Shown here piece after piece: positions 1 to 64,000 of a stretch of DNA of 64,000 nt. This DNA comes from Candidatus Saccharimonadota bacterium. Its GTDB lineage: Bacteria > Patescibacteriota > Saccharimonadia > Saccharimonadales > Saccharimonadaceae. The stretch spans positions 71,099 through 135,098 of the forward strand of contig JAFWHC010000001.1 in assembly GCA_017512095.1 (NCBI GenBank), read 5' to 3'. A program made the translations under genes and the position numbers. The notes below the pieces were generated by a model. That model ran no database searches. It saw only the letters and a program-made list of their open reading frames with translations, and was not told the DNA's origin. Numbering within the stretch: the first letter of the stretch is position 1; every line of letters starts with the position of its first letter.

Positions 1-9
1 CTATTTTTA

Positions 10-531
10 TTATTTGGATTGTTTTTTGAGAAGATCGCGGATTTCTTTGAGAAGCGCGGTCTGGTCTTCTTCGACTTTAGTTTCGGCTTCTTCCTTTTTG
101 TCTTCTTTTTTCTTGGCGAGTTTTTCAGCGCGTTCGCGCATTTTGTTGAGCGTGCGGACCATGAGGAAGATAACGAAGGCGATAACGAGGAAATTAACGG
201 CGGCCTGGAGGAAATTGCCGTAGTTTACGGTGGCGGGTTCAACGCCTTCAATGTAGGCCGGGATGGTGAATTTTAGTCCAGAGAAGTCAAAGCCGCCGAT
301 AATCATGGAGATGACAGGCATAACAATGTCGTTGACGAGAGAAGTTACGATGGCAGTGAAGGCTGCGCCGATAATCATACCGACGGCGAGATCCATGACT
401 GAGCCGCGATTAATAAATTCTTTAAATTCTTTAAGCACTTTAGGCTCCTTTTTCTTTAAATTATTGTTAAAGTCCGCCTGTTTTTCGAGCAGTTCGGCGG
501 CTTTTGCTTTGAGATTGGATTCTTTTCCCAT
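10..531 (-). CDS. mscL: Large-conductance mechanosensitive channel MscL
   Basis: FKEFINRGSVMDLAVGMIIGAAFTAIVTSLVNDIVMP and NYGNFLQAAVNFLVIAFVIF are the MscL TM1/TM2 signatures; C-terminal LLKEIRDLL. Confidence 0.96.
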   Translation of the reverse strand: MGKESNLKAKAAELLEKQADFNNNLKKKEPKVLKEFKEFINRGSVMDLAVGMIIGAAFTAIVTSLVNDIVMPVISMIIGGFDFSGLKFTIPAYIEGVEPATVNYGNFLQAAVNFLVIAFVIFLMVRTLNKMRERAEKLAKKKEDKKEEAETKVEEDQTALLKEIRDLLKKQSK

Positions 532-567
532 ATTGTGATTATATCATGGAATGGATGGAAAAAGAAA

Positions 568-1182
568 TTAGTTTGATTCGGAGAAGTTATAGAAAGTGTC
601 GCCAAGGCGTTTTAGAGAGTTGGTTGAATCGTTGAGATATGCTTTAATGGCGGAGTTCGTGGTTTTGTTGGAAATTGTGGATTCGATATTGATGATGTAT
701 CGGATTTGGAAATACATTTCTGAAGCGTAGCGGCGGTCCAAGATGCCGTTTAAGCGAGCGGATTCAAGAGACGATGTGGTGTCGCTTAGGATTTTTGTGT
801 CACTTGAAGTGGCGGTGATGGCGGTTGGGTCGGCGCCGAGTTCGGTGAGGTATGTTGTGCTTCTAGAGGAAATGTCAGTGAGAAGAGTCGAGAAAGATGT
901 TCCGGTTGAACGGAGAGAAGAGGAACGAACGGAGCCGTTATAGGTTGTGATGGTTTTGATGAGCTCGTCGGAGTATACTTTGAGGCGGCCGAATTCGGTA
1001 GAGGCAGTGGACTCAGGCGTGCTGGGGGAAGAGCCAGCTACGGAAACGAGAACGATGAGAAGTAAGATGACGCCGGCTAAAGCGCCGATGATGATTTTCA
1101 TTTTTTTGTCAAAGAAGCCAGTGTTTTGCGCAGGTTTTTTGACCCCGGCGGAGATTTGGTTTAGATATTCTAAATCGTTCAT
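568..1182 (-). CDS. Hypothetical single-pass membrane protein with helical extracellular domain
   Basis: 204 aa ORF, TM segment IIIGALAGVILLLIVLVSVAG, own TG-T-TATACT promoter (1192-1200), divergent from dnaG. Confidence 0.75.
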   Translation of the reverse strand: MNDLEYLNQISAGVKKPAQNTGFFDKKMKIIIGALAGVILLLIVLVSVAGSSPSTPESTASTEFGRLKVYSDELIKTITTYNGSVRSSSLRSTGTSFSTLLTDISSRSTTYLTELGADPTAITATSSDTKILSDTTSSLESARLNGILDRRYASEMYFQIRYIINIESTISNKTTNSAIKAYLNDSTNSLKRLGDTFYNFSESN

Positions 1183-1231
1183 GTTAAGACTAGTATAACA
1201 TAAAACCTAAGAAAGGTGATATACTGATTAT

Positions 1232-2884
1232 ATGAATGATGCGAAGGAGGAGATTAAAGCAAGGTTGCCGGTTGAAGATGTGATTTCTCAATATATTGAA
1301 CTGAAACGGGCAGGAAGGACGCTGAAAGGGAGATCGCCTTGGGGTGTAGATAAGACACCGTCGTTTATGGTTTCGCCGGATAAGGGGATTTGGCATGATT
1401 TTTCCGCGAATAAGGGCGGTGACATTTTTACGTTTGTGATGGAGGTGGAAGGGATTAGCTTTAAGGAGGCGCTTGAGAAATTGGCGGCGCAAGCCGGAGT
1501 GGACATTTCGCGATATGCGGGCGGGGATGCGAAAATGGCGCAGAGAAAAGTGAGGGCGAAGGAGGCGCTGGAGCTTGCAACGAAGTATTATCAATTCTGT
1601 CTTTCTAAGTCGAAGAAAGTTTCTGAATACGTATTTTATAAACGAAATCTAAATCGTGGAACCGTGGAGACCTTTCGGATTGGGTATGCGCCGGCGGAGG
1701 GGAGAGCTTGTAAAAAATTTTTGATGAGCCGTGGGTATAGCGAAGCAGAACTGAAGGATGCGGGATTGCTTAACCAATACGGCGGGGATATGTTTAGAGG
1801 ACGAATGATGGTGCCATTTATTGATAGTTCTGGGGTGATTGGTTTTACTGCTAGAATTGTTGATAAGCAGCAATCTGCTTCTCAAGACCAAGGTCCCAAG
1901 TATCTTAATACTTCAGATACGTTGCTTTTTAATAAGAGTCGGTTTGTGTTTGGACTAGCGCAGGCGAAGGAAGCGATTCGGAGAAATGGGTTTGTGGTGA
2001 TTGTGGAAGGGAATATGGATGTGATTTCTAGCCATCAAGCTGGAGTAAAAGAAGCGGTAGCGACAAGCGGAACGGCGATGACGGAACAGCATCTCAAAAT
2101 TTTGTCAAGGCTTACGAATGATATTCGATTGGCGTATGATGGAGATGATGCTGGAGTGAAGGCGACGGAGCGTGCGATTATGATGGCTGGAGATCTTGGC
2201 ATAAATTTGACAGTGATTTCCGATTATCACGGTGCGAAGGACCCAGACGAGTTGATTCAAAGAGGTTCGGAACTTTGGCAAAAAGCCGTAAACGAGCGAA
2301 AGCCGGCAGTGGAGTGGCTACTTGATAAGTATGAGGAAAAAGTCGATCTTAAAACTGGGTTTGGGAAACGAGAATATTCAGATGTGGCGCTTAGGTTGCT
2401 TGATTTTGTAAAAGATAAAATTGAACGGGCACACTACGAAGAAGTAGTGGCGAGAAGGTTGGGAGTGTCGCGAGAAGATTTGAGAGGGAAAGAAGGGGAT
2501 TTGGAAAGAAAGTTGCAAGAAAAACCAAAAAGACGGTTAAAGAAAGCGAAGACGGAAGCAAAAACGGACGTACTGGCCGGGCTTGAAGAGAATATTTTGG
2601 CGATTATGGTATATGGTGGAGTGGAGGGGCCGAGCGAGATTGAAGTGCCGGATGATGAGACGAAGCTCGCGGAGCTTGAGTTGGTGTTTGATAACTTGTA
2701 TAAGGGCTGGGGTCAAGCGGCTTTACAAAAAGAAGTGAATGGGCTTTATACGCGGTTGAAAAATGAGATTGTAAAAAGTGAGATTGATAGATTAACGAAG
2801 GAACTTGAGAGCGAAGATATTGACCCAGAGAGAGAAAAGGAGATTTTGAGAAAGATTTTTGAGTTGCAAAAAAGTAAAAAATAG
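1232..2884 (+). CDS. dnaG: DNA primase
   Basis: KYLNTSDT, TOPRIM IVEGNMDV and LAYDGDDAG motifs; upstream of rpoD. Confidence 0.97.
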   Translation: MNDAKEEIKARLPVEDVISQYIELKRAGRTLKGRSPWGVDKTPSFMVSPDKGIWHDFSANKGGDIFTFVMEVEGISFKEALEKLAAQAGVDISRYAGGDAKMAQRKVRAKEALELATKYYQFCLSKSKKVSEYVFYKRNLNRGTVETFRIGYAPAEGRACKKFLMSRGYSEAELKDAGLLNQYGGDMFRGRMMVPFIDSSGVIGFTARIVDKQQSASQDQGPKYLNTSDTLLFNKSRFVFGLAQAKEAIRRNGFVVIVEGNMDVISSHQAGVKEAVATSGTAMTEQHLKILSRLTNDIRLAYDGDDAGVKATERAIMMAGDLGINLTVISDYHGAKDPDELIQRGSELWQKAVNERKPAVEWLLDKYEEKVDLKTGFGKREYSDVALRLLDFVKDKIERAHYEEVVARRLGVSREDLRGKEGDLERKLQEKPKRRLKKAKTEAKTDVLAGLEENILAIMVYGGVEGPSEIEVPDDETKLAELELVFDNLYKGWGQAALQKEVNGLYTRLKNEIVKSEIDRLTKELESEDIDPEREKEILRKIFELQKSKK

Positions 2885-2899
2885 CTTATAATTTGAGAA

Positions 2900-3856
2900 A
2901 TGGACCAAGAAAAAGACGACTTGCTCCTTGAGCCGCTGGAGCCGGATGAGTTTGATCTGGCGGATGAGGAAGAACTTTCTGACGAAGACCTTGAAATAAC
3001 GGTCGATAATGTTGATGCTTTTGCAGATGATTCAGTGAGATTGTATCTTCGAGAAATCGGAAAAATTCCGCTGCTTACTAATGAGGAAGAGGCAAAGCTC
3101 GCGCAAGAGATTGTGGTTGGTAATCCTAAGGCCAAAAGGAAAATGGTGGAAGCGAACATGCGGCTTGTGGTGTCAATCGCAAAAAGATATTCTGGACGCG
3201 GTCTTGATTTTTTGGATTTGATTCAAGAGGGGAATACGGGACTTTTGCGCGCGGTGGAAAAGTTTGACCCGGATAAAGGGTTCAAGTTTTCGACGTATGC
3301 AACTTGGTGGATTCGACAGGCGATTACGCGGGCGATTGCTGACCAAGCGAGGACGATCCGTATTCCGGTGCACATGGTTGAGACGATTAACAAAGTGCTT
3401 AGAACGACAAGAAAGTTGACAACCGAACTTAATCGGGAGCCAACTAATGAAGAAATCGCCAAGGCGCTTAATATGGACGTCGATAAAATTGATTATGTAA
3501 TGAAGATTAAGCAAGATATTGCGTCGCTTGATGCGAGCGTGGGGCGTGATGGCGACGATGAGGATTCGGTGCTTGGCGATTTTGTCGAAGACGAAGAGAG
3601 GGTGTCGCCGGAAGATTCGGCGGCGAATCAGATTCTTAAGGAACAACTTGCGAAGATTATTTCTACGCTTTCCGATCGTGAGCAGAAGATTATTAAAATG
3701 CGGTTTGGGATTGGTGGTGAGAGACCGCATACGCTTGAGGAAGTTGGGATTGAGTTTTCTGTAACGAGGGAACGGATTCGCCAGATTGAGGCGAAAGCGT
3801 TGTCGAAACTCAGGAAGCATAAGGATACGAAAAAGCTTCATGAATATTTAAAGTAG
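2900..3856 (+). CDS. rpoD: RNA polymerase primary sigma factor (sigma70)
   Basis: [60 protein letters not shown]. Confidence 0.97.
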
Positions 3857-3863
3857 GAGGAAT

Positions 3864-4157
3864 ATGTTTGAGAGTTTGACGGTTTTTGCGGAATGTGTGC
3901 AGACGGCTTTGTTTGGGTGTTATGACGGCGGGATTTGGGGTATTATTGGGATTGTGCTCGATATTATGTTGATTGGCGTGGGAGCGGCGGCAGTGATTGG
4001 AATTATTATTTCCGGGATTCAATATATGACTTCGAGCGGGGACCCGGGGGCGATGGCGAAAGCGAAAAACCGGTTGGTGCAGGTGGTGATTGGAATATTG
4101 GCGTTTGGGTTGATGTGGGTGTTTCTACAGTGGCTGATTCCTGGTGGTGTGCTTTAG
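3864..4157 (+). CDS. TrbC/VirB2-like (T4SS-type) pilin
   Basis: 97 aa, two hydrophobic helices around GIQYMTSSGDPGAMAKAKNRL, typical of CPR pilin-like proteins; SD AGGAGG. Confidence 0.7.
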   Translation: MFESLTVFAECVQTALFGCYDGGIWGIIGIVLDIMLIGVGAAAVIGIIISGIQYMTSSGDPGAMAKAKNRLVQVVIGILAFGLMWVFLQWLIPGGVL

Positions 4158-4160
4158 CCA

Positions 4161-5078
4161 ATGAAAAGGTTGATAATTGTTTATAGCCCGAATTCGGCGA
4201 GGTTTGAAGAAGTTGATCGGAAAGTGATTCAGAAGTCGCGAAAGTTGCCGGGTTGGATGATTTTGAAGTATGAAGTGAAGGAAGCGCCGCTGCAAGAAGA
4301 TGCAGGGGAGCTTGCGAAAATTATTCGAAAAGATGATTTAGTGATTGCTGCAGGGGGAGATGGGACGGCGGCGATGGTGACAAATGCGATTTTGCTGTCT
4401 GGAAAAAAGGCGACGCTGGCGGTGATGCCGTTTGGGAATTTTAATGATTTTGCGGAGACTTTGGGAAAAATGAGTTTTGAGAGGGTAATAAAGAAATTCG
4501 AGGAGGGAAGATATATAGAGTATTATCCGCTGGATATTAAAATTGATAATGAACATTATGTTTATGCGAGTGTTTATTTTACAGTCGGGATGATGGCGGA
4601 AGCGGCTAGGATAATGAAGCGGCCAAAGGTGCGGAAAAAATTAATTCGAGCGAAGAACCGTATGGCGTTTTCGGCGAGAAAGATGTTTTTTTGGTATGTT
4701 AAGAATAAACGTCGAAAGGATTTTTTGCCTTTCGGAATGAAAATTAATGGTCGAGATGTTATCAAAAACGTGACGGATTATATAGCGATGAACGGGAAGA
4801 CGATGGCTGGAGTGGTGCCTGCGGATGGCTGGCTGGATAAACCTGGAAAGTTTTGGAGTGGGACGATGCGGAATCGAAGTTTTTGGCGAATGTTTGGAAA
4901 GTTTGTGAAGGCCATTGAAGGTGAATTGCCGGGAAAGGAAACTGAAGAGGATATATTGGAATTTCCGAAAAAGACGGATGTGTTCGTGCATGCGGAAGGA
5001 GAGGGGGGAATGATAAAGAATGTAAAGAAGATTGAAGTTTCAAAGAATGGAATGTCGTTGCGAGTAATTAGCTCATAG
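4161..5078 (+). CDS. Diacylglycerol/lipid kinase family protein
   Basis: IVYSPNS, AAGGDGT, MPFGNFNDFA, YFTVGMMAEA and EGEG motifs of the DAGK/YegS fold. Confidence 0.82.
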   Translation: MKRLIIVYSPNSARFEEVDRKVIQKSRKLPGWMILKYEVKEAPLQEDAGELAKIIRKDDLVIAAGGDGTAAMVTNAILLSGKKATLAVMPFGNFNDFAETLGKMSFERVIKKFEEGRYIEYYPLDIKIDNEHYVYASVYFTVGMMAEAARIMKRPKVRKKLIRAKNRMAFSARKMFFWYVKNKRRKDFLPFGMKINGRDVIKNVTDYIAMNGKTMAGVVPADGWLDKPGKFWSGTMRNRSFWRMFGKFVKAIEGELPGKETEEDILEFPKKTDVFVHAEGEGGMIKNVKKIEVSKNGMSLRVISS

Positions 5079-5107
5079 GGTATAATAAGGGGAAATAAAG
5101 GAGGTGC

Positions 5108-5680
5108 ATGCGTAAGGAAGAGAGAGATGTAAAAATCTTAGCGATTGTGGGGATGAGCGGAAGTGGTAAAAGTGTGGCGGTTGATTATTTGACGGGATTG
5201 GGGTATCCGAAAGTTTATTTTGGGGGGATGATTTTGCGTGAAATGGAAGCAAGGGGGATCGAGATTACGCCGGAAAACGAAAAAGCGTTTCGGGAAAAAA
5301 TACGCGAGGAAGAAGGGAATGATTGGGTAGTCAGGCAGGTAATTAAAGATATACATAGATTGATCGAAGCAGGGCAGAAACGAATTGTGCTAGACGGGGT
5401 GTATTCGTGGACGGAGTATGTGACGCTTAAAAAAGAATTTCCTGGAGAATTGACGTTCGTAGCTTTAGTGCTTCCAAAGAAGCTGCGATATAGGCGCGTG
5501 GCGGAGCGGCCGGAGCGACCGTTTAACCATACGGAGATTATGGAAAGAGATAGGAGTGAGATTGAGAACCTGGAGAAAGGTGGACCTATCGCAGCCGCTG
5601 ATTATTATATTTTGAACGATGGAACGATTGAAGAAACGAATGTAAAAATTGATAAAATTTTGGAAGAGATTGAATTTTAA
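5108..5680 (+). CDS. P-loop nucleotide/dephospho-CoA kinase-like protein (AAA_17/AAA_33 type)
   Basis: ILAIVGMSGSGKS Walker A, IVLDGV, AAADYYILNDG; strong SD AAGGAGGT. Confidence 0.7.
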   Translation: MRKEERDVKILAIVGMSGSGKSVAVDYLTGLGYPKVYFGGMILREMEARGIEITPENEKAFREKIREEEGNDWVVRQVIKDIHRLIEAGQKRIVLDGVYSWTEYVTLKKEFPGELTFVALVLPKKLRYRRVAERPERPFNHTEIMERDRSEIENLEKGGPIAAADYYILNDGTIEETNVKIDKILEEIEF

Positions 5681-8079
5681 TGAAAAGGTTGGTTGTTATT
5701 GATGGAAAGAGCGTGTTCTATCGCGGGTATTATGCGATGGGCGCACTTAGCAAAAGTGATGGAACGCCGACGGGGGGAGTGTATGGATTTGCGGCGATCG
5801 CAATGGAGCTTGTGAAGAAATTTGCGCCGGATAAAGTGGTGGTGGCTTGGGATAAGGCGAAGACTTCGACGAGCAAGCGAAAAGCGATTTATAGTGAGTA
5901 TAAGGCAGGGAGGGTGAAGCCGCCGGAAGATTTTTTTGCGCAGATACCGTTGCTTCGGGAACTAGTCGATGCGCTTGGGTGGGCGTTTGTGGAGTTGGAC
6001 GATTATGAAGCGGATGATATTATAGGAACTTTGGCAGAGCAAGTGAAAAGTTCTGGTGCGTGCGAGATGTTTATTATTTCTTCGGATTTGGATATGTTGC
6101 AGGTGGTCGATGAGAATGTGAAGATGGTGCGGCTGCTCAAAGGATTTACGGAAATGGAGGAGATTGATGTCAAGGCTGTGGAAGCGAAATACGGGATACG
6201 GAAGGAGCAGTTTTTGGACCTCAAGGCGCTTAAGGGTGATACGTCGGACAATATTCCTGGAGTGCCTGGGATTGGTGAGAAGGGGGCGGTGAAGTTACTT
6301 AACGAATTCGGGGATTTGGATGGTATATATAATAATATAGATAAAATTACGGGGGCGACGCAGAAGAAGCTGATTTCTGGGAAAGAGTCGGCGTATATGT
6401 CGTATCGACTGGCGAAAATAATGACGGATGCGCCGGTCGAACTTGCGCAAATACCGGATTTAAAGATTGATGGTGAAAAAATCAAAAATGAGTTAAAGAA
6501 GTTAGAGTTTAATAGTTTGATAAGAAAATATAGTAAAAGTTTGGACGATTTCGGAAAGAAACATGGGTCAGAGAGCGAAGCGAGCGCGGAGGCGAGTTCC
6601 GCAAAAATTGACTCAGAAGAGCTGGAAGAGTTGCCGGAGGAGGTGATTTTTAGTTTTGATGTGAAGGGGTTGATGCATAGGAACGAGGAGGTTGCAAAGA
6701 AGATTCTGGCAGGGGCGAAGTTTTATGACCTTGGACAGGGGAAGTTTTTGCTGAATCCGCTCGAAAGAAAAGACGAGAGCCAAGCGTCGCTATTTTCTGA
6801 CGACCCGGACGAAATGAAGCGAGAGTATAACCGGCAGAAACGGGAGTTTGCGGATAAACCGGAGCTTTATAAGGTTCTTCGGGAACTGGATTTGCCGATG
6901 ATTCCGGTGCTTTATAAAGTTGAAAAACGAGGAATGAAAATCGACCGAAAATATTTCGAGGATTTGCGAGTTGAATATGAAAGATATGTCGATAGGCTGG
7001 CGTCGGACATATATATAACGGTAGGGCAAGAATTTAATTTGAATTCGCCGATTCAACTGTCGGAGGTTTTGTTTGAGAAGCTTAAACTGCCGGTGAAGGG
7101 AATTAAGAAGACGACACGAGGATATTCAACGGGTGTGAAAGAACTTGAAAAATTGAAAGCACTACATCCGGTGATACCTAAGATGATGGAATATCGGGAG
7201 GCGTCGAAACTTTTGTCTACATATATTTTGCCGTTGCCGCAACTTGCGGACGTAGATGATCGAGTGCATACGACATTTACGCAGAATGTGACGGCAACGG
7301 GGAGGCTTTCAAGCTTAAATCCAAATTTGCAGAATATTCCGACGCGGACAGAGGAAGGAAGGAAGATTCGGGGTGGGTTTGTGGCGAGCGATGGTAAGGT
7401 GCTAGTGTCGGCGGATTATGCTCAATTTGAGCTCCGACTTGCGGCAGCAATGTCTGGCGACGAGAAGCTAATCGAAGATTTTAATAGTGGAGTGGATATT
7501 CATACAAAAACGGCGGCGGAAGTGTTTGGTGTTTCGATGGATGATGTAACGAAAGAGCAGCGAAGGCTCGCGAAGGTGGTGAATTTTGGGATTATTTATG
7601 GGATGAGTGCGAAGGGGCTTTCTGACGCGACTGGGATGAGCATTCAAGAGGCGAAGGAATTCGAGCAACGATATTTTGAACTAAGAAAGCCGATTGCGGA
7701 TAAACTTAAATCGTATTTGGAACAGGCGCGAGAGAAAGGCTATGTGGAAACATACTTTGGGCGACGCAGGCCGACGCCGGATGTGCGTAGTGCAAATTTC
7801 TTGGTAAGAATGGGAGCAGAGAGGGCGGCGCAGAATATGCCGATTCAAGGAACCGAAGCAGATCTTATGAAGCTGGCAATGATTCGGCTAGATGAACGGT
7901 TGCCAGAGGGGGCTGACATGATTATGCAGGTGCACGATTCGATTATGGTGGAATGCGAGCCTGCTGCAGTCGAGACAGTGAAAAAGATAATGAAAGAAGT
8001 GATGGAGGGGGTTTGTCCGGAGCTTCCGGTTAAATTGCTGGTTGATGTGAAGGAAGGGAAGAATTGGGGAGAAGTATAA
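5680..8079 (+). CDS. polA: DNA polymerase I (5'-3' exonuclease + polymerase; 3'-5' exonuclease domain reduced)
   Basis: YEADDIIGTL, ALKGDTSDNIPGVPGIG, TGRLSSLNPNLQNIP, ADYAQFELR, AKVVNFGIIYG, QVHDSI. Confidence 0.97.
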   Translation: MKRLVVIDGKSVFYRGYYAMGALSKSDGTPTGGVYGFAAIAMELVKKFAPDKVVVAWDKAKTSTSKRKAIYSEYKAGRVKPPEDFFAQIPLLRELVDALGWAFVELDDYEADDIIGTLAEQVKSSGACEMFIISSDLDMLQVVDENVKMVRLLKGFTEMEEIDVKAVEAKYGIRKEQFLDLKALKGDTSDNIPGVPGIGEKGAVKLLNEFGDLDGIYNNIDKITGATQKKLISGKESAYMSYRLAKIMTDAPVELAQIPDLKIDGEKIKNELKKLEFNSLIRKYSKSLDDFGKKHGSESEASAEASSAKIDSEELEELPEEVIFSFDVKGLMHRNEEVAKKILAGAKFYDLGQGKFLLNPLERKDESQASLFSDDPDEMKREYNRQKREFADKPELYKVLRELDLPMIPVLYKVEKRGMKIDRKYFEDLRVEYERYVDRLASDIYITVGQEFNLNSPIQLSEVLFEKLKLPVKGIKKTTRGYSTGVKELEKLKALHPVIPKMMEYREASKLLSTYILPLPQLADVDDRVHTTFTQNVTATGRLSSLNPNLQNIPTRTEEGRKIRGGFVASDGKVLVSADYAQFELRLAAAMSGDEKLIEDFNSGVDIHTKTAAEVFGVSMDDVTKEQRRLAKVVNFGIIYGMSAKGLSDATGMSIQEAKEFEQRYFELRKPIADKLKSYLEQAREKGYVETYFGRRRPTPDVRSANFLVRMGAERAAQNMPIQGTEADLMKLAMIRLDERLPEGADMIMQVHDSIMVECEPAAVETVKKIMKEVMEGVCPELPVKLLVDVKEGKNWGEV

Positions 8080-8094
8080 AATGAAAGGCGATTT

Positions 8095-9060
8095 ATGGAA
8101 TACGGTTTAGTAAAATATGAGATTGAGGATGGTGAGGTGGTGTTTGACATCGATAAGGATAAGGAGACGATTTGGGCTAGCGTAGAGCAGATAGCAGAGC
8201 TTTTTGGCGTGCAGCGTGCGGCAATAGTTAAACATATAAATAATATTTTGAAGGATGGGGAATTGGAAGAAAAAAGCATATGTTCCATTTTGGAACATAT
8301 GGTCAATGGACGAAAATACCAGAAGAAATTGTATAATCTTGATGCGATCATATCTGTCGGTTATAGGGTAAATTCGAAGAAGGCGACGAAGTTCCGGGTT
8401 TGGGCAACTTCGGTTCTTAAACGATATGTGGTTGATGGTGTGGCGATGAATGAACGGAGACTTAAGGAGCTGCCCGAGAGAAAATTGGCAGAGCTTGAGG
8501 GGACGCTCGCTATGGTGAAGAGGTTGATGAGCAAGCAGGTGCTTGGGGCGGGCGAAGCTGAGGGGATTCTTGAAGTGATTGCGCAATACGGAAAGACAAC
8601 GGAGACGATTACGGGATATGACGAAGGCGACATTCCGGTTTTGTTCGCGAAAAGTGGGAAAATAAGGCGAACGCTGAGTTTGGCGGAAGTGAAAAATTTG
8701 GCGGAGAATCTGCGTGAGCAGATTGATGAGAAGGAAGAGTTTGGCGAATTGAAAGATGAAGCGAAGATGGAGGATTTTTTGAATGAACTGCTGCTTGATG
8801 ACTCTGGAAAGACGGTATCGGAGAAAGCGGCGCGGTTGCTTTATTATGTAGTAAAAGGTGAGCCGTTTAAAGCGGGGAATGCGCAGATTGGGGCGCTGGT
8901 GTTTATTTATTTTTTGACGGTGAACGATTGTCATTTGTCGGAGAATGGAGAGACGAAATTGTCGGATAGGGCACTGACTGCTTTGGTTCTGTTGATTGCG
9001 GAGAGCGGGAAAACCGAAAAGGAATTGATAATTAATCTGACGGCGAAGTTGATTGAATAA
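8095..9060 (+). CDS. RhuM-family DNA-binding domain fused to degenerate Fic/Doc domain
   Basis: ETIWASVEQIAELFG, YNLDAIISVGYRVNSKKATKFRVWAT (RhuM); C-terminal EPFKAGNAQIG aligns with the Fic motif HPFxDGNKR. Confidence 0.8.
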   Translation: MEYGLVKYEIEDGEVVFDIDKDKETIWASVEQIAELFGVQRAAIVKHINNILKDGELEEKSICSILEHMVNGRKYQKKLYNLDAIISVGYRVNSKKATKFRVWATSVLKRYVVDGVAMNERRLKELPERKLAELEGTLAMVKRLMSKQVLGAGEAEGILEVIAQYGKTTETITGYDEGDIPVLFAKSGKIRRTLSLAEVKNLAENLREQIDEKEEFGELKDEAKMEDFLNELLLDDSGKTVSEKAARLLYYVVKGEPFKAGNAQIGALVFIYFLTVNDCHLSENGETKLSDRALTALVLLIAESGKTEKELIINLTAKLIE

Positions 9061-9090
9061 AAAAATGTTATGGGGTAAAATAGATTTATT

Positions 9091-10143
9091 ATGGAAGAGG
9101 TAAATAAGAAAACTAAAAAAATAAAAAACCAAGATAATAAAAAAGCCAAAAAGGAGAAGATTGAAAAGAAGGGTGGTGAGAGAAAGAGTGACGAGAAGAA
9201 GAGTGCGAAGAAGGTTGCGCTGATTGTTTTGATTGTTCTAGTAATTTTAGGGGGCGGTGGTTTTGCTTTGAAAACGGTTTTGACAAAAACGACGGTGACA
9301 GCGGAAACGGTGAAGATGCCGGATGATGCGAGGGGGTTCTCTAATTATTTTAAAGAATATCTTTTAAGTAGAGTTAGGGCGGAGAGATTATTTTCTTATA
9401 GCTTTAGAGATTTGTCGGATGATGAAATCTTAAACGAACTGACGGAACTTAAGGATGGGTTTTCGAAAGTTTCTAGGGGGGTGAATAGTGCATATAAAAA
9501 TTCGGAGTATCGTGAGCTGGCGGGAGTAATGGAAAGCGATAGTGCGATTTATCTAACGGCGGTAAGGGAATTAAGAACAGTGATGACTGATGGGGCTTAT
9601 GGTAACGAAGGTGATAGGCAACTTGCGTTTATGCGGAAGGTCGAAGAGACGACGAAAGAACTTAGAAGCGCGCTGTATATTGCAAGGGAGGCGTTTGACG
9701 GTGACGTTTCGGGCTTGAGCTCAAAGGGAGTGCTTTTGTTTAATGGTGTAGCGTTGGTGGAAGTTGGCGGAGGTGTGATGAATATTTTGGTGGGAGATGC
9801 TTCGGAGCCTGTGACGGCTATTTCGACGGATGATATTGACGAAGGGACCGTGAAGCCGATTGAGGCGAGCGGACTTTATGGCTATGTTGGTTCGCGAATT
9901 GTGAGAATTGGCGACGGATTTGAAACGGTGTTGGAAAATGGATGGGTGAAAGATGTAAAAGCGGAAGTAAAGACGAGCGAGGTAACATTCACAACAACAA
10001 AGGTTAGTTTGGTGATGAAAAATGTGTGGAGCCTGGATACGGAATTGAATGGGCAGGGAATTAAAGGACTAGTTAACCAGGAAAAGCATTCGGTGAGTGA
10101 AGGCTTGAATGAGGTAATGAAAGGGCTAGAAGGGAAGAACTGA
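9091..10143 (+). CDS. Hypothetical membrane-anchored protein (Lys-rich N-terminus, one TM)
   Basis: 350 aa ORF, TM VALIVLIVLVILGGGGFAL, TGA/ATG overlap with mutM. Confidence 0.75.
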   Translation: MEEVNKKTKKIKNQDNKKAKKEKIEKKGGERKSDEKKSAKKVALIVLIVLVILGGGGFALKTVLTKTTVTAETVKMPDDARGFSNYFKEYLLSRVRAERLFSYSFRDLSDDEILNELTELKDGFSKVSRGVNSAYKNSEYRELAGVMESDSAIYLTAVRELRTVMTDGAYGNEGDRQLAFMRKVEETTKELRSALYIAREAFDGDVSGLSSKGVLLFNGVALVEVGGGVMNILVGDASEPVTAISTDDIDEGTVKPIEASGLYGYVGSRIVRIGDGFETVLENGWVKDVKAEVKTSEVTFTTTKVSLVMKNVWSLDTELNGQGIKGLVNQEKHSVSEGLNEVMKGLEGKN

Positions 10144-11000
10144 TGCCAGAGCTGCCTGAAGTAGAGACAATTCGGAGAGGACTTTCGGATTGCATAATAA
10201 AAGAAAAGGGTGGCAAAGTTTTGACGGTGAAAATTTATTCGGGGAAGAGTTTTATCGGAGAGCCGTCGCGGATTATGGGCGCGGAGGTGATTGAGATTAG
10301 GCGGAGGGGAAAAGCGTTGATTTTTGACCTTTCAAACAGGGTTAGTGTGATTTGCCATTTGCGGATGACTGGACAGTTAGTGTGGGTAGGGAAGGAGCGC
10401 TTTGCTGGCGGACACCCGAGCGACAATTTTATTGCGGATTTGCCGAATGGGCAGACGCGAGTGATTATCAAATTCCAGAATGGAACGTTGTTCTTTAATG
10501 ATCAACGGAAATTTGGGTTTATGAAAGTCTTGCCAACGAATCGAGTCGAAGACGATGATTTTATCGCAAGGCTTGCGAAAGAGCCTTGGCAAATGAAGCC
10601 CGAAGAATTTTATCGTAAATTGCAGAGGCACAAGAATGCGCCAATTAAGATGGTGATTCTGGACCAAACGGTGGTTGCTGGTCTTGGCAATATCTACGCG
10701 GACGAAGCGCTTTATTATGCAAAGATAAAGCCAAAAAGGAAAGCGGGGCTTGTGTCGGAGTCGGAGGCGGCTAAGTTACTTGAGGGGGCTAGGGTGGTGA
10801 TGGAGCGAAGTCTCGAGGCGGGAGGTTCGACAATTCGGAATTATGTAAAAAGTGATGGAACAAAGGGCGATTATTTGGAGCTGTTTGCGGAGGTGTTTAA
10901 TCGAGAGGGACAAAAGTGCCGTCGGTGCGGTGCGGAGATTGTGAAGGTGAAGCTCGGTGGGAGAGGGACGCATTATTGTCCAGAATGTCAGAAAGAATAA
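10143..11000 (+). CDS. mutM: Formamidopyrimidine-DNA glycosylase
   Basis: MPELPEVET, RRGK, HLRMTG, FNDQRKFG, AGLGNIYADE, C4 zinc finger CRRC...YCPECQ. Confidence 0.98.
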   Translation: MPELPEVETIRRGLSDCIIKEKGGKVLTVKIYSGKSFIGEPSRIMGAEVIEIRRRGKALIFDLSNRVSVICHLRMTGQLVWVGKERFAGGHPSDNFIADLPNGQTRVIIKFQNGTLFFNDQRKFGFMKVLPTNRVEDDDFIARLAKEPWQMKPEEFYRKLQRHKNAPIKMVILDQTVVAGLGNIYADEALYYAKIKPKRKAGLVSESEAAKLLEGARVVMERSLEAGGSTIRNYVKSDGTKGDYLELFAEVFNREGQKCRRCGAEIVKVKLGGRGTHYCPECQKE

Positions 11001-11032
11001 AATTTGGTAAAATAGAATAAAGGAGGACTTTT

Positions 11033-11122
11033 ATGGAAGAAGAAAAGGATTTAGAATTGCTTGAAAGTGAGCGTGGGGATAATTTAGACGCGGATGAAGA
11101 GAAGGGGGATTGTGGGGATTAG
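11033..11122 (+). CDS. Putative 29-aa acidic small protein (MEEEKDLELLESERGDNLDADEEKGDCGD)
   Basis: TG-G-TAAAAT promoter and perfect SD AAGGAGG precede ATG 11033; stop overlaps GTG of next gene. Not in ORF track. Confidence 0.4.
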   Translation: MEEEKDLELLESERGDNLDADEEKGDCGD

Positions 11123-11741
11123 AGTTTTTACCGGGGACGACCGAGTAAAAATTTCTGAGGAAGTTGTTAAGGTTCTTGGCGGGAACTATGAGGTTTTTGA
11201 GGGTGAGAATTTGGCGAATTCTGATTTGCCGTCAATTTTTTTGGGGGCAACTTTGTTTTCGGAGGGGGCGAGAAAGGTTTTGGTGAAAGATTTGTCGGAA
11301 AATAAAGAAGTGTTCGAAGAATTTGCCAGACGAATTGACGAGTTTTTGAAAACTGATGCGGAGATTGTGGTTTGGGAGACAAAATTGGATAAGAGACTTA
11401 CTTCAGTAAAAACGCTCGTGGCGGCGGGCGTAGAGATAAGAGAGTTTAAGTTGAATGCGTCTGTTGATATGCGAGCTGTGTTTAATATATATGATTTAGC
11501 GTTGCGTGATGGCGCGAAGGCGGTGGCGGAACTCGAAAAAATCGAAAAGACGCAAGACCCATATATGTTTTTTGGACTCATGGTATCACAAGCGTTGAAA
11601 AAATTAGAGTGGCGACCGAATGGTGCGAAGGAGAGGAATGTTTTGCGAGAACTTGCTGCGGTCGATATGCAAATGAAATCCACGGCAGTGGAGCCGTGGA
11701 AATTGGTGAAAAGTTTTTTGCTAAGAGCAACTACTTTGTAG
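11112..11741 (+). CDS. holA: DNA polymerase III delta subunit-like protein (short form)
   Basis: IRVFTGDD, ATLFSEGARKVLVK, VVWETKLDKR resemble HolA N-domain; tail-to-tail with rpsT as in the common holA/rpsT arrangement; GTG 11112 start chosen from SD. Confidence 0.6.
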   Translation: MGIRVFTGDDRVKISEEVVKVLGGNYEVFEGENLANSDLPSIFLGATLFSEGARKVLVKDLSENKEVFEEFARRIDEFLKTDAEIVVWETKLDKRLTSVKTLVAAGVEIREFKLNASVDMRAVFNIYDLALRDGAKAVAELEKIEKTQDPYMFFGLMVSQALKKLEWRPNGAKERNVLRELAAVDMQMKSTAVEPWKLVKSFLLRATTL

Positions 11742-11982
11742 TCTTGAGCTCTTTGGCGATGCGAGCGAGACGAGCTTTGCGACGAGAAGCTGTGTTTTTC
11801 TTGAGAAGGCCTTTTTTAACGGCTTTGTCATACTCGCTCTGGATTTTTTTCATGTTTTCGGCAGTTGGAGCAGCCTTGAAATTTTTAAGGGCGGTTTTGA
11901 TGGCCTTTTTGATTTCTTGGTTCTTGAGGGTGCGCTTGGTGGTCTGGCGAGCAGCTTTCTTAGCGGATTTAATGATTGGCAT
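11731..11982 (-). CDS. rpsT: 30S ribosomal protein S20
   Basis: MPIIKSAKKAARQ, DKAVKKGLLKKNTASRRKARL. Confidence 0.95.
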   Translation of the reverse strand: MPIIKSAKKAARQTTKRTLKNQEIKKAIKTALKNFKAAPTAENMKKIQSEYDKAVKKGLLKKNTASRRKARLARIAKELKTTK

Positions 11983-12139
11983 TAGAGTTCCTGTAAATTA
12001 GTGATTATTTATAATTTCTTGTATTATACCCTAAAGCGAAAAATATTTCAAGGGTCAATAGGGAGTAAATAGGGGGAACGAGATATTTTCTACAAAAAGC
12101 GCAAGAATTATGGTATACTAGATTTGGAAGTATATTTTT

Positions 12140-14170
12140 ATGGACAACAAAGAGAATAGAAAGCCAAATGTAAATCCAAACAGGGGCAAGGCGGGGCGAG
12201 ACATTTCCGACCCGACGTTGAAAAAAGTTTTGGAGAAAATTGATGAGGCGGAGAGTGTATTAGTTGCGCTTTCAAACGACCCGACGGTTGATGAAATTGC
12301 GGCGGCAATGGGGCTTTCGATGGCGCTTGACAATGCAGGGAAGCATGTGACGGCGATTTATTCGGGGAAGACGCCGAACGTTTTGCAGTTCTTGAAACCA
12401 GAAGAGAGATTTGAGACGGGGACGGAAAGCTTGCAAGATTTTGTGATTGCGCTTAATAAGGACAAGGCTGATCACTTGCGATATAAAATCGATGGTGATT
12501 TTGTGAAGGTCTATGTAACGCCATATAAGACGACGATTTCTGGAGATGATATTGAGTTTTCGCGCGGGGATTATAACGTTGATCTGGTGATTTCTTTGAA
12601 TGTGCCGGCGGCGACGGAACTTGACGCGGCGCTTAAGGAACATGGGCGGATTATGCATGATGCGACGTCGATTAATATCACAAATGGTGCGGCGGGGAAG
12701 TTTGGAGACGTTGAGTGGGTGGATGCGAAAGCGAGTTCGATTTCCGAGATGGTCTCTAAGTTGGCTTTTGAGCTCGAGGGAAAAATGGATGCGTCGACGG
12801 CCACGGCTCTATTAACGGGTCTTGTGGCAGCGACGGACAGGTTTAAGAATCCGGCGACGACGCCAGATGCGATGGTGCTTGCTGCGAAGTTGATGGGGGC
12901 GGGGGCGGACCAGCAACTTGTAGTGCAAAATGTGCAAGGCGAAGTTGTCTTTGATGGAGAAGCGGCGGGAGCGAAGAATGTGGTAGTGCCGGAGGCGGAT
13001 TCTGATGCGGTTTCTGAGTCGGATGTTGATTCGGGCTCTGGTTCGGACGAGCCAAGGGACGCGTCACATCTTTCGATTGATCATGGTGAGGGGAACGAGG
13101 CGGAGGCGCCCGTGGAGATGGACGCGGAAAAACCGGTTTTGGAGAATAGTGAAAATGAGAGTTCTGAGGTGCAAGAACAGGGGTCGGACGCTGAAGCGAG
13201 CGCGGAGCAAAGTTCCGCAAATTTGACGCCAGAAATATCGAATCTGGGACAGGAAGCTGGGGCGACTAATTCCGGAGCCGAAGAAGATCCTGTGAAGGCG
13301 GCGATGGCATCGGCTTTGAACCCGATGGGGGCGCCAGTGGCTTCTGCTGCGAGCACAGTCGCGGGAGTGGACGTAGCGGTGGCGCCGGAAAATGCAAACG
13401 GTTACGCCGGTGGGTCAATGGCGGATCAGATTCTGAATAACCTTGAAAAGAATGAGTCGAACGTTGGAGCGACTGATTATGGCAAGATGATTGACGAGGC
13501 GCTTGACGAGCCTCTGCCTGGGGAAGGTGGGATTCAGGTTGGCCAAGTTGGGGCAGCTGGAGTGCAAGTTAATACGCAGGATGTAGATAAGGTAGATGTA
13601 CCACAGGGGAATCCAATGTCGGGAGTGATTGGACCTTCGGCTTCGTCGGCGAATGACGAAGAGGAGGCGATGAATATTATTAAGGCGGCGCAGGAAGAAG
13701 CCAATGCGCCTTTGCCTGGCGTAACGCCGGGCGGCGAATTACCGAAGATTATTCCGGGAGGAGGGATGACGATTGATGAGCAGCCAGTGGGAATGGGTGA
13801 TGCGTCTGTTGGCGCGGGGAATCCTCCGGCTGGAATGACGTTGGAGCCGAATCCGATGCCGATGCCTGGGCAAGACACTTTGCCGCCGCCAGTTTTGCCG
13901 ACGCCAGATTTTGGGGCGATGCCGCCGAGCGATACCGTGGTGCCGGGCGGAATGGAAATGCCTGGGGCGGGCGCGTCGGTGCAGTCGATGATGCCAGTTG
14001 AGAATACTATTCCGGTGCCAGAGCCGGTGGCGATGCCAAATGTGATGGTGCAGCCGGATATGAATGCGGGGGTGATAGCGGCGGGGTTGCCGCAGGTGCC
14101 AGAAGCGCCAGCTGTTCCTGAAACACCGGCGGATCCTAGCGCCTTCAAAATACCTGGTATTCACACATAA
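12140..14170 (+). CDS. Degenerate DHH-phosphoesterase-like N-domain plus ~420 aa acidic/Pro-Gly-Met-rich disordered tail
   Basis: VLVALSNDPTVDEIAA, ATALLTGLVAATDRF, AAKLMGAGAD follow the DHH fold but metal ligands are missing; low-complexity C-terminus. Confidence 0.7.
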   Translation: MDNKENRKPNVNPNRGKAGRDISDPTLKKVLEKIDEAESVLVALSNDPTVDEIAAAMGLSMALDNAGKHVTAIYSGKTPNVLQFLKPEERFETGTESLQDFVIALNKDKADHLRYKIDGDFVKVYVTPYKTTISGDDIEFSRGDYNVDLVISLNVPAATELDAALKEHGRIMHDATSINITNGAAGKFGDVEWVDAKASSISEMVSKLAFELEGKMDASTATALLTGLVAATDRFKNPATTPDAMVLAAKLMGAGADQQLVVQNVQGEVVFDGEAAGAKNVVVPEADSDAVSESDVDSGSGSDEPRDASHLSIDHGEGNEAEAPVEMDAEKPVLENSENESSEVQEQGSDAEASAEQSSANLTPEISNLGQEAGATNSGAEEDPVKAAMASALNPMGAPVASAASTVAGVDVAVAPENANGYAGGSMADQILNNLEKNESNVGATDYGKMIDEALDEPLPGEGGIQVGQVGAAGVQVNTQDVDKVDVPQGNPMSGVIGPSASSANDEEEAMNIIKAAQEEANAPLPGVTPGGELPKIIPGGGMTIDEQPVGMGDASVGAGNPPAGMTLEPNPMPMPGQDTLPPPVLPTPDFGAMPPSDTVVPGGMEMPGAGASVQSMMPVENTIPVPEPVAMPNVMVQPDMNAGVIAAGLPQVPEAPAVPETPADPSAFKIPGIHT

Positions 14171-14187
14171 TATGATAAAATAATCTC

Positions 14188-14871
14188 ATGGAAAATGAGA
14201 TTATTTTGATTGATAAGCCGAAAGGTATTACGAGTTTTGGAGTAGTGGCGCGGGTGAGGAGAGTGTTGTTGGAGCGAGTGGGGAAGAAGGTGAAAGTTGG
14301 GCATACGGGGACGTTGGATCCGTTTGCGACGGGGCTTTTGATTTTGATGGCGGGGAAGGCGACGAAGAGGTGTTCGGAGTTTATGAAGCTTGATAAGGAG
14401 TATGAGGCGGAGATTCGGCTCGGTGAGACGTCAACAACAGGGGACCCAGAGGGGATTGTACAAAAAAGTTATACAGGCGAGGCACCGGATTTCGAGACGG
14501 TTAAAAAAGTTGTTCAGAGTTTTCAGGGAGAAATAGAGCAAAGAGTGCCGGCGTTTTCGGCGGTGAAGGTTAATGGGCGGCGGGCGTATGACCTTGCGAG
14601 GAAGGGAATTAAGGTAGAGATGCCGGTTCGGAAGGTGAAAATATATGAAATTGAAATTTTGGAGTATAGTTGGCCGGTTCTCAAGATTCGGGCGAAGGTG
14701 TCGTCGGGGACGTATATGAGGACGCTGGGGGAAGATATTGGGGAGAAGCTGGGGACGGGGGCGTATTTGACCGGGCTGAGGAGAACCAAGATTGCAGATT
14801 ATAGAGTGGAGGATGCTATTCAGCTAGAGGCTTTTCTAAATAGTCCTTTTGAGCAGAACAAAAGTTGCTAA
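14188..14871 (+). CDS. truB: tRNA pseudouridine(55) synthase
   Basis: [38 protein letters not shown]. Confidence 0.97.
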
Positions 14872-14900
14872 AAAGACACCTCTGTGATATAATTTGTCAT

Positions 14901-15167
14901 ATGATTAGCAAAGATAAGAAAGCAGAGGCTATCAAGAAGCTCGCGCGTTCCGAAAAGGATGTCGGTTCTCCTGAAGTGCAAGTTGCTATCTTAACCGAGA
15001 GGATTAAGGAAGTAACTGAGCATGTGAAGGCGAATAAACATGATTTTATGGCGAGGCGCGGACTTATGCAGATGGTCGGTAGGAGAAAGAAATTGTTAAA
15101 ATATCTCGAATCGACCAACTTTGAGCTTTACAGGGATACTGTAGCTAAGCTCGGACTTAGAAAATAG
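14901..15167 (+). CDS. rpsO: 30S ribosomal protein S15
   Basis: [39 protein letters not shown]; ATG 14901. Confidence 0.97.
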
Positions 15168-15168
15168 C

Positions 15169-15269
15169 TTTTTAGCGAATTTCTTCGTCAGAGCCTCCAC
15201 TACTCGCTCTCCGTACGTTAAGTACGGTTCGCTCCGTGGTTCGGCTCTTCCTCGAACTTCATCTAAAAA
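15169..15269. repeat. REP-like nested imperfect palindrome
   Basis: TTTTTAG/CTAAAAA, AGAGCC/GGCTCT, CCAC/GTGG, CCGTAC-GTTAA-GTACGG, with TCGCTC either side of the central hairpin. Confidence 0.6.
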
Positions 15270-15323
15270 TCTACTTTCTCCTGGTTCTGCACTGTATGAT
15301 TAGTCTCTGCTCAGAGAAAAGAG

Positions 15324-15356
15324 AAATCCCGTCCGTTATTCGGGCGGGATTTTTTT
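15324..15356. terminator. Bidirectional intrinsic terminator between rpsO and convergent orphan gene
   Basis: AAATCCCGTCCG / CGGGCGGGATTT stem, T6 tail. Confidence 0.8.
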
Positions 15357-15362
15357 GGAGGG

Positions 15363-15935
15363 TTATTTTTTTCGGGGAGTGGCGGTGGCGGCGTGCTCGG
15401 GATGTTCTTTGAGGTAGGCCTTGCGGCGTTCTTCCTTGGTAAGGTGTTCTTCTGGCGGTTCCGGTTTGCGGAGGCCGATGGAGAGGAGAAAGCTATGAAT
15501 GCTTTCTTTGTTGCCCTCTTCGAGGAAAAGCGCTAGGCCGTTGTCGGCTTCGACCCAGGCGTCCAGAGTCTCTTGGAGGCTGCTGAGGAGTCGGGGCTGA
15601 ATAGTCCTGAACTCGCTGGCGAGGAGTTTGCGGTCGACGTCTTTTTGGCGACGCTCGCCCGGGCAATAGGACAGGATGTAAGTGCGGCGGATTTTGTCTT
15701 TGCCGACTTTTTTGTCTGTCCAGGTGCCAGAGGAGGCGACAATATGGACGTCGTGTTCCTTGCGAATGCGGTCGCGCAGGGGACGGAAGAGCTCGATGAT
15801 GGGGTCGATGGCGGAAGTATCTCGATTGTGATGCTTCCATTCGACTACGAACTTCAGAGGTTCGGCGGCGTCGATGATGACGTGGGGCCGGTCGATGGTT
15901 TCTGCGCGGAGCATGGATTCTGGGGTGAATGGCAT
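15363..15935 (-). CDS. Hypothetical protein (orphan, 190 aa)
   Basis: Consensus promoter TTGACA-17-TATAAT with TG extension, SD AAGGAGG and terminator; no recognisable motif. Confidence 0.7.
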   Translation of the reverse strand: MPFTPESMLRAETIDRPHVIIDAAEPLKFVVEWKHHNRDTSAIDPIIELFRPLRDRIRKEHDVHIVASSGTWTDKKVGKDKIRRTYILSYCPGERRQKDVDRKLLASEFRTIQPRLLSSLQETLDAWVEADNGLALFLEEGNKESIHSFLLSIGLRKPEPPEEHLTKEERRKAYLKEHPEHAATATPRKK

Positions 15936-16044
15936 TTAGATGCCCTCCTTGTGATGTACTCTGTTTCTCATCTTGAAGATGGAAGCAGGCTATGTCTTTA
16001 TTATACCACAAGCGAGATGATATGTCAAGGTTGAATAGGGGCGG

Positions 16045-16821
16045 CTATTCGACGTCGACGCCTTTTTCGAGGGAGCGTTTGCCTAGAAAATAGAGGGCAA
16101 TAGAATAGAGGGCGTAGAAGATGCCGCTTAAGATGAAGAAATTTTGGAAGTTTTTGACAACGTCCAGGAAGGGCATGTCGCTAGTGGCGTTGAAGATGTT
16201 GGCAAAGGAAGGGAAGAGTTGGCTAAGAATGAAGGCGAGGCCTAGGAGGAGGATTTGGGCACCCAAATAAAAGACGATGGCGTAGAGGCCTGTGGCGAGA
16301 TTGCGGTGTTTGTGCGTGCGGCGACCGAGGATAGTAGCGGAGAAAACGCTGAGGCCGAGCGTGGTGACTTCGAAGATGAGGGTGAGAAGAAGAAAGACGA
16401 TGGTGGAAACATGGCTTTCCAGGAGAGTTTTGATTGTTTCCCAGACTTCGCCTTTAAGGAAAAGCAGGGCAAGGACGCCGAGAACGGCGACGAGGCAGAT
16501 GAGCATGGAAAAGAAGAAAGAGAGCGTGTGAGTGTTCCAGTGGACGGAGGGTTCGACGGGCAAGGTACGGTGGAGGTAGGCTTCGTCTCTTATAAGAGTG
16601 TTTTTAAAGTGGACGAAAGAGCGAGCGAGGACGTTGGCGACGAGACCGATGACGGCGCTAATGGCGAGAGACTGAAGAGTGTTGTGGATGATGATGCCGA
16701 CGACGGACGTGAGGTCGGTGGTCAGGCGCGAGGCTAGGCCAAGAATGAGGGCGCCACCGCCGAAGTAAAGGGCGAATTTGTTGACCCAGAGAAAGTTGAG
16801 TTTTAAGAGTTTGGTTAGCAT
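16045..16821 (-). CDS. ABC-2 type transporter permease (YtrC-like)
   Basis: Six TM segments, EAYLHRTLPV motif, coupled to ABC ATPase. Confidence 0.85.
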   Translation of the reverse strand: MLTKLLKLNFLWVNKFALYFGGGALILGLASRLTTDLTSVVGIIIHNTLQSLAISAVIGLVANVLARSFVHFKNTLIRDEAYLHRTLPVEPSVHWNTHTLSFFFSMLICLVAVLGVLALLFLKGEVWETIKTLLESHVSTIVFLLLTLIFEVTTLGLSVFSATILGRRTHKHRNLATGLYAIVFYLGAQILLLGLAFILSQLFPSFANIFNATSDMPFLDVVKNFQNFFILSGIFYALYSIALYFLGKRSLEKGVDVE

Positions 16822-17531
16822 TTGAAAGTCTCCCTAAAGATTTGATCGATGGATTTTTGATGTTTTTCGCGGAGATAGTCAGCGGAGCCGGTTAAAGTAA
16901 TTTTGCCATGGTTTAGAAAGATAACTTCGTCGAGAATGCGTTCGATGTCGGAGATGAGGTGGGTGGAGATGAGGACAGAAGAGCCGTCGGCAAAATTGGT
17001 CAGAATAGTATCGAGTATGAAGTCACGGGTGGCGGGGTCGACGCCGCCGAGAGGCTCGTCGAGGATGTAGAGGCTGGCTTTTCTCGACATGACGAGAATG
17101 AGCTGGAGCTTTTCTTGCATGCCCTTGGACATCTTTTTTAGTTTCATGTTTTCGTCGAGGTCGAGACTATGGAGCATCTCGACGGCCTTTTTACGGTCGA
17201 AGTTTTTGTAGAAACTCGAGAAGAGGTCGAGGTTGTATTTTATGGTGGTCGAGAGGTCGAGGTAGGTGCGCTCGGGGAGATAGGCGATTTCGGCTTTTGA
17301 GGACGGGCCGAGCGGGCGGTTTTTGAAGAGGATTTTGCCGGAGTCGGGGATGATGAGCGTGTTGATGGTTTTGATTAGGGTTGATTTTCCGGCGCCGTTT
17401 TTACCGAGCAGGCCGTAGATTTTGCCGGGCTTTAGCTCAAGGTTGATGTCGTCCAAGATGAGCTTATCGCTAAATGATTTTTCGAGGTGAGAGACCTCGA
17501 GTAGAGGGGAAGAGTTAGATTTCTTCTTCAT
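16815..17531 (-). CDS. ABC transporter ATP-binding protein (YtrB-like)
   Basis: GKNGAGKST, MSKGMQEK, LDEPLGGVD, STH. Confidence 0.95.
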   Translation of the reverse strand: MKKKSNSSPLLEVSHLEKSFSDKLILDDINLELKPGKIYGLLGKNGAGKSTLIKTINTLIIPDSGKILFKNRPLGPSSKAEIAYLPERTYLDLSTTIKYNLDLFSSFYKNFDRKKAVEMLHSLDLDENMKLKKMSKGMQEKLQLILVMSRKASLYILDEPLGGVDPATRDFILDTILTNFADGSSVLISTHLISDIERILDEVIFLNHGKITLTGSADYLREKHQKSIDQIFRETFKC

Positions 17532-17937
17532 GTGAGGTTCCTTTGAGATTAGCGTCGACTTCTTTCAAGAGGGCGAGAGCTTCGGATTTTTTTAGACCGA
17601 GATCACCCATCTTGATAAGGAAGGCGGCGGCGTGTTTTTTGGCAATGGCAAGTTTGGTGCTTTTTAAGAGCTCGCGGTCGGTCGTCACGAATTTGCCGTT
17701 GGTGCGGTCGGTCGTGATGAGATGTTTCTCTTCAAGGAGCCCCAGAGATTTTTGGATCGTATTGGGGTTTACCTTGACGGTGAGGGCTAGCTCGCGGACG
17801 GAAGGGAGTTTGTCTCCCGGTTTGTAGGTCCCGGCGGCGATCAAAAGTTCCAGCTTTTCAGCTAGCTGGAGGTAGATGGCTTTACCACTGCTGAAATTGA
17901 AATGGAGGGCCTCTTCTTTTGATTGTATTACTTGCAT
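17515..17937 (-). CDS. GntR family transcriptional regulator (YtrA subfamily)
   Basis: AIYLQLAE, PGDKLPSVRELA, VNPNTIQK; start placed at ATG 17937 from promoter geometry. Confidence 0.9.
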   Translation of the reverse strand: MQVIQSKEEALHFNFSSGKAIYLQLAEKLELLIAAGTYKPGDKLPSVRELALTVKVNPNTIQKSLGLLEEKHLITTDRTNGKFVTTDRELLKSTKLAIAKKHAAAFLIKMGDLGLKKSEALALLKEVDANLKGTSHEEEI

Positions 17938-17973
17938 AGTACAATAGTACACTAGGTTGCCCTAGTGTGTCAA
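17923..17973 (-). promoter_or_regulatory. gntR-ABC promoter with YtrA-type operator
   Basis: TTGACA (17968-73)-18-TACTAT (17944-49); inverted repeat TTGTACTA-N6-TAATACAA (17923-44) resembles the B. subtilis YtrA site. Confidence 0.75.
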
Positions 17974-18020
17974 GTCGTTTTTTTGACGACTTTATGATAT
18001 AATAGATGGGTATAATAAAT

Positions 18021-18081
18021 TCGGGAAGACCGCAGAGAAGAGTTGTAAAGGTTTTACGGTTGTTCTCTGATGTTTTCCCGA
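18021..18081 (+). promoter_or_regulatory. Long 5'-UTR stem-loop of pnp (candidate RNase III / PNPase autoregulation site)
   Basis: TCGGGAAGAC/GTTTTCCCGA, CAGAGAA/TTCTCTG, AGTTGTAAAG/TTTTACGGTT stacked helices starting just after TATAAT 18011-16. Confidence 0.65.
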
Positions 18082-18094
18082 GAAAGGGACATTA

Positions 18095-20269
18095 ATGGAT
18101 ATTATTAACCCGAGTGGCAAGAAGACCACTGTGGTGAAGACAAATTGGTTAGGGCGAGAACTTTCGCTTGAAGTGAACCGAGTCGGCTTTAGAACGACGT
18201 CGTCGGTGCTCGTTAAATATGGCGATACGGTCGTGCTTGGTTCGGTCGTGGTTGGAACGAAGCCAGTGGTGCAAGACTTTTTCCCGCTGTCGATTGACTA
18301 TGAAGAAAAGTTCTATGCTTCAGGGAAGATTTCTTCGTCGAAGTTTATCAAGAGGGAAGGGAAGCCCTCCGACAATGCAGTGCTGGTCGGGCGTTTGATT
18401 GATCGTCCGATTCGACCGTTATTCCCGAAAGGTTATCGCCAGGAAGTGCAAGTGGTGACGACGGTGCTTTCGATGGACCCGAGTTTTAGGCCGGATGTAG
18501 TGGCGATGGTGGCAGCGTCGAGCGCACTGATGAACGCGGGCGTGCCGTTTGATGGGCCAGTGGCGGGGCTTCGCATTGGTCGGATTAATGGTGAGTTCAA
18601 GGCATTCTTGACGCCGGAAGAGCGTGAGAAATCGTCGCTCGACCTTGTGGTTGCTTGTAAAGATGGAAAAGTCGTGATGGTGGAAGCTGGCGCGAAAGAA
18701 GTGCCGGAAGAAATGATTATTGAGGCGATGCACTGGGCGGTGGAAAATGTGCAGCCGGCGCTTGATTTGCAAAGAGAACTTCAGAAAATTGTTGATGCTC
18801 CGGAGCAGGAATATGAACTTGTGCTTCCGGACCCAGAGATTCAGGAAAGGGTCGATAAATGGACGGAGGGGAAGTTTGGTGAGAAAGTGCGTGGGAATGT
18901 TTTGGAGCGAGCGAGAGTGCTTGACGAAATGAAGTATGAAATGCATGACCAGTTTGCGCTTGAGCTTGGCGAAGGGGAGACGGATAACGAGAAGGTTGAG
19001 TGGTATGATGCAAATTTGCGTGACCAATACAACCAGGCATTTGAGCTTGCTGTGCATCGTGAAGTGCGCCGTTCGATTGTTGAAGAAGGCGTGCGCCCAG
19101 ATGGTCGAAAGACGACAGAAGTGAGGCCGCTTTCAAGCCAAGTGGGGATTTTACCACGAACTCACGGCTCGTCGCTCTTTACGCGGGGTGTGACGCAGGC
19201 GATGAACATTGTGACGCTAGCGCCGCTAAGCTTAGCGCAGCTCGTTGATACTATGGAAGTGACGGATGGGAAGCGTCGCTATATGCATCATTACAATGCG
19301 CCGGCTTATACGGTGGGTGAAGTCGGGCGGCTTGGTTCGCCTGGGCGTCGCGAGGTTGGGCATGGCTATCTTGCCGAAAGAGCACTACTTCCGGTTTTGC
19401 CGGATGAGGAAGAGTTCCCGTATGCGATTCGTTCGGTAACGGAAATTATGTCCCAGAACGGTTCGACCTCAATGGCGGCAACTTGTTCTTCTTGTCTCGC
19501 GCTGATGGATGCAGGTGTGCCTTTGAAGCGACCGGTTTCTGGCGTCGCCATGGGGCTCATGGTGGATGTGCCGAAAGGGCAGGAAATTACGGCGGACGAT
19601 ATTGATAAGGCGTATGTTTTGACGGATTTGATGGATGCGGAAGATTTTGCGGGTGATATGGACTTTAAGGTGACGGGCACGACGGAAGGCGTGACGGCGC
19701 TCCAGATGGATATGAAAGTGCACGGGCTGCCAGTCGAGATTCTCGAGAAGGCCATAAAACAGTCACATGAGGGAAGGATGTTTATTTTGGAACACATGTT
19801 GTCGGTGCTTCCTGGGCCACGGGAGAAGATTTCTCAGTATGCGCCAAGGATTGAGAAGTTGATGGTGAAACCGGACAAGATTGGTTCGATTATCGGTAAG
19901 GGCGGCGAGACTATCAACAAGATTACGACCGAAACTGGTGCGACTGTGGATATTGAGGATTCTGGGCTGGTGACGATTGCTGGAAATAATCCGGAGGCGA
20001 TTGAGAAGGCTTTGAACTGGATTAAGGGTCTCGTTGAAGAACCGGAAGTCGGGAAGATTTATGAAGGGACAGTGGTGACGATTAAAGATTTCGGGGCATT
20101 TGTGAATATTATGCCTGGGATTGACGGAATGCTGCATGTCTCGCAGATGTCCGACAAACGGGTAGAGAAAGTATCAGACGTGCTTAAGGTGGGGCAAAAA
20201 GTCAGAGTCAAGCTTGTTGCGATCGACGATCGAGGAAGATTGTCGTTAACGATGAAGCACCTTGACTAA
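18095..20269 (+). CDS. pnp: Polyribonucleotide nucleotidyltransferase (PNPase)
   Basis: FFPLSIDYEEK, RLIDRPIRPLF, RREVGHG, AEDFAGDMDFKV, KH (IIGKGG) and S1 domains. Confidence 0.98.
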   Translation: MDIINPSGKKTTVVKTNWLGRELSLEVNRVGFRTTSSVLVKYGDTVVLGSVVVGTKPVVQDFFPLSIDYEEKFYASGKISSSKFIKREGKPSDNAVLVGRLIDRPIRPLFPKGYRQEVQVVTTVLSMDPSFRPDVVAMVAASSALMNAGVPFDGPVAGLRIGRINGEFKAFLTPEEREKSSLDLVVACKDGKVVMVEAGAKEVPEEMIIEAMHWAVENVQPALDLQRELQKIVDAPEQEYELVLPDPEIQERVDKWTEGKFGEKVRGNVLERARVLDEMKYEMHDQFALELGEGETDNEKVEWYDANLRDQYNQAFELAVHREVRRSIVEEGVRPDGRKTTEVRPLSSQVGILPRTHGSSLFTRGVTQAMNIVTLAPLSLAQLVDTMEVTDGKRRYMHHYNAPAYTVGEVGRLGSPGRREVGHGYLAERALLPVLPDEEEFPYAIRSVTEIMSQNGSTSMAATCSSCLALMDAGVPLKRPVSGVAMGLMVDVPKGQEITADDIDKAYVLTDLMDAEDFAGDMDFKVTGTTEGVTALQMDMKVHGLPVEILEKAIKQSHEGRMFILEHMLSVLPGPREKISQYAPRIEKLMVKPDKIGSIIGKGGETINKITTETGATVDIEDSGLVTIAGNNPEAIEKALNWIKGLVEEPEVGKIYEGTVVTIKDFGAFVNIMPGIDGMLHVSQMSDKRVEKVSDVLKVGQKVRVKLVAIDDRGRLSLTMKHLD

Positions 20270-20286
20270 GGCGTAGGGCATTAGCG

Positions 20287-20317
20287 AAAAAGTAAAGCTG
20301 GAAAAGCTTTACTTTTT
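20287..20317. terminator. Intrinsic terminator after pnp
   Basis: AAAAAGTAAAGC / GCTTTACTTTTT. Confidence 0.8.
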
Positions 20318-20391
20318 TGTGATTCTGTGTTATAATGAGGGTATAGGGTAGTTTCGGCTGCCTGAATTTGTTCTGGGAGGGGAAGTACTTT

Positions 20392-20598
20392 ATGGAAATT
20401 GTTCTGGTTGTGGTTTTCTTGGCGATGTGTGGGGTTTCTTACCTGAGAGCGTATCCGATTGTGCGCAATGTCAAACAGTCTGAGGTACCTGAAGAGATGA
20501 TGGCAAGATTAATGCCGTCGGAGTATCCAATGTATAAGAGACTGTTCGAAATGCAGGCTCGTGAGAAAATGCTGAGTTTCCCGACACTTCATAGTTGA
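20392..20598 (+). CDS. Small hypothetical membrane protein (68 aa)
   Basis: TG-T-TATAAT promoter, GGAGG SD, N-terminal TM, perfect terminator GGCCCGATC/GATCGGGCC-T tract (20620-48). Confidence 0.6.
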   Translation: MEIVLVVVFLAMCGVSYLRAYPIVRNVKQSEVPEEMMARLMPSEYPMYKRLFEMQAREKMLSFPTLHS

Positions 20599-20687
20599 CT
20601 ATGACGATTTCCAATTTGGGGCCCGATCATGATCGGGCCTTTTTCTTTTGCATAAATGATTGAGATGTGGTATGATGATAAACAGTT

Positions 20688-23042
20688 ATGGCTAATACGA
20701 AGAAGAAAACTACAAGTAGAGGTGGAAGAGGCTTCGGCTCCAGGGGAGGAAGTCGGGGTAAAGGTGCGTCAAGGAGGAGCACGCGCGAGGTGAGGAAAAA
20801 GCAGGAGTTGCCAGGAGGTTGGGGACAACAGGTTTTTGCCTTGATATTACTCGCGATTTCTGTGATTTTAGTGGCAACGTGGTTCTCGGGAGAGAAAAAC
20901 GAGGCCTATAAAATTGTTTTCTCGATTATTGGGAACGGGATGTATGTGATTCCGTTTTTGTTCACGTATCTTGCGGTGAAGATTTTTAGAAGTGAGGATA
21001 ATCGGTTGCCGGCGATTGTTTGGATTGTTTCGGTGCTTTTGATTGTGTTTGCGGCGGGCGCAAGTGGGGTGTCGACTTACGGAGAAAAAGGAGCGCATGG
21101 CGGAGCAGTTGGACAGTGGGTGAATGAGCTAATTTTGCCGATGTTTGGGCAGGGAACTACGGTGTTTGTTTACGTAGTGCTGATTGCGGTCTGTCTGTTA
21201 TTTATTTTGCAGAAGACACCAAGTGCGGTCGTGAAGGGACTTAAGGGCTCGTTGAAGGGTAAAGAGAAGAATGCTGAAGTTGCGATTTCTGATGATGAAA
21301 TTGAGGAGGTTGAAGAAGGGAAGAAGCGAAAGCTTGAGTTCCATGTAAACAAAGGCGTGGCGGTTGAGGAAAAGAAAGAGGAGACGGAGCCGACGAGAAA
21401 ACGGGGGTTGTTTGGGCGAGGGAAGATGGAAGTTCCGGCAGCTAGTGCAGTTATGAATGCGCCAAAAGTTGAGGTGAAGCCCGAGAATAAGGGGGCACTC
21501 ACAGCGGTTGCGGACAAGGATTGGAAATTCCCGACGGTAGACCTTCTCGAGAAGAAGCAGAGTCCGGCAGATGCGGGTAATATTCAGCAAAATGCAATGG
21601 TGATTAAATCGACACTTGCGGAGTTTGGGATTGATGTAGAGATGGAGGGAGCGAACATCGGGCCGAGAGTGACACAATATACGATGCGACCGCCGGCAGG
21701 GGTAAATCTTTCGAAGATATTGGCGCGTGATAAGGAGCTTGCGCTCAATCTTGCGGTGGACAAGATTCGTATTGAGGCGCCGATTCCGGGAACGAGGAGC
21801 GTGGGAGTGGAGATTCCGAACGTGAAATCGGCTTCGGTAATGCTTCGTGGTGTGATTGATAGCCAAGAGTGGAAAAAAGCAAAAGATCCGCTGACGTTTG
21901 CTGTGGGTAAGGATATTTCCGGTAAATCGGTAGTGGCGAATTTGGCGAAGATGCCACATCTCCTGATTGCGGGTACGACTGGTTCTGGTAAGTCGGTGAT
22001 GACCAATACGCTTATTTCTTCGCTTTTGTGGCGAAATGGGCCAAGTGATTTGAAGCTGATTATTGTGGACCCGAAGCAGGTGGAAATGGCGATGTATGAT
22101 GGGATTCCGCATTTGCTCACGCCGATTATTACGTCGACGGAGAAGGCTTTGTCGGCGCTTAAATGGGCAGTGAATGAGATGGAGAAGCGGTATAGCTTAA
22201 TGGCGGAGAAGAGAGTGAAGAGCATTTCTGACTATAACTCAAAGATTCTGGCTGAGGCGGAAGGTAGCAATACCGCCGCAAAGAGCGACAATGACGAAGA
22301 ACCAGAGACTCCAGCGGAGAAAATGCCGTATATCGTGGTGATTATTGACGAGATGGCGGACCTGATGATGATGGCTGGAAAAGACCTTGAAATGTTGATT
22401 GTGAGAATCGCGCAGAAGGGTCGTGCGGCGGGGATCCACTTGGTGCTCGCGACTCAGCGTCCGGAAGTGAAAGTGATTACGGGTTTGATTAAGGCGAACG
22501 TGCCGGGAAGGATTGCCTTTGCGGTGGGGAGCCAAATCGATTCACGAATCATGCTTGATCAGGGTGGGGCGGAGAAGTTGCTCGGAAAAGGTGATATGCT
22601 GATGCTGACGACAGAGATGATGGGGAAGCCAAGGCGAATTCAGGGTGCTTGGGCATATGAAGACGAAAAGGGAAATGGTGACGTGAAGAATTTGACGGAT
22701 TTCTTGAGAGCGCAAAGACCGCCAGAGTATAATCCAGAGGTGATTGCGCAACCGGTGCAAATTAAGGGGATGGGACCAAGCGAGGGTGGGGCGATTGGTG
22801 ATCTCGGTAGAAAATATGATCCGAACGATCCGATTGTGCGAAAAGCGGTGGAGATTTCCATTTCCAAAGGAAAGTTTTCAACAGCGATGTTGCAGACTTA
22901 TCTTGGGAAGGGGCATGGCTTTGTTTCTGGGCTTGCGATTTGGTTTGAGGAGATTGGCGTGATTGGGCCACAGAATGGGAATAAGCCACGGGATATGTTG
23001 ATTAAAAGTATGGAAGAGTTTGATAATTTGGCTAATCTGTGA
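20688..23042 (+). CDS. ftsK: DNA translocase FtsK/SpoIIIE
   Basis: N-terminal TMs, PHLLIAGTTGSGKS, VVIIDEMADLM, RAAGIHLVLATQRP, C-terminal gamma domain. Confidence 0.96.
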   Translation: MANTKKKTTSRGGRGFGSRGGSRGKGASRRSTREVRKKQELPGGWGQQVFALILLAISVILVATWFSGEKNEAYKIVFSIIGNGMYVIPFLFTYLAVKIFRSEDNRLPAIVWIVSVLLIVFAAGASGVSTYGEKGAHGGAVGQWVNELILPMFGQGTTVFVYVVLIAVCLLFILQKTPSAVVKGLKGSLKGKEKNAEVAISDDEIEEVEEGKKRKLEFHVNKGVAVEEKKEETEPTRKRGLFGRGKMEVPAASAVMNAPKVEVKPENKGALTAVADKDWKFPTVDLLEKKQSPADAGNIQQNAMVIKSTLAEFGIDVEMEGANIGPRVTQYTMRPPAGVNLSKILARDKELALNLAVDKIRIEAPIPGTRSVGVEIPNVKSASVMLRGVIDSQEWKKAKDPLTFAVGKDISGKSVVANLAKMPHLLIAGTTGSGKSVMTNTLISSLLWRNGPSDLKLIIVDPKQVEMAMYDGIPHLLTPIITSTEKALSALKWAVNEMEKRYSLMAEKRVKSISDYNSKILAEAEGSNTAAKSDNDEEPETPAEKMPYIVVIIDEMADLMMMAGKDLEMLIVRIAQKGRAAGIHLVLATQRPEVKVITGLIKANVPGRIAFAVGSQIDSRIMLDQGGAEKLLGKGDMLMLTTEMMGKPRRIQGAWAYEDEKGNGDVKNLTDFLRAQRPPEYNPEVIAQPVQIKGMGPSEGGAIGDLGRKYDPNDPIVRKAVEISISKGKFSTAMLQTYLGKGHGFVSGLAIWFEEIGVIGPQNGNKPRDMLIKSMEEFDNLANL

Positions 23043-23060
23043 TAGAATATAGCTAATATT

Positions 23061-23110
23061 AACTCAGGGAATGGAGAAAGTCGCATTCCCGTTAACCAAA
23101 GGAGCAAATC
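23061..23110 (+). promoter_or_regulatory. Candidate S6:S18 autoregulatory leader
   Basis: GGGAATG/CATTCCC stem followed by CCA then SD AAAGGAG directly before rpsF. Confidence 0.45.
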
Positions 23111-23479
23111 GTGAAGCAATACGAACTTACGTTCTTGGTTCATCCTGATCTTGAGATGAATCTTGATGCTGTAGTCAGTAAAGTCAAAGAGCTAATCGAC
23201 GCTAATGGTGGTAAGGTTACGAAAGAAACCAATGAGGGCAAGAAGCATCTTGCTTATACCATCAAGGGTCAAGATTATGCTGTTTATTACTACATGGAAG
23301 CCGATCTTCCGTCCGATGCACCGGCAAAGATTTCTGGTGTGTTGAATATCACTGACGAAGTGTTACGTTATCTTCTCGTGGCTGTTGATGAGCGCAAGCT
23401 GAAGTTTGAAGCAAGGCGTGCTGCGCGTCGAATGGCTCGTGCAGAAGAAGCACAAGATGAAAAAACTGAGGAGGAATAA
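23111..23479 (+). CDS. rpsF: 30S ribosomal protein S6
   Basis: MKQYELTFLVHPDL, GKKHLAYTI, EVLRYLLV; rpsF-ssb-rpsR order. Confidence 0.95.
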   Translation: MKQYELTFLVHPDLEMNLDAVVSKVKELIDANGGKVTKETNEGKKHLAYTIKGQDYAVYYYMEADLPSDAPAKISGVLNITDEVLRYLLVAVDERKLKFEARRAARRMARAEEAQDEKTEEE

Positions 23480-23482
23480 TTT

Positions 23483-23950
23483 ATGCGTGGCTTTAGTAAA
23501 GCTATCATTACAGGTAATTTAACAAGAGATCCAGAGCTTAGGACAACACCGAACGGAGCGAGCGTCTGTTCGTTTACGGTGGCTGTTAATCGTGTCTATC
23601 GCGACTCGAGCGGTAATCAACAAGAGTCAGTTTCGTTTATCGATTGTTCGGCTTGGGGTAAACTTGGCGAGATGATTGGTCAGTATGCTAAGAAAGGCGC
23701 AGGCGTGCTTGTGTCTGGGCGTTTGGATCAACGAAGCTGGGAAGATAAGAATTCCGGCCAAAAACGAAGCCGAGTGGAAATCGTGGTGGAAGATTTTAAC
23801 TTTACTGGGCCTGCCAATAATGATAGGGGCAATGGTGGTTATAACGGCGGAAGCTTTGGCGGTGGAAATGCCGCGAAGGAAGAAGCGCCAGCCGAAGAAG
23901 TTTCGGCGGATGAGGATGAACCTATTGATCTATCGGAAATACCATTTTAA
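23483..23950 (+). CDS. ssb: Single-stranded DNA-binding protein
   Basis: GNLTRDPELRTT, FIDCSAWG, acidic tail IDLSEIPF. Confidence 0.97.
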   Translation: MRGFSKAIITGNLTRDPELRTTPNGASVCSFTVAVNRVYRDSSGNQQESVSFIDCSAWGKLGEMIGQYAKKGAGVLVSGRLDQRSWEDKNSGQKRSRVEIVVEDFNFTGPANNDRGNGGYNGGSFGGGNAAKEEAPAEEVSADEDEPIDLSEIPF

Positions 23951-23977
23951 TTATTAAATTTAAGCTTAAGGAGAGTT

Positions 23978-24175
23978 ATGCGAAGAGTTAAAGTTGACTC
24001 TAATATCTATTTTGACTATAGAGACGTGAAAACTTTGCAGAAGTTTCTCGATCCTTATGGTCGTATCGAAGCAAGCAGTCGCACTGGTTTGACTGCAAAA
24101 CAGCAACGTCAGTTGGCAGTTGCTGTGAAGAGAGCTAGGCATTTAGCATTATTGCCATTTGTAAGCGCGAATTAG
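23978..24175 (+). CDS. rpsR: 30S ribosomal protein S18 (Cys-free form)
   Basis: [40 protein letters not shown]. Confidence 0.96.
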
Positions 24176-24186
24176 GAGGATTATGT

Positions 24187-24747
24187 ATGTATGGTCCGAC
24201 TGATTTGAAGAAAAATGTGCTTATTACGCTTGATGGGCAGCCGTATAAAGTAGTTGAGTATTCGCAGAAAGTGATGGGGCGCGGGGGCTCTATCGTGAAC
24301 GTGAAGGTTAAAAACTTGATTACGGGCGCGCTTTTGCCGAAAACCTTTAAGGGTCAAGAAAAAATTGAACCGGCAGAAGTGACAACACGCAAAGTGCAAT
24401 ATCTCTATAAAGACGACGAAAAATTCTATTTTATGGATCCGGAGTCGTTTGAACAGTATGAACTTTTAGCTGAGATGGTGGGGGACGCAAAAGATTTTAT
24501 GAAGGACGGAGATGAAATGGAAATTCAGTTCTATAATGGAACTCCCATTAACCTCGTGCTTCCAAAGAATCTTTGGCTAGAAGTCACTTACACGGAGACT
24601 GCCGTTAAAGGTGATACGTCGACGTCGGTGATGAAAGACGCGACGCTTGAGACTGGTGTAGTTGTGAAAGTACCTGCATTTATCAAAGTTGGCGACATAG
24701 TCAATATTGACACTGAGAATTATACATATCGTGAGCGTCGTAAATAA
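24187..24747 (+). CDS. efp: Elongation factor P
   Basis: QYLYKD, FYFMDPESFEQ, TETAVKGDT, ATLETG, VPAFIKVGD. Confidence 0.96.
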   Translation: MYGPTDLKKNVLITLDGQPYKVVEYSQKVMGRGGSIVNVKVKNLITGALLPKTFKGQEKIEPAEVTTRKVQYLYKDDEKFYFMDPESFEQYELLAEMVGDAKDFMKDGDEMEIQFYNGTPINLVLPKNLWLEVTYTETAVKGDTSTSVMKDATLETGVVVKVPAFIKVGDIVNIDTENYTYRERRK

Positions 24748-25303
24748 ATTCGTTTCTAGAGCCGAGAATAAGCTTGCGGGGGCGGCGCAGGCTTTTTCTT
24801 TTGATTTTCGTGACAAGACGGTTTTGGATATTGGAAGTTCAACGGGGGGATTTACGGAGTTTGCACTTAGCTGTGGGGCGAAGAAGGTGATTGCCGTGGA
24901 AAAGGGGACAAAGCAGATGAAGGCGCCACTTCGATTTGATCCGCGAGTTGAGTTGCACGAGAAAACAGATATTTTCGAGTTTAACACTAACGAGAGGGTT
25001 GATGTAATACTGGCAGATGTGTCATTTGTCAGCTTGCGTAAAGTTCTCGTTTATGCTAAAGATAATCTTGCGGATAAGGAAACTGCTTTTTTGGTAATGC
25101 TTAAGCCGCAATTTGAGGCGGCGCCAGACCAATTGGTGAGAGGGGTGGTAAAAAACGAAAGAATGCGTCGTGAGATTATAAGGAAGTTCGAACAGTGGCT
25201 TGCCGAGAATGGCTTTGTTGTGAAAAACAAAAGAGATAATAGCTTGGCGGGGAAGAATGGGAACTTGGAAAGATTTTATCTTTTGGCGCTTGCAAAAAAA
25301 TAA
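24731..25303 (+). CDS. tlyA: TlyA-family rRNA 2'-O-methyltransferase lacking N-terminal S4 domain
   Basis: FVSRAENKL, VLDIGSSTGGFT, ADVSFVSL, LKPQFEA, GKNGNLE; GTG 24731 start is tentative. Confidence 0.85.
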   Translation: MSVVNKFVSRAENKLAGAAQAFSFDFRDKTVLDIGSSTGGFTEFALSCGAKKVIAVEKGTKQMKAPLRFDPRVELHEKTDIFEFNTNERVDVILADVSFVSLRKVLVYAKDNLADKETAFLVMLKPQFEAAPDQLVRGVVKNERMRREIIRKFEQWLAENGFVVKNKRDNSLAGKNGNLERFYLLALAKK

Positions 25304-25325
25304 ACACAAGCATATAATATAGTAT

Positions 25326-26372
25326 ATGAAACTATTACAAGGAGTGGGCGACTTCTTCGCGATGGATATCGGGACGACGTCGATACGTATTGTCCAATTA
25401 GGAGGTGACCAACAGCATGGTTGGAGCCTGCAGCGTTATGCTTATGTGCCTGTTGACGAAAAGATTTTGCAGGACTCTTCTGATATGGGGAAGAAAAGAT
25501 TCCAGGATATTATTTTGACTGCAATTAACCAAGCAGGAATTAGAACGAAGAATATTGCAGTTGGTTTGCCGGCAGGGAAGACGTTTACTTCGGTTGTAGA
25601 AGTTGATAACCAAGACCCGAAAGATTTGGCGAAGACGATTAAATATCAGCTTGACCAATATATTCCGATGGCGGCGGATGAAGCTAAAGCGGATTTCGTG
25701 GCACTTGGTTCATCACCCAATGACCCAGCGAAGGCAGAGGTGCTCGTTTCTTCGACCGCGATTGATTATGCTGAGTCGACCCTGGAGAGAATTGAAGGGA
25801 TGGGGCTTAACGTGGTTGCGATGGAACCGGAACCGCTTGCTATGGCGCGAGCTTTGATGCCACCTGGAGTGGTAGATGCTAGGATGATTGTTGATCTTGG
25901 CGAAAGGTCGACCGATCTCGTGGTCGTGTTTCACGGTGCGCCGAGATTAGTGCGTTCGATTCCTGGTGGTTTTGATTCGTTAGTGAAAACTGTGGCATCC
26001 TCGCTTTCGGTGCGTGAAGACCAAGCGCGGCAGTTTATTTTGAAATTTGGTTTGGCACAGGACAAGATTGAAGGACAGGTGTTTAAGGCGCTCGACTCAA
26101 CACTTGAAGCGTTTGCGTCTGAGTTGACGAAGTCAGTACTTTTCTTCCAGGGGAAATATGTTAATGTGAAAGTTGGTGGGATTATCCTTTCTGGTTTTGC
26201 GGAAATTATTCCGTTTATTGCAGAATATATTGAAGCGAAGACGGATGTGCCGACGATGCAGGGTAATCCTTGGCAGATGGTGAAGGTGTCGCCAGAACAA
26301 CAGAATGCGTTGATTAACGTGGCGAGTGAATTTGCTGTGGCAATCGGCTTGGCAGAAAGGAGTAATGCGTAA
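25326..26372 (+). CDS. pilM: Type IV pilus assembly protein PilM
   Basis: AMDIGTTSIR actin-like fold, IVDLGERSTD, AVAIGLA; first gene of T4P operon. Confidence 0.93.
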   Translation: MKLLQGVGDFFAMDIGTTSIRIVQLGGDQQHGWSLQRYAYVPVDEKILQDSSDMGKKRFQDIILTAINQAGIRTKNIAVGLPAGKTFTSVVEVDNQDPKDLAKTIKYQLDQYIPMAADEAKADFVALGSSPNDPAKAEVLVSSTAIDYAESTLERIEGMGLNVVAMEPEPLAMARALMPPGVVDARMIVDLGERSTDLVVVFHGAPRLVRSIPGGFDSLVKTVASSLSVREDQARQFILKFGLAQDKIEGQVFKALDSTLEAFASELTKSVLFFQGKYVNVKVGGIILSGFAEIIPFIAEYIEAKTDVPTMQGNPWQMVKVSPEQQNALINVASEFAVAIGLAERSNA

Positions 26373-27541
26373 TGTTTGAGATTAACCTTGTTCCTGATGT
26401 CAAAGCTGAGATGATTAACGCGCAGAAGAAGCGCAATGTGGTTTTCTTCGTGTCGGTAGTTGTTTCTGCGATTGCGGCGGGTCTTGTTGTCTTGCTGCTT
26501 GGCGTAAAAGTTGGGCAAGACGTAAGGATTAACGCTCAGGATACGCAGCTCAAGCAAATGTCGGATAAGCTACAAAGTTATGATGGTCTGCAGGAGTTGT
26601 TAACTGTGCAAAAGCAGCTGTCGGATTTGCAGACGATTAGTGATAGCAAGAATATGCTTTCTCGCGTTTTTACGGTGCTTTATTCTATCGTTAATTCGAC
26701 TGAGAATGGTGACGAAGTAAACGTTTCTTCGCTCGATGTCGATTTCGAGTCGGCCGATCTCAGCTTTGACGGACAGGCAAATGCTGGTCCGATGACTGAT
26801 GGGATTGATTATCGCGTGCTGGAGTCATTCACAAAGACAATTGGTCTCATGAAGTATGACTACGGACGTTATGTTGACAAGAATGGTGATGAAATTCCAA
26901 CGATGTGCATTTTTGAGTCCGATTCGAACGGCGTGCCATATCGTGATGATAAGGGCGTTTACGCATTCTGGAAGAAGGGTGCGGAGGGGTGCGATCCTGC
27001 CGTGCTAAATTCTGCCGACAGCGATGCTGAAAGTGATGATTCTGGCTCCGCTTCGAGCTCGACAGTGGAGAAGAAACAACTTGATGACATTACTTTGCCG
27101 TTAAGCTGTGCCGATGCAAGCAGTAGTTCTGATGTGGTTTGTATTTATCGAACGCCGCAGTTTAAACAGTGGTACGATAAAAATAGCAATAATAATAAAA
27201 TGAATGCTAATGGTGAGATTTCTGGCGTTGAACATTTTGCGAGTAGCTGTATAAATTATTCTCTTAATGAAACTACTGAGAGATGGGAAGAGAGCAATAC
27301 GTGTGATATGTCGCCGGATGGTATCGAAATCTCTAGCTCGACTAATGGTAGAGCAAGTAATGGTCAGTTGGTTTTGATGTTTAGCGCGGTGTTGCATGTT
27401 AATCCTGAGGTATTTAGTTTTGCAAATAAACATATGATTACAATTACTCCTTCCGGGCATCAGAACGTGACCGATTCCTTTATTCAGGTTGGTGATATGT
27501 TTGCAGAAAAAGCTAAAGCAGTTGGAACGGAAGGACAATAA
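26372..27541 (+). CDS. pilN: PilN-like protein with large Cys-containing insertion
   Basis: MFEINLVPD N-terminal motif, TM, coiled coil; position after pilM. Confidence 0.72.
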   Translation: MFEINLVPDVKAEMINAQKKRNVVFFVSVVVSAIAAGLVVLLLGVKVGQDVRINAQDTQLKQMSDKLQSYDGLQELLTVQKQLSDLQTISDSKNMLSRVFTVLYSIVNSTENGDEVNVSSLDVDFESADLSFDGQANAGPMTDGIDYRVLESFTKTIGLMKYDYGRYVDKNGDEIPTMCIFESDSNGVPYRDDKGVYAFWKKGAEGCDPAVLNSADSDAESDDSGSASSSTVEKKQLDDITLPLSCADASSSSDVVCIYRTPQFKQWYDKNSNNNKMNANGEISGVEHFASSCINYSLNETTERWEESNTCDMSPDGIEISSSTNGRASNGQLVLMFSAVLHVNPEVFSFANKHMITITPSGHQNVTDSFIQVGDMFAEKAKAVGTEGQ

Positions 27542-28446
27542 TGGCAAAAGATTTAGCAATCGGCAAAAGATTAAAAATAGACAAGGCCAAGCAGAACATG
27601 CTCGGCGCCGTGGCTATTGCGTCGCTTATTCTTGGCGTGAGTTTGGTGTTTGCGGTGTATTTCTTGAGATATATTAAGTTTAATAGTGCGGTGATTTCTG
27701 AAAAGAATAAGGCTATTCAAGGTTATAGCGATGCGATTCGCGATATTGGTGTTTGTAAGAAGCCAAGTGGCAATGTTTATAATAGTGCAGAATTGCAGCA
27801 GTGCGATCCGAATGATCCGGAACTTTTGAATAATGTTCCGGGTACGCTTAGGTATAATGTGATTACCGATTTATCACAGAATGAAGCGCTGGAAAGTGTG
27901 GGGCGAACCGGTTTGCCGATTTGTTATGATTCTTCCACGAAGGAGAAATTGAGTTTTAGCGCAATTCTTGAAAGATATCGTTATGCGACTTCTGATACTG
28001 CGAAAGAGAACTACCTGAATATGATTGGTATGTGCTCGGCTTTGCGTGTTATTCCTGATGCGCTTCCTTCGTCTGCTAACCCATTGGCGCTCGGTGCGAG
28101 CCTAAACAAAATTTTCCAACTTTCGCAATTCGACCCGGAGGGGATTACTCCTGGCTCGACGGATGAAAGTTCGCTTCCTGGCATTGGCTCGCTTAGCGTG
28201 AATCTTGAGATTGAGAGTAGCGCGGAGACGACAATGCGTGTGTTGAACAATCTTGAGAAATCGATTCGTGAAATCAATATTCGTTCGGCGCGGATTGAGC
28301 GTGCGGTGGGGATGGACGTTTTGAAAGTTGAAGCAACTGCGTCTGCCTATTATACCGAGCCGGTTACCTTAAATGAACACGTTGAGACCGTGCGTGGTGA
28401 CGGCAGTATTGAAACTGATGCTGGTTTAACGGAGGAAGCAATTTAA
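27541..28446 (+). CDS. pilO: PilO-like protein
   Basis: N-terminal TM, C-terminal LNNLEKSIREINIRS typical of PilO/GspM fold; operon position. Confidence 0.65.
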   Translation: MAKDLAIGKRLKIDKAKQNMLGAVAIASLILGVSLVFAVYFLRYIKFNSAVISEKNKAIQGYSDAIRDIGVCKKPSGNVYNSAELQQCDPNDPELLNNVPGTLRYNVITDLSQNEALESVGRTGLPICYDSSTKEKLSFSAILERYRYATSDTAKENYLNMIGMCSALRVIPDALPSSANPLALGASLNKIFQLSQFDPEGITPGSTDESSLPGIGSLSVNLEIESSAETTMRVLNNLEKSIREINIRSARIERAVGMDVLKVEATASAYYTEPVTLNEHVETVRGDGSIETDAGLTEEAI

Positions 28447-28973
28447 TGAAAACTTCAGATTATGTAACAGTTGGTTTTATAGCGATTTTCGTGACCGTGT
28501 TGGCTTATTTCTTGGTTAATTCGTTGCTTGGCGATCCAAGTGAGGCGTCGGTTAAATTTGAGTATCTTGATGGAACGACTAGTTCTTTAACGATGCCGGA
28601 TCCGGAAGTTTTTAATGCGGCGGCCATTAATCCGACAGTTGAAGTTTATATCGGTTCGTGCGTTGATGAGAACCAAGATGGTATTTTGAGCGAGCAGGAA
28701 CGTCGTGATTGCGGTATGGATGCTTATGACGCTAGTGGTGGGAATACCGTTACCGAGAGCGATAATTATTCTGAAGGGAATAATGGGCTGAGCGATGAGG
28801 AAAATAATGCAGTAAATCAGAGCGAAGGCTATGCTAACGGTACGACGGCGCAACAGCGTGAGGCGGTTAACAACAGCGTGAACGAATATCAACAGCAACA
28901 ACAAACACAAAACCAATCAACTCAAAACGCTGATGATGCAGCGGCGAGGCAAGAGACGGTTTCAGGGAGCTAG
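28446..28973 (+). CDS. T4P-operon membrane protein with EF-hand-like loop and Gln/Asn-rich tail
   Basis: TM 7-28, PDPEVFNAAAINPT core, CVDENQDGILSEQERRDC. Confidence 0.7.
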   Translation: MKTSDYVTVGFIAIFVTVLAYFLVNSLLGDPSEASVKFEYLDGTTSSLTMPDPEVFNAAAINPTVEVYIGSCVDENQDGILSEQERRDCGMDAYDASGGNTVTESDNYSEGNNGLSDEENNAVNQSEGYANGTTAQQREAVNNSVNEYQQQQQTQNQSTQNADDAAARQETVSGS

Positions 28974-28975
28974 CA

Positions 28976-30739
28976 ATGGCGCTCTTGACGAAAGACATAC
29001 AAGAAAGAGTTGTCGCATTGCTTCAAGAGGAGGGCTTGATTGATGCGCAAAAATTGGCGCAGATTCGTCAGAATGCCGCGCTTTCTAAGCAACCAATTTT
29101 GGCGACGCTGATTTCTCAGAAGCTAACGAGCAGCGAGACGATTACGCATGCGACAGCTGAAGTGATGAAGGTGCCGTATGTGAACTTGAAGAATGTAAAG
29201 ATTGAGCAAGAGATTTTGCTGAATATGCCACAGGATGTGGCAGAGCGAAGCATGGCGGTGCCTTTGCTTGAGAGCGACGGCCGCTTGGCAGTGGCGATGC
29301 TTGACGTAACCAATGTTCAGGCAACAGATTACCTTGCTACGCTCGTAAAGAAACCAATTCGGACGGTGATGGCTAGCGAGGATGGAATTCGCGCAATTTT
29401 GATGCAGTATCGAAGTGATTTTTCTAGCGTCAAAAAAGCAGCACAGTCGTCACAGGAGGAGCAGGCGCAAAAGCGGAATTCTAATGTAAAAACTATTACG
29501 CAGGATTCACCGATTTCTAAAGCTTTGACGACGATCCTTGATTTTGCGGCGAAGTCGAAAGCTTCCGATATTCATATTGAGCCGCTTGAGAATTCTTTGG
29601 TGATTCGGTGTCGGATTGACGGCGTGCTCAGGCAAGTGATGGAACTTCCGAAGGCGATTGAACCGGCTTTGATTTCCCGTATAAAAATTTTATCCAACCT
29701 CAAGATCGATGAACATCGTGTGCCGCAGGACGGTCAGTTTACGGTGGCGGTTGATGATAAAGAAATCGATCTCCGTATCGCGATTTCTCCGGTAGTGTGG
29801 GGTGAGCAATGTGTAATTCGTCTTCTTGATAAGACTGGAACGGCGATGGAAGTGGAGAAGATGGGTATGACGGGGCGAGCGCTTAGAGCGGTGACGAAGG
29901 GGATTGAAAAACCGAACGGGATGATTCTGACTTCTGGTCCGACCGGTTCTGGTAAGTCGACGACGTTGTATGCTTTGATTAAGAAGATTAAATCGGAAGC
30001 GATTAATATCGTGACGCTTGAGGACCCGGTCGAGTATAAGATGGACGGAGTGAACCAAATTCAAGTGAACGTGGATGCTGGGTTAACATTTGCATCTGGA
30101 CTACGTTCGATTTTGCGTCAGGATCCTGACGTAGTGATGGTTGGGGAGATTCGTGATGGCGAAACGGCGAACCTAGCGGTGCAGGCGGCGCTTACGGGAC
30201 ACTTGGTGTTTTCTACGCTACACACAAACTCAGCGGCGGGTATTTTGCCGCGTCTGCTTGATATGGGAATTGAACCATTCTTGATTGCGTCGACGCTTAA
30301 TACGGTGATTGGCCAGAGGTTGGTGCGCCGCATTTCTGATAAGAAGGAAATTGTGCAGTCAAACGAAATGGAAACGCGAGAGATAAATGATGTGCTCGGA
30401 AAAGTATTGCCAAAAAGTCAGCAGGAAGTGCCGAGTCTTTCGGAAGATTTGGGTTATCCTGGATTGCCGGTTTTTAACCAAAAAGGATATGCGCTCGCGA
30501 AAGGGGTGGAAACAAGGGAAGCGCCTGGAGGGTATGTGGGGCGTGCTGGTCTTTATGAAGCGATTGAGGTTGATGAAGATATACAGAAACTGATTGTGGC
30601 GAGAGCGACAGCTGGTGATATTATGAAGGTCGCGAAAGCAAAGGGCTGCGTAACAATGCGACAGGACGGAATGCTGAAAGCACTAAGTGGCATTACAACC
30701 ATTAAAGAGGTGGATCGAGTTGCATCTGACCTTGCGTAA
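28976..30739 (+). CDS. pilB: Type IV pilus assembly ATPase PilB (GspE/PulE family)
   Basis: ASDIHIEP, PQDGQF, SGPTGSGKST, LEDPVEY, LRQDPDVVMVGEIRD, STLHTN. Confidence 0.95.
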   Translation: MALLTKDIQERVVALLQEEGLIDAQKLAQIRQNAALSKQPILATLISQKLTSSETITHATAEVMKVPYVNLKNVKIEQEILLNMPQDVAERSMAVPLLESDGRLAVAMLDVTNVQATDYLATLVKKPIRTVMASEDGIRAILMQYRSDFSSVKKAAQSSQEEQAQKRNSNVKTITQDSPISKALTTILDFAAKSKASDIHIEPLENSLVIRCRIDGVLRQVMELPKAIEPALISRIKILSNLKIDEHRVPQDGQFTVAVDDKEIDLRIAISPVVWGEQCVIRLLDKTGTAMEVEKMGMTGRALRAVTKGIEKPNGMILTSGPTGSGKSTTLYALIKKIKSEAINIVTLEDPVEYKMDGVNQIQVNVDAGLTFASGLRSILRQDPDVVMVGEIRDGETANLAVQAALTGHLVFSTLHTNSAAGILPRLLDMGIEPFLIASTLNTVIGQRLVRRISDKKEIVQSNEMETREINDVLGKVLPKSQQEVPSLSEDLGYPGLPVFNQKGYALAKGVETREAPGGYVGRAGLYEAIEVDEDIQKLIVARATAGDIMKVAKAKGCVTMRQDGMLKALSGITTIKEVDRVASDLA

Positions 30740-30778
30740 AAGGTTTTAAAAATGAAAGGCTTATGGTAAAATAGGATT

Positions 30779-31849
30779 ATGGAAAACAGTGGGATTAGAA
30801 TTGAGACTTTGCTTGAGGAATGTATCAAGCGGAACGCATCGGATTTACACATTCAGGTTGGGTTGCAGCCGATTTTGCGTGTGGATGGTGCGCTTGTTGC
30901 AGTTGCCAACACGCCGGTTCTAACTCCGCCGATGGTTGAGCAGTTGATTTTTGCGACGCTTGATGAGGCTCAGCAAAAAATTTTATTGAAGGATAAAGAA
31001 TTTGATTATTCGTTTGCGTTTGGCGAGTTGGGGCGTTTTCGCGCGAATGCTTTTCACGAGAGAGGTAATCTTGCTTGCGCGTTTCGTTTGATTCCGAATA
31101 AAATTCAGACAATTGCCGATTTGGGGTTACCTGGTGTTGTGGAGAACTTTGCGGATTATCCGCGCGGTTTGGTGCTTGTGACGGGACCGACGGGTTCTGG
31201 TAAGTCGACTACGCTTGCAGCAATCGTCGATAAAATCAACCGTGAGAAGGCAGTGCATATTTTGACGATTGAAGACCCGATCGAGTTTACGCACAAATCA
31301 CAACGGTCAGTGGTGGTGCAAAGGGAAGTGCATTATGATACATTTTCTTTCTCGGCGGCGCTTCGTTCAGCGCTTCGTGAAGACCCTGATGTAGTGCTTC
31401 TTGGTGAGATGCGTGATCTTGAGACGATTTCTTCGGCAATTACAATTGCGGAAACTGGGCACTTGGTTTTAGCTACTTTGCATACAAACTCGGCGGCGCA
31501 GTCGGTTGACCGTATGATTGATGTGTTCCCAGCGCACCAGCAGCCGCAAGTGCGCTCGCAGTTATCGAATATTCTGATGGCAATTTGTGCGCAGAGGCTT
31601 GTGCCGGCGATTGGTGGGGGGAGAATTGCGGCGGCAGAAATTATGGTGGCAAATTCGGCGATTAGGTCGTTGATTCGTGATGGCAAGACACACCAAATTG
31701 ATTCGATGATTCAGACGGGTGCGAGCGCTGGGATGCAGACAATGGACGCAACGCTTGCGAAGCTTGTGAAGGCCGGAACGGTATCTTATAACGATGCGCG
31801 CGACTATGCGGTCGATGTAGAGAATTTTGATAGATTGACGAGAGGTTAG
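30779..31849 (+). CDS. pilT: Type IV pilus retraction ATPase PilT
   Basis: ASDLHIQVG, TGPTGSGKST, IEDPIEF, ALREDPDV, AIRSLIRDGK. Confidence 0.96.
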   Translation: MENSGIRIETLLEECIKRNASDLHIQVGLQPILRVDGALVAVANTPVLTPPMVEQLIFATLDEAQQKILLKDKEFDYSFAFGELGRFRANAFHERGNLACAFRLIPNKIQTIADLGLPGVVENFADYPRGLVLVTGPTGSGKSTTLAAIVDKINREKAVHILTIEDPIEFTHKSQRSVVVQREVHYDTFSFSAALRSALREDPDVVLLGEMRDLETISSAITIAETGHLVLATLHTNSAAQSVDRMIDVFPAHQQPQVRSQLSNILMAICAQRLVPAIGGGRIAAAEIMVANSAIRSLIRDGKTHQIDSMIQTGASAGMQTMDATLAKLVKAGTVSYNDARDYAVDVENFDRLTRG

Positions 31850-31850
31850 G

Positions 31851-33056
31851 ATGAAGCGATACGTCTATAAAGCAACGGAAAGAAAGAGCAGAAAGACTGT
31901 TTCTGGCGTTATTCAGGCGGAAAGTGAGCGCGAAGCTGGTAAACTTTTGGTTGAGCAAGGGTTTGTGCCGGATAAAATTGAAGAAGAGGACAAGAAGAGC
32001 CTGCTCGCGAAGTTAAAAAACAAAGTTTCTACAAAAGATCGAATCATCTTTACACGCCAGTTTGCGACGCTTATTGGTGCGGGTTTGCCGATGTCGAGAT
32101 CTTTAAAGACGGCGGCAGAACAGTCGACATCGAAGCCGATGAAGGCGGTGATTGAAGACGTGACCGCAAGCGTGGAAGCTGGTAAGGCTTTGTCAGATTC
32201 TCTGGCGCAACATCCAGATGTGTTTGGTGATGTCTATTTGTCGCTTGTGGCGGCAGGTGAGATGTCGGGTACGCTCGATACGGCGTTGGCGCGGCTTGCA
32301 ACTCAGGACGAGAAGGATTCGAATATGATTTCTAAGATTCGCGGGGCGATGGTTTATCCTGGGATTATCTTTGTCGTGATTATTGCTGTGCTTGCATTTA
32401 TGCTTGTGGCGGTGGTGCCAGAGGTGCGAAAGCTTTATACGGATATGAACAAGGAGCTGCCTGGGATTACGCAGGCGCTTGTTGGAATCTCGGATTTCTT
32501 TGCGAATCAGTGGTGGGTGATTGCGGTGATTTTGATTGCTTCAGTGCTTGGTATTAGGGCATATCGTCGAACGGACGCAGGGAAGAAGACTTTTGCGTTG
32601 TTTAAGCTGAATGTGCCGGTGTTTAAGGCGCTGTTCCAGAGGCTTTATATGAACCGTTTTTGTCGAACAATGGAGATGCTGCTTGGAACTGGCGTGTCGA
32701 TGCTTGATGCAATTCATATTTCTGCGCGAGCGACGTCGAATTTCTATATGCAGCAGCAATTTGAGGCGGCGGCGGAAAAGGTGAAATCGGGTAAGGCGCT
32801 TTCTGAGTCTGTTCAAGACTTGGATTATGTTTTGCCACTTGTGCCGCAGATGATTAACATTGGTGAGCAATCTGGTAAGATTGACGAGATGATTGGGAAG
32901 GCGGCGGAAGTGTATGAGAATGAGCTCGACGAGAAGATTGCGAATATTTCTACGATGATTGAGCCGTTCCTCATGGTGATTATGGCGGGGCTTATTGGCA
33001 TCGTAATTGCCGGGACGTTGCTACCTATCTATTCACTTGTATCTTCTATCAGTTAA
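31851..33056 (+). CDS. pilC: Type IV pilus platform protein PilC (GspF family)
   Basis: FTRQFATLIGAGLP, GEMSGTL, AMVYP, GEQSGKI, IEPFL. Confidence 0.95.
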   Translation: MKRYVYKATERKSRKTVSGVIQAESEREAGKLLVEQGFVPDKIEEEDKKSLLAKLKNKVSTKDRIIFTRQFATLIGAGLPMSRSLKTAAEQSTSKPMKAVIEDVTASVEAGKALSDSLAQHPDVFGDVYLSLVAAGEMSGTLDTALARLATQDEKDSNMISKIRGAMVYPGIIFVVIIAVLAFMLVAVVPEVRKLYTDMNKELPGITQALVGISDFFANQWWVIAVILIASVLGIRAYRRTDAGKKTFALFKLNVPVFKALFQRLYMNRFCRTMEMLLGTGVSMLDAIHISARATSNFYMQQQFEAAAEKVKSGKALSESVQDLDYVLPLVPQMINIGEQSGKIDEMIGKAAEVYENELDEKIANISTMIEPFLMVIMAGLIGIVIAGTLLPIYSLVSSIS

Positions 33057-33080
33057 TATTTGGTGGATTTCTGCTCGGCG

Positions 33081-33246
33081 GTCGTGCAAGCCCTTTTCGC
33101 AACGGGAGCCTTCACGCAGTCGTCAAAATAACCTTAATAGCCTATTTCTTGCGCCCTATGACAAGCAAGTGCTCGGAAATGGTATCAAGGTTATTTTGAC
33201 TGCTGGCTCAGACTCTTTACTGTTGCGAGAAAGGGCATTGCGCGAC
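33081..33246. repeat. 166-nt long imperfect hairpin (MITE/REP-like) between pilC and pilD
   Basis: GTCGTGCAA/TTGCGCGAC, GCCCTTTTCGCAAC/GTTGCGAGAAAGGGC, perfect 14 bp GTCAAAATAACCTT/AAGGTTATTTTGAC. Confidence 0.7.
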
Positions 33247-33269
33247 CCCCATGTGATATAATAATATGT

Positions 33270-34061
33270 GTGAAGATTGTGTTTATCATATTTTGTGTGG
33301 TGCTCGGGGCGGCGTTTGGGAGCTTTGCGTGTTGTCAGGCGTGGCGGATACGGCTCAAGGAGGAGAAGGAGAAGGACCCGGGGAGGAGGAGTGTTTGTCT
33401 TTCTTGTGGGAAGCAGCTTAGGTGGTTTGAGAATGTGCCGATTTTGTCGTGGGTTTTGCAGAAAGGGAAGTGTCGGAAGTGTGGGGCGAAGATTGGAAGG
33501 GCGGAAATCTGTGCGGAGATTTTAGGGTTCGTGAGTTTTGGGCTCATTGCTTGGAAATTTGTCGGTATGGTGCCCACGGAAGTGACGGACGTGGTGGAGT
33601 TTTTTGGGGCGTTAGACCTTGCGAGGATGGTGGCGGCGATGGCGGCGATGGTCGGGCTTTTGATTTTGGCGGTGTATGATGCGAAGTGGCAGGAAATGCC
33701 GGTTTCGATTTTGATTTATACGATTGCGATGGGGTTAGTTTATGCGGTGGTGACTAATGTGACATGGAGCTTGCTTGGAAGCGTAGGGTTGCTTGCGGGA
33801 GTATATTATTTGCTTTATTTCTTTTCGAAGGAGAAATTAGTTGGAGGAGGGGATTGGCTCTTGTGTCTTGCGATTGGGCTATTACTTAGAAAGTGGCAGC
33901 TGGCGCTTTTGGAATTGTTTTTAGCGAATTTTTTGGGAGCAGTGGTTATGTTACCTAAGAAGCGAAGAAAAACGGCGTTTGGACCATTTTTGGTGGTAGC
34001 GTTTGTGGTAATATTTGCGTTTGAAGAAACGCTTCTAGGTGCATTAGCAATAAATTTGTAA
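33270..34061 (+). CDS. pilD: Prepilin peptidase
   Basis: GSFACC, RSVCLSCG, ENVPILSW, GKCRKCG, catalytic YDAK and GGGD. Confidence 0.93.
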   Translation: MKIVFIIFCVVLGAAFGSFACCQAWRIRLKEEKEKDPGRRSVCLSCGKQLRWFENVPILSWVLQKGKCRKCGAKIGRAEICAEILGFVSFGLIAWKFVGMVPTEVTDVVEFFGALDLARMVAAMAAMVGLLILAVYDAKWQEMPVSILIYTIAMGLVYAVVTNVTWSLLGSVGLLAGVYYLLYFFSKEKLVGGGDWLLCLAIGLLLRKWQLALLELFLANFLGAVVMLPKKRRKTAFGPFLVVAFVVIFAFEETLLGALAINL

Positions 34062-34064
34062 GCC

Positions 34065-35033
34065 TTAGTTTAGCTCGGAGTGGAATTTTTCGTGGATTTC
34101 GCGAAGATGTGGGTCGGTGACGTGAGTGTAGATTTGAGTGGTGCTGATGTTGGCATGGCCGAGCATAGCTTGGACGCTACGAAGGTCGGCGCCGTTCATG
34201 AGTAAATCGGTGGCAAAGGAGTGTCTTAATGTGTGCGGGGTGACATGTTTGGTGATGCCGGCAGCTTTGGCGTAGTGGTCAATGATGCGCTGGACTGAGC
34301 GGGGAGTGAGTCGGCGGAAGTCACCGGAGGTGTCGACGGCGTTAAGATGGCGAGAGTTGTTGAGGAAGAGGGCGGGGAGAGAATCATCGCGGACGGCGAG
34401 ATAGTCGCGAGTAGCTTCGGCGGCCGCCTCGCTGATGAAAATCGGGCGATCTTTTTTGCCTTTACCGCGGACGATAAATTCGCGGCGGTCGAGGTTGATG
34501 GAGTCGCGGTTGAGGCTCACAAGTTCGGAGACGCGGAGACCGCCGGAGAAGAGGAGTTCGATGATGGCGCGATCGCGAAGGCCAGATTCGGTGTCGCTAG
34601 GAATGGCGTTCAATAAATCTTCAACTTCGTCAAAATGGAGGAAAGTAACCTGTTTTTTGACGGCGCGAGGTAGGTCGACAAGACTCGGGTCGAGGGTCTT
34701 GATGTTTCTTCTTGTGAGATATTTGAGGAACCCACGGAGGGCGATGAGGTGATAGGCTTGGGTTAGGGCGGAGAGGCCTTCGTCGCGAATGTTGTTAGTG
34801 TACCGGTTGAGCTTTAGGCGATATTTGCGGAGAAGTTCAGGGTCGATTTCTTCTGGTTTGATGTCGTCTTTGCCTAGAATTTCCGAACAAAGGTCGTAAA
34901 AGCGAAAAAGATAAAGACGATAGTTTTCTATAGTTTTTTTTGAACGGCCTTTTTCAACCTCGAGATGCTCGAGAAAATCATTAATCAGTTCGTTAATATT
35001 GGAAATGTTTTCGGTCGTGTCGTTAGTAGCCAT
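34065..35033 (-). CDS. Tyrosine recombinase, chromosomal XerC/XerD type
   Basis: LRDRAIIELLFSGGLRVSEL, VRGKGKK, PHTLRHSFAT, LGHANISTTQIYTHV (R-K-H-R-H-Y intact). Confidence 0.93.
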   Translation of the reverse strand: MATNDTTENISNINELINDFLEHLEVEKGRSKKTIENYRLYLFRFYDLCSEILGKDDIKPEEIDPELLRKYRLKLNRYTNNIRDEGLSALTQAYHLIALRGFLKYLTRRNIKTLDPSLVDLPRAVKKQVTFLHFDEVEDLLNAIPSDTESGLRDRAIIELLFSGGLRVSELVSLNRDSINLDRREFIVRGKGKKDRPIFISEAAAEATRDYLAVRDDSLPALFLNNSRHLNAVDTSGDFRRLTPRSVQRIIDHYAKAAGITKHVTPHTLRHSFATDLLMNGADLRSVQAMLGHANISTTQIYTHVTDPHLREIHEKFHSELN

Positions 35034-35093
35034 AAGAGTATTGTACCATAAAAGTTTTTTCTTTGCAGAGTAGTTTGATGGTATAATGTAGGA

Positions 35094-36110
35094 ATGACGA
35101 TTATTGACTATGTGAGATATTACAAAGACGTGCCTTTGTTCGAGGTGAGTTGGAATCAGATGGACACACTGATAGTAGCGACTTTAAGCTATGCGAAGAT
35201 TCGAGGGTTTCGAAAAGAACGAAGTTTTACGGAATTTATTAGGATGGTGGAGGGGGTGCCGAAAGAAAAGGGAGAAGAATTGTTGGCGGCGAAGATACGA
35301 CAGATTGTGAGGTTATTAAAGAAAACAAAACGTTATGAGAAAGTGACGGTAGAGAACTTTAATGATGTATTGAATGATAAAACGCAGTTTGGGGCGATGA
35401 CATGGAAGGTCGGAAGAAAGAAGATAATTGGCTTTAGAGGAACAGACGGGACAATTATTGGGTGGATAGATTCGTTGAGACTGTCTTGTGAGTGCCCGAC
35501 TAGAGCGCATCTTTTGGCGCGAGATTATTTGGAGAGGGAAATTGACGAGGGCGATGAGGTGATCTTGTGTGGCCATTCAAAGGGAGGGAATTTGGCCGTG
35601 GTGGGAGCGATGATGTTAGACGATGGCAGAAAACGCGCGGTGAAGAAAATCTATAATTTTGATGGCCCGGGGGTGAGAAAAGAACAGTTTGAATCGCGAG
35701 AGTACGGGATGATTAGGCATAAGATAGTGAATATAATGCCAGAGAAATCTTACGTGGGGACGTTAATGCTTTCTGGAGGGAGAACAAAAGTAGTGAAGTC
35801 AAATGCGAAAGGGCTGGCGGTGCATTATCAAACAACTTGGGAGGTTTTTGGCGAAGTGTTTGCTAAAGGGCGACAAGATAAAATTAGCTTGCAATTGCAT
35901 GATAACACGGTAACGAGTTTCATGAGAATTGATAATAGGGAAGTGAAGAGAGTACTAGATGTGATGTATGAAAAGTTCAAGGGGCGAGCAACGGAAAAGG
36001 TGTCTTGGTTAGATATATTAGGAGTGGTTGAGGGTATAAAAGAGATGGATGCAGAAACTAGAAAATGCTTTGGTGAAATTATCGGTAGTCTATTTAGAGG
36101 AGCGCAATAA
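35094..36110 (+). CDS. DUF2974-like alpha/beta hydrolase (lipase-like)
   Basis: FRGTDGTIIGW, GHSKGG nucleophile elbow, YNFDGPG. Confidence 0.85.
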   Translation: MTIIDYVRYYKDVPLFEVSWNQMDTLIVATLSYAKIRGFRKERSFTEFIRMVEGVPKEKGEELLAAKIRQIVRLLKKTKRYEKVTVENFNDVLNDKTQFGAMTWKVGRKKIIGFRGTDGTIIGWIDSLRLSCECPTRAHLLARDYLEREIDEGDEVILCGHSKGGNLAVVGAMMLDDGRKRAVKKIYNFDGPGVRKEQFESREYGMIRHKIVNIMPEKSYVGTLMLSGGRTKVVKSNAKGLAVHYQTTWEVFGEVFAKGRQDKISLQLHDNTVTSFMRIDNREVKRVLDVMYEKFKGRATEKVSWLDILGVVEGIKEMDAETRKCFGEIIGSLFRGAQ

Positions 36111-36150
36111 AAAAGCCACGTTAAGGCGCGGCTTTTACTGGGTTAGATAA

Positions 36151-36666
36151 CTAACGGGTATACTTTTCGTTGAGGTCGGAATAGTCATAGAGTTCGTCGT
36201 CGTCAAACCAGAGACGAATTTCTTTTTTAGCTTCTTCAGGAGAGCCGGAAGCGTGGATTAAGTTCGGAACACCGATGCCTTTGGCGTCGGAATAACCGAA
36301 GGACATGTGAGAGTAGTCGCCACGGATGGTGCCCATTTCAGCGGACTTTGGTTCGGTTGGGCCGACGATTTTACGAACGAGCGGGACACATTCGACGCCT
36401 TCAAGAACGATAGCAATGACTGGACCAGTCATCATGTAAGCGACGTTGTAATGGAAGGCTTGTTCGCCGCGGCGAGTAATCATCTGACCGATTTCTTCAT
36501 AGTGGGCGCGGTAATGGTCTTCGGATGGTTTAACCATTTTCATGCCGACGATTTTGAGGCCGACGCGCTCGAAACGTTGGAGGATTTCTCCGGCGAGACC
36601 GCGTTGAACGGCATCTGGTTTTAGAACTACTAGACTGCGTTGGATGAGATCTTTTTCTTTTCCCAT
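36151..36666 (-). CDS. ndk: Nucleoside diphosphate kinase
   Basis: QRSLVVLKPDAVQRGL, GTIRGDY, NLIHASGS. Confidence 0.96.
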   Translation of the reverse strand: MGKEKDLIQRSLVVLKPDAVQRGLAGEILQRFERVGLKIVGMKMVKPSEDHYRAHYEEIGQMITRRGEQAFHYNVAYMMTGPVIAIVLEGVECVPLVRKIVGPTEPKSAEMGTIRGDYSHMSFGYSDAKGIGVPNLIHASGSPEEAKKEIRLWFDDDELYDYSDLNEKYTR

Positions 36667-36707
36667 ATAACTCCTTTTTGAAGATTATACCATATATTAG
36701 AAAAAAA

Positions 36708-36784
36708 TGGTGACCTGGGCGGGAGTTGAACCCACAACCTTCTCCTTAGGACGGAGCTGCTCTATCCAATTGAGCTACCAAGCC
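36708..36784 (-). tRNA. tRNA-Arg (CCT)
   Basis: Cloverleaf GGCTTGG..CCAGGTC-A-CCA; anticodon loop GT-CCT-AA; T-loop TTCAACT. Confidence 0.93.
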
Positions 36785-36828
36785 AGCCGTGGCTATATTA
36801 TAACACAGGTGTGTGATATAATGGTAAT

Positions 36829-37857
36829 ATGAAATTGAGTATTCCGCTGAAGCGGGCAGATAAAGATCGCAAGACCGAGAGAGAGAAAGTTGAGGAGAGA
36901 CGGGAAGAAGTTTTGTCGCGAGGACGGAAGTTTAAATATCCGTTACAATATGCGAAGCATAGGCTTGTAATAAATACCGTAATAATTGCTGTGGTGGGCG
37001 TTGTTTTGCTGGTGGTGGCAGGATGGGCGGCATTATATAAATTCCAAGATATGGGCGATATTATGTATCGCATTTCTTTGGTGTTGCCTGTGCCGGTGGC
37101 AAAAGTGGATGGGAAGAATGTGAGATTTTCTGATTATTTGATGACGGCGAGGAGCAGTTTGACAACACTTGACGTGCAATCGGCTTTTGATGGTAGGGAA
37201 GAAGACTATGGTGCAATTGAAAACGGCTACAAGCGGCAAGCGCTGACGCAGGCGGAGGAATTGACGTATGCTTTGAAACTTGGCGAGGAATTAGGAGTTA
37301 CGGTGTCCGACGATGAAGTTACGGTGGCATTTGATGAGCATAGAAAGGTGGGCGGTGCGGATAGGAGCGAGGAAAGTTTTTTGAAGGTTCTGAACGTAAA
37401 TTTTGGACTTTCTAAAGACGAGTATAAGAGGATGCTTTATCTTTCTTTGATGCGGAGTAAAGTGGCACAGGCTGTGGATAAAGAGGCGGAAGCGACGGCA
37501 AAGAAAGTTGAACAGGCGCTTCGCGAGAATAACGGGGATTTCCAGAAAGTAAAAGAAGCGCTTGGTGATAAAGTGGAGTTTATGACGACGGGTGGGTTGA
37601 TTGATAATAAGAACGTTGATGGTGGCAGGAGCGGGAAGGCAATGACTTTAAATGTTGGTGAGATGTCGGGACGGTTCTTATCAACGAATGGCGACGGATA
37701 TTACTTTGTGAAGACGATAGAAAAGAGCGAAACGCAAGTTAGCTATGTGTCTTTGTATGTGCGATTTACAGAGTTTGCTAAGAAGTTCGAAGAAGTGCAG
37801 ACAGCAGGATTGATTAAAGAATACATCGACATTAAAGAGTTGGATAGTGAAGAATAG
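36829..37857 (+). CDS. SurA/PrsA-like foldase (SurA N-terminal domain, membrane-anchored)
   Basis: TM, PVAKVDGKNV, LGVTVSDDEV, degenerate parvulin region. Confidence 0.72.
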   Translation: MKLSIPLKRADKDRKTEREKVEERREEVLSRGRKFKYPLQYAKHRLVINTVIIAVVGVVLLVVAGWAALYKFQDMGDIMYRISLVLPVPVAKVDGKNVRFSDYLMTARSSLTTLDVQSAFDGREEDYGAIENGYKRQALTQAEELTYALKLGEELGVTVSDDEVTVAFDEHRKVGGADRSEESFLKVLNVNFGLSKDEYKRMLYLSLMRSKVAQAVDKEAEATAKKVEQALRENNGDFQKVKEALGDKVEFMTTGGLIDNKNVDGGRSGKAMTLNVGEMSGRFLSTNGDGYYFVKTIEKSETQVSYVSLYVRFTEFAKKFEEVQTAGLIKEYIDIKELDSEE

Positions 37858-37882
37858 AAAAGTATGATATAATGGGGAGGTC

Positions 37883-37957
37883 GCGGGTATCGTATAGCGG
37901 CTATTATGTATCCTTCCCAAGGATGAGATGAGGGTCCGACTCCCTCTACCCGCACCA
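37883..37957 (+). tRNA. tRNA-Gly (CCC)
   Basis: GCGGGTA..TACCCGC-A-CCA; anticodon loop TT-CCC-AA; T-loop TCCGACT. Confidence 0.93.
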
Positions 37958-38014
37958 AAATCACCTATCTCGGCACTTTTCCTCGCTCGGAGAAAGTACC
38001 AATCTAGGCGATTT
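37958..38014. repeat. Hairpin element in tRNA-Gly/tRNA-Thr spacer
   Basis: AAATCACCTA/TAGGCGATTT outer stem, ACTTTTCC/GGAGAAAGT inner stem, loop TCGCTC. Confidence 0.5.
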
Positions 38015-38019
38015 TATAG

Positions 38020-38095
38020 GCCGATGTAGCTCAGTTGGTAGAGCAGCTCATTCGTAACGAGCAGGTCACAGGTTCGAACCCTGCCATCGGCTCCA
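38020..38095 (+). tRNA. tRNA-Thr (CGT)
   Basis: GCCGATG..CATCGGC-T-CCA; anticodon loop TT-CGT-AA. Confidence 0.96.
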
Positions 38096-38119
38096 TTTTA
38101 TTGTTAAAATGTGTTACAA

Positions 38120-38146
38120 AAAATCCCCCGCTTGGCGGGGGATTTT
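38120..38146. terminator. Bidirectional terminator
   Basis: AAAATCCCCCGC-TTG-GCGGGGGATTTT. Confidence 0.8.
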
Positions 38147-38164
38147 GTGATAATCTGTTCGAGA

Positions 38165-38626
38165 TTATTTCTTGACGGTTGCGCCGGTGTATTTAGAGTT
38201 ACCGAAGGCAAGAATTAGATAGAAGATGAACGGAAGGAAGAAAAGGCCAACCTTGAAGCCAGCGCCCTTCTTAAAGGCGTCACCGAGTTTGATGGCGAAC
38301 AGAATGTCGATGAAGAGGACGTAGGCGGCCTGGAGGATAACTACGAGGTTGCTCTGTGTGCCGACAATGGCGCCGATGATTCCGATGACGAAAGGTACGG
38401 CAAGGACATAAATCCAGAAGTTGATGCCAATGATGTTGCAGAAGACGTAGGTGTTATAAATTGGGATGAGCGATTTCCAACCGGCTTCGCCTGCCTTGGT
38501 AAAAATCTTCCACCAAGCGATAATCATTAAAATGTAGACGATGAGGGTGGCGACGCCGACCGTGGCGAGCATCCCGCCAAGAATACCGCCTGCGGCGAGG
38601 GCTTGGTTTTGGGTTAGTGTTTCCAT
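38165..38626 (-). CDS. DUF5684-like membrane protein
   Basis: WKIFTKAGEAGWKSLIPIYN, AFKKGAGF, LILAFGNSKY. Confidence 0.8.
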   Translation of the reverse strand: METLTQNQALAAGGILGGMLATVGVATLIVYILMIIAWWKIFTKAGEAGWKSLIPIYNTYVFCNIIGINFWIYVLAVPFVIGIIGAIVGTQSNLVVILQAAYVLFIDILFAIKLGDAFKKGAGFKVGLFFLPFIFYLILAFGNSKYTGATVKK

Positions 38627-38686
38627 AGTAACTCCTTATGTTAATTAGTTTTATTTTAGCATGAAATTACTTGAAATGTAAAGATT

Positions 38687-38850
38687 TGGTGGGCTATGAC
38701 GAGAGCCGATTCGCTAGAATCCGACGAGTCGTCGCCTTGCTTCGCAAGGCTCACTTTTCTGCGTCGTCTCGATAAAACTAAAATGAGTTTTAGTTTTATC
38801 TCGGACTCCTTGAAAAGGCGAACTACGTTCTCGTCTCATCGGGACTAACA
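38687..38850. repeat. Branched hairpin element with tRNA 3'-end-like remnants downstream of tRNA-Asp
   Basis: GCCTTGC-TTC-GCAAGGC, 13 bp GATAAAACTAAAA/TTTTAGTTTTATC, 10 nt ATCCGACGAG shared with tRNA-Asp, minus-strand end CTCGTCATAGCCCACCA. Confidence 0.6.
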
Positions 38851-38890
38851 TAAGCATAAAAATAAACCCTAAAGGGTTTCTTTTTATGCT

Positions 38891-38967
38891 TGGCGGATCC
38901 GACGAGACTCGAACTCGCGACCTCTGCCGTGACAGGGCAGCGCTCTAACCAACTGAGCTACGAATCC
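38891..38967 (-). tRNA. tRNA-Asp (GTC)
   Basis: GGATTCG..CGGATCC-G-CCA; anticodon loop CT-GTC-AC. Confidence 0.96.
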
Positions 38968-39039
38968 TGATAGAGGTGATTATATATTATTTTATAGTTT
39001 TTTTCAAGTATAAAATTTGTATGCTATAATATAAGTACT

Positions 39040-39444
39040 ATGAAAGAGATTCGTGCGGGGTTTAAAAAGATTTTTAGAGATGATAAGGTGTTCCTTTTAG
39101 GGATGGTGGTGCTATTTGCCTTGGGATTGTTGTTGGTTTTGCATACATTTATTCATTTTAAAGCGGGTGGAACGACGATGTATATTGGCTATTCGGACAT
39201 CGGTGGGTTTGATGGGGCCGATCAGATGTCGCTATGGAACTCCGGCGGGTATCGTACGGGTGGTTGGGCCGATATGGTGATTTTTCCGATTCTTGGTTTA
39301 GTGCTAGGAGTGTTGCATAACCTTTTTGCAATTCAAGTGTACGAACGGAGAGGGAAGGGATTTGCGGTGACGATGATATTGGTGTCTATTCTAGTGGCGG
39401 TGGGTGCGTTTGTGCTGCTTTTGAGGTTGCTCGGGGAGATTTAA
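39040..39444 (+). CDS. Hypothetical membrane protein (3 TM)
   Basis: 134 aa, hydrophobic segments, abuts GT2 gene. Confidence 0.75.
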   Translation: MKEIRAGFKKIFRDDKVFLLGMVVLFALGLLLVLHTFIHFKAGGTTMYIGYSDIGGFDGADQMSLWNSGGYRTGGWADMVIFPILGLVLGVLHNLFAIQVYERRGKGFAVTMILVSILVAVGAFVLLLRLLGEI

Positions 39445-41079
39445 GTGAAGCGAAGTTTGGAGATTCCGCTAGGTAAGCGGACTAGAAAATATCGATTTTT
39501 GGAAATTTTGCCGGGGGCAATTTCTTACGTTGGGGTTATTTTGTTGTTTCTTTTGTCGTATTTTAGTCCGATTGCGGGGGCGATTTATTTGATTACGATC
39601 ATATCAATGACGCTCGTGAAGGCAGTTGGGATTGCGTATCGCACATATGGTGGGTTTAATACGATGAAGGCTGCAGAAAAGGTGGATTGGCGGAAACGGT
39701 GTGAAGATTTGGAAGACCCGCATGAAGCATACGAAAGGCTGCATGAGCTTAATTCGGAAGAGTACAATTATTTTATACACGTAGCGAATTTAAGGCAAAT
39801 TTCTAGTGATCCAGAAGCAAAAGCAAGGTATTTGAAACCAAGCGAGATGTATCATGCCGTGATCATGGCGGCGTATAATGAGGGTATCGACACGATGCGG
39901 CCAAGTATCGAAGCCGTAAAGAATTCGACTTTCCCGAACAAACGGATAATCTTTGTTTTGGGGTATGAAGAGAGAGGCGGAGAAGAGATAGAGAAGACCG
40001 CGAAAGAATTAAAAAATTTGTTCAAGGACGATTTTAAGGATTTTTTATTGGTGAAGCATCCGGACGGATTGAAGGGCGAGATTAAAGGCAAGGGGCCGAA
40101 TCTTTGCTATGCGGGAGAGGCGTTGAGTAAGTATATTGTTCAGAAACATATTAACAGAGAAAAAGTGATGGTGACGACGATAGACAGTGATAATCAGATG
40201 AGTCCAAAATATTTGGATGCGTTAGCCTATGAGTTTTGCGTGAGGAATAACGTCGAACGGCAGCATCGGAGCTATCAGCCGATTTGTGTGTTCACGAATA
40301 ATATTTGGGATGCGGCGGCACCGATGCGGGTGATTGCGGTGTCGAACTCATTTTTTAACGTGATACAGACGATGCGACCGCATGCCCTCAGAAATTTTGC
40401 AAGCCATTCACAGCCTTTAGCGGCGCTTGAAGATATGAATTATTGGAGTAAACGGACTATTGTGGAAGATGGTCACCAATATTGGCGAAGTTATTTCTTC
40501 TTTAAAGGTGATTATGATGTCGTTCCTGTTAGGGTACCAATTGGGCAGGATGCGGTGTTAAACGATACGGTGCTAGAGACGTTGAAAGCACAATTTATTC
40601 AACTTCGACGATGGGACTATGGCGCGAGCGATGTGGCGTATGTGGGGAATCTGTTATTTGATAAGAATAGAGAAGTGCCATTCCTAAAAACATTGCCAAA
40701 GTTTGTCAGGTTGCTCGATTCGCACGTGACGGGAGCGTTGATAGCGCCGATTGTGGCGTTTGGCGGATGGGTGCCAATGATTATGAATTTGTCCGATAGG
40801 GGGATGGCGGTGTTTAATTTGCCTATGGTAGTGGGTGTAGTGCAGACAATCGCGAGCTTTGGGATTTTAGTGACGATTTTAGCATCGCTGAGAATGTTGC
40901 CAGAGAGGCCAAAGCGATATAAGAAATCACGGAAGATTTTGATGGTTCTGCAGTGGGTACTTGCGCCAATTATCGCGCTGGTTTATTCGAGTGCGGCGGC
41001 ATATTATTCGCAGACGAGACTTTTGATAGGGAAGTATATGGAATCCTTTGATGTCACGAAGAAGGTCGTGAAAAAATAG
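39445..41079 (+). CDS. Processive-type family 2 glycosyltransferase (integral membrane)
   Basis: MAAYNE, KGKG, IDSD, IVEDG, QLRRW; N- and C-terminal TMs. Confidence 0.88.
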   Translation: MKRSLEIPLGKRTRKYRFLEILPGAISYVGVILLFLLSYFSPIAGAIYLITIISMTLVKAVGIAYRTYGGFNTMKAAEKVDWRKRCEDLEDPHEAYERLHELNSEEYNYFIHVANLRQISSDPEAKARYLKPSEMYHAVIMAAYNEGIDTMRPSIEAVKNSTFPNKRIIFVLGYEERGGEEIEKTAKELKNLFKDDFKDFLLVKHPDGLKGEIKGKGPNLCYAGEALSKYIVQKHINREKVMVTTIDSDNQMSPKYLDALAYEFCVRNNVERQHRSYQPICVFTNNIWDAAAPMRVIAVSNSFFNVIQTMRPHALRNFASHSQPLAALEDMNYWSKRTIVEDGHQYWRSYFFFKGDYDVVPVRVPIGQDAVLNDTVLETLKAQFIQLRRWDYGASDVAYVGNLLFDKNREVPFLKTLPKFVRLLDSHVTGALIAPIVAFGGWVPMIMNLSDRGMAVFNLPMVVGVVQTIASFGILVTILASLRMLPERPKRYKKSRKILMVLQWVLAPIIALVYSSAAAYYSQTRLLIGKYMESFDVTKKVVKK

Positions 41080-41190
41080 TATTTTGGCATTAGGGGTTTA
41101 CTTTTTTTGAGTTTTGTGGTATAATAAGAGAGTAACTAGCTGAGAGGCTGGTTTGTTGTTCTCAATACTTATTTGATGGGAGGGATCACT

Positions 41191-41589
41191 TTGAAACTGT
41201 TTCACTTAGTACTCCGGAGAGACGGGCAGAATGATTGGATGAGGATTGATGTCTTGGGCGAAAATGGTAAGCCGCTCGCCGAGACGGAGAAGCTGGTCGC
41301 GTGCTATGAACTCGGAAAGATCGTGGTAGGCGAGACGAAAGAACGCGAGGGAAGCGTTTATCAGCTGTCTGCTGGTGAAGCCCATGCGGGGTATTTCCGA
41401 GAGCATCTGGCCGGACTGTCCTATCGGAAGCTCTATGAGATTCGGATGGCAAAGGACATGGTGCCAAAGCTGGTCTTTAGCGACAAGTCTGGATTGTATA
41501 ACGATAAGATGATATTGTCCTTTGTGCCGGACCGGATCGAGATGATTATGGTCAGGGATGACCGCACGGAGATTATTATCAGAGTTTAA
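41191..41589 (+). CDS. Hypothetical protein (orphan, ~132 aa)
   Basis: TG-G-TATAAT promoter, GGAGG SD 7 nt before TTG 41191, terminator ACGCCCCT/AGGGGGCGT-T tract. Confidence 0.6.
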   Translation: MKLFHLVLRRDGQNDWMRIDVLGENGKPLAETEKLVACYELGKIVVGETKEREGSVYQLSAGEAHAGYFREHLAGLSYRKLYEIRMAKDMVPKLVFSDKSGLYNDKMILSFVPDRIEMIMVRDDRTEIIIRV

Positions 41590-41659
41590 GTCTTGAGAGT
41601 TCTTTATTTTACGCCCCTAAGGGGGCGTTTTTCTTACTTTATGTTATAATGTAGATATT

Positions 41660-42895
41660 ATGAAATTATCGAAAACTTTTGTTAAAACTTTAAGAGATGC
41701 GCCGAAGGACGAGCAGGCTTTAAATGCGCAGCTTTTAATTCGCGCGGGGTATGTCCATAAAGAGATAGCGGGGGTGTATGATTATTTGCCTTTAGGATTA
41801 AGGGTAATTGAGAATATTAAACGCGTGATTAGGGAAGAGTTAAACGCGATTGGCGCAGAGGAAATGCAGCTGACGGCGTTACAGAATCCAGAACCGTGGA
41901 AGAAAACTGATAGATGGGATACCAAAAAGATGGATGTATGGTTCAAAACTGAGCTTGCTGCGGGAGGGGAACTTGGGCTTGCGCCGACGCATGAAGAACC
42001 GTTGACGAATCTGATGCGAGATTATGTTGCTTCGTATCGGGATTTGCCGGCGCTTGTGTATCAGTTCCAGACAAAGTTTAGGAATGAACTTAGAGCGAAA
42101 TCGGGGATTATGCGGACGCGCGAATTCTTGATGAAAGATTTATACTCCTTTACGACAGATGAGGAAGACCACAAAAGGATTTATGCTGAGGTCGAGGGGG
42201 CGTATAAGCGGATTTATGATCGACTAGGTATCGGTAACGATACATATGAAACATTTGCAAGCGGTGGAGTGTTTTCTAAGTATTCCCATGAATATCAGAC
42301 GTTGCTCCCGGTTGGAGAAGATACGGTTTATTATAATGCCGATAAATCAGTGGTTTTAAATAAAGAAGTGCTAGAGGATGAGGTTTTGAAGGATCTTGGC
42401 GTGACGCGTGAGGAACTTAGCGAGGGAACTGGAGCGGAAGTTGGAAACATTTTTACTCTTAAATATAAATATAGTGAACCACTAGGGCTAAAATTCCAGA
42501 GCAGAGAGGGGAAGCAAGAAACGGTGTTTATGGGGTGCTACGGAATTGGCGTGAGCCGCGTAATGGGGGTGATTGTGGAGAAGTTTGCAGATGAGAAGGG
42601 TTTGGTCTGGCCGGAAGAAGTGGCTCCGTATAAGTATCATTTTGTGGCGATAGGAGAAGAAGGTTTAAGAAAAGCGAACGAGATATACGAAAAGTTTCGC
42701 GAGAAGGATGAGATTTTGTTGGACGATAGAGATGCTCGCTTTGGCGAGAAGATGAGCGATGCGGAGCTGATGGGGTTACCGTATCGAGTAATTATTTCCG
42801 ATCGAACACTTGCCGACGGGGAGGTTGAAGTTGCGGAACGGATGACAGGTAAAACGTATCGGATTGGACTTGACAAGTTCGAGGCTTCTTTGTAA
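41660..42895 (+). CDS. proS: Prolyl-tRNA synthetase (short form without INS editing domain)
   Basis: LLIRAGYV, LAPTHEE, YQFQTKFRNELR, GCYGIGVSR, anticodon-binding domain. Confidence 0.96.
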   Translation: MKLSKTFVKTLRDAPKDEQALNAQLLIRAGYVHKEIAGVYDYLPLGLRVIENIKRVIREELNAIGAEEMQLTALQNPEPWKKTDRWDTKKMDVWFKTELAAGGELGLAPTHEEPLTNLMRDYVASYRDLPALVYQFQTKFRNELRAKSGIMRTREFLMKDLYSFTTDEEDHKRIYAEVEGAYKRIYDRLGIGNDTYETFASGGVFSKYSHEYQTLLPVGEDTVYYNADKSVVLNKEVLEDEVLKDLGVTREELSEGTGAEVGNIFTLKYKYSEPLGLKFQSREGKQETVFMGCYGIGVSRVMGVIVEKFADEKGLVWPEEVAPYKYHFVAIGEEGLRKANEIYEKFREKDEILLDDRDARFGEKMSDAELMGLPYRVIISDRTLADGEVEVAERMTGKTYRIGLDKFEASL

Positions 42896-42943
42896 ACTCT
42901 AGGAAGTATTATTGAAAATGTTTATACTTCCTAAAGGAGGTTT

Positions 42944-43390
42944 ATGAAAAAGATTGTCGAATTAACTAAAGAGGGGAAAAAAGAGCTTGAAGACGAACTT
43001 AAATCGCGGATAGCCGAGCGCGACGTGATTATCGAGAAGATTGCAACGGCGAGAGCGTTTGGCGATCTTTCTGAGAATGAAGATTACTCGGCGGCACGGG
43101 CAGAGCAGAAGATCAACGAACATAGAATTGCGGAGATTGAGGGGATTTTGAAGAGCGCGAAAGTGATTGCGAATCGTGGACATGAAAAAGTAGGACTTGG
43201 TGCGACGGTGACAGTTTCTTTGAATGGGAAGAAAACGACTTATTCGATTGTGGGGCCAGTGGAAGCGAATCCGTTGGAGGGAAAAATTTCTAACGAAAGC
43301 CCACTTGGCAAAGCGATGTTGGGACGTCGCGCCGGAGAAGAATATACGCTTCCAAATGGCAATAAAGGTAAGATTATAAGTGTTGAATAG
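42944..43390 (+). CDS. greA: Transcription elongation factor GreA
   Basis: ARAFGDLSENEDYSAA, ISNESPLGKAMLG. Confidence 0.96.
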   Translation: MKKIVELTKEGKKELEDELKSRIAERDVIIEKIATARAFGDLSENEDYSAARAEQKINEHRIAEIEGILKSAKVIANRGHEKVGLGATVTVSLNGKKTTYSIVGPVEANPLEGKISNESPLGKAMLGRRAGEEYTLPNGNKGKIISVE

Positions 43391-43433
43391 AAAATAAGGC
43401 CCCAAGGGGCTTTATTTTTGTTATAATATGATT

Positions 43434-44285
43434 ATGGATAACCGTTTGAAGCGAATTTATCGTGCGAGCTATTATGGAATTGGGGTGAATTTGTTTTTGG
43501 TGGTCATAAAGATGGCGGTTGGAATGATGTCCGGATCGGTGTCGGTTTTGACTGATGCGATAAATAATGCGACGGACGTTCTGAGTTCGGTTGTGACACT
43601 TGTGGCGACAAAGTTGGCGCAGAAAAAGCCAGATAAAGAACATCCGCATGGGCACGGACGGATTGAATATCTTGCGCAAGTAATTGTGGGGATTATTATT
43701 CTGCTGGTTGGCGTGATGGCGATTGTGCAAAGCGTGCCGAGGGTGGAAAAGCCAGTAGTAGCCAGCTATTCGGCGCTAACATTGGTAGTTATTACAGTTT
43801 CTATAGTTTTGAAGTTTGCAATTTCTCGATACTTTAGGAAGGTTGGGCGCGAAACACAGTCGGGAAGTTTGGAGGCGTCAGGCGTAGATGCGATGTTCGA
43901 TATGCTGTTGACGCTCGGAACGTTGGTTGGGGCGGGGATTAGTTTGGTTTTTAATATTTCGATTGATGGGTGGATTGGGCTAGTGATTGCGGCGTTTATT
44001 ATCAAGACGGCTTTTGAGATTATTTCTGATGGGATGACGGATGTGATTGGTGGAAGGGTGGACGAAAAACTGGCGAGAAAAATTCGCGAGAGAATTCGTG
44101 AACACGAAGAGGTGAAGAAAATCAATAGGCTGATTTTGCATGAGTACGGGCCTGGGAAAACGGTTGGCGCGGTGAGAGTTGAGGTGAAATCTGGGATGGA
44201 GATGAGAGAATTTAGGAAACTTGCGGAGAAGATACAGGACGAGCTTGCGGAGGAGTTTGGAGCAGATATTACAGTCGGGGTTTAA
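43434..44285 (+). CDS. Cation diffusion facilitator family transporter
   Basis: DAINNATDV, KPDKEHPHGHGRIEY, ASGVDAMFD, LHEYGP. Confidence 0.93.
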   Translation: MDNRLKRIYRASYYGIGVNLFLVVIKMAVGMMSGSVSVLTDAINNATDVLSSVVTLVATKLAQKKPDKEHPHGHGRIEYLAQVIVGIIILLVGVMAIVQSVPRVEKPVVASYSALTLVVITVSIVLKFAISRYFRKVGRETQSGSLEASGVDAMFDMLLTLGTLVGAGISLVFNISIDGWIGLVIAAFIIKTAFEIISDGMTDVIGGRVDEKLARKIRERIREHEEVKKINRLILHEYGPGKTVGAVRVEVKSGMEMREFRKLAEKIQDELAEEFGADITVGV

Positions 44286-44376
44286 AATGCGCAAGTGGGT
44301 AGGCTAGCATAAGATTGACTTTTTGTTTTTTATGACTTAAAATATAAGCATAAGGGTCAAAATAAAAAAGGAAAGC

Positions 44377-47178
44377 ATGGGTACTCCACACTCACCACTT
44401 GGTATTCCTGTATGGAAGCGTTTTTATGGTAAATTCGCAAAATTTGCAGGTGAATATAAATATTTTTTGATAATCGGAACACTGGCGATGATTGTGCCAG
44501 TGGTTTTTGGTTTGGCATTTGCGGAGGGAGATGAAGGCGGCATAATTTTGGATGACAATGAGACGGCCGGATTGTTGTCGCAAGAACATTCTGTGGGTGG
44601 GGTGGATTGGGGCTTAGATAACGCATTTTACAAGGAATATTATACTGGGTCGTCAGTTAATCCGTATATAATGTATGGGGCGACGGCGTTGCCAACTTAT
44701 TATAATTCACGTGAAGAGGCGTTTGGTGCGAGCGTAACGGATAAGGACCAAAAAACGGAGGGGCTTTGTTGGGCGAATGCGGCAGCGACTACTTTGGAAT
44801 ATTCCTTGCTCAAAACGGGCACTTCTAGTGCGGTGGCGCGAAACGTGATGGCGCCAAAGCATTTGGATTATCAAATGTTGCCGTCGTCGACTGCATATGT
44901 AGCAGCTGATGTGACGGCGGGCTTGAAGAATGGCGCCGCAGATAGAATAAAATCAATCTTAGATGTAGAAAGAGTGCCTGGAGACGGAGGAAGTACTTTT
45001 GTACTGTTTGCTGGGTTGGTTAACCCGTTAGTGCAAATGGGGGAAACTGATTTTGCGACGGCGATTAAAGCGAACGATAGTAGATTGGCTGGAATAAACA
45101 CCTATGAAGATATTTGGTCGCTCGGGCTTGACTCGACCGTATTGAATGCTAATGGCGCTTATGATGTAAAACAACGCTATGCAGCGATGAATGATGTTTC
45201 TAAAACTAATTATATCGTTACTGACATGGAAGAAATATATTATCCGATTTATGGTGCAAGTTCGGATAAGGCGACTGTGGTTGAAACAATTAAATCGGCC
45301 GTGAAGAAATATGGGGCGGTTGAGGTGTTGTCAGCTTTTGACGAGGACAACTGTATGAGTTCGGGGTATAGAGTAGATGATGATGGTGATGCGGTGGCGA
45401 TTGACGGCGTTTATCAATTTGATTATGTTGTGATTGAGCGTAGAACGAGCGAAAAAAATACACAGTGCGCTGACGATTCTGGGCATGCGATGACAATCGT
45501 TGGTTGGGACGACGGCTTTAAATATGATGATAATGGCACGACTAAAACAGGAGTATTTATTATTCAAAATTCCTGGGGTGATGGTTTTATTGATGATTTA
45601 GTAGTGAACAATACTGCGACTAACCAAGATGTGACAATAGATGTTCAGCAAAACTATTTCATGAGCTATGAATCAGCATTTGATGCTACGTATTATACGA
45701 ATATTGAACCGTTGAGTAATTATGATAATTATTATTCTGCTAATGATTATAAGACGGCGACGCTTAATGAGAACGCTAGTGAGGAGATTTTTGAATTTAC
45801 GTCGAATGGCAAAGAGACGCTCGAAAAAATTGTTTTCGTGGAGGCTTTTCAATCATCTAGCTATGATATATACGTGAGTGACGATGGCACAAGCGGTAAT
45901 TTTGTGAAGGCGGGGACTGTGTCGGCAAGACTTGGGATTAATTCGTTTGACGTTCCGAACGAGGTTTTAGTGAATGGAAATTTTGCGATTAAGTTAGTCA
46001 GAAGCAATCCGTTTGACGAGGGTTCAAGAGCTTTCAATATTGCGACGGTTTATTCGAAGAACTACGATGAGCCAGAGCCAGAAGATCCAACGAAGACCTT
46101 TGTGGCAACATTTGATGCGAACGGTGGGAGTTTTACGGGTGGAACAACAAAGACGACGTCTTGTACGACTACGGGGACGAGCTGTACAGTTCTAGTGGTT
46201 ACCGAGGCGCCGACGCTGAGTGGTTCAAAGTTTGCTGGTTGGGCGGATAGTGAGACTGCGAATGAAACGACGTATTATGCAGGAGGTTCTTTGACCTTGA
46301 CGGCAGATAAAACGGTTTATGCGGTTTATGCGGGAGGAAACGTGACGTGGAGGCAGGGGCAGACGCATACGGTGGGTAGCGGGGAGGATTTAGTAGTCAG
46401 AGTTGATTTGCCGCTTTCGGCGTTTAAGGAAGTTAAGGTTGATGGCGCGACGGTTGAGACTAGTAATTATTCGACGACATCTGGAAGTACGATATTAACA
46501 CTTGATTCGGCGTTTGCGGATTCGCTGAGTGTTGGCGAACACTCGTTGGCGATTGTATTTAAGACGCCGTTGACCATAACAACGACTTTTACGGTTGAGA
46601 ATGAAAGTGGCGAAGAGCCGGAGCCGGTGACGCCACAGTCGAGCAATGCGTATCTTGAGATGATTGATGTGGTATATAAAATTGGGGGCGAAGAGAAACA
46701 TGCGACGCTTGAACCGGAGTTTGATAAGGATACATATGATTATGAAGTAGTGATTCCGGAGGGTTATGATGCGGATGCGTACGGCGATGACGCGTCGGTG
46801 ATGGTGTACGGATACGTGGAAGATGAAGCGGCGGAAGCCGAGGCGAGTTCGGAGCTTTTGGGGGATGGTGTTGAACTGATGACGATTGTAGTGACGGCAG
46901 AGGACGGTTCGAAGAAGACTTATATGGTGACGATTTATTATCTCAGCGAAGTGCCAGAAGTGCCGGAGACGGGCGGCGGGACGGACCCGGTGGTGCCGGT
47001 GACTCCTAGTGCGCCGAACACTGGGTTTATGATGATAAGTAAGAGCAGTATAAAGGGAGCTGGAATTGGCTTAGGTTTTGTTGTGACTGTAGTTGTTGTA
47101 GTTTTGATAGCTAGTGCGTGTCTTATCGGGTTTAGGGGAAGAAGAAACGGACAGATGGTTTACGTGACAGAAGCGTAA
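44377..47178 (+). CDS. Secreted, putatively sortase-anchored papain-like (C1A) cysteine protease with B-repeat and Ig/cadherin-like domains
   Basis: Signal peptide ..GLAFA; DQKTEGLCWA (Cys131), GHAMTIVGW (His370), QNSWG (Asn398); TFDANGG repeat; APNTG + TM + RGRR tail. Confidence 0.85.
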   Translation: MGTPHSPLGIPVWKRFYGKFAKFAGEYKYFLIIGTLAMIVPVVFGLAFAEGDEGGIILDDNETAGLLSQEHSVGGVDWGLDNAFYKEYYTGSSVNPYIMYGATALPTYYNSREEAFGASVTDKDQKTEGLCWANAAATTLEYSLLKTGTSSAVARNVMAPKHLDYQMLPSSTAYVAADVTAGLKNGAADRIKSILDVERVPGDGGSTFVLFAGLVNPLVQMGETDFATAIKANDSRLAGINTYEDIWSLGLDSTVLNANGAYDVKQRYAAMNDVSKTNYIVTDMEEIYYPIYGASSDKATVVETIKSAVKKYGAVEVLSAFDEDNCMSSGYRVDDDGDAVAIDGVYQFDYVVIERRTSEKNTQCADDSGHAMTIVGWDDGFKYDDNGTTKTGVFIIQNSWGDGFIDDLVVNNTATNQDVTIDVQQNYFMSYESAFDATYYTNIEPLSNYDNYYSANDYKTATLNENASEEIFEFTSNGKETLEKIVFVEAFQSSSYDIYVSDDGTSGNFVKAGTVSARLGINSFDVPNEVLVNGNFAIKLVRSNPFDEGSRAFNIATVYSKNYDEPEPEDPTKTFVATFDANGGSFTGGTTKTTSCTTTGTSCTVLVVTEAPTLSGSKFAGWADSETANETTYYAGGSLTLTADKTVYAVYAGGNVTWRQGQTHTVGSGEDLVVRVDLPLSAFKEVKVDGATVETSNYSTTSGSTILTLDSAFADSLSVGEHSLAIVFKTPLTITTTFTVENESGEEPEPVTPQSSNAYLEMIDVVYKIGGEEKHATLEPEFDKDTYDYEVVIPEGYDADAYGDDASVMVYGYVEDEAAEAEASSELLGDGVELMTIVVTAEDGSKKTYMVTIYYLSEVPEVPETGGGTDPVVPVTPSAPNTGFMMISKSSIKGAGIGLGFVVTVVVVVLIASACLIGFRGRRNGQMVYVTEA

Positions 47179-47234
47179 GTTTGCGGCTGTGGGGGTGCTT
47201 GAGGGATGTGATATAATTGAGAGGAAGGAGGAAA

Positions 47235-47789
47235 ATGAAGTTATTTTTAGCGAGACATGGCGAGACGGAGTGGAATAGAGAAGGGAAAATGCAGGGGCGG
47301 CTTGGGGTGGGGCTTGATGAGACGGGAGTGAAGCAAGTTGAGGCCCTTCGGGACAAAATGCGTGAGAAGGGGCTTGAATTTGACGCTTGTTTTGCGTCGC
47401 CTTTAAAACGAGCGGCGGAAACGGCGGCGATTTTGGTTGGTGGAAAGAATGAGATTTTGTATGATGAACGATTGGTTGAGCGAGGATTCGGAGAATTTGA
47501 AGGGAAGAGCTTTGAGGAATATTTAGATGGGACAAAGGGGAACGATACACTTGATTTGAGATTGAACTACGATGAGCGTGGGGTGGAGCCTGTTCGTGAG
47601 GTATTTGAGAGGGCAGGAGAGTTTCTAGCAGATTTGAGAGAAAAATATTCGGGAGACGAGAAGATTTTGGTGGTGGCGCATGGTTCGCTTTTGAGAGCGT
47701 TGCACTTTTGTATTGTGGGGTATGATGACGATACGAATCTTCACGAGATACACTTTGAGAATGCAGAGATGAGAGAATATCAGATATAA
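47235..47789 (+). CDS. Histidine phosphatase family protein
   Basis: LARHGETEWN, SPLKRA, ERGFGEFEG, VAHG; SD AAGGAGG. Confidence 0.93.
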   Translation: MKLFLARHGETEWNREGKMQGRLGVGLDETGVKQVEALRDKMREKGLEFDACFASPLKRAAETAAILVGGKNEILYDERLVERGFGEFEGKSFEEYLDGTKGNDTLDLRLNYDERGVEPVREVFERAGEFLADLREKYSGDEKILVVAHGSLLRALHFCIVGYDDDTNLHEIHFENAEMREYQI

Positions 47790-47824
47790 AAAAGTAAGAC
47801 CGTACAGGTCTTCTTTTTTTGTAA

Positions 47825-47901
47825 TGGTGGGTCGCAAGGGGCTCGAACCCCTGACCTCCTCGGTGTAAACGAGGCGCTCTAGCCAACTGAGCTAGCGACC
47901 C
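47825..47901 (-). tRNA. tRNA-Val (TAC)
   Basis: GGGTCGC..GCGACCC-A-CCA; anticodon loop TT-TAC-AC. Confidence 0.96.
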
Positions 47902-47969
47902 GATTACTCTTTAATTATAACACAGATGTGATAAAATATAGAACATAATATAAAGGAAAGGATAAAGCT

Positions 47970-49739
47970 ATGGAAGCAACAGACCAGGTCATGAAAATGC
48001 GACATACGCTGAGCCATATTTTGGCAGCAGCGGTGAAGGAGCTTTATCCGACAACAAAGTTCGGGATTGGGCCAGCAATTGAGGATGGGTTTTATTATGA
48101 TATGGATTTTGGGACGGAGAAGGTGACGGAAAGCGATCTCGCGAAAATTGAGAAGAAGATGCGGGGAATTATTAAGCGCGGATTCACAATGGAAAGAAGC
48201 GAAAAGAGCCGGAATGAAGCCTTGGACTGGGCGATCGAAGGGAAACAAGAACTCAAAAAAGAGTTGATTGACGAGCTGCCGGAAGCGCAAACGATTTCTT
48301 TTTATACGATGATCGACAGTAATTCTAAGAAGGAAATCTTTACCGACCTTTGCAAAGGACCACATGTTGAGAAGGCAAAAGAGATTGGTGCGTTTAAGCT
48401 GGTGAAAGTAGCGGGGGCGTATTGGCGTGGAGATGAGAAACGTCAGATGCTGACGCGTGTGTATGGCGTAGCGTTTGAAACGCAGGAAGAATTGGATGAA
48501 TATCTGAAGCGGCAAGAGGAGGCGAAGGCGCGCGATCATCGAAAACTTGGGAAAGAGCTTGATTTGTATACGTTTTCTGATTTGGTGGGGGCGGGATTAC
48601 CAATGTTTACGCCAAGGGGAACGTTGATTCGCGATTTGCTTGCGGAATATTCTTTGAGCTTGCGTAAACGCGCTGGCTTTGAGCGAGTTTGGACGCCTCA
48701 TATTACAAAAGTGGATTTGTATAAGACTTCTGGACATTATGCGAAATTTGGGGATGAGCTTTTTATGGTGCATTCGCAAGTAAATGGGGAAGAGTTTGCT
48801 CTCAAACCGATGAACTGCCCCCATCATACGCAAATTTTTGCAAGCCGACCGAGGACGTATCGTGATATGCCGGTGCGGTACATGGAGCCGACGACTGACT
48901 ATCGTGACGAGAAGACTGGAGAGCTCGGCGGGTTGTCTAGGGTTCGGTCTTTGACGCAAGATGATAGTCATGTGTTTTGCCGAACGTCACAGATTAAAGA
49001 CGAGATTAAGAATCTGGTTGGGATTGTACAAGAATTTTATACAAGGATGGGAATGGAGAAGTTGCGAGCTCGCTTGTCCTATCGTTCAGATGAGGATAAA
49101 TATCTTGGTGATAAGAAGCTTTGGGAGATGGCGCAAAAAGAAATTCGTCAGGCGGCAATTGACAATAAATTAGATTTCTTTGAGGCAGAAGGCGAGGCAG
49201 CGTTCTATGGGCCGAAGATTGATTTTATGGCGGAAGACGCGATTGGCCGAGAGCATCAGGTGGCAACGATTCAGCTTGATTTTGTTCAGCCGGAGAGATT
49301 CGGGTTGGAGTTTGTAAACGAAAAAGGTGAGAAAGAACGCCCGGTGATGATTCATCATGCAACGCTTGGTTCGATTGAGCGGTTTATGAGTGTGTTTATT
49401 GAACATACGGCGGGATGGTTCCCGTTTTGGGTGGCGCCGGAGCAGGTGCGGATTTTAACGGTTAACGACAAAGTTACGAAGTATGTTGATGAGGTTTCCG
49501 AGGTTTTGAAGGAAGTAATTCTGGAGACGCCGGTAGAGAATAATAAATTGCGTTTTACGGTTGATGATAGCGATGATTCGCTTGGGAAGAAAATACGACG
49601 TGCAGTTGCGATGAAGTTGCCGGTGGTCTTGATTGTAGGTGAGAAAGATAAAGAAGGCAAGACTGTGTCGGTGAGACTTAGGGATAAAGAAGAAGTTGTT
49701 AAGCTAAAGGATCTGAAGCAATATTTAGAGAAAATGTAG
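47970..49739 (+). CDS. thrS: Threonyl-tRNA synthetase (no TGS domain)
   Basis: MRHTLSH, DLCKGPH, RDHRKLG, KPMNCPHH, FYGPKID, MIHHATLGS. Confidence 0.97.
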   Translation: MEATDQVMKMRHTLSHILAAAVKELYPTTKFGIGPAIEDGFYYDMDFGTEKVTESDLAKIEKKMRGIIKRGFTMERSEKSRNEALDWAIEGKQELKKELIDELPEAQTISFYTMIDSNSKKEIFTDLCKGPHVEKAKEIGAFKLVKVAGAYWRGDEKRQMLTRVYGVAFETQEELDEYLKRQEEAKARDHRKLGKELDLYTFSDLVGAGLPMFTPRGTLIRDLLAEYSLSLRKRAGFERVWTPHITKVDLYKTSGHYAKFGDELFMVHSQVNGEEFALKPMNCPHHTQIFASRPRTYRDMPVRYMEPTTDYRDEKTGELGGLSRVRSLTQDDSHVFCRTSQIKDEIKNLVGIVQEFYTRMGMEKLRARLSYRSDEDKYLGDKKLWEMAQKEIRQAAIDNKLDFFEAEGEAAFYGPKIDFMAEDAIGREHQVATIQLDFVQPERFGLEFVNEKGEKERPVMIHHATLGSIERFMSVFIEHTAGWFPFWVAPEQVRILTVNDKVTKYVDEVSEVLKEVILETPVENNKLRFTVDDSDDSLGKKIRRAVAMKLPVVLIVGEKDKEGKTVSVRLRDKEEVVKLKDLKQYLEKM

Positions 49740-49750
49740 TTCCAGTTATT

Positions 49751-50542
49751 GTGGGGCCAACCGGTTCGGGGAAGACGGGGGTTTCTGTTGCGATAGCGAG
49801 AAAAACTGATGGGGAGATTATTTCTGCGGATTCGCGGACTGTTTATAAAGGAATGGATGTGGGGACGGCGAAACCGACGACAATAGAGCGGGAAGGGGTG
49901 CCGCATTTTGGTTTTGACTTGGTGGAGCCTGATGAACGATTTACGGTGAAAGACTGGAAGGACTATGCGGAGAAAGTAATAGCGGATATAGAAGGTCGCG
50001 GAAATGTGCCGATTGTGGTAGGCGGGACGGGACTTTATGTGGATGCGTTAATTTTTGATTACAAATTTGAAGCTCCGAGTAAGGGATATGGTGTCGAGCG
50101 AGGGGAATGTATAAAAAATTTGAACGGAAAGAACGGAAGTCTAGAACAAAATGATTTGCAGAAATATCCGGATAGACAAAAGATGTGTTCAAAATATAAA
50201 GTTTTTGGGATTTTCTGGGAGCCGGAAGAACTGAAAAAACGATTGTTGATTCGAGCGAATAAAATGTTTAACGATGAGCTTTACGCGGAAACGGAGCAGT
50301 TGGTTAAAAAAAATAGTTTTGAGAATAAAGCAATGACGGGCGATGTTTATGAATTTGCATGGAAATATATGCGGAATGAGATTGGTCGCGAGGAGGCTGT
50401 GAGGTTGACCGCTACTTGTGATTGGCATTTGGCAAAACGGCAAATGACGTGGTTTAAGCGAAATAAGAATATCATGTGGTTGCCGCTTGAAAAAGTGGAG
50501 ACGGCTGTGTTAAAATGTATACAGAATGAGCAAAGAAAATAG
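49751..50542 (+). CDS. miaA: tRNA dimethylallyltransferase (start codon uncertain)
   Basis: GPTGSGKT, IISADSR, GTAKP, VGGTGLY, LAKRQMTWF. Confidence 0.9.
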   Translation: MGPTGSGKTGVSVAIARKTDGEIISADSRTVYKGMDVGTAKPTTIEREGVPHFGFDLVEPDERFTVKDWKDYAEKVIADIEGRGNVPIVVGGTGLYVDALIFDYKFEAPSKGYGVERGECIKNLNGKNGSLEQNDLQKYPDRQKMCSKYKVFGIFWEPEELKKRLLIRANKMFNDELYAETEQLVKKNSFENKAMTGDVYEFAWKYMRNEIGREEAVRLTATCDWHLAKRQMTWFKRNKNIMWLPLEKVETAVLKCIQNEQRK

Positions 50543-51131
50543 TTCACCAATAGAAAAATTGTTCGGCTCGAAGACGCGTGCGAAGCTTTTAAATCTTTTG
50601 TTTGAAAATCCCGACAAGTCTTTTTATGTGCGTGAGATTACGCGTGTGATTGGAGAGCAGATTAATTCGGTGAGAAGGGAATTGCTAAACCTTGAGAGCG
50701 TGGGAGTGGTAAAAAATGAAACGTTTGATAATAAGGTTTATTATTCTGCGAATATGAAGCATCCGTATGCGCATGCTTTGAATGAAATCTTTTCTAAGAA
50801 GGTTAATCTTTCTAAGGATAAAGATATAAAAGAGAGCAGTTGGGAAGAGTATGTGAAACCTGTTCAAAAATATCTGGCCGCGATGATGCTGACGAATCGG
50901 ATGCCGGGGCAAGATGGAGTTGACCTCTTGATTGTGGGTGACGACAGAACAAAAAAACTGACGCACTGGGCGGAAATTGTTGAGAAGAAGGTTGGAAAGC
51001 CACTTAATTATGTAATTTTTACGGTGGAGGATTTCTTATATCGCAAGAGCGTGAGAGACAGGTTCGTGCTTGATATTTTAGAGATGGATGTTAGTGAGTT
51101 GATTGATCCGGATAAAATAATTAAGGAGTAG
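50526..51131 (+). CDS. Winged-helix protein with C-terminal nucleotidyltransferase-like domain
   Basis: LFGSKTRAKLL, FYVREITR, VRRELLNLE (wHTH); GVDLLIVGD, LNYVIFTVEDF (MNT-like). Confidence 0.72.
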   Translation: MSKENSSPIEKLFGSKTRAKLLNLLFENPDKSFYVREITRVIGEQINSVRRELLNLESVGVVKNETFDNKVYYSANMKHPYAHALNEIFSKKVNLSKDKDIKESSWEEYVKPVQKYLAAMMLTNRMPGQDGVDLLIVGDDRTKKLTHWAEIVEKKVGKPLNYVIFTVEDFLYRKSVRDRFVLDILEMDVSELIDPDKIIKE

Positions 51132-51136
51132 TAAAA

Positions 51137-51586
51137 ATGTTTGAAATCGAAAGTAAAAATCCTGATAGTGTGACGATTATCACGAAGAAGACGAGCGTGA
51201 CGTTTGATGTGGCGGAAGGTACTATTCTCGCGAATTTGTCGGTTGGGGCGATTCATGGCCCGGGGGAGTTTGAGGTGGGAGATGTGACGATTCGGGGAAT
51301 TGCGGTTGCCGAGGGCAGGGTGATTTATGATGCAGAAGTCGGAGGCGTGCACGTGGGAATTATTGGGGGGATTGAAGAAGGACTAGATGACCTTGGCGTG
51401 GCGAATGTTCTTTGCACCTCAAGTGTGCGAGCTATTCGGGAGATTGATCCGAAAGTGGTAATTTCCATGGGAAATGTGGATGGAATGGTGAGCGAACTAA
51501 AAGTTTCCGCAAAGACAGAAAAAAAGTATAAAGTAAAAAGCCTTGATTCACTTCCGGTTGCATTGGAAGTGGTGGTGTTGAACTAA
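51137..51586 (+). CDS. Hypothetical protein, possibly a degenerate metallo-beta-lactamase-fold remnant
   Basis: IHGPGEFEVGDVTIRGI and IREIDPKVVI resemble CPR MBL-like proteins; no HxHxDH. Confidence 0.55.
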   Translation: MFEIESKNPDSVTIITKKTSVTFDVAEGTILANLSVGAIHGPGEFEVGDVTIRGIAVAEGRVIYDAEVGGVHVGIIGGIEEGLDDLGVANVLCTSSVRAIREIDPKVVISMGNVDGMVSELKVSAKTEKKYKVKSLDSLPVALEVVVLN

Positions 51587-51634
51587 TTTTGTAATAAAAG
51601 GTTTGAGAAAGGTGGTTAGCGTAAGGAGGGTAAT

Positions 51635-52267
51635 GTGAGTTTGGTTGGCGTGATTTCTGTGTTGGTAGTGATTGTGTTTTCCATGATGCTGCATGAGCTT
51701 GCGCATGGTGGAGTGGCTTATCTTTTAGGAGATACGACGGCGAAAGATGATGGCAGGTTGACGTTGAATCCGTTAAAACATCTCGATCCGGTTATGTCGG
51801 TGATTTTGCCATTGGCTTCGTTTTTGATGGGCGGAGTGGTGTTTGGGGGTGCGAAACCCGTACCGGTAAACACGCGGCATCTTAAAGGCGGAGTTTGGGG
51901 AATGGCGGCAGTGGCCTTGGCTGGTCCTTTGACAAATTTTGTACTCGCGTTTATTGGGTTTTTGATTTGGGAGGGGGCTGGAGCGGTAGATTTGAATACA
52001 TTTTTGGGGACAACGGTGGTAAATTTAGTGTTCGTGAACTTAGGATTTGGAGTGTTTAATTTGATTCCTATTCCACCATTAGACGGGTCGCGGATTTTGT
52101 ATGCGATTGCGCCGGACGGAGCAAGAGAGTTTATGGATAAAATGGAAAAATATGGGATTTTTATTGTGTATATATTAATACTAGTGGGTGGAAATGTGTT
52201 CTCTTCGGTGATGACAGGGGCGATGAATGGGATTTTGCAAGGTTACTACTGGATTATTGGTCGGTAA
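51635..52267 (+). CDS. Site-2 protease (M50 family)
   Basis: HELAH, TLNPLKHLDP, ALAGPLTN, NLIPIPPLDG. Confidence 0.94.
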   Translation: MSLVGVISVLVVIVFSMMLHELAHGGVAYLLGDTTAKDDGRLTLNPLKHLDPVMSVILPLASFLMGGVVFGGAKPVPVNTRHLKGGVWGMAAVALAGPLTNFVLAFIGFLIWEGAGAVDLNTFLGTTVVNLVFVNLGFGVFNLIPIPPLDGSRILYAIAPDGAREFMDKMEKYGIFIVYILILVGGNVFSSVMTGAMNGILQGYYWIIGR

Positions 52268-52283
52268 CCTGATATAATGTAAT

Positions 52284-52420
52284 TGTACCTTTACTGGTAG
52301 CATAATTTTCTCTGTATAGTTATGTTTACGGGATTTCGTGGCAAGTCTCCGTGGAGGCTGCGCATAAGATTTTACCCACCTTGCAAATCAGCAGGGAAAA
52401 TAGGCCGGTAAGGGTATACC
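52284..52420 (+). ncRNA. ssrS: 6S RNA-like (compact, ~135 nt)
   Basis: TG-A-TATAAT promoter; 14 bp closing stem 52284-97/52405-18; 11 bp stem 52305-15/52391-401; ACCCACCUUG motif; alternative CCUUGC/GCAGGG hairpin. Confidence 0.7.
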
Positions 52421-52446
52421 TTATTGTAATATATAGAAGTGGTGGG

Positions 52447-53313
52447 ATGAAACAAAGAATTCGAGTTGTTGGAATTTTGAGGAGGGAAGGGGAAATTCTT
52501 TTGATGAAAAGACGAACAGGCCGAAGTACGGAGCCTGTTTTTTGGGAGTTGCCGACGGGCAAAATTAAGTTTGGTGAACAGCCAGAAGAAACAATGGCGC
52601 GGACGGCGTTGGAATATCTTGGCGTAGAGGTGAAGGAAGTGACGCTGAAGGACGTGGTGACATTTTTGGCTTTTACTGGTGCGAGCCAAATGGCGAATCT
52701 CTATATTGTGTATGAAATAAAAATAGCAGATACGGCGAAGTTGCAACCAAGCGAAAGATATTCAGCATTTAAGTTTTTGAAGCAGGATGAGTTCTCTAAA
52801 GTAAGAGTAGACGAAGCTACCGGAGCAGTGTTGTCGCTTGAAGATGAGGCTAAGTTTGAGGCGACGAATGGGGGAATGAGGGAAGCGGTGAACGGGGCGA
52901 TGGTGTATGTGGATGGAAGTAGCCGGGGGAACCCGGGTCCGGCGGGAATTGGTTATTATATTGTGGGTGAGAATGGCGAGACGCTGCTTAAGGGTGGCGA
53001 ATTTGTTGGGTTTGCGACGAGTAGGGTGGCAGAGTATTACGCATTGAGGACGGGCGTAGAGAAGGCGATTGAACTGGGCTTAAAGAAAGTGCGGTTTATT
53101 GGTGATAATTTGATGATGATTAATCAAATGAATGGTATATATAAAATTAAGAACCGAGATCTTTTGCCAATATATGCGGATATACGGGAGAAAGTGGCAG
53201 GGGGATTTGAAGCGGTGTCGTTTACGCATGTAAAAAGGGAATTGAATAGCGAGGCGGATAAAGAAGCGAATTTGGCGATTGATAGACATTTTGATTCGGA
53301 TATGGTAAAATAA
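52447..53313 (+). CDS. Degenerate NUDIX domain - ribonuclease HI fusion
   Basis: WELPTGKIKFGEQPEETMARTALEY (NUDIX-like); VDGSSRGNPG, AEYYAL, IGDNL, NSEADKEAN (RNase HI); ATG 52447. Confidence 0.88.
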   Translation: MKQRIRVVGILRREGEILLMKRRTGRSTEPVFWELPTGKIKFGEQPEETMARTALEYLGVEVKEVTLKDVVTFLAFTGASQMANLYIVYEIKIADTAKLQPSERYSAFKFLKQDEFSKVRVDEATGAVLSLEDEAKFEATNGGMREAVNGAMVYVDGSSRGNPGPAGIGYYIVGENGETLLKGGEFVGFATSRVAEYYALRTGVEKAIELGLKKVRFIGDNLMMINQMNGIYKIKNRDLLPIYADIREKVAGGFEAVSFTHVKRELNSEADKEANLAIDRHFDSDMVK

Positions 53314-53316
53314 CAG

Positions 53317-53663
53317 AGAGCTAGAAAGGCAATCGCTTGGAACTATATTTCAAGAGGAAAGTCCGGACAGCATAGGACAAGGTAGTCGCTAACGGCGACC
53401 AAGAGCGATCTTAGGGAAAGTACCACAGAGACAATACTACCATCTTGCTTGCAGGATGGAAAAGGTGAAAAGAGTGAGGTAAGAGCTCACAGCGGCATAT
53501 GGTGACATATGTCGGTGGCAAACCCTACCTGCTGCAAGGAGTGCTAGAAAACCCTGGTTCGGGGATGCACGGTCACCGCGTGAACATTATAGCAATATAA
53601 TGTCTAGATAGATGATTGCTGGCGGCCTCGGTCGTTACAAAATCCGGCTTACGAACAGCTCAT
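53317..53663 (+). ncRNA. rnpB: RNase P RNA
   Basis: GAGGAAAGTCCG (CR I), ACAGAGAC, GGCAAACCC, ACAAAATCCGGCTTA (CR V), GAGCT/AGCTC P1. Confidence 0.97.
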
Positions 53664-53664
53664 C

Positions 53665-53692
53665 AAAAAATCTCTCCTTAGAGAGATTTTTT
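53665..53692. terminator. Bidirectional terminator rnpB / rpmB
   Basis: AAAAAATCTCTC-CTTA-GAGAGATTTTTT. Confidence 0.88.
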
Positions 53693-53698
53693 GTGCTA

Positions 53699-53911
53699 TT
53701 AGGCTTTTTTGGCTTTTGGCGAGTCGATAAGACCTTTTTTCTTTAACGTGCGGAGGGCAGAGGTAGAGACGTTTGCCTTGACCTTTTGTCCGTTGATGAC
53801 GAGGGTGCGTTTCGAAACGTTTGGTTTGAAAACTTTACGTGTTTTTCTCTGGGAGAAAGAAACGTTGTGACCGTACATTTTGCCTTTGCCGGTAATTTCG
53901 CAGATGGCCAT
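53699..53911 (-). CDS. rpmB: 50S ribosomal protein L28
   Basis: CEITGK, GHNVSFSQRKTRKVFKPNV, STSALRTL. Confidence 0.93.
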   Translation of the reverse strand: MAICEITGKGKMYGHNVSFSQRKTRKVFKPNVSKRTLVINGQKVKANVSTSALRTLKKKGLIDSPKAKKA

Positions 53912-53912
53912 G

Positions 53913-54260
53913 TTATTTCTCCTTTACGGTGTTAACGATTGCTTTGAAAGCTTCTGGCTGGTTGACGGTAAGTTCGGCAAGAATCTTGCGGTCAAGGTTG
54001 ATGCCTTTTTTCTTCATGCCGGCGATTAGCTGGGAGTAGGAAAGGCCGAGCTCACGAGAAGCGTTGTTGATGCGCGTAATCCAGAGGGAGCGGAAATCGC
54101 GTTTTTTATTGCGACGATCGCGATAGGCGTAGCGAAGGGATTTGATAACGCCTTGTTTGGCAAGACGATAGCTACGGGTGCGATAATGCTGCATGCCTTT
54201 GGCGGCTTGCAAGGTTTTCTTATGTTTAGCATGGGCAGGAACGCCACGTTTGACTCTCAT
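53913..54260 (-). CDS. rplT: 50S ribosomal protein L20
   Basis: [39 protein letters not shown]. Confidence 0.97.
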
Positions 54261-54263
54261 GAC

Positions 54264-54458
54264 TTAAACTCCTAGTGCGGTCTTAACGTTTTTCTTAATT
54301 TTGCCGTTGATGGCAGCGGCAGTTTTCATGTTGCGTTTCCTAGCCTTCGACTTTTTGGCGAGGATATGATTCCCGAAAGCGCGCTCGCGGATGATTTTTC
54401 CAGAGCCACTGATTTTTACACGCTTGGCGGTACCTTTATGCGTTTTTAGTTTGGGCAT
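54264..54458 (-). CDS. rpmI: 50S ribosomal protein L35
   Basis: MPKLKTHKGTAKRVKISGSGK; ATG 54458. Confidence 0.95.
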   Translation of the reverse strand: MPKLKTHKGTAKRVKISGSGKIIRERAFGNHILAKKSKARKRNMKTAAAINGKIKKNVKTALGV

Positions 54459-54469
54459 AAATTTTCCTT

Positions 54470-54600
54470 TAGAATTAGATTTGGTATTTATTGCGATGTG
54501 AATGTCGCGGGCGCCTAATGCGGCACAAGGTGCGAACGGGGAACCGTGGAAGTAGGAAATTACTTCTTCCGAATTCCAACCGAGAGATTCCGTCCACTCC
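54470..54600 (-). promoter_or_regulatory. Candidate L20-responsive structured element between infC and rpmI
   Basis: 100 nt spacer; GUGGACGG (end of infC) pairs with CCGUUCGC; CCCGUUCGCACCU resembles the Firmicute L20-leader core. Confidence 0.4.
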
Positions 54601-55081
54601 ATTGAGGTTTGCCTTCGACGATGGCATTTTCGGAAAGAAGGTCAAGAACTTTGTTCAGAAGATCTTGTCCGACTTCTTTGTGTGCCATTTCGCGACCGCG
54701 GAAGACGATCATGATTTTGACGTGGTCGCCATCCTCTAGGAAACCTTTGATTTTGCGGACTTTGATGTTAAGGTCGTTATCGCTGATTTTGAGGCCAATC
54801 TTCATTTGCTTGAGCTCGGACTGTTTTTCACGGGCTTTCTTCCGATTTTTGGCTTCTTCTTTCATCTTTTGGTATTGGAATTTTCCCCAATCGATGATTT
54901 TTACGACGGGCGGGTTGGCGTTAGCGGCAATTTCCACTAAGTCGACTCCGGCTTGTCGAGCGAGAAGTTGAGCATCACGGCTGGACATAATGCCCAGCTG
55001 CTCTCCATTAGTGCCAATTACGCGTACTTCGGGATAACGGATTTCTCCGTTGATTTTTGTGCGTGAGTTGTTTTTACTAAT
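54560..55081 (-). CDS. infC: Translation initiation factor IF-3 (AUU start)
   Basis: INGEIRYPEVRVIG, VDLVEIA, KIIDWGKFQY; in-frame ATT at 55081 with SD AAAGGA, as is typical for infC. Confidence 0.95.
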   Translation of the reverse strand: MSKNNSRTKINGEIRYPEVRVIGTNGEQLGIMSSRDAQLLARQAGVDLVEIAANANPPVVKIIDWGKFQYQKMKEEAKNRKKAREKQSELKQMKIGLKISDNDLNIKVRKIKGFLEDGDHVKIMIVFRGREMAHKEVGQDLLNKVLDLLSENAIVEGKPQWSGRNLSVGIRKK

Positions 55082-55156
55082 GGGGGTGATCCTTTCTCTT
55101 TAACCTTATCTTTAGATTATATCAAAAATGCTTCGTTTTGACAAGGGGTGGAACAG

Positions 55157-56671
55157 TTATCTTTTGCGATAATTTAAAGCCTCGGTAAGGTGGGCGACGT
55201 CGATTTCTGCGGCGCCGTCTAGGTCGGCGATGGTTTGCGCGACTTTGATAACTTTGAAGTAGGAGCGAGCAGAGAGGTTCAGTTTTTTGGAAGCAGAATC
55301 GAGAAGATTTTCGGCAGCGGGAGTGAGTTTAAGAAGAGACGAAACTTGATGGGAAGAAAGGGAAGAGTTGAAGATGTCGGAACGACCATAGCGAAGGCGT
55401 TGGCGGTTGAGCGCCTCTTTAATATTATTTTTTACAATGTCGTGTTCGGAAGATTTATTTTGCACCGAAGGAGACTTTTGGCGGAGATCGGAGTTGTCGA
55501 CTTTTGCAACCGTGATGTTCATGTCAATACGGTCAAAGAGAGGACCAGAAAGCTTCTTTTGGTAGTTATTGATTTGGACTTGAGTGCAGGTGCATTCATG
55601 TGTAGGGTCGCCTAAGTAACCGCAGGGGCAGGGGTTCATGGTGGCGATGAGCATAAAGTCGGCTGGATAGGTGGTTTTAGCGTTGGCACGAGAAACAGAA
55701 ATCTTTTTATCTTCGAGCGGTTGTCGGAGCGCTTCGAGAATTGAGCGGGGGAATTCGGGAATTTCGTCGAGAAAAAGGACGCCAAGATGGGCGAGAGAAA
55801 TCTCGCCTGGCTCGGCTTTTGTGCCACCGCCGATAATGGAAATAGCTGAGGCGGTGTGGTGTGGGGCGCGAAATGGGCGCGATGAAATGGTGCCATCAGT
55901 CTCGCCGGCGATGGAATGAATTTTAGTGATAGCGATTTGTTCTTCAGGGGAAGGTGGCGGAAGAAGATTGGCCGCAGCGCGGGCTAGAAGAGTTTTGCCG
56001 GCACCTGGTGGGCCAGAAATGAGGATATTATGATGACCAGCGATTGCGACGGCAAGAGCGCGTTTAGCGAAGGATTGACCACGAATATGGTCAAGAATTG
56101 GCGAGTTTTTATCTGTTTTTGTATTTTCTACAACAATTTTGGGATGTTTTTGGATGGTCTGTTCATGCTTTAAATGCAAGAAAAGCTCTTGAAGATTTTT
56201 AACACCGATAACGGTTACGTTGGGTATAAGAGAGGCTTGAGCGAGATTTTCTTCAGGGACATACATCTCGGAAATGTTAGCGATACGGGCAGCTTCGATG
56301 ATGTTAATAATTCCGTGAATGGGGCGCAGGGAACCATTGAGCGAAAGTTCGCCGACGAAGAGTTTATTCTTAAGGTCTTCTTGGCGAAGCTGGCCCGAGA
56401 GAACAAGAACCGTGAGGGCGATGGGTAAGTCGAGGTGAGAGCCATCTTTTAGGAGATCGGCGGGAGCGAGGTTGATCGTGACGCGTTTGTCTGGGAATGA
56501 AAAACCGGAGCTTGTGATGGCGCTTTTGACGCGTTCACGGGCCTCAGAAACGGTTTTATTGGCCATGCCGACGATATTAAAGGCGGGGAGGCCCTTGTTC
56601 ATGTCGCCTTCGACTTCTACGATACGACCTTCGTAGCCGTAGGGGATGGCAGAGTAGGTTTTTGCTATCAT
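55157..56671 (-). CDS. comM: YifB/ComM Mg-chelatase-like AAA+ ATPase
   Basis: EVEGD, GLPAFNIVG, VTINLAPADL, GPPGAGKT, PFRAPHH, LDEIPEF, LSARS. Confidence 0.94.
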   Translation of the reverse strand: MIAKTYSAIPYGYEGRIVEVEGDMNKGLPAFNIVGMANKTVSEARERVKSAITSSGFSFPDKRVTINLAPADLLKDGSHLDLPIALTVLVLSGQLRQEDLKNKLFVGELSLNGSLRPIHGIINIIEAARIANISEMYVPEENLAQASLIPNVTVIGVKNLQELFLHLKHEQTIQKHPKIVVENTKTDKNSPILDHIRGQSFAKRALAVAIAGHHNILISGPPGAGKTLLARAAANLLPPPSPEEQIAITKIHSIAGETDGTISSRPFRAPHHTASAISIIGGGTKAEPGEISLAHLGVLFLDEIPEFPRSILEALRQPLEDKKISVSRANAKTTYPADFMLIATMNPCPCGYLGDPTHECTCTQVQINNYQKKLSGPLFDRIDMNITVAKVDNSDLRQKSPSVQNKSSEHDIVKNNIKEALNRQRLRYGRSDIFNSSLSSHQVSSLLKLTPAAENLLDSASKKLNLSARSYFKVIKVAQTIADLDGAAEIDVAHLTEALNYRKR

Positions 56672-56770
56672 GAGACAAGAATAAAGGAAGTGAGACGAAA
56701 GCGCAAGGAAAAGCGGAATTAAATAAAGGGGTAGCGTTTTATGGGGTTATATGATATAATGAAGGGAGTT

Positions 56771-57129
56771 GGGGCTGACAAAGCTTAGACGAATTATTAA
56801 CAGATATCAAGCGTTACGATTGAACACCGTAAGTGTTAAATAAGTGCTGAAAACACTGTTGCAAGGCGTGTTGCTTACATGCCTGCTTATGCCTAATTTA
56901 ATTTTATAGGCTGGTCTATTCTCAAGATTCCGTAGAGGATAGATTATCATACGACGGGATTAAGGGTTTCTTAGTGACGAGAGAAACTTCGAAAAAAATA
57001 GTCAAGGCAGCTTAGAGTTTCGTTTCTTGCCGCTCTAAACGAGATGCCGAGACAAAACAGGAAACTATGAACGTAGAATGATATCCAGTGGTTTTTCGGA
57101 CCCGGAGGCAGTATCCGGCAGCTCCACCA
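56771..57129 (+). ncRNA. ssrA: tmRNA (one-piece); tag (A)AENTVARRVAYMPAYA* at 56846-56896
   Basis: GGGGCUG/CAGCUCC-A-CCA acceptor with G3.U; resume context AUAAGU-GCU; T-arm CCGGA-GGCAGUA-UCCGG. Confidence 0.95.
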
Positions 57130-57151
57130 AGAATTGAGTAAAAAAGTTATA

Positions 57152-57180
57152 CACCTCCATAGTACAGAGGTGCTTTTTTT
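57152..57180 (+). terminator. ssrA terminator
   Basis: CACCTC/GAGGTG stem, T7 tail. Confidence 0.8.
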
Positions 57181-57202
57181 GTGCGTTCGGAGATAAAGTC
57201 AA

Positions 57203-57313
57203 AGAAAAAGACCGGTAACTGCGAGGAAAACCGGTCTTTTTGTGTAGAGTGTGGAGTTATTTTTGGCTAAAATGTTTGTTTTTGGCTTTGAATAATTATT
57301 TTATTCAAAAGCT
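57203..57313 (-). ncRNA. Candidate ~110 nt small RNA
   Basis: TTGACA(57343-48)-17-TATACT(57320-25) on minus strand; 5' hairpin; A/C-rich middle; terminator 57205-57241; no ORF. Confidence 0.6.
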
Positions 57314-57516
57314 AATACCAGTATAGCGCGCAAAAACGCTTGTGTCAACACTTTTTTGCATAAATTTTTTATGAATTTTGATGAGTTTTCCACAAGTGAA
57401 GAACAGAGAAGAGCGTAATTTGGTGTAAAAAATACAACACGTTTGTTTAACACATTTAACAGGGGAAAAGTAGGCTTTTGTTGTAAAAAATAATTTAAAA
57501 ATGTTGAACAAAAATA

Positions 57517-57545
57517 TTGCATTTTTGTGTCGATCGTGCTAGAAT
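57517..57545 (+). promoter_or_regulatory. Strong sigma70 promoter with no associated ORF
   Basis: TTGCAT-17-TAGAAT plus TG extension and AT-rich UP-like tract upstream. Confidence 0.75.
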
Positions 57546-57549
57546 GTAA

Positions 57550-57880
57550 GAGTCGAAAGACAAAATAAACACTAAAAACAAAAAGAGAAAAAATGAAGTA
57601 TAAATAAGGAATAAGCTGGCGGTGCGAATAGGCAATTTCTAGCCATAAATTACATATAGGAATTGCCTTAAGCTTCGCCAGTTTGAGTGAAGCGCTGTTC
57701 GAGGACTTTTCGTTAGTACCTTAAAACAATATAGAACGAAAGGGAATCAACAAGGACATGCTCCACAATTGTGGAGCGGTCAAGCGGCTAGAGCGAGGAA
57801 CAAGGTTGCGGCCAATAGTAAGTTTTAATGCCGGATAACCTCCCTCGCTTTGGTCCAAAGGAGAATAAAATTACGACTTG
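57550..57880 (+). ncRNA. Candidate ~330 nt structured RNA of unknown family
   Basis: At least seven helices visible by eye downstream of the strong promoter (see findings). Confidence 0.6.
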
Positions 57881-57938
57881 GGGGTAAAAAGCAAGCACGC
57901 GATGTACACTTAAACATAAGTGTGATAAAATATAGTAT

Positions 57939-58289
57939 ATGCGTGGCAGAATAGTTCTCGTCTTAAGTATCTTTTCGCTTTTTGGGATACTAGCTATGCT
58001 TAACTATACGACGCCGAAAGATGCTGGTGTCTTAGGTGTTTTAGTATTTTTTACAATGATTTTCACGGTTCTCTTTGGCTTGATGTCGGAGATAGTGAAA
58101 ATTTTTCAGAGGATACTAAAAGACAAAAAGGGGGGAGAGATTTCTGAAAATAAGACGTACATGTATGCTACGGTGCTGGCATTTGGGCCAATTATTTTGC
58201 TGGTGACGCGTTCGATAAGTTTGGCTACGCTTGCGATGACAGTCATTTTTGTGAGCTTGGGTTGTTTTTTAATACACAAAAGAGCGTAA
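57939..58289 (+). CDS. Hypothetical membrane protein (4 TM)
   Basis: 116 aa hydrophobic ORF with leaderless-type promoter. Confidence 0.75.
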   Translation: MRGRIVLVLSIFSLFGILAMLNYTTPKDAGVLGVLVFFTMIFTVLFGLMSEIVKIFQRILKDKKGGEISENKTYMYATVLAFGPIILLVTRSISLATLAMTVIFVSLGCFLIHKRA

Positions 58290-58307
58290 GCGTGATAAAA
58301 TAAGCAT

Positions 58308-58514
58308 ATGTATAATGAGTTTGAGGATGCACTAGCGAGAGACAACACTTCACTTAAAAAAGAGATGGGTGAAGAAGGTTTGAGGGAAATACGTAAAATT
58401 GAAAAAGAGTTTGCGGACGATCCGTACATGTTAAATGTGAAGATTCAAGACATGAGCGACACGTTAATTTTGAAGGCTTTTGGACGCGTGCGGGAGGGGA
58501 GTGAAGTAAAATGA
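58308..58514 (+). CDS. Small hypothetical protein (68 aa)
   Basis: Leaderless-type promoter; ATGA overlap with next gene. Confidence 0.6.
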   Translation: MYNEFEDALARDNTSLKKEMGEEGLREIRKIEKEFADDPYMLNVKIQDMSDTLILKAFGRVREGSEVK

Positions 58515-61180
58515 GTGAGCCGGTTCTGTTCTTAATTTTGGGCGGAGTAGCACTCCTGTTTGTGTTAATTTTACTACGCGCGGGGAGAGTGAAACGGATG
58601 CGCGAGGTGAAGGAGGCAGAGCGAGGACTCAAGATGATTGCAATGCTGATTCATTTACCGCCAACGACTTCGGATATCCAAGGTGGTGGGAGAGACGAAC
58701 GAGATGTGGTGAATGAAGCGGTGAGTCAGGCGCAAGTGATGTATTCGATGATTGCGTCGACGTTGGTGAAGGGGAAAGCAGCGAAGATATTTGGACAGAA
58801 GCATATTTCGTTTGAGATTGTGGCGACGGGCGGCGTGATTAAGTATTTTGCTGTGGTGCCGGCCGTGTTAACAGAAACGGTGAAGCAGGCGGTGATTTCT
58901 GCGTATCCGACGGCAAGACTGGAAGAGACAGAGAGGGAGAATATTTTCTCGAAGACGGCTAAACTTTCCGGGGTGGCAGGCGGAGAACTCGAACTTAAGA
59001 AAGAATATGTCTATCCGATTGCTACGTACGAGGAAACGAAGAGAGACGCCAGCGTAGCGCTGTTAAATACGATGGCGTCAGTGAAGGATGGTGAAGGAGT
59101 GGGGGTGCAAATAATGTTTAGGCCAAAGGACAATGAGTGGACAAAAAATGCGGAGACTTGGGTAAAAAATGTAAAAGAAGGGAATAAAAAATCGATTAAG
59201 GTCGGGGGCTCGAACAATTTTCTTAGCGACTTTGTACAAATATTTAGGTTGCTTTGGAAGCCGCTCGATGCGCACGAAAATGCAGAAAAGCGCGAGGAAG
59301 TGAGAGTCTTGACGAATATTGAACAACAGGAAATTGGTGCGGTTGAGGAGAAAACGAAGTATGCGGCGTTTGAAACTTTGGTTAGAATTGTAGCGAGCAG
59401 CGACCAGGGAAAGGCTCGAGCTGAGGCGTTGGCGGGCGGGGTGGTGACGGCATTTTCGCAGTTTGATTCGCCTATTTATAATGGTTTTAAATACGAAATT
59501 GCAAAAGATGTGAAAAAGCTAGCAAGGGATTATATTTTTAGAGATTTTCCTTTGACGGAATGTAATAATATTTTGAACAGTGTTGAGCTTGCGAGTATAT
59601 TCCATTTGCCGGAGCAGAACGCAATTCCGACGAGTCAAGTGATGAGGCAACTGACGAAGCAGGTGGAGGGGCCGGCGAGATTGGTAGAAAATGGTGTATT
59701 AATTGGCGTGAATGAGTTTCGGGGCGAGAAGAAGGAGATACGACTATCACAAGAAGATCGAAGGAGGCATACTTATGTCATCGGCTCGACCGGAATGGGT
59801 AAGTCGAAGTTTTTGCGCAATATTGCGTATCAGGATATGCTAGAGGGGAGAGGGTTCGCCTTTATTGACCCGCATGGTGATGTGGCAGAGGAGCTACTTT
59901 CAATGGTGCCAAAAGAGAGAATTGATGATGTGATTTATTTTGATCCAGGAGATATGGAAAACCCGATTGGAATGAATATGTTTGAGTTTCAGACGCCGGA
60001 TCAAAAGGATTTCATTATTCAAGAGGGGATTAATATGCTTTATTCGCTGTACGACCCTGGACATACGGGGATTTTTGGTCCGAGAGGTGAGCATATGTTT
60101 AGAAATGCGGCGCTGCTTTTGATGTCTGATCCGAATGGGGCTTCGTTCATTGATATTCCGAGAGTGTTCATCGACCCGGAGTTTGTAAAAGCGAAGTTGC
60201 CATATGTAACAGATAGGCAAGTGTATGATTATTGGACAAAGGAATTTCCGGCATCACAGAAGAGTAATGACGCGGGGGAAGTAACGACGTGGTTTGTGTC
60301 GAAATGGGGGCCGTTTATTTCGAATACGATGATGAAAAATGTCTTAGGGCAGACAAAAAGCGGGTTTAATATTCGCGAGGTGATGGATAATAATAAGATA
60401 CTTTTGGTGAACTTATCTAAGGGTAAGATGGGGGAACTTAATTCGAAGCTACTCGGGATGATATTTGTGATGAAATTTCAGGCGGCGGCGATGAGTAGAG
60501 TGGACACGCCAGAAGATAAGCGAAAAGATTTCTGTTTGTTTGTTGACGAGTTCCAGAATTTTTCGACGGATAGTTTTGAGAGTATTCTGTCGGAAGCGAG
60601 GAAATTTAGGCTCAATCTTATTGTGGCGAACCAATTTATGACGCAGTTGACTGACAAAATCCGCGAAGGCGTGCTTGGGAACGTTGGTACGATTATTGCG
60701 GGTCGGCTTGGCGTGACAGATGCTGAGTTGATTGAGAAAGTGTTTGCACCGACGTTTACGGCAGAAGATTTACACAAGACGCCGAACTATCATGCGGTGG
60801 CAACGGTGATGATGTATGGAATGCCGAGTACGCCGTTTACGATGACGTGGCCCGTGCTAGGAAAGGAAAATCCGGAAGTTTTGAAGAGCTTAAAGACGTA
60901 TTCGGCGGCGAAGTATGGGCGGCCGCGAGCGGAAGTGTCACGAGAAATTGACCGGAGGCTTGCCGCAAGCAATAAAGGTGGGGTGGAAGATAAGACGAAG
61001 ACAGCAGAAACGGAAACAAAGCGAGTCTACAAAGTGCCTGGGAAGGAAGAACGAGAGGAGAATTTCTTAGAGGCGTGGATGAGAAAGAAAAGTGAGCTTG
61101 AAAAGGATATGAAGCCGGCGGAGAAGCCGCAAGAAGATGGTTTTTGGCGAGCGGACGACAGGATAAGCATAAGGTCTTGA
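58511..61180 (+). CDS. VirD4/TraG/HerA-like (DUF87) membrane-anchored ATPase
   Basis: N-terminal TM, RRRHTYVIGSTGMGKS, FIDPHGD, FVDEFQNF, LSEARKFRLNLIVANQF. Confidence 0.87.
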   Translation: MSEPVLFLILGGVALLFVLILLRAGRVKRMREVKEAERGLKMIAMLIHLPPTTSDIQGGGRDERDVVNEAVSQAQVMYSMIASTLVKGKAAKIFGQKHISFEIVATGGVIKYFAVVPAVLTETVKQAVISAYPTARLEETERENIFSKTAKLSGVAGGELELKKEYVYPIATYEETKRDASVALLNTMASVKDGEGVGVQIMFRPKDNEWTKNAETWVKNVKEGNKKSIKVGGSNNFLSDFVQIFRLLWKPLDAHENAEKREEVRVLTNIEQQEIGAVEEKTKYAAFETLVRIVASSDQGKARAEALAGGVVTAFSQFDSPIYNGFKYEIAKDVKKLARDYIFRDFPLTECNNILNSVELASIFHLPEQNAIPTSQVMRQLTKQVEGPARLVENGVLIGVNEFRGEKKEIRLSQEDRRRHTYVIGSTGMGKSKFLRNIAYQDMLEGRGFAFIDPHGDVAEELLSMVPKERIDDVIYFDPGDMENPIGMNMFEFQTPDQKDFIIQEGINMLYSLYDPGHTGIFGPRGEHMFRNAALLLMSDPNGASFIDIPRVFIDPEFVKAKLPYVTDRQVYDYWTKEFPASQKSNDAGEVTTWFVSKWGPFISNTMMKNVLGQTKSGFNIREVMDNNKILLVNLSKGKMGELNSKLLGMIFVMKFQAAAMSRVDTPEDKRKDFCLFVDEFQNFSTDSFESILSEARKFRLNLIVANQFMTQLTDKIREGVLGNVGTIIAGRLGVTDAELIEKVFAPTFTAEDLHKTPNYHAVATVMMYGMPSTPFTMTWPVLGKENPEVLKSLKTYSAAKYGRPRAEVSREIDRRLAASNKGGVEDKTKTAETETKRVYKVPGKEEREENFLEAWMRKKSELEKDMKPAEKPQEDGFWRADDRISIRS

Positions 61181-61240
61181 ATTTTTAGGCAGAAACAGAT
61201 ATAATGGGGGAAGTTATTTTAAAGACAGAGGTAATTTGTT

Positions 61241-63223
61241 ATGCCAAAGGCGCAGGAATATGATTCGTCAGAAATTAGAGTTCTAGAAGGGCTGGAACCG
61301 GTTAGAATTCGTCCCGGGATGTATATTGGCTCGACTGGTTATGATGGGCTGCATCATTTAATTAAGGAGATTGCGGATAACTCGATTGATGAGGCAATTG
61401 CTGGATTTGCGAATAAGATTACGATTACAATTCTTGCGGATGGCGGCGTACGCGTGGATGATAACGGGCGTGGTATTCCGGTTGACAAACATCCGAAGAC
61501 GGGATTATCAACGCTCGAGACAGTTTTGACGGTGCTTCATGCGGGTGGCAAGTTTGGCGATGGCGGATATAAAGTTTCTTCTGGGCTTCATGGTGTTGGC
61601 TCATCGGTTGTAAACGCGTTGTCGACGAAGATGATTGCAGAGGTTTATCGCGACGGAAAAACGCATCATGTGGAATTTGAGACAGGGAAGACGTCTTCGC
61701 CGTTTAAGGTGACCGCTGGCTGTCCGAGAGAGCATGGAACATCGATTACATTTTATCCGGATCCGACGATTTTTAAGGAGACGACGACGTTTGATTATAC
61801 TTGGGTGTCGAATTATGCAAGACATCAGGCGTATCTCACGAAGGGGATTCTAATTGAAGTCTTAGATGAGCGGACAGGAGCAAAGGAGTCGTTCTATTTT
61901 GAGGGGGGAATCCGGAGTTACGTGAAACGCCTTAACAACGGGAAAGAGGTGATTTCTGATGACATATTTTATGTCGAGAAGAAAATTGCTGACTCGGAAG
62001 TCGAGATTGCGCTTCAATATAATGATACGTTTGCGGAAATTATGAAGCCGTTTGCAAACAACGTGTTGACGCCGGATGGCGGGATGCACGTAGTGGGGTT
62101 TAGGACGGGGCTAAACCGGACGATAAATGACTATGCACGTAAGAATGGGCTTCTGAAAGAGAAAGAAGATAACCTCACGGGGGACGATATCAAAGAAGGA
62201 CTAACGGCGGTGATTTTGGTGAAGTTGCCAGACCCGCAATTTGAGGGACAAACGAAGAATAAGCTGGGAAATCCGGAAGTTAGAGGTTATGTTGATAAAG
62301 TAATGACGGAGTATTTTGGGTATTATCTTGAAGAGAATCCGGCGATTGCTAAGAAGATTGTTCAGAAAGCGACATTGGCAGCGCGCGCAAGAAAAGCAGC
62401 GAGGGCGGCACGCGATAACGTGATTCGCAAGGGGGCGTTTGATGGGTTGAATTTACCGTCGAAGCTAGCAGATTGTTCTTCAAGGAATCGCGATGAGTGT
62501 GAGCTCTTTATTGTCGAGGGTAATTCGGCGGCCGGCTCGGCGAAAGAGGGAAGGAATCCAAAGATTCAGGCGATTTTGCCACTGCGTGGCAAGGTATTGA
62601 ATACGGAGCGGGCACGGCTTGATAAAATGCTTGCGAACCAAGAACTTGTTAGTTTGATTAAGGGGCTTGGCGTGGGGATTGGTGAGCAGTTTGATATTAA
62701 TGGGCTTCGATATGACAAAATTGTATTCATGACCGATGCGGATGTTGATGGTCTTCATATTGCGACGCTTCTCATGACGTTTTTCTTCAGGTATATGCCA
62801 CAGGTGATTGAAACTGGGCACGTGTATTTAGCGAAGCCACCGCTATTTGGTTTAATTAAGGGGACGGGTAATACTCGTAAAATCGATTATCTTTATGATG
62901 AGGCAGCGCTTGAAGCGAAATTGACTGAGAAAATTGAAGAAAAACGGAAAAATGGTACGAAGATTGACGAGAGCCAAGAGAGATTTAAGCAGGCTGGATA
63001 TACGGCGCAGCAACGTTTTAAAGGGCTAGGCGAGATGGACGCGAAGCAGCTCTGGGAGACGACAATGGACCCGGAGAACAGGGTGCTAGTGCAGGTGCAT
63101 ATTGAGGATGCCGAGAAAGCGGATGCAGTGTTTGCGAAGTTGATGGGCGACCAAGTTGACCTTAGAAAAAACTTTATTCAGGCAGGAGCGGCGAAAGTCA
63201 ACCTGGATGACCTGGACTTTTAA
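61241..63223 (+). CDS. gyrB: DNA gyrase subunit B
   Basis: IRVLEGLEPVR, DNSIDEA, SGLHGVG, VEGNSAAG, PLRGK, MTDADVDG, RFKGLGEM. Confidence 0.97.
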   Translation: MPKAQEYDSSEIRVLEGLEPVRIRPGMYIGSTGYDGLHHLIKEIADNSIDEAIAGFANKITITILADGGVRVDDNGRGIPVDKHPKTGLSTLETVLTVLHAGGKFGDGGYKVSSGLHGVGSSVVNALSTKMIAEVYRDGKTHHVEFETGKTSSPFKVTAGCPREHGTSITFYPDPTIFKETTTFDYTWVSNYARHQAYLTKGILIEVLDERTGAKESFYFEGGIRSYVKRLNNGKEVISDDIFYVEKKIADSEVEIALQYNDTFAEIMKPFANNVLTPDGGMHVVGFRTGLNRTINDYARKNGLLKEKEDNLTGDDIKEGLTAVILVKLPDPQFEGQTKNKLGNPEVRGYVDKVMTEYFGYYLEENPAIAKKIVQKATLAARARKAARAARDNVIRKGAFDGLNLPSKLADCSSRNRDECELFIVEGNSAAGSAKEGRNPKIQAILPLRGKVLNTERARLDKMLANQELVSLIKGLGVGIGEQFDINGLRYDKIVFMTDADVDGLHIATLLMTFFFRYMPQVIETGHVYLAKPPLFGLIKGTGNTRKIDYLYDEAALEAKLTEKIEEKRKNGTKIDESQERFKQAGYTAQQRFKGLGEMDAKQLWETTMDPENRVLVQVHIEDAEKADAVFAKLMGDQVDLRKNFIQAGAAKVNLDDLDF

Positions 63224-63236
63224 GGAGTAGAAAAAT

Positions 63237-64000
63237 ATGGCAGATAGCGATAAAAAAGACGAACTAAAAAAACAGGATCCGGTTGAGGGAGAAGTGGTGG
63301 GTGGTGAACCGGAAAATACGACGGAAGCAATTTTGAACGGAATTGAAAATCGAAACGTTGAGAGTACGATGGAGGAATATTTCCTGAAGTATTCGATGTC
63401 GGTGATTGTCGACCGCGCATTGCCGGACGTGAGAGATGGTTTGAAACCAGTGAATCGCCGTATTTTGTATGCGATGAATAAGAATGGCTGGAAGGCGCCA
63501 CATGCGACGGTGAAGTCGGCGCGTATCGTTGGCGAGGTGATGGGTAAGTATCATCCACACGGTGATTCGTCGATTTACATGGCGATGGTGAACTTGGCGC
63601 AGCCGTGGAAAATGCGTTATACATTGATTGAAGGTCAGGGTAACTTTGGGTCGGCAGATGGTGATGAGCCAGCGGCGTCTCGTTATACTGAGGCAAGAAT
63701 GGATAAAGTTGGGGCGGAACTTCTTGCTGATATAGAAAAAGAGACGGTGGATTTTCGTGATAACTTTGATGGCAGTGAAAAAGAGCCAGTGGTTTTGCCA
63801 GCGGCGTTGCCGAATATTTTGTTAAACGGACAGATGGGCATCGCGGTTGGGATGGCGACAAATATTCCGCCGCATAATCTTGGGGAATTGGTGGACGCGA
63901 CAGTGGCGCAAATTGATAATCCGGAAATTTCTCTTGAAGAGCTAATGAAGTATGTAAAGGGTCCAGATTTTCCGACGGGTGCAGAAGTTTACGGTGGAGC
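63237..64000 (+). CDS. gyrA: DNA gyrase subunit A (partial, runs off window)
   Basis: Not in ORF track; translates [54 protein letters not shown]. Confidence 0.97.

Follow-up and report, generated by a model that had tools for sequence, protein, structure and literature searches.

The leaderless mechanism as such is not new, since it is well known in other lineages. Leaderless transcriptomes were shown by dRNA-seq and proteogenomics in Mycobacterium tuberculosis and M. smegmatis (Cortes et al. 2013, PMC3898074) and in Deinococcus deserti (de Groot et al. 2014, PMC4007540). In group C of the GeneMarkS-2 classification (Lomsadze et al. 2018, PMC6028130), which consists mostly of Actinobacteria and Deinococcus-Thermus, a Pribnow box lies 6 to 8 nt (about -10) before the first genes of operons, internal and remaining genes have Shine-Dalgarno (SD) sites, and 25 to 50% of transcripts are predicted to be leaderless. 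The main text of that paper does not mention Saccharibacteria, and our literature search found neither a paper describing a leaderless-type layout for Saccharibacteria nor a map of transcription start sites (TSSs) with 5' UTR lengths for any Saccharibacterium.

Here, we analyzed gene starts in a Candidatus Nanosyncoccus-like member of the Saccharibacteria (TM7), an epibiont with a genome of 625 kb and 48% GC, both genome-wide and in a 64-kb window (the whole 64,000-nt stretch of DNA presented here). With a probability of roughly 80%, we read the sequence as follows: extended -10 promoters that end 6 to 10 nt before the start codon would give rise to leaderless mRNAs, and these would exist beside SD-led ones. 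A first-pass annotation of the window had listed 16 starts with a -10 hexamer at 6 to 7 nt and four at 9 nt. All of these sites are present (Table 1), although that of comM is weak, and a fifth member of the 9-nt group was added at 50526. The gene ndk is a contrast case, having a short SD-bearing leader. One gene name had to be changed, as the supposed rpmI (53699-53911) matches L28 and not L35.

Table 1. Start regions in the 64-kb window (window positions). Sites are given as extended -10, spacer, and start codon; lowercase tgn marks the TG extension.
Gene	Region	Start	Strand	Site	Remark
mscL	529..546	531	-	tgaTATAAT-cacaat-ATG	spacing 6
hypothetical, 204 aa	1180..1200	1182	-	tgtTATACT-N9-ATG	divergent partner of dnaG
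dnaG	1217..1234	1232	+	tgaTATACT-N6-ATG	
rpoD	2884..2902	2900	+	TATAAT-N7-ATG	no TG; -35 TTGCAA within dnaG 3' end
hypothetical, 350 aa	9073..9093	9091	+	TAAAAT-N9-ATG	
truB	14173..14190	14188	+	tgaTAAAAT-N6-ATG	
rpsO	14885..14903	14901	+	tgaTATAAT-N7-ATG	replaces TTG 14865 as ORF start
gntR-like	17935..17981	17937	-	TTGACA-N18-TACTAT-N6-ATG	replaces GTG 17952
pilM	25310..25328	25326	+	TATAAT-N7-ATG	first gene of pilus operon
pilT	30764..30781	30779	+	tggTAAAAT-N6-ATG	
pilD	33254..33272	33270	+	tgaTATAAT-N7-GTG	prepilin peptidase
xerD-like	pair 35031..35096	35033	-	tggTACAAT-N6-ATG	divergent from Mbeg1-like/DUF2974
Mbeg1-like/DUF2974	pair 35031..35096	35094	+	tggTATAAT-N6-ATG	divergent from xerD-like
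SurA_N-like	36814..36831	36829	+	tgaTATAAT-N6-ATG	
hypothetical, 134 aa	39022..39042	39040	+	tgcTATAAT-N9-ATG	
proS	41611..41662	41660	+	tgtTATAAT-N9-ATG	preceded by hairpin 41611-41628 and T-tract
CDF transporter	43419..43436	43434	+	tgtTATAAT-N6-ATG	start not 43428
hypothetical, 201 aa	50508..50528	50526	+	tgtTAAAAT-N9-ATG	absent from earlier list
comM	56669..56686	56671	-	TATTCT-N6-ATG	weak; no TG; failed motif criteria
hypothetical ORF, 116 aa	57923..57941	57939	+	tgaTAAAAT-N7-ATG	uncalled by gene caller
hypothetical, 68 aa	58293..58310	58308	+	tgaTAAAAT-N6-ATG	
ndk (contrast case)	36666..36700 (gene 36151-36666)		-	tggTATAAT 19 nt upstream	AGGAG 4 nt before ATG

A genome-wide motif search upstream of start codons, which the first-pass annotation had proposed as a check, gave a peak at 6 nt. 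For this search, we scanned for TGnTAnnnT and then for an ATG opening an ORF of ≥80 codons, with d being the spacing from the -10 to the ATG. The scan returned 68 such ATGs at d = 6, 31 at d = 7, 15 at d = 8, 26 at d = 9, and 13 at d = 10, with about 5 (range, ~0 to 10) at each of the other spacings. Among the 520 genes called by our own gene caller, 56 longest-ORF starts have TGnTAnnnT at d = 6, compared with 0 to 5 genes at any single spacing between 12 and 30 and with 0.1% of the internal in-frame ATGs that served as a control. Altogether, 142 of the 520 genes (27%) are of the leaderless type, versus 1.6% of internal in-frame start codons. The layout is real and far above chance.

The two coexisting initiation classes proposed for the window are supported by sequence and comparison: the 142 promoter-abutted genes, of which only 3 carry an SD, stand beside 168 genes with a strong SD (5- to 6-mer), and the anti-SD CCUCC is present in the 16S rRNA (3' end ...GGATTACCTCCTTTCT). 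ATG is not enriched, as it opens 95% of the genes in the leaderless class and 93% in the SD class. The accompanying idea of a functional split, in which genes for core replication, for transcription, and for the pilus would be leaderless and orphan genes SD-led, fails, given that the six hypothetical genes in Table 1 are leaderless-type and that class is set by position. A leaderless-type gene is the first gene of its transcription unit or has its own internal promoter: 103 to 128 of the 317 first genes (about 32 to 40%) belong to this class, as do 36 genes with gaps of ≤25 nt. Internal promoters are often embedded in the 3'-terminal part of the gene before them.

The motif is a σ70 promoter element and not a ribosome site, as indicated by its TRTGn extension, its -35, and its presence before tRNA genes. 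The motif logo shows T(A/G)TG at -17 to -14, with TTGA, a weak -35, 17 bp upstream. In 18 of the 33 tRNA genes, TGnTAnnnT lies 7 to 20 nt (mostly 7 to 16) before the mature 5' end, and a plain -10 at 9 to 15 nt precedes four further ones, for a total of ~22 of the ~26 tRNAs that lead a unit; the positions at 7 to 16 nt imply leaders of 0 to 6 nt. In principle, TAnnnT could also be an A/T-rich, non-SD ribosome-binding site on the mRNA, as in GeneMarkS-2 group B, with transcription starting further upstream; the motif falls 6 to 9 nt before the start, where ribosome-binding sites also fall, and the genome encodes a four-domain bS1 (C6:3747-4736), a protein that binds A/U-rich leaders. We consider this extremely improbable: it is σ70, and not the ribosome, that reads a TG placed 2 bases before the hexamer, its T(A/G)TG surroundings, and a TTGA at 17 bp, and the tRNA genes have the identical motif. 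Moreover, at SD-led first genes the motif most often lies 20 to 40 nt upstream (median, 44 nt), most operon-internal genes that have no promoter of their own lack it, no conserved motif appears in the upstream alignment of the g4161 orthologues, and 13 nt separate the end of a strong terminator from the extended -10 of proS, which limits the proS leader to under about 25 nt. Assignment of the genome to group B itself was rejected: that group has the same non-SD motif before all genes, including internal ones, and internal genes here mostly have an SD or nothing.

Several features bear on where transcription from these σ70 promoters would begin. Of the 72 starts with d = 6, 68 (94%) have a pyrimidine directly before the ATG, compared with 55% of SD-led genes (p = 1e-13, binomial), and a pyrimidine at -1 is the usual context of a transcription start, which suggests that +1 falls on the A of the AUG. 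Where divergent genes are ≤90 nt apart, 29 of 44 are of the leaderless type; the dnaG/1182 pair shares a 49-nt intergenic region and the xerD-like/Mbeg1-like pair one of 60 nt, with no space for SD-bearing leaders. RNA polymerase might, however, mostly start 1 to 5 nt upstream of the AUG and leave a short stub that matters for initiation. The d = 8, 9, and 10 classes hold 15, 24, and 6 called genes, an A occupies the 7th position past the -10 in 75% of the d = 9 class, predicting a 3-nt leader, and the distance from the -10 to the TSS is unusually variable in Nanosynbacter lyticus (NAR 2025, PMC12641261). Nonetheless, we attach only a small probability to this as the general case, as the dominant d = 6 class, in which 94% have a pyrimidine at -1 followed by the A at +1, fits a start exactly on the AUG. 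In mycobacterial TSS work, the usual operational definition of leaderless is a 5' UTR of 0 to 5 nt, so transcripts with such a stub would still be leaderless.

Protein families offer a view of whether the abutted codons are the true starts. Position 7 of the DnaG profile aligns with residue 5 of the predicted protein, position 2 of the TruB profile with residue 3, and positions 2 to 86 of the S15 profile with rpsO residues 4 to 88; overall, family profiles begin 2 to 13 residues from the promoter-abutted start in dnaG, truB, rpsO, pilT, pilM, pilD, and CDF. As the first-pass annotation had suggested, the layout corrects several ORF starts in the window. The replacements for rpsO, the gntR-like gene, and CDF fit their family profiles. 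The picture is different for mscL, whose profile starts at residue 32, exactly where an internal AAGGAG-N6-GTG lies (438). This GTG may be an alternative or second start, and some promoter-abutted ATGs may thus not be the sole start. Taken further, the promoters could be genuine and a large number of the ATGs next to them incidental, with the true starts downstream behind an SD and the mRNAs leadered; the mscL long form is absent in one relative (L003), and in ~38 of 180 candidate genes the motif occurs only at a downstream, non-longest start. About 30 to 35 such hits are expected by chance from ~4.6 candidate starts per gene at the 1.6% false-positive rate. Other relatives retain the ORF of the N-terminal mscL extension, headed by a -10 or an SD; judging from the translated upstream frames, those without the -10 appear to carry the SD there rather than inside the extension. 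Together with the profile positions, the 10- to 15-fold excess of ATGs at exactly 6 nt over neighboring spacings and the conserved spacing described below, this makes generally downstream starts quite unlikely.

Among relatives, dnaG and rpoD keep their -10-to-ATG distance, and the bases around these elements drift. For dnaG, a -10 at 6 to 10 nt from the orthologous ATG is kept in 57 of 60 species (62 to 90% protein identity), and in the conservation profile only tg.TAtAat and the ATG are conserved while the flanks drift. For rpoD, 70 of 80 species have the -10 at 5 to 8 nt (67 of them at 7 to 8), and a Ttg -35 is conserved across the 37 sequences that could be aligned by their orthologous ATG. 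The -10 of the gene at 1182 is likewise conserved in 50 orthologous upstream regions. The same layout is found across Saccharibacteria and other Patescibacteria and is 5 to 10 times denser in this genus, and mscL appears to switch between leaderless and SD-led starts among relatives. A more sweeping possibility, which we put forward as doubtful, is a genus-wide “zero-leader” architecture, in which nearly all mRNA and tRNA transcripts would start 0 to 5 nt from the functional 5' end via an extended -10, amplified 5- to 10-fold relative to sister Saccharibacteria lineages, and orthologues in closely related lineages would change from leaderless to SD-led starts or back. If so, the two classes could be separately tunable translation regulons, e.g., for host-attached versus host-free life, and Patescibacteria would be a third large clade of bacteria in which much of gene expression is leaderless.

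In the mechanism that we propose, σ70 RNA polymerase would use mainly extended -10 promoters of the form T(A/G)TGnTATAAT with the weak TTGA -35 at 17 bp, the hexamer ending 6 to 10 nt (most often 6) upstream of the start codon in ~27 to 36% of all genes. From the position of these elements, we infer the exact transcription start, which would be the A of the AUG in the 6- to 7-nt class and 2 to 3 nt before the AUG in the 9- to 10-nt class, and the mode of translation: mRNAs with no 5' leader and no SD site would presumably bind ribosomes via their 5'-terminal AUG through the known leaderless pathway, in which the 5' AUG is recognized by 70S ribosomes together with initiator tRNA. Genes inside operons, as well as the remaining set of first genes, would have short leaders of ~13 to 33 nt with GGAGG-type SDs pairing with the intact anti-SD. 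Probably, a third or more of the transcription units are leaderless.

Saccharibacteria and other Patescibacteria are only now genetically tractable, and expression cassettes so far borrow the tuf and rpsJ promoter regions (PMC10633639). Knowledge of the layout could aid the design of genetic tools. As a sufficient native expression signal, TRTGnTATAAT-N6-ATG would also improve start codon annotation in thousands of metagenome-assembled genomes. The layout is also of interest for how translation is controlled where ribosomes are reduced, and a deep-branching, small-genome lineage joining Actinobacteria and Deinococcus is relevant to the question of whether leaderless initiation is an ancestral trait or arose several times.

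Compared with the described systems, the layout is closest to GeneMarkS-2 group C in that the Pribnow motif is sharply localized before the starts of a substantial share of first genes, leaderless-type genes lack an SD, other genes are SD-led, and the anti-SD is kept; the share of first genes concerned here, about 32 to 40%, compares with the 25 to 50% of transcripts predicted for that group. It differs from group C in that its extended -10 (TRTGn) is strong and its -35 weak, and in the internal promoters within preceding genes. As in Mycobacterium and D. deserti, a large minority or more of the genes would be transcribed from the start codon, beside SD-led genes and an intact anti-SD; unlike the large, GC-rich genomes of those organisms, this one has 0.6 Mb and 48% GC, and its layout was read from the sequence. 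GUG is common among mycobacterial leaderless starts, in contrast to the predominance of ATG here. Finally, Randau and colleagues reportedly described promoter-abutted, leaderless tRNA genes in Nanoarchaeum equitans in 2008. The tRNA promoters found here at 7 to 16 nt from the mature 5' end resemble that arrangement, but they are bacterial rather than archaeal, and the full RNase P RNA kept in the genome indicates that, unlike in N. equitans, tRNA processing has not been abolished.

We inspected the 50 nt 5′ of each major open reading frame (ORF) and, independently, scanned the window for TAnnnT hexamers followed 5 to 10 nt on by a start codon that opens at least 45 codons, retaining hexamers with a TG extension or with at most one mismatch to TATAAT; gene names were checked with NCBIfam and Pfam. 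The first-pass annotation had described −10 hexamers 6 to 7 nt before many start codons, and all of these named sites exist at the spacing claimed. For comM, a hexamer does lie at 6 nt, but it is a poor one. The sites reported at 9 nt were likewise borne out, and one further member was added to them. Among the 61 called genes of the window, 16 are of the leaderless type (defined here by a −10 hexamer ending about 5 to 10 nt before the start codon), 1 has the motif at a downstream start, and 22 and 5 have a strong and a weak Shine-Dalgarno (SD) site, respectively.

Features of the window, with the distance from the end of the −10 hexamer to the start codon. The window corresponds to C5:71099–135098, C5 being one contig of a 624,889-base genome in 8 contigs; plain positions are those of the window.
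Feature	Position	Strand	Spacing (nt)	Remarks
mscL	10–531, start 531	-	6	
dnaG	start 1232		6	DnaG residue 5 at profile position 7
rpoD	2900–3856, start 2900	+	7	
truB	start 14188		6	TruB residue 3 at profile position 2
rpsO	start 14901		7	S15 residue 4 at profile position 2
gntR-like	ATG at 17937		6	TTGACA-N18-TACTAT-N6-ATG
pilM	start 25326		7	PilM residue 13 at profile position 8
pilT	start 30779		6	PilT residue 8 at profile position 2
pilD	start 33270 (GTG)		7	PilD residue 11 at profile position 1
xerD-like	start 35033	-	6	
Mbeg1-like/DUF2974	start 35094		6	
SurA_N-like	start 36829		6	
CDF	start 43434		6	CDF residue 14 at profile position 3
comM			6	TATTCT
57939 gene	57939		7	
58308 gene	58308		6	
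9-nt group	1182, 9091, 39040		9	
proS	41660		9	
9-nt group, added	50526		9	
tRNA-Arg	36708–36784 (C5:107806–107882)	-		preceded by a −10 box
tRNA-Gly	37883–37957 (C5:108981–109055)			preceded by a −10 box
Terminator	41611–41628			followed by a T-tract
RNase P RNA	53317–53666	+		directly 3′ of ORF 52351–53313
infC	54560–54988	-		called ORF
dnaA	C5:7017–7487			on the G-rich strand

A motif search upstream of start codons across the whole genome, the check suggested by the first-pass annotation, gave a spacing peak at 6 nt. In a count made without gene calling, where every TGnTAnnnT was located and the ATGs opening at least 80 codons were tallied by spacing, we found 68 ATGs at 6 nt, 31 at 7, 15 at 8, 26 at 9, and 13 at 10, with 0 to 10 at each remaining spacing within 0 to 30 nt. 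Using the 523 genes (88% coding density) called with two codon tables, TGnTAnnnT ends 6 nt before the longest-ORF start in 56 of 520 genes, compared with 0 to 5 genes at any one spacing from 12 to 30 nt and a control rate of 0.1% at internal in-frame ATGs. With slightly wider criteria, the longest start of 142 of the 520 genes (27%) qualifies as leaderless-type, at spacings of 6 (72 genes), 7 (22), 8 (15), 9 (24), 10 (6), and 5 nt (3); another 38 have the motif solely at a downstream candidate start, which is about the chance expectation. Leaderless-type genes make up 103 to 128 (32 to 40%) of 317 plausible transcription-unit heads. A further feature is that 36 of them lie no more than 25 nt behind the preceding gene, so that their promoter sits inside its 3′ end, as for rpoD behind dnaG.

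Each of the 8 contigs has between 16 and 47% leaderless-type genes (24 to 30% for the four large contigs), and the two strands are alike (26% and 30%); a chimeric bin was therefore rejected as the source of the pattern. As a separate observation, GC skew in this genome is extreme (+0.24 to +0.45 in the window, positions 1 to 64000; +0.15 to +0.40 over whole contigs) and is tied to strand rather than to gene orientation. Base composition at third codon positions reverses between the replication strands: on the G-rich strand, which carries dnaA and the 16S gene, genes have G3 of 0.40 and C3 of 0.11, and those on the other strand have C3 of 0.48 and G3 of 0.11. The C-rich strand carries 372 of the 523 called genes. 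Two readings fit: replication meets most genes head-on, or the polarity of the skew is itself unusual. In samples from two other Saccharibacteria, the skew is only 0.03 to 0.10 and the G-rich strand carries most of the genes.

The motif is a σ70 extended −10 promoter. Aligning the 142 sites on the hexamer gave the logo T(A/G)TGnTATAAT (T 83% and G 81% at the TG positions), together with a weak TTGA whose T lies 17 bp 5′ of the hexamer. The alternative that the hexamer is an RNA motif or ribosome site was rejected, given that the same motif precedes tRNA genes and thus cannot be a ribosome-binding signal: 18 tRNA genes have TGnTAnnnT 7 to 20 nt (mostly 7 to 16) upstream of their mature 5′ end and four more have a plain −10 at 9 to 15 nt, so a −10 box precedes about 22 of the about 26 tRNAs that lead transcription units. 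This placement implies predicted tRNA 5′ leaders of about 0 to 6 nt, and some tRNAs may start at +1, namely, tRNA-Ser (7 nt) and tRNA-Arg and tRNA-Cys (8 nt). RNase P RNA of bacterial type A is present despite these short predicted leaders (full-length match to RF00010, 244 bits). RpoD is the only primary-type σ factor that we found in the window. At 318 amino acids it is short, aligning with no more than the C-terminal two-thirds of full-length RpoD profiles; this may be relevant to the heavy reliance on extended −10 promoters.

At a spacing of 6 nt, the A of the ATG falls on the 7th base beyond the −10 box, the canonical +1, a position likewise stated in PMC12641261. The base before the ATG, which did not enter the motif search, is a pyrimidine in 68 of the 72 genes of this class (T 61%, C 33%), versus 55% of SD-led genes (binomial p = 1e-13). 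A pyrimidine at −1 and a purine at +1 are the preferred context at bacterial transcription starts. Of the sites in the 9-nt class, 75% have A as the 7th base and 62% have a pyrimidine before it, which predicts a 3-nt leader. Spatial constraints point the same way. Among divergent pairs no more than 90 nt apart, 29 of 44 genes are leaderless-type; dnaG and its divergent neighbor are separated by 49 nt containing both −10 boxes, and the xerD-like and Mbeg1-like genes have 60 nt in common. The best terminator of the scanned region stops 13 nt before the proS extended −10. Taking transcription start and translation mode together, we infer with a probability of roughly 0.8 that these mRNAs are leaderless or near-leaderless.

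For the proteins so marked in the table, the family profile starts only a few residues from the start codon that abuts the promoter. For a comparative view, we placed orthologous starts by tblastn in 80 loci retrieved by an RpoD search, from “Candidatus Saccharibacteria” and “Candidatus Nanosyncoccus” metagenome-assembled genomes (77 to 93% identity, mostly ruminant gut). These matches place the organism as an uncultured Saccharibacterium (TM7, Patescibacteria/CPR). A −10 lies 6 to 10 nt before dnaG in 57 of 60 informative species (62 to 90% protein identity), at exactly 6 nt in 36, and 5 to 8 nt before rpoD in 70 of 80 species (7 to 8 nt in 67). A Ttg −35 is also conserved in the 37 rpoD sequences that were anchored on the orthologous ATG. 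Upstream column conservation is confined to “tg.TAtAat,” the base before the ATG, and the ATG itself; the same column-by-column analysis gave no conserved upstream column for the operon-internal gene at 4161. The corrections of ORF starts drawn from the promoter pattern hold. In infC, the called ORF matches the IF3 profile from residue 2, which aligns with profile position 30; translation probably begins farther upstream, at a codon other than ATG, GTG, or TTG. Such a start is usual for infC.

An exception is mscL, where the MscL profile begins at residue 32 of a 173-amino-acid ORF, exactly at an AAGGAG-N6-GTG at 438 that is the usual start of the family. The 31-amino-acid N-terminal extension is K/E-rich, and nearly all relatives keep it open as a K/E-rich frame of variable length, with V or M alternating at the internal site. 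Close relatives have TATAAT 6 to 9 nt before the first ATG of the extension; distant relatives lack it and have an apparent SD-like sequence before the same ATG, as judged from translated upstream frames rather than nucleotides. On this evidence, the long form is probably real. Leaderless and SD-led initiation may yield two MscL isoforms, and mscL appears to switch between the two modes among species.

The SD pathway itself has not been lost. A 5- to 6-mer SD site precedes 168 genes, versus 142 of the leaderless type, and only 3 genes have both; AUG is not enriched in the leaderless class (95%, versus 93% in the SD class). In SD-led first genes, the nearest extended −10 is most often found 20 to 40 nt upstream (median, 44 nt); an example is ndk, whose −10 lies 19 nt and whose AGGAG lies 4 nt before the start codon. 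Loss of the anti-SD or of bS1 was rejected as a cause, as the 16S rRNA keeps CCUCC and the genome encodes a four-domain bS1, in agreement with Tsurumaki et al. 2022 (PMC9297842). The interpretation in the first-pass annotation is thus partly supported: two initiation classes do coexist, but its partition into leaderless core genes and SD-led orphan genes fails, several orphan genes being leaderless-type, because class is set by position in the transcription unit and not by function.

Among relatives, we counted TGNTATAAT-N6-ATG per genome. The analyzed genome has 38, 24 genomes of the same genus have 36 to 106 (0 to 8 with N15 spacing), about 95 other genera of the family have 1 to 90, 16 other families of the order have 3 to 11, and 143 genomes elsewhere in the phylum have 0 to 25; the reversed pattern occurs 0 to 2 times throughout. 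Part of the difference between genus and families arises because the perfect extended −10 is used more often overall in the genus (143 to 384 occurrences per genome versus 34 to 86 in other families). Samples of 400 kb each from a genome of the same family (58% GC) and one of another family (41.5% GC) show the same 6- to 7-nt peak at about half the density. These counts indicate that the layout is general in Saccharibacteria and many other Patescibacteria and especially dense in this genus.

A literature search on Saccharibacteria and Patescibacteria found no treatment of leaderless mRNAs or SD usage; a transcriptome preprint on TM7x (Nanosynbacter lyticus) does not mention promoters or untranslated regions, and a 2025 promoter study in NAR used 188 TM7x transcription start sites without commenting on leaders (PMC12641261). 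The architecture seen here, as read from sequence, matches group C of GeneMarkS-2, in which a Pribnow box lies 6 to 8 nt before first genes and SD sites are used elsewhere, with 25 to 50% leaderless transcripts, mainly in Actinobacteria and Deinococcus-Thermus (PMC6028130). Leaderless transcriptomes that have been demonstrated by experiment, as cited in that paper, have a matching architecture as well. The mechanism is thus already known elsewhere, and Saccharibacteria would be a new addition to the group C-type architecture.

Follow-up and report, generated by a model that had tools for sequence, protein, structure and literature searches.

Positions 52285 to ~52420 on the + strand of the DNA analyzed here, a stretch of 64,000 nucleotides that we refer to as the window, are very probably the ssrS (6S RNA) gene of Candidatus Nanosyncoccus, in a shortened form of ~136 nt. 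6S RNA is among the few near-universal regulatory RNAs of bacteria; it mimics an open promoter and holds back RNA polymerase. It is widely distributed and is usually present in one, rarely two, copies per genome. The initial annotation of this DNA had described a miniaturized 6S-like RNA with its own promoter, masked by an over-extended open reading frame (ORF), and our analysis supports the core of that reading.

A structured RNA gene between two protein genes

The host genome (625 kb) is that of a Candidatus Nanosyncoccus (Saccharibacteria, order Saccharimonadales, Patescibacteria). Within it, the RNA lies in the 179-nt gap that separates a peptidase gene from the ATG of a gene encoding a fusion of NUDIX and RNase HI domains. 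The features of the locus are:

51635-52267: Peptidase_M50 gene, the upstream neighbor (Pfam)
52270-52278, + strand: extended -10 promoter TGaTATAAT (from the sequence; conserved in register)
52285-~52420, + strand: small RNA gene, ~136 nt, inside the gap between the M50 gene and ATG 52447
52441-52446, + strand: GGTGGG abutting ATG 52447, complementary to CCCACC at 52375-52380
52447-53313, + strand: NUDIX-RNase HI fusion gene, also a neighbor (Pfam NUDIX, RVT_3, and RNase_H)

The minimum free energy (MFE) of 52285-52420 is -50.1 kcal/mol on the + strand (z = -4.69), a value that none of 200 shuffled sequences matched. In the same shuffle test the opposite strand gave z = +0.19, i.e., the fold is specific to the + strand. 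The promoter that had been assigned to the RNA, TG-A-TATAAT at 52270-52278, is borne out by comparison with relatives, as it lies in register, at a constant distance upstream of the RNA, in all 20 aligned Nanosyncoccus copies. More widely, 53 family members were examined, and most of them have a -10-like hexamer upstream. Given the position of this promoter, the likely transcription start can be placed at ~G52285, which is predicted to be the first base of the closing stem. No terminator was predicted downstream of the RNA. The mature 3′ end probably lies near 52418-52420 and is probably made through processing of a longer transcript.

As the initial annotation pointed out, the ORF track extends the downstream coding sequence over the RNA, to a GTG at 52351. 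A protein-coding extension from this codon was rejected, since all orthologues start at ATG 52447 and the region shows gaps that are not multiples of three, together with covariation of the kind expected of RNA.

Distribution in Saccharimonadales and other Patescibacteria

BLASTN detected the RNA, once per genome, in 23 of 24 relatives from the same genus. A covariance model built from the genus copies retrieved the RNA at full length, once in each genome, from many families of the order, and the copies that it retrieved were used to build a second model (R2). Matches to R2 were found in 22 of the 23 sampled genomes of the order (one full-length match each) and in a further 38 genomes from other classes of Patescibacteria, and the RNA was single copy in every genome that was positive in this search.

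Relationship to the Rfam 6S family

When the RNA was searched alone against the 4227 families of Rfam, the best match was to 6S RNA (RF00013; 16.8 bits, E = 0.092). The alignment covers model positions 1-187 and window positions 52283-52420, i.e., the full length. Thus, comparison with the Rfam 6S models, which the initial annotation had proposed as a check, gives 6S as the best family over the whole RNA, although the score of 16.8 bits falls under the gathering score of 46.4 bits. In a search of 401 nt with Rfam, no RF00013 match was obtained at E ≤ 10. RF00013 also recovers homologues at identical coordinates and on the same strand, with scores of 35.8 bits (E = 5e-6), 25.6 and 22.5 bits, and 34.4 and 27.9 bits. 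None of the Saccharimonadales copies tested reaches the gathering score (16.8-36 bits versus 46.4). Since all of these copies are below threshold, membership in the family rests on chained similarity rather than on a direct pass.

The chain can be followed in both directions. Across a sample of 401 genomes of the phylum, RF00013 gave 39 matches, eight of them above the cut-off. In 11 other genomes of Patescibacteria, R2 and RF00013 point to the same locus and strand, and in one of these (G425, 46.8 bits) the RF00013 match exceeds the Rfam cut-off. Reciprocally, RNAs to which RF00013 gives 73.2 and 46.8 bits are recovered over their full length by R2, at 36.7 and 28.6 bits, respectively (E = 2.5e-8 and 2.1e-6, E-values from our own covariance models being rough). 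These Patescibacterial RNAs have both the apical CCGUGG loop and CACCCACCUGG in common with the window RNA.

The link is also visible in individual motifs, of which the most prominent is:

52375-52381, + strand: CCCACCU, the 6S signature at the junction of terminal arm and 3′ bubble (Rfam 6S consensus positions 128-134)

Scanning of E. coli ssrS displays the Rfam 6S consensus as "...auaauaGGGagccc...gggcaCCCACCUggaAcagCaGGuUCaAggg". Two segments of the window RNA that are invariant in the genus, GGG at 52330-52332 and CCCACCU at 52375-52381, align to "GGGagccc ... caCCCACCUgg" in this consensus, and CCCACCU is near-invariant over the 53 homologues. The resemblance of ACCCACCUUG (52374-52383) to the 3′ bubble of 6S RNA, noticed in the initial annotation, holds up well: the segment is invariant in the genus and fits the "caCCCACCUgg" portion. 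As in the consensus, the 5′ bubble strand is A/U-rich, and the segment that follows CCCACCU is able to pair with either the 5′ strand or the 3′ bubble. The host genome contains no other 6S candidate, the best alternative match having 11 bits. Because the RF00013 and R2 matches are coincident and reciprocal, and because the signature is present, we class the RNA as a divergent homologue of 6S RNA.

The RNA can fold as a 6S-like rod

In the rod, a small internal loop separates the 14 bp of the closing stem (P1) from an inner helix of 11 bp (P1b); beyond these lie the central bubble, with 15 nt on one strand and 14 nt on the other, and a terminal arm of 48 nt (P3). The elements of the rod are:

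52284-52298, + strand: 5′ strand of P1, the closing stem; pairs with 52404-52418 (MFE)
52303-52314, + strand: 5′ strand of P1b, UAAUUUUCUCUG, the inner "downstream" helix and predicted pRNA template; pairs with 52392-52402
52315-52329, + strand: 5′ strand of the central bubble, UAUAGUUAUGUUUAC (rod fold)
52330-52377, + strand: P3, the terminal ("upstream") arm, with GGG/CCC at its base, invariant internal loops, and a covarying apical stem
52378-52391, + strand: 3′ strand of the central bubble, ACCUUGCAAAUCAG (rod fold, Rfam alignment)
52392-52402, + strand: 3′ strand of P1b, CAGGGAAAAUA (constrained fold, covariation)
52404-52418, + strand: 3′ strand of P1 (MFE, genus covariation, Rfam alignment)

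Each of the helices that form the rod (P1, P1b, and P3) covaries. The 14-bp closing stem described in the initial annotation is predicted here as 52284/5-52298 with 52404-52418, and within the genus both sides change in 10 of 11 of its pairs. The 11-bp inner stem is likewise present, as 52303-52314 with 52392-52402. In an alignment across families that was fitted to the rod, each of the 11 pairs of P1b shows changes in both partners, and the share of paired cells is 88.5%. The Rfam 6S alignment places the 5′ strand of P1b on the bubble-proximal closing helix of the model. When RNAduplex energies of P1b were compared with those of mononucleotide shuffles, the median z was -1.6; 52 of 53 homologues gave negative values, 21 of them below -2. 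As this duplex test is moderate per sequence, the case for P1b comes mainly from the structure-fitted alignment and from the comparison of models on held-out homologues described below.

Within P3, the apical stem pairs 52344-52349 with 52354-52359, and its loop, CGUG (52350-52353), lies inside the conserved CCGUGG. The terminal arm originally drawn for this RNA (52320-52325 with 52362-52367, 52327-52331 with 52349-52353, and 52332-52336 with 52343-52347) had to be given up, since its positions are paired in 65% of cases, the same as in shuffles, and show zero compensation.

A competing four-way junction

For the free RNA, the MFE structure is a four-way junction (P1-P2-P3-P4) that lacks an open bubble. 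The rod has a free energy of -45.8 kcal/mol when constrained, versus -49.9 kcal/mol for the junction. Two hairpins distinguish the junction from the rod:

52299-52326, + strand: P2 hairpin, 52299-52307 paired with 52318-52326 (MFE); competes with P1b for the 5′ strand
52379-52396, + strand: P4, the 3′-bubble hairpin CCUUGC/GCAGGG, 52379-52384 paired with 52391-52396

RNAalifold of the genus alignment also yields the four-way junction P1-P4, in which 17 of 39 pairs show compensatory change, mainly in P1 and the apical stem of P3. P2 exhibits G-C to A-U compensation within the genus and, across families, is covarying and 77-86% paired in an alignment fitted to the junction; its z is less than -2 in 28 of 53 homologues. 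The initial annotation had proposed that CCUUGC can re-pair with GCAGGG, and in silico this pairing is well founded: z is less than -2 in 51 of 53 homologues, and in the junction-fitted alignment P4 is 95% paired with covariation at three inner pairs. For both folds, covariation counts are biased towards the structure to which each alignment was fitted. As the 3′ half of P4 overlaps the 3′ strand of P1b, P4 can be complete only when P1b is open.

To compare the folds on equal terms, models of the rod and of the junction were made from the same genus alignment and scored on held-out homologues. The two performed about equally, with the rod better in ~21 of 35. One G-to-A substitution among the Nanosyncoccus copies falls in the 5′ strand that the two folds share, and both partners of that strand carry a compensating change. 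We conclude from these results that both of these mutually exclusive folds are under selection. P2 is without a described counterpart in 6S RNAs.

How might two conserved folds be used? One proposal is that the free rod isomerizes to the closed four-way junction, with P1b giving way to P2 and P4, such that RNA conformation gates the capture of polymerase, and that in Nanosyncoccus the RNA serves in addition as the 5′ leader of the NUDIX-RNase HI gene, CCCACC perhaps masking GGUGGG. We consider this combination unlikely. If true, conformational gating of polymerase capture would be a layer not described for 6S RNAs, and masking of GGUGGG by CCCACC would tie the expression of an RNA-processing enzyme to the 6S cycle.

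Another possibility, to which we assign slightly less probability still, is that the RNA is a distinct and undescribed RNA of Patescibacteria, for which the four-way junction is the working fold and the partner is a molecule other than polymerase. Its likeness to 6S RNA would then be ancestral or convergent and would not involve polymerase trapping. That the junction is the MFE structure, that P2 and P4 covary, that the loop and junction sequences are unusually conserved, and that the Saccharimonadales copies all fall below the Rfam 6S cut-off would all fit such an RNA. However, P1b also covaries and performs on a par with P2 plus P4 in predicting held-out homologues; similarity runs in a continuous chain, in both directions, to RNAs above the 6S cut-off; no other gene for 6S RNA was found in the genome; and the 6S RNA of E. 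coli contains an exact functional analogue of P4. These observations argue for the 6S reading.

Genomic context

The M50 gene upstream is a constant neighbor of the RNA across the order. The downstream side is more variable. In most other families of Saccharimonadales (L026-L052, L174-L183), a gene for tRNA-Pro(GGG) lies 20-40 nt after the RNA on the same strand and is followed by the NUDIX-RNase HI gene and then rnpB. This tRNA gene is absent from that position in Nanosyncoccus, and L190 and L191, two loci of Patescibacteria from other classes, have a gene for tRNA-Thr(UGU) there instead. It is only in Nanosyncoccus that a protein gene directly abuts the RNA: in 15 of 20 loci of the genus, 10-31 nt separate the RNA from the start of the NUDIX-RNase HI gene, which has no promoter to itself. 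The presence of a tRNA gene downstream in most families, together with the constant M50 gene, fits a stable RNA gene and not an mRNA leader.

The arrangement in Nanosyncoccus could nevertheless suggest that the RNA acts in cis as a riboswitch-like or autoregulatory leader of the NUDIX-RNase HI mRNA, in which CCCACC(UU) pairs with (AA)GGUGGG to gate translation and the junction is the sensing fold. The short spacing in those 15 loci leaves no room for a promoter, and invariant loops and alternative folds are typical of riboswitches. Moreover, the NUDIX-RNase HI gene is the only one of the genome's 617 ORFs in which GGTGGG abuts the start codon. The motif is retained, fully or nearly so, at the 15 loci of the genus in which the gene abuts the RNA and is absent from four of the five in which the gene is more distant; the fifth, L005, has GGTGGG three bases before its ATG. 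Several findings speak against a leader. Beyond Nanosyncoccus, a tRNA gene comes after the RNA, or the NUDIX gene is distant or absent, and the conserved neighbor is instead the M50 gene. CCCACCU is the signature of the 6S family and is invariant also where GGUGGG is missing. Folding of the extended transcript, examined both as MFE structure and as base-pair probabilities, did not predict the CCCACC/GGUGGG pairing. Finally, the Rfam links are to 6S RNA, and no riboswitch family matches the RNA. A leader would be expected to form a constant 5′ UTR of functionally coherent genes, whereas the RNA stands upstream of NUDIX-RNase HI only in the genus. Given the tRNA genes downstream in other families and the lack of a predicted pairing, we rejected a riboswitch or Shine-Dalgarno-sequestering leader as the main reading and consider it very improbable. 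The complementarity of CCCACC and GGTGGG weakly suggests a possible link of the 6S RNA to the downstream gene.

The surroundings of the RNA have several other features. In a few Nanosyncoccus genomes, an insertion of 90-170 nt separates the RNA from the NUDIX-RNase HI gene; the one at L011:1649-1794 is a long inverted repeat, and the one at L015:1294-1462 has its own TGcTATAAT promoter. In the window, the NUDIX-RNase HI gene ends 4 nt before rnpB (RNase P RNA, 53317-53666), and a TG-extended promoter-like site is found at 53283-53311, within the end of the ORF. The order M50 - 6S - [tRNA-Pro] - NUDIX-RNase HI - rnpB is conserved over Saccharimonadales. The region is rich in stable RNA genes, as the window also contains a tmRNA gene (56771-57129, 79 bits) and, elsewhere, five tRNA genes.

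Other RNA classes

Since RF00169 detects no signal recognition particle (SRP; 4.5S/ffs) RNA in the host genome at E ≤ 10, nor any at E ≤ 1 in 19 of 20 relatives, while control genomes are detected, an SRP RNA is unaccounted for, and the window RNA is single copy, rod-like, and of similar size; we nonetheless rejected this identity on motif grounds and regard it as barely credible, because the RNA contains neither the GNRA tetraloop nor the conserved helix-8 sequence (its apical loop is CGUG and its second hairpin loop is variable), and because no SRP family matches it at E ≤ 10, whereas 6S does. For the host genome and the 20 relatives, the RF00169 searches indicate that the SRP RNA of Saccharimonadales is either very divergent or absent. 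tRNA-like RNAs, ribozymes, and other Rfam families gave no match to the window RNA at E ≤ 10.

Shortening of the RNA and promoters of the genome

Relative to the Rfam 6S model, the window RNA has two deletions. One removes the large internal loop and the middle of the closing stem and the other the apical third of the terminal arm. The initial annotation had described a truncated upstream arm; the Rfam alignments confirm that the terminal arm is shortened but reveal that the closing stem is shortened too. Copies from other Patescibacteria are ~145-165 nt, making the Nanosyncoccus form the shortest. A longer closing stem is implied for other families of Saccharimonadales, in which the -10 box is displaced upstream by 10-15 nt.

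It had been suggested that loss of part of the upstream arm, which in 6S RNAs would correspond to upstream promoter DNA, tracks the use of promoters that do not depend on a -35 element. TGnTATAAT sites number 176 in the 625-kb genome, where ~19 are expected (a ~9-fold excess), and a weak -35 TTG signal (0.6 bit) remains. These figures agree only loosely with the suggestion.

For 43 of 617 ORFs, the distance from the end of a TATAAT to the ATG is 7 nt, a spacing that suggests many leaderless mRNAs; the remaining genes have Shine-Dalgarno sites of the AAGGAGG type.

Discussion

If the window RNA is a 6S RNA, how would it work? By analogy with the 6S RNAs of E. coli and B. subtilis, the rod would mimic an open promoter and fill the active-site cleft of the holoenzyme that contains the housekeeping sigma factor. 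P1 and P1b would take the place of downstream DNA, the bubble that of the melted -10 region, and P3 that of upstream DNA. With rising NTPs, polymerase would copy the 5′ bubble strand and P1b into a short pRNA. This pRNA is predicted to be 5′-AUACAGAGAAAAUUA, starting opposite U52317, a position set in the Rfam alignments by analogy with U44 of E. coli (the third unpaired base after the downstream helix). The pRNA predicted in the initial annotation, AUACAGAGAAAAU..., agrees with the one derived here from the alignment to U44. Copying would unzip P1b, and the freed 3′ strand (CAGGG...) could re-pair with CCUUG of the 3′ bubble to form P4, upon which the bubble may collapse and release polymerase. 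P2, in turn, may let the free RNA isomerize into the four-way junction.

Both polymerase binding and pRNA synthesis by the window RNA are what we infer from 6S RNAs of other bacteria. When pRNA is made on E. coli 6S RNA, the bubble-proximal "downstream" helix is unwound, and the freed 3′ strand makes a 9-bp hairpin in the 3′ bubble, driving release (PMC8876501). The pairing of this hairpin, CCUUGAACC/GGUUCAAGG, is visible in our Rfam scan of ssrS. By this comparison, P1b and P4 would follow the same logic as release in E. coli. Truncated B. subtilis 6S-1 RNAs of 78-82 nt, which lack a "-35-like" region, can bind polymerase, template pRNA, and get released, although their affinity is ~10-fold lower (PMC8876501). 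Since such engineered RNAs complete the cycle, a natural form of 136 nt is plausible.

The window RNA has much in common with E. coli 6S RNA (SsrS; RF00013). Both form a rod of closing stem, central bubble, and terminal arm, with an A/U-rich 5′ bubble strand and GGG...CCCACCU flanking the terminal arm, and in both the bubble-proximal helix has a 3′ strand that is able to switch its pairing to the 3′ bubble (CCUUG...) (PMC8876501). Both are encoded by one gene per genome with its own sigma70-type promoter, and neither has a terminator, co-transcription with the downstream gene being probable (in E. coli, ssrS-fau). The window RNA differs in its length (~136 versus ~184 nt), in the additional conserved P2 on the 5′ side, which gives the free RNA its four-way junction, and in the strong conservation of the CCGUGG apical loop and the internal loops; indeed, its loops are more conserved in sequence than is usual for 6S RNA.

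Closer relatives are the Patescibacteria 6S RNAs that Rfam detects (L195, L194), which have the CCGUGG apical loop, AGGGAG, and CACCCACCUGG as well and are already short, at ~150-160 nt. These RNAs have a longer closing stem and score 46.8-73 bits with RF00013, whereas the Saccharimonadales copies, above all those of Nanosyncoccus, are shorter and more divergent. Ms1 RNA of Actinobacteria is much longer (~300 nt) and binds core enzyme instead of holoenzyme. It is without the CCCACCU signature of the window RNA, and we saw no sequence link between the two. Like the window RNA, Ms1 is rod-shaped and 6S-like, and it is described as binding RNA polymerase (PMC9130861). The engineered B. subtilis RNAs 6S78 and 6S82cp resemble the window RNA in that short arms flank a bubble (PMC8876501). 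However, they are laboratory constructs with ~10-fold weaker binding (PMC8876501), whereas the window RNA is natural and conserved and has ~25 bp on its closing side and a terminal arm of 48 nt.

Among the papers that we searched, none was found to mention 6S RNA for Saccharibacteria or the Candidate Phyla Radiation; a single paper contains both "6S RNA" and "Patescibacteria", each term once. Standard annotation misses the 6S gene in these ultrasmall episymbionts, and the Rfam model misses all of the Saccharimonadales copies sampled. Recognition of the gene fills this gap in annotation and corrects an over-extended ORF. By analogy with better-studied 6S RNAs, it would also mean that the sequestration of polymerase by an RNA decoy is kept in genomes of ~0.6 Mb. 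At ~136 nt, the RNA would rank among the shortest natural 6S RNAs and, as a natural counterpart to the engineered minimal 6S-1 RNAs, it helps to define which parts of 6S RNA are dispensable. The conserved, competing four-way junction adds a further feature that can be tested.

Follow-up and report, generated by a model that had tools for sequence, protein, structure and literature searches.

A predicted small RNA gene conserved in Saccharibacteria and its candidate base-pairing partners

Introduction

Several described groups of bacterial regulatory RNAs come close to the RNA reported here. RNAIII of Staphylococcus aureus and similar RNAs act independently of Hfq, and their C-rich or UCCC-like loops or unpaired motifs pair with the ribosome-binding sites (RBSs) of mRNAs for surface and virulence proteins. 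Such binding is bipartite, in that a kissing contact between loops is joined by a second contact elsewhere on that mRNA, and a terminator-proximal hairpin serves as an interaction module. RsaE/RoxS of Firmicutes is close to 100 nt long and contains a 5' hairpin, unpaired C-rich repeats that pair with G-rich RBSs, and an intrinsic terminator. In the pairs OxyS-fhlA, CopA-CopT and RNAI-RNAII, recognition begins at 6-11 complementary nucleotides located in both hairpin loops. Small RNAs can also be titrated by decoys or sponges, as when the chb transcript traps ChiX, SroC acts on GcvB, or in the case of AgvB.

Saccharibacteria are epibionts with genomes of about 0.6-1 Mb. The sequence-only reading that first drew attention to this locus had remarked that few small RNAs (sRNAs) are known from this lineage, and our literature search agreed, finding no described regulatory sRNA for Saccharibacteria or for the wider Patescibacteria/CPR. 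Here we analyzed a window of 64,000 nt (C5:71099-135098) from a 625-kb, 92%-complete genome in 8 contigs belonging to the genus Candidatus Nanosyncoccus (Saccharibacteria). The window contains a predicted sRNA gene, termed sRNA1, whose carriers are of gut and rumen. Its candidate partners are a second predicted RNA, sRNA2, and the mRNA of a surface protein. Together they would make up a conserved circuit of RNA regulation, the first to be proposed for bacteria of this ultrasmall, epibiotic kind, a matter that bears on how epibionts regulate host-facing surface proteins.

Comparison with described systems

The following comparison sets the sequence and predicted structure of sRNA1 against the general picture of the systems named above. 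With the RNAIII type, sRNA1 shares several proposed features, namely Hfq-free action, a motif directed against the RBS of a surface-protein mRNA, a two-site contact, and a terminator hairpin used as a module. In contrast to that type, it has no sequence or Rfam relationship to those RNAs, is only 113 nt long, encodes no peptide and belongs to Saccharibacteria; moreover, its loop reads CUCGCAG rather than UCCC, and one of its proposed contacts is the loop of the target's 3' terminator. The resemblance to RsaE/RoxS lies in size, the 5' hairpin, an unpaired and repeated C-rich seed, and the intrinsic terminator. However, sRNA1 contains no CCCC; its motifs are CUCCACA, CUCUACA and CUCGCAG (CCUCGCAG), so that the two or more CCCC/UCCC motifs of the RsaE/RoxS class are absent. 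RsaE gave no match at E <= 1, and the candidate targets of sRNA1 are not genes of central metabolism.

As in OxyS-fhlA and the plasmid antisense systems, complementarity is presented in loops, and two separated sites lie on one target. Unlike the RNAs of OxyS-fhlA, CopA-CopT and RNAI-RNAII, sRNA1 is chromosomal, trans-encoded and not antisense to its partners, and one of the loops concerned belongs to a terminator hairpin. sRNA2 resembles the known decoys in carrying the recognition sequence of the mRNA, with which it could titrate sRNA1. It differs from chb, SroC and AgvB in that the putative decoy is a free-standing gene with a consensus promoter and a terminator, and in that its site is placed in a 5' hairpin loop.

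The class of Hfq-dependent sRNAs presupposes an encoded Hfq, and in this 92%-complete genome tblastn with B. subtilis and E. coli queries gave no hit at E <= 1. No homologue of CsrA was found in the genome either, and a KhpA-like KH protein is encoded there. This inventory, with the KhpA-like protein as the only such factor found, fits a kissing-loop mode. The features of the kissing-loop class are present in the sequence: both partners carry complementary loops, and the stems vary while the loops are fixed.

Results

Layout and fold of the sRNA1 gene

The sequence-only reading had described a minus-strand promoter followed by a 5' stem-loop, an A-rich linker, a seed and a 12-bp terminator hairpin, and each of these elements was recovered where it had placed them (Table 1). 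In a consensus scan of 3.5 kb, this promoter was the top scorer among 5 promoter-like sites. Because that number of sites equals the shuffle expectation, the promoter match alone is weak and proves nothing. The predicted transcription start on the minus strand is a purine (A). The stretch 57313-57195 folds at -23.5 kcal/mol, compared with -10.3 +/- 2.6 kcal/mol for shuffled sequences (z = -5.07), and 0 of 200 shuffles were as stable.

Table 1. Features of the sRNA1 locus and of its candidate partners. Positions are those of the window unless a contig (C6, C8) is named.
Feature	Position	Strand	Remarks
sRNA1, predicted transcript	57201..57313	-	~113 nt; fold z = -5.07; covariance model R1, 122 bits
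Sigma-70-type promoter TTGACA-17-TATACT	57320..57348	-	-35 TTGACA 57348-57343; -10 TATACT 57325-57320; spacer 17; 11/12 matches; preceded by an A-rich tract
Predicted start (A)	57313	-	
5' hairpin GCUUUUGAAUAA-AAUAA-UUAUUCAAAGC	57285..57312	-	lower stem covaries; upper part UGAAUAAAAAAAUUAUUCA kept order-wide
Unpaired linker CAAAAACAAACAUUUUAGCCAAAAAU	57259..57284	-	A-rich and G-poor; core CCAAAAACAAAAA kept order-wide
Single-stranded seed AACUCCACACUCUACAC	57242..57258	-	two CUCNACA repeats; nearly invariant in genus
Terminator hairpin	57205..57241	-	12-bp stem (57241-57231 and 57215-57205), then U-rich tail
Apical terminator loop UUUUCCUCGCAGUUA	57216..57230	-	15 nt; proposed kissing loop; UCCUCGCAGU invariant (n = 19 genus sequences)
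Conserved box CTTGTGGAAAACTC	57383..57396	-	candidate transcription-factor site; ~35 nt upstream of the -35 hexamer
tmRNA gene ssrA	56771..57129	+	convergent neighbor; Rfam RF00023, 79 bits
ssrA terminator	57151-57180		
Candidate target gene, 359-aa surface protein	C8:18326-17247	-	from seed/RBS complementarity scan
sRNA2 gene	contig C6, about 1413-1290	-	TTGACA-17-TATACT promoter, 5' hairpin, strong terminator with U tail
sRNA2, predicted RNA	contig C6, about 1373-1290	-	about 85-100 nt; read from sequence

The earlier statement that the transcript has no open reading frame also holds. The copy in the window contains no ATG, and a UUG mini-frame is out of frame among 19 homologues. A coding gene is thus ruled out, with no frame conserved among the relatives. 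A search of 57201-57348 against Rfam 15 found no family at E <= 1 or at the gathering thresholds, RsaE, 6S, SRP and tmRNA included; ssrA on the opposite strand was the sole hit nearby. SRP and 6S RNA were likewise rejected as identities for sRNA1, since its fold differs from the single long rod or hairpin of those RNAs and neither matched in Rfam.

The locus shows the general properties of a trans-encoded sRNA, with a promoter and a Rho-independent terminator of its own and a predicted transcript within 50-300 nt. Computational evidence also gave the other marks of this class, namely no conserved frame and a conserved unpaired seed with conserved sites elsewhere. The layout that had been recognized as typical of sRNAs (promoter, 5' hairpin, unstructured seed and intrinsic terminator) turned out to be that of an independent non-coding gene, which is conserved and has covarying stems. 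We consider it very probable that sRNA1 is a genuine sRNA gene of about 110 nt, its transcript and both ends being predicted.

Conservation and covariation across the order

We examined the distribution of sRNA1 among related genomes. By BLAST, 21 of the 24 genomes searched within the genus share a 171-nt stretch of the locus, with identities of 77-93%. The conserved block extends from about 57396 to 57200 and ends short of the tmRNA terminator. A covariance model, R1, identified a single copy of sRNA1 in 87 of 101 genomes of the genus, including 64 of the 66 high-quality ones, and weaker homologues in other families of the order (20 of 201 genomes); since these genomes are related, the counts are not independent events. 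In one 99%-complete genome (G086), sRNA1 was undetected and the loops of the target mRNA were kept, possibly as a result of an assembly gap.

In the alignment of relatives, both promoter hexamers are kept and the sequence of the spacer varies, a pattern that bears out the proposed promoter. The 5' stem shows compensatory changes, with lower-stem pairs alternating between CG and UA and among UA, CG and GC. The seed CCACACUCUAC hardly varies among members of the genus. More distant homologues keep the 5' hairpin UGAAUAAAAAAAUUAUUCA, the linker CCAAAAACAAAAA and the loop CUCGCA(G), but the CUCC-containing seed fades.

Covariation is extensive in the order-wide alignment. The paired fraction of its cells is 95.4%, and for 16 of the 20 pairs both sides show changes; 0 of 500 shuffles reached the observed values. 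Slid controls on the same alignment paired at only 41-49%. Within the terminator stem, two-sided changes are seen across the order in every one of the 10 modelled pairs, and the paired fraction is 97.4%. The order-wide alignment was fitted to the R1 model, which biases these values toward structure, although the margin is large nonetheless. The presence of sRNA1 across the genus, the conservation of its promoter hexamers and the covariation of its stems together indicate that it is more than a chance arrangement.

The terminator stem differs from species to species, and its loop UCCUCGCAGU is invariant in 19 of 19 full-length sequences of the genus. Across the order, the terminator loop CUCGCAG is the most conserved element of sRNA1. 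The sequence-only reading had correctly located the terminator hairpin and had overlooked this loop (CCUCGCAGUU), for which we found three complementary partners. Our data define sRNA1 as a new sRNA family across the order, uncatalogued and outside all Rfam families, and sRNA2 as its partner family.

A candidate partner RNA with a complementary loop

Scanning for hairpins with a CUGCGAG loop identified sRNA2 on another contig (Table 1). Its 5' hairpin consists of the arms AUUUGAACAA and UUGUUCAAAU enclosing the loop UCAACAAACUGCGAGG, with the loop motif AACUGCGAGG, and is followed by a short single strand containing UGACCU. The conserved single-stranded segment of this RNA is UAUGACCU. sRNA2 had no match in Rfam. 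A second covariance model, R2, was run on 22 Nanosyncoccus genomes, of which 19 carry sRNA2, and it also picked out the RNA in both members of a second genus (g19); outside these two genera none was detected with this model, which is small. The hairpin stem is 95.7% paired and shows covariation, and the loop is conserved.

The loops of sRNA2 and sRNA1 can form 7-10 contiguous base pairs in all 20 genome pairs compared (mean 9.3; 10 in this genome), and shuffled loops reached at least 7 contiguous pairs in 0.4% of trials. The pair flanking the CUCGCAG:CUGCGAG core is U:A in Nanosyncoccus and G:C in the two genomes of the second genus (G273 and G246), in which sRNA1 reads ...CAGG and sRNA2 reads CCUG.... 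This is a compensatory double change and represents a single event between genera. Scanning the whole G273 genome for UGCGAG-loop hairpins returned an sRNA2-like RNA together with several terminators bearing similar loops, among them the rplJ leader and the terminator after an L21-like gene. Because CUCGCA/UGCGAG loops occur in several other terminators of that genome, part of the loop similarity may be a habit of the lineage. A further pairing, between UGACCU of sRNA2 and the AGGUCA of many sRNA1 copies, was inspected by eye and discarded as inconsistent, being absent in this genome.

The two sRNA genes also have an upstream element in common. In 19 relatives, TGTGGAAAAC is nearly invariant upstream of sRNA1 and the flanks of the box are not. 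In most species, the sRNA2 promoter is preceded by a TGTGGAAAA box, at a distance of 5-8 nt from the -35 hexamer. This genome holds 13 copies of the TGTGGAAAA box, compared with about 5 expected. A common regulator may act on both sRNA promoters through this box.

A candidate seed site at the start of a surface-protein gene

The C-rich seed had been expected to target Shine-Dalgarno (SD) sequences, selectively because only a subset of mRNAs appeared to carry them. The premise is supported, as an SD core occurs between -20 and -5 in about 37% of genes, compared with 8% of control windows, and the 3' end of the 16S rRNA carries the canonical CCUCC. The expectation itself survived in part. The seed does complement one conserved RBS, but 8-mers complementary to it show no excess at gene starts in this genome, and the CUCC part of the seed is lost in distant homologues. 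Generic anti-SD action was rejected on these two grounds. Genome-wide, CTGCGAG occurs in 45 copies, compared with about 60-69 expected, and this absence of enrichment also counts against generic anti-SD action.

The best site for the seed, as predicted from complementarity, is a specific non-canonical RBS, GUGUAGAGU-AUG, in the mRNA of one surface protein and not a generic SD sequence. The encoded protein has a signal peptide, an IPNTG (LPXTG-type) sorting motif, a transmembrane helix and a basic tail. Its gene sits in a WxL-like cluster of secreted proteins, in which a 314-aa neighbor gives a sub-threshold match to WxLIP_PGBD. The protein itself matched no Pfam family. In this genome the RBS reads GAGUGUAGAGUUAUG and can pair with ACUCUACAC (9 bp) or AUAACUCCACACUC (13/14). 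More generally, the seed is complementary to the RBS GUGUAGAGU(U)AUG and also to the 5'-UTR loops UGUGGAG and UUGUGUAGAG.

Since the target was found by a complementarity scan, matches in its own genome carry a selection bias, and independent evidence comes solely from conservation elsewhere. The pattern GTGTAGAGTN{0,1}ATG gave 64 matches in 60 of 101 genomes of the genus, compared with 7 for the reversed control, and 26 of the 30 matches fetched were RBSs of orthologous signal-peptide proteins. These orthologues are only 26-44% identical to the protein of this genome (sample of 11). A variant RBS in one genome (G021), GUAGAGUGU-AUG, still pairs, with ACACUCUAC / ACACUCUACU. In another (G002), the sRNA1 variant CAUACUCUAC pairs with GUAGAGUAUG, and the variant CCAUACUCUAC eliminates an A.C mismatch over the start codon. 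Duplex energies between the body of sRNA1 and the last 80 nt of the UTR gave a mean z of -3.0 against dinucleotide shuffles in 21 genome pairs. Ranked by duplex energy alone, the target is 12th of 592 genes in this genome, a genome-wide scan of a kind that is noisy and indecisive.

Candidate loop partners on the target mRNA

The same mRNA carries complements to the terminator loop of sRNA1. Its own 3' terminator has the loop CUGCGAG / (A/U)ACUGCGAGG in 23 of 25 full-length orthologues, on stems that differ widely, and this loop is complementary to the loop of the cognate sRNA1 over 7-11 contiguous Watson-Crick pairs, the genome analyzed here having 11. A second hairpin, with covarying stems, lies in the 5' UTR between the stop codon of the upstream gene and the target RBS. 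Its loop is UGCGAG in about 13 of 26 species, (U)GUGGAG in 3 of 26, which pairs with CUCCACA, and UUGUGUAGAG in 4 of 26, which pairs with CUCUACACAA; the hairpin is absent in 4 of the 26 UTRs. Each form of the loop thus complements a different conserved motif of sRNA1. The CUCUACACAA extension is present in the sRNA1 of 3 of the 4 species with the UUGUGUAGAG loop, this genome included, and no sRNA1 was recovered from the fourth.

Two properties of this mRNA affect how its conservation is to be read. The predicted promoter of the target and the 5' part of its UTR lie inside the coding end of the upstream gene, so part of the conservation there reflects coding constraint. In addition, the 3' UTR often contains AUACUCUAC(A), which has the sense of the seed and is complementary to the mRNA's own RBS, so a long-range pairing in cis is also possible.

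A profile search did not find the target protein outside the genus. In one genome (G004), both sRNAs are kept and the target gene is only a remnant. Given this restriction to the genus, together with the remnant, the mRNA can be neither the ancestral nor the sole partner of sRNA1. On these sequence distributions, sRNA1 is older than its surface-protein target.

Discussion

Proposed mode of action

We propose that sRNA1 is an Hfq-independent regulatory RNA that base-pairs at two sites, a kissing loop and a seed. This reading draws on gene anatomy, conservation, stem covariation, conserved complementarities and one compensatory change, and we regard it as probable; that sRNA1 acts through these particular pairings seems to us similarly probable. 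At the first site, the terminator loop CCUCGCAGUU would kiss hairpin loops carrying (A)ACUGCGAGG, which are found in the 5' hairpin of sRNA2, in the 3' terminator of the target mRNA and, in about half of the species, in its 5'-UTR hairpin. At the second site, the seed CUCCACACUCUAC(AC) would pair with the RBS and start codon GUGUAGAGU-AUG of the target mRNA, or in some species with the 5'-UTR hairpin loops UGUGGAG or UUGUGUAGAG instead. Loop-loop kissing may nucleate binding, after which pairing of the seed would occlude the RBS and repress translation of the surface protein. sRNA2 presents the same loop as the mRNA and could act as a decoy that competes for sRNA1. It is from this arrangement that we infer the direction of regulation and a decoy function for sRNA2. 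Repression of this surface protein specifically is possible, with the balance of our judgment tilting slightly against it.

A wider view can be offered tentatively, and we think it rather doubtful as a whole. sRNA1 could be an ancient RNA of the whole order, with a terminator loop dedicated to kissing contacts. Nanosyncoccus would have a three-part circuit made up of sRNA1, the decoy sRNA2 and the mRNA, which would be bound at three places (its 5' hairpin, its RBS and its 3' terminator), and a regulator acting through the TGTGGAAAA box would be common to the circuit. The amount of a surface protein that evolves rapidly, and with it contact with the host bacterium, would be controlled in this way in an epibiont lacking Hfq.

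The analysis yields a new RNA family, a partner sRNA and, as candidate target, one of the fast-evolving surface proteins. Because the proposed contacts are specified to the nucleotide, each of them can be tested by mutation and compensatory mutation. The R1 and R2 covariance models can be used for annotating metagenomes and metatranscriptomes.

Other readings of the conserved elements

The mRNA might be a secondary, genus-specific partner or unregulated. sRNA1 and sRNA2 would then be the real functional pair, for example as mutual sponges or antagonists or as a two-RNA switch under the common TGTGGAAAA-box regulator, with the essential output running through the UAUGACCU segment of sRNA2 or the A-rich linker of sRNA1. 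The loop pairing in all 20 genome pairs and its compensatory change across the genus boundary would suit such a pair, and so would the conservation of UAUGACCU, the restriction of the surface-protein family to the genus, and the genome that keeps both sRNAs beside a mere remnant of the target. We nevertheless find this unlikely. The three separate conserved sites of the mRNA, at its RBS, 5' loop and 3' loop, are hard to explain without an interaction, and sRNA2 was undetected beyond two genera, though its model is small.

A further reading starts from the parts of sRNA1 for which no RNA partner was found. Order-wide conservation extends beyond the terminator loop to two elements, the 5' hairpin UGAAUAAAAAAAUUAUUCA and the A-rich linker. 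An A-rich tract resembling this linker (CCAAAAUAAACA) occurs in the target 5' UTR, with a similar tract in a neighboring conserved non-coding block. sRNA1 could work mainly by binding protein, as a sponge or scaffold for an RNA-binding protein, for instance of the KH-domain or S1-like kind, that recognizes the CCAAAAACAAAAA linker and the A-rich loop of the 5' hairpin. The RNA complementarities would then be incidental or secondary. The KhpA-like KH protein is encoded in the genome. We give this reading little credence. No protein partner was identified, and A-rich leaders may be plain unstructured spacers in an AT-rich intergenic context. Moreover, the motifs of the partners are complementary and not identical, and they include a compensatory change, which argues for RNA-RNA pairing.

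The ssrA neighborhood

In 113 of 120 Nanosyncoccus loci, no more than 1 kb separates sRNA1 from ssrA, and three arrangements occur, tandem ones included. For the distant homologues, a convergent tmRNA gene was present inside the fetched 1.5-kb flanks in 10 of 20 loci. Pairing between sRNA1 and tmRNA was ruled out as the cause of this linkage, as the two show no complementarity (z = +0.7). That the locus is a cis element, a promoter-terminator unit that would, for example, insulate or interfere with convergent tmRNA transcription through a bidirectional terminator, agrees with this linkage and with a terminator that reads as a hairpin plus T-run on the + strand too, but is highly improbable, because the RNA sequence is conserved in all three arrangements, an insulator needs no invariant loop, conserved seed, stem covariation or conserved 5' hairpin, and complementarity to tmRNA is absent. 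The lasting linkage to ssrA, together with assembly breaks within the sRNA1 gene, might even point to DNA inversions that rewire the locus. ssrA has a terminator of its own (Table 1) and is linked to the sRNA1 gene without being part of it.

Genomic linkage of the sRNA and tmRNA genes

Among the 120 Nanosyncoccus loci compared (L109-L228; window 56771-57348 in the source genome), 113 contained a tmRNA gene within 1 kb of the gene for sRNA1, the predicted ~113-nt RNA with a C-rich seed. The two genes were arranged convergently in 48 loci, with the tmRNA preceding the sRNA in 34 and following it in 31, and a divergent order was never found. The linkage has been kept through repeated inversions. 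In other families, the sRNA1 homologue and tmRNA were likewise linked in convergent orientation. The tmRNA in the window was identified by an Rfam match of 79 bits and was not detected by ARAGORN. No complementarity was found between sRNA1 and the tmRNA.

A conserved non-coding block on the other side of sRNA1 travels with the sRNA1 and tmRNA module in relatives and has no Rfam match. It begins with an A-rich tract resembling that in the 5' UTR of the proposed sRNA1 target, a surface-protein mRNA with an LPXTG-like signal, and it contains a palindromic hairpin, GCUCCACAAUUGUGGAGC, holding CUCCACA together with its complement.

In several assemblies (G001:C27, G010:C18, G013:C33 and G019:C47) the contig stops within sRNA1, close to where the seed begins, and one further genome, G012, carried two full copies of sRNA1. 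Inversion or rearrangement of this region between strains might account for these breaks and for the duplicate copy.

Features of the source genome (G000) considered alongside sRNA1
Feature	Location	Strand	Remark
tmRNA (ssrA)	window 56771-57129	+	convergent with sRNA1
Conserved non-coding block	window 57421-57880	+	divergent from sRNA1
TGTGGAAAA (CTTGTGGAAAACTC) box	window 57383-57396; also G000:C5:6479/6567, C8:4836		
sRNA2, predicted unannotated small RNA gene	G000:C6:1290-1413	minus	
Gene cluster for six proteins, secreted or anchored	G000:C8:17247-22760	minus	266, 283, 210, 315, 314 and 359 aa
Type II Cas9 gene	G000:C5:45696-49847	minus	outside the window

A second small RNA and a shared upstream box

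The predicted sRNA2 gene has a consensus promoter, a terminator and two conserved elements: a 5' hairpin loop (AACUGCGAGG), complementary to the terminator loop of sRNA1, and a UAUGACCU segment. No Rfam family matched sRNA2, which lies convergent with a tRNA gene and near the 3' end of 16S. The TGTGGAAAA box was located upstream of the promoters of both sRNA1 and sRNA2 and of some further promoter-like sites, with 13 copies in the source genome against approximately 5 expected. The box is a candidate binding site for a transcription factor, which would define a small regulon.

The surface-protein cluster and other possible pairing sites

The surface-protein cluster is similar to the WxL/Csc cell-surface-complex loci of Firmicutes; one of its proteins gave a sub-threshold match to WxLIP_PGBD, and the last bears an IPNTG sorting signal. 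In G020 (L101, G020:C33), the 5' UTR of the target orthologue includes ACUCGCAGUU and GCUCUGCA, the latter complementary to the variant RBS UGCAGAGC of the same orthologue, which looks like a cis anti-RBS replacing, or added to, the trans-acting sRNA1.

The RBS of the Cas9 gene, AACUGUGGAGUUUUUAUG, contains UGUGGAGUU, a 9-nt complement of the sRNA1 seed AACUCCACA; this match could represent a second target or arise by chance. In a genome of another genus (G273), similar loops lie at G273:C1:592300-592560, 612320-612360 and 765720-765760: a terminator hairpin in the rplJ leader has the loop CAGUGCGAGAA, and sRNA1-like (U)CUCGCA(GU) loops occur in two further terminators, one following an L21-like gene and the other an 845-aa ORF. 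Either further partners exist or such loops are favoured in this lineage.

Follow-up and report, generated by a model that had tools for sequence, protein, structure and literature searches.

The window analysed here, a stretch of 64,000 nucleotides from a Candidatus Saccharimonadota bacterium, was found in searches with Rfam 15 to contain an RNase P RNA, a tmRNA (56771-57129) and five tRNAs. Judged from comparative analysis, the interval from 57551 to about 57856 on the plus strand is also a real gene, which encodes a folded non-coding RNA of an uncatalogued family. This RNA is located between comM and a cluster consisting of a small-membrane-protein gene and a VirD4-like ATPase gene. The features in and around the gene are the following:

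57480-57496, no strand assigned: remnant of a 17-bp palindrome, GTTGTA-N5-TACAAC, intact in most relatives and degenerate in the window
57517-57545, plus strand: promoter as read from the sequence, with -35 TTGCAT (57517-22), 17-nt spacer, -10 TAGAAT (57540-45) and TG at 57537-38
57552-57561, plus strand: 5' hairpin GUC-GAAA-GAC, AGUC-GAGAU-GACU in relatives, also present in the short form of genome G344
57562-57592, plus strand: single-stranded, A/C-rich linker with a weak Shine-Dalgarno sequence at its end, AAGAG (in relatives AAAGGA)
57593-57607, plus strand: mini-ORF MKYK*, read from the sequence
57616-57681, plus strand: domain 1, with P1 (57616-25/57672-81, containing a GA-rich internal loop) and P2 (57630-41/57657-68)
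57639-57653, plus strand: 15-mer CUAGCCAUAAAUUAC complementary to infA, formed by the loop (57642-56) plus the top of P2
57686-57696, plus strand: junction with a conserved GAGCGC-type motif, AAGCGC in the window; optional hairpins are inserted just 5' of it in relatives
57697-57751, plus strand: P3 domain, with P3 (57706-14/57735-43) and the loop motif UAGUAC/UAGCAC (57714-19)
57755-57783, plus strand: P4 hairpin, with outer GAC/GUC pairs and stem 57759-66/57771-78, followed by an invariant GGUCAA junction
57786-57855, plus strand: long P5-P6-P7 hairpin (P5 57786-98/57843-55, P6 57803-08/57836-41, P7 57809-12/57830-33), with AAUAGU loop and GGAU bulge
57876-57931, plus strand: promoter region of the next gene, TTGGGG-17-TATAAT in relatives; the scan of the window gives TGTACA-17-TAAAAT with TG (57903-31)
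57939-58289, plus strand: leaderless gene for a 116-aa membrane protein, adjoining the RNA
3' of the 116-aa gene: 68-aa ORF, then a VirD4/TrwB-like ATPase gene (58511-61180)

An earlier note on this DNA had described the extended promoter TTGCAT-17-TAGAAT, which is present in the sequence as claimed and from which transcription is predicted to start at about 57551. The pattern TGnTAnnnT was found at an identical offset in 28 of 30 homologues of the RNA locus, so the promoter is conserved, but its ranking as one of the strongest in the window was not borne out: a consensus promoter scan of the window does not list the site (57517-57545), because its -35 hexamer matches just three of six positions. 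The same scan lists the promoter of the next gene and one on the minus strand (57348-57320). The latter is a near-consensus TTGACA-17-TATACT within minus-strand positions 57198-57348, facing a hairpin with a U-tract at 57241-57205; together these elements, lying between the tmRNA gene and the RNA, are a candidate for an sRNA of about 110 nt. The 17-bp palindrome some 60 bp before the predicted RNA start is probably a transcription-factor site. The perfect palindrome GTTGTAAWWWTTACAAC has eight occurrences in the 625-kb genome G000, with copies on contigs C1, C3, C5 and C6 (e.g. C5:59433), and is likely to be the operator of a regulator.

As the earlier note had stated, no ORF stands behind the promoter: the ORF list shows none that is credible between it and the ATG at 57939. 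For the interval 57550-57880, cmscan against Rfam 15 returned no family at gathering score and none inside the interval at E<=10, in agreement with the reported absence of a T-box or a familiar riboswitch motif, and 20 order-level homologous loci gave no family at E<=0.01. The suggestion of a possibly undescribed Saccharibacteria ncRNA is thus upheld by the missing Rfam match, by strong covariation and by the single copy found in 132 of 301 genomes of the order. On this comparative evidence the RNA family is widespread in Saccharibacteria and absent from the catalogues. According to a 2022 preprint on the TM7x transcriptome, no small RNAs have been validated in Saccharibacteria (10.1101/2022.03.25.485537).

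Conserved fold of the RNA

The plus strand of the interval folds at -102 kcal/mol (z = -6.4), which was equalled by none of 100 shuffles, versus z = -2.6 for the minus strand. RNAalifold applied to 23 full-length copies from the genus Candidatus Nanosyncoccus predicted 61 pairs, 31 of them with compensatory changes, and placed variable optional hairpins at fixed insertion sites. Across about 70 distinct copies from this genus, compensatory changes back every main helix. For P1 and P2, 96.7% of cells are paired and 14 of 21 pairs are changed on both sides (70 distinct sequences), compared to 33-57% paired in slid controls; P4, P6 and P7 likewise reach 96.7%, 12 of their 18 pairs having changed on both sides (about 70 distinct genus sequences), and seven of the nine core pairs of P3 have one to eight sequences changed on both sides (alignment A1). 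P5 is present in 69 of 69 distinct sequences, with a median of 11 bp and 68 different strand pairs. At the level of the order the core is 98.3% paired, and both sides have changed in 12 of its 18 pairs.

Most of the helices drawn from the single sequence in the earlier note reappear in the alignments of homologues, in which pairing is conserved and covaries. Covariation confirms 57613-21/57676-84 as P1, in the register 57616-25/57672-81, and 57630-41/57657-68 as P2; the helix 57706-14/57735-43 corresponds to the covarying P3 and the palindrome at 57760-77 to the covarying P4 (57759-78). The helix 57790-98/57843-51 is P5, extended to 57786-98/57843-55 and kept in all 69 sequences, 57803-08/57836-41 and 57809-12/57830-33 are P6 and P7, both of which covary, and the 5' hairpin GUC-GAAA-GAC is conserved in relatives as AGUC-GAGAU-GACU. 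The two closures proposed there have to be abandoned. Pairing of GGAC 57754-57 with GUCC 57853-56 is not conserved, and in relatives GAC 57755-57 pairs with GUC 57779-81 instead; GAGUCG/CGACUU is not conserved either, the conserved CTTGGGGG (57876-83) lying outside the RNA and being, in relatives, the -35 element of the next promoter. CUUGGGGG was also considered as an RNA element and rejected, as it is not conserved.

The strand can be fixed as plus because conserved U-G pairs, among them an invariant one in domain 1, fit the plus strand only, and because the reverse strand scores much weaker with the covariance models. The earlier note had read the G-U pairs as a sign of RNA-level selection. 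Several unpaired elements are conserved beyond the genus: GCGGUCA at the P4 junction is invariant throughout the order, the P3 loop motif UAGUAC/UAGCAC is retained in sister genera, and tracts resembling AAAACAAAAAC are found again close to the 5' end in homologues throughout the order. Together with P4, the P5-P7 hairpin is, from these alignments, the hallmark core of the RNA family.

Distribution and genomic setting

Within Candidatus Nanosyncoccus, represented by genomes from gut and rumen samples, BLAST identified a single copy in 31 of 37 genomes at 68-77% identity, and the six genomes that gave no match have completeness values of 59-82%. Two models were searched across the order. R2, built on domain 1, matched three of three genus genomes and none of 298 others, whereas R3, broader and built on the 3' core, gave exactly one match in each of 132 of 301 genomes, which represent 101 of 217 genera; its score for the window is 89.8 bits (E = 3.9e-27). 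Diverged copies of the RNA, with the elements in the same order, were found at the tmRNA-flank loci of sister genera. In other families the RNA occurs in a short form of about 170-200 nt: after the promoter come a 5' hairpin accompanied by an A/C-rich tract, then P4, GGUCAGUCA and P5-P7, and often a U-tract at the end. One genus member, G344, carries a short RNA without domain 1, which was found by R3 and missed by a single-sequence nhmmer probe (first 20 kb, contigs C1-C5 of G344, G378, G390 and G409). No intrinsic terminator is visible after the RNA in Candidatus Nanosyncoccus.

Two kinds of insertion were observed. In some genus members, at loci L023, L027, L028 (and L139), domain 1 and P3 are separated by about 300-700 nt of inserted purine-rich sequence with no Rfam match, and loci L024, L030, L151 and L190 have an extra hairpin of about 40 nt in the P2 loop.

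A VirD4/TrwB-like ATPase gene lies about 1 kb downstream in 29 of 30 loci and comM upstream in 22 of 30, and the order comM, RNA, VirD4-like gene is seen in the window too. Throughout Saccharimonadales the order and orientation of the RNA, the membrane-protein gene and the VirD4-like gene are kept. The earlier note had placed the RNA downstream of ssrA, which holds for this family (f1) and a few others but not elsewhere in the order. Even where tmRNA adjoins the RNA the orientation of ssrA flips, and at loci L009, L012, L013 and L017 the tmRNA gene is inverted relative to the window yet still adjacent. As a meaningful neighbour it was rejected, since elsewhere the RNA stays with comM and VirD4 while the tmRNA gene is far off. 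On the homologous loci ARAGORN found no tmRNA, whereas Rfam did detect it.

Concerning the genes downstream, the claim that the next CDS has its own promoter agrees with the scan, which lists TGTACA-17-TAAAAT (57903-31), and with the conserved -35 and -10 elements in relatives. At 57926-57941 and again at 58273-58310, a TG-extended -10 is followed by an ATG 7 nt later, i.e., both genes are leaderless. No Pfam family matched the 116-aa membrane protein.

A hairpin loop complementary to the start of infA

Most Candidatus Nanosyncoccus genomes add a 5' module to the core, consisting of a Shine-Dalgarno-led mini-ORF and the P1/P2 hairpin. The P2 loop CUAGCCAUAAAUUACA was invariant in 30 of 30 copies found by BLAST, and its 16-mer is invariant in about 70 distinct sequences; the stems around it vary with compensation, while the loop never varies. 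The extra hairpin of L024, L030, L151 and L190 sits just 3' of the invariant 16-mer and leaves it untouched.

The 15-mer CUAGCCAUAAAUUAC is the perfect complement (15 of 15 nt) of GUAAUUUAUGGCUAG at G000:C3:85955-85969 on the minus strand, that is, of the first 15 nt of the near-leaderless infA mRNA, start codon included. infA encodes IF1 and heads infA-rpmJ-rpsM. Apart from the RNA gene itself, the sole other near-copy of the loop in the genome is this site on contig C3, where the complement GUAAUUUAUGGCUAG runs across the infA start; the idea that the loop copies an rRNA or tRNA was therefore rejected, as the genome contains no further copy. In the genome, no other trans complementarity to any part of the RNA is as long as the infA match. 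Other trans targets were rejected, as their matches of 11-14 nt are at chance level and fall in non-conserved or paired regions. For the 15-mer the chance expectation is 0.0005-0.0014 matches per genome. Twelve of its 15 nt are unpaired (P>=0.89), and the energy of the duplex is -19.9 kcal/mol. Among 151 genus genomes the 15-mer occurs exactly twice in 101, three times in six, once in 28 and not at all in 16, versus one match of a control pattern across all 151.

The target is conserved as strictly as the loop. In 22 infA genes of the genus, 18 consecutive nucleotides are invariant, starting 6 nt after the -10 box, at the predicted +1; the 6 nt 5' of this block vary, and 12% of third codon positions are invariant. 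Across the order the infA leader is 7-10 nt long, U/A-rich and without a Shine-Dalgarno sequence, and the start motif (U)GUAAYUU-AUG-GC recurs. The leader is also invariant in three species of the sister genus g27, in whose RNA domain 1 varies, the 15-nt target is 14/15 identical in g26, and G344 keeps 14 of 15 nt though its RNA lacks domain 1. These comparisons show that the infA leader is conserved independently of the loop, for it persists where no loop exists. The RNAs of sister genera and other families are complementary to their own infA over no more than 7-8 nt. Antisense action on infA cannot be the ancestral role of the family, because those lineages carry the RNA without such a loop, and the comparative picture is that of a genus-level addition aimed at an already fixed target. 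Wherever the loop exists, neither it nor the target varies, which leaves no room for intermolecular covariation. The 5' strand of P2, GGUAAUUU, repeats the infA leader, which suggests a possible origin of the 5' module by inverted duplication of the infA start, with the match then being due to descent. Such an origin would not explain why the loop is invariant amid covarying stems, which still calls for selection.

The mini-ORF of the module, four codons long in the window (MKYK*, 57593-607) as the earlier note had it, is preceded by a Shine-Dalgarno sequence and begins with AUG in about 51 of 59 genus copies according to a crude parser. Its length ranges from four to about 13 codons, the peptides are Lys/Arg-rich without being conserved in sequence, and the stop lies 0-9 nt 5' of P1 in most copies. 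At the G344 locus L277 (G344:C4, 17170-17190, minus strand) it is reduced to a start and a stop, AGGAG-N8-AUG-UAG, and no mini-ORF was found in sister genera. Selection could thus act on ribosome occupancy and not on the peptide.

Competing explanations and proposed mode of action

Our preferred reading, to which we assign about an even chance, is that of an independently transcribed single-copy RNA whose Nanosyncoccus version also acts in trans on infA. According to this proposal, the ancestral part is the 3' core, made up of P4, the junction GGUCA and the AAUAGU- and GGAU-bearing P5-P7 hairpin, which we infer to be a binding or stability scaffold that also terminates the transcript. The P1/P2 hairpin would present the invariant loop, predicted to form 15 perfect base pairs with infA mRNA from nt +1 to +15, covering the AUG. 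Antisense control in trans would be the likeliest action: pairing with the 5' end of infA mRNA would hide the 5'-terminal start codon or alter 5'-end-dependent decay, and the output of IF1 would thereby be tied to the level of the RNA. Ribosomes on the mini-ORF, whose stop lies so close to P1, may protect the 5' end of the RNA, or they may melt P1/P2 and so gate the loop.

A rather doubtful, though possible, alternative by analogy with OLE RNA and OapA is that the RNA is a ribonucleoprotein component or partner of the 116-aa membrane protein and the VirD4-like ATPase, the infA match being incidental or secondary. The conserved order and orientation of these genes throughout the order would fit such a partnership, as would the invariant unpaired core motifs GCGGUCAGUCA, AAUAGU and GGAU, which are typical of protein or tertiary contacts, and the existence of the core without the anti-infA loop in most lineages. 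Synteny alone is nevertheless no proof of interaction, the membrane protein has no Pfam family, and the partnership leaves unexplained both the invariance of a 16-nt loop in about 70 distinct sequences and the exact match to infA. The earlier note also proposed a long cis-regulatory leader, which here would be a riboswitch-like element or attenuator of the membrane-protein/VirD4-like operon, read through from the upstream promoter. The RNA is always directly upstream of the same genes and co-oriented with them, no U-tract terminator is present in the genus, and a mini-ORF ending at the foot of P1 recalls leader-peptide attenuation. A separate gene is more likely, because each of the next genes starts leaderless behind an extended -10 promoter of its own and because a U-tract follows the last hairpin elsewhere. 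The next gene has a conserved promoter with both -35 and -10 elements, its AUG standing 7 nt after the -10; in a transcript read through from upstream this start codon, which has no Shine-Dalgarno sequence, would be buried. In other families the RNA ends with the last hairpin and U-tract, no alternative terminator/antiterminator pairing covaries, and sister genera are without the mini-ORF. Instead of an expression platform overlapping a downstream terminator or ribosome-binding site, the downstream gene offers its own promoter and leaderless AUG. We consider a cis-acting leader quite improbable.

Two further explanations concern the identity of the shared 15-mer and of the RNA itself. It is very unlikely that the 15-mer is a DNA-level site, for example an operator for one protein at both loci, with the hairpin irrelevant; as double-stranded DNA it would occupy a classic repressor position at infA (+1 to +15) and recur inside the RNA gene, but it is not palindromic, it lies about 90 nt inside the transcribed region of the RNA gene as a hairpin loop, and the stems of that hairpin covary and contain conserved G-U pairs, which indicates selection on RNA. 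The least probable identity, with hardly any chance of being correct, is a very divergent housekeeping RNA such as SRP RNA or 6S RNA. No SRP RNA is detectable anywhere in the genome, yet the SRP models (RF00169, RF01854) found nothing at E<=1 on genome G000, the present RNA included, and with SRP54-type GTPases (Ffh, FtsY) missing there is no partner protein; SRP RNA was therefore rejected, RNA models and partner proteins both being absent. 6S RNA (RF00013) was rejected likewise: no Rfam family, 6S included, reached E<=10 in the region, and the RNA has a multi-domain fold of several independent hairpin domains, not a rod with a central bubble. OLE RNA (RF01071) was discarded as an identity, as its model gave no match and the gene neighbourhood alone is analogous.

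The missing SRP components extend beyond the window. No ORF with GxGKT/DTxGR (Ffh/FtsY) motifs was present in G000, the small-SRP model matched none of 61 order genomes with controls detected normally, and 30 of 31 genomes had no SRP54 GTPase domain above the cut-off, the single match being on a small contig of a 76%-complete genome. The single paper located in which FtsY is named together with Saccharibacteria concerns host genes. These searches suggest that the whole order may lack the SRP pathway.

Returning to trans action on infA as the preferred reading, the closest parallels are found among trans-encoded antisense RNAs whose hairpin loop binds a translation start, such as the OxyS-fhlA kissing complex, plasmid CopA/CopT and Sok/hok. 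Like them, the Nanosyncoccus RNA has a promoter to itself and a stable hairpin whose conserved unpaired loop complements the region around the start codon of a distant mRNA. However, the RNA described here has more than 300 nt and a large conserved core unrelated to pairing, its target is the extreme 5' end of a near-leaderless translation-factor mRNA, and the pairing is predicted, with no chaperone known. Dual-function sRNAs with a small ORF (SgrS/SgrT, RNAIII/hld, SR1/SR1P) also combine a structured RNA, putatively regulatory in the present case, with a Shine-Dalgarno-led ORF, but here the peptide is not conserved and ranges from one to about 13 codons. Ribosome occupancy is therefore probably what matters, not the product, and the mini-ORF would more nearly resemble a leader peptide or a stabiliser that binds ribosomes at the 5' end.

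As a lineage-wide, single-copy and intricately folded RNA with its gene beside a small-membrane-protein gene, the family resembles OLE RNA/OapA, raiA, ROOL and GOLLD. It does not match them in sequence or structure, is smaller (core of about 120 nt), and belongs to a different phylum, where the adjacent genes are type-IV-coupling-protein-like. Feedback control of translation genes is known from E. coli, in which S4 acts on the rpsM leader of the alpha operon and infC is controlled through its AUU start. In both cases, as would be the case here, the output of a translation-factor or ribosomal-protein operon is set at initiation. The E. coli systems employ a protein or factor acting on its own mRNA, whereas in Candidatus Nanosyncoccus a separate RNA would act.

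The match to infA, the occurrence throughout the order and the VirD4-like neighbours had been missed in the earlier note. They define a conserved RNA gene that roughly half of the order's sampled genera carry, beside genes of a type-IV-secretion-like apparatus, and the covariance models and alignments (A5, A6, A9) provide the basis for an Rfam-type family. They also lead to a specific hypothesis that can be tested by mutation, namely that the loop at 57639-57653 pairs with infA +1 to +15, which bears on RNA control of translation initiation in an organism that relies on leaderless mRNAs. A more far-reaching and speculative view, which we regard as unlikely, is that the core RNA works with the type-IV coupling-protein cluster needed for epibiotic life, and that the Nanosyncoccus form is a translation-capacity sensor in which ribosomes terminating on the mini-ORF gate the loop that clamps the 5' end of infA mRNA. 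If this sensor reading were true, no earlier case would exist of an RNA that sets the amount of a translation initiation factor, nor of an sRNA mechanism directed at a leaderless start.
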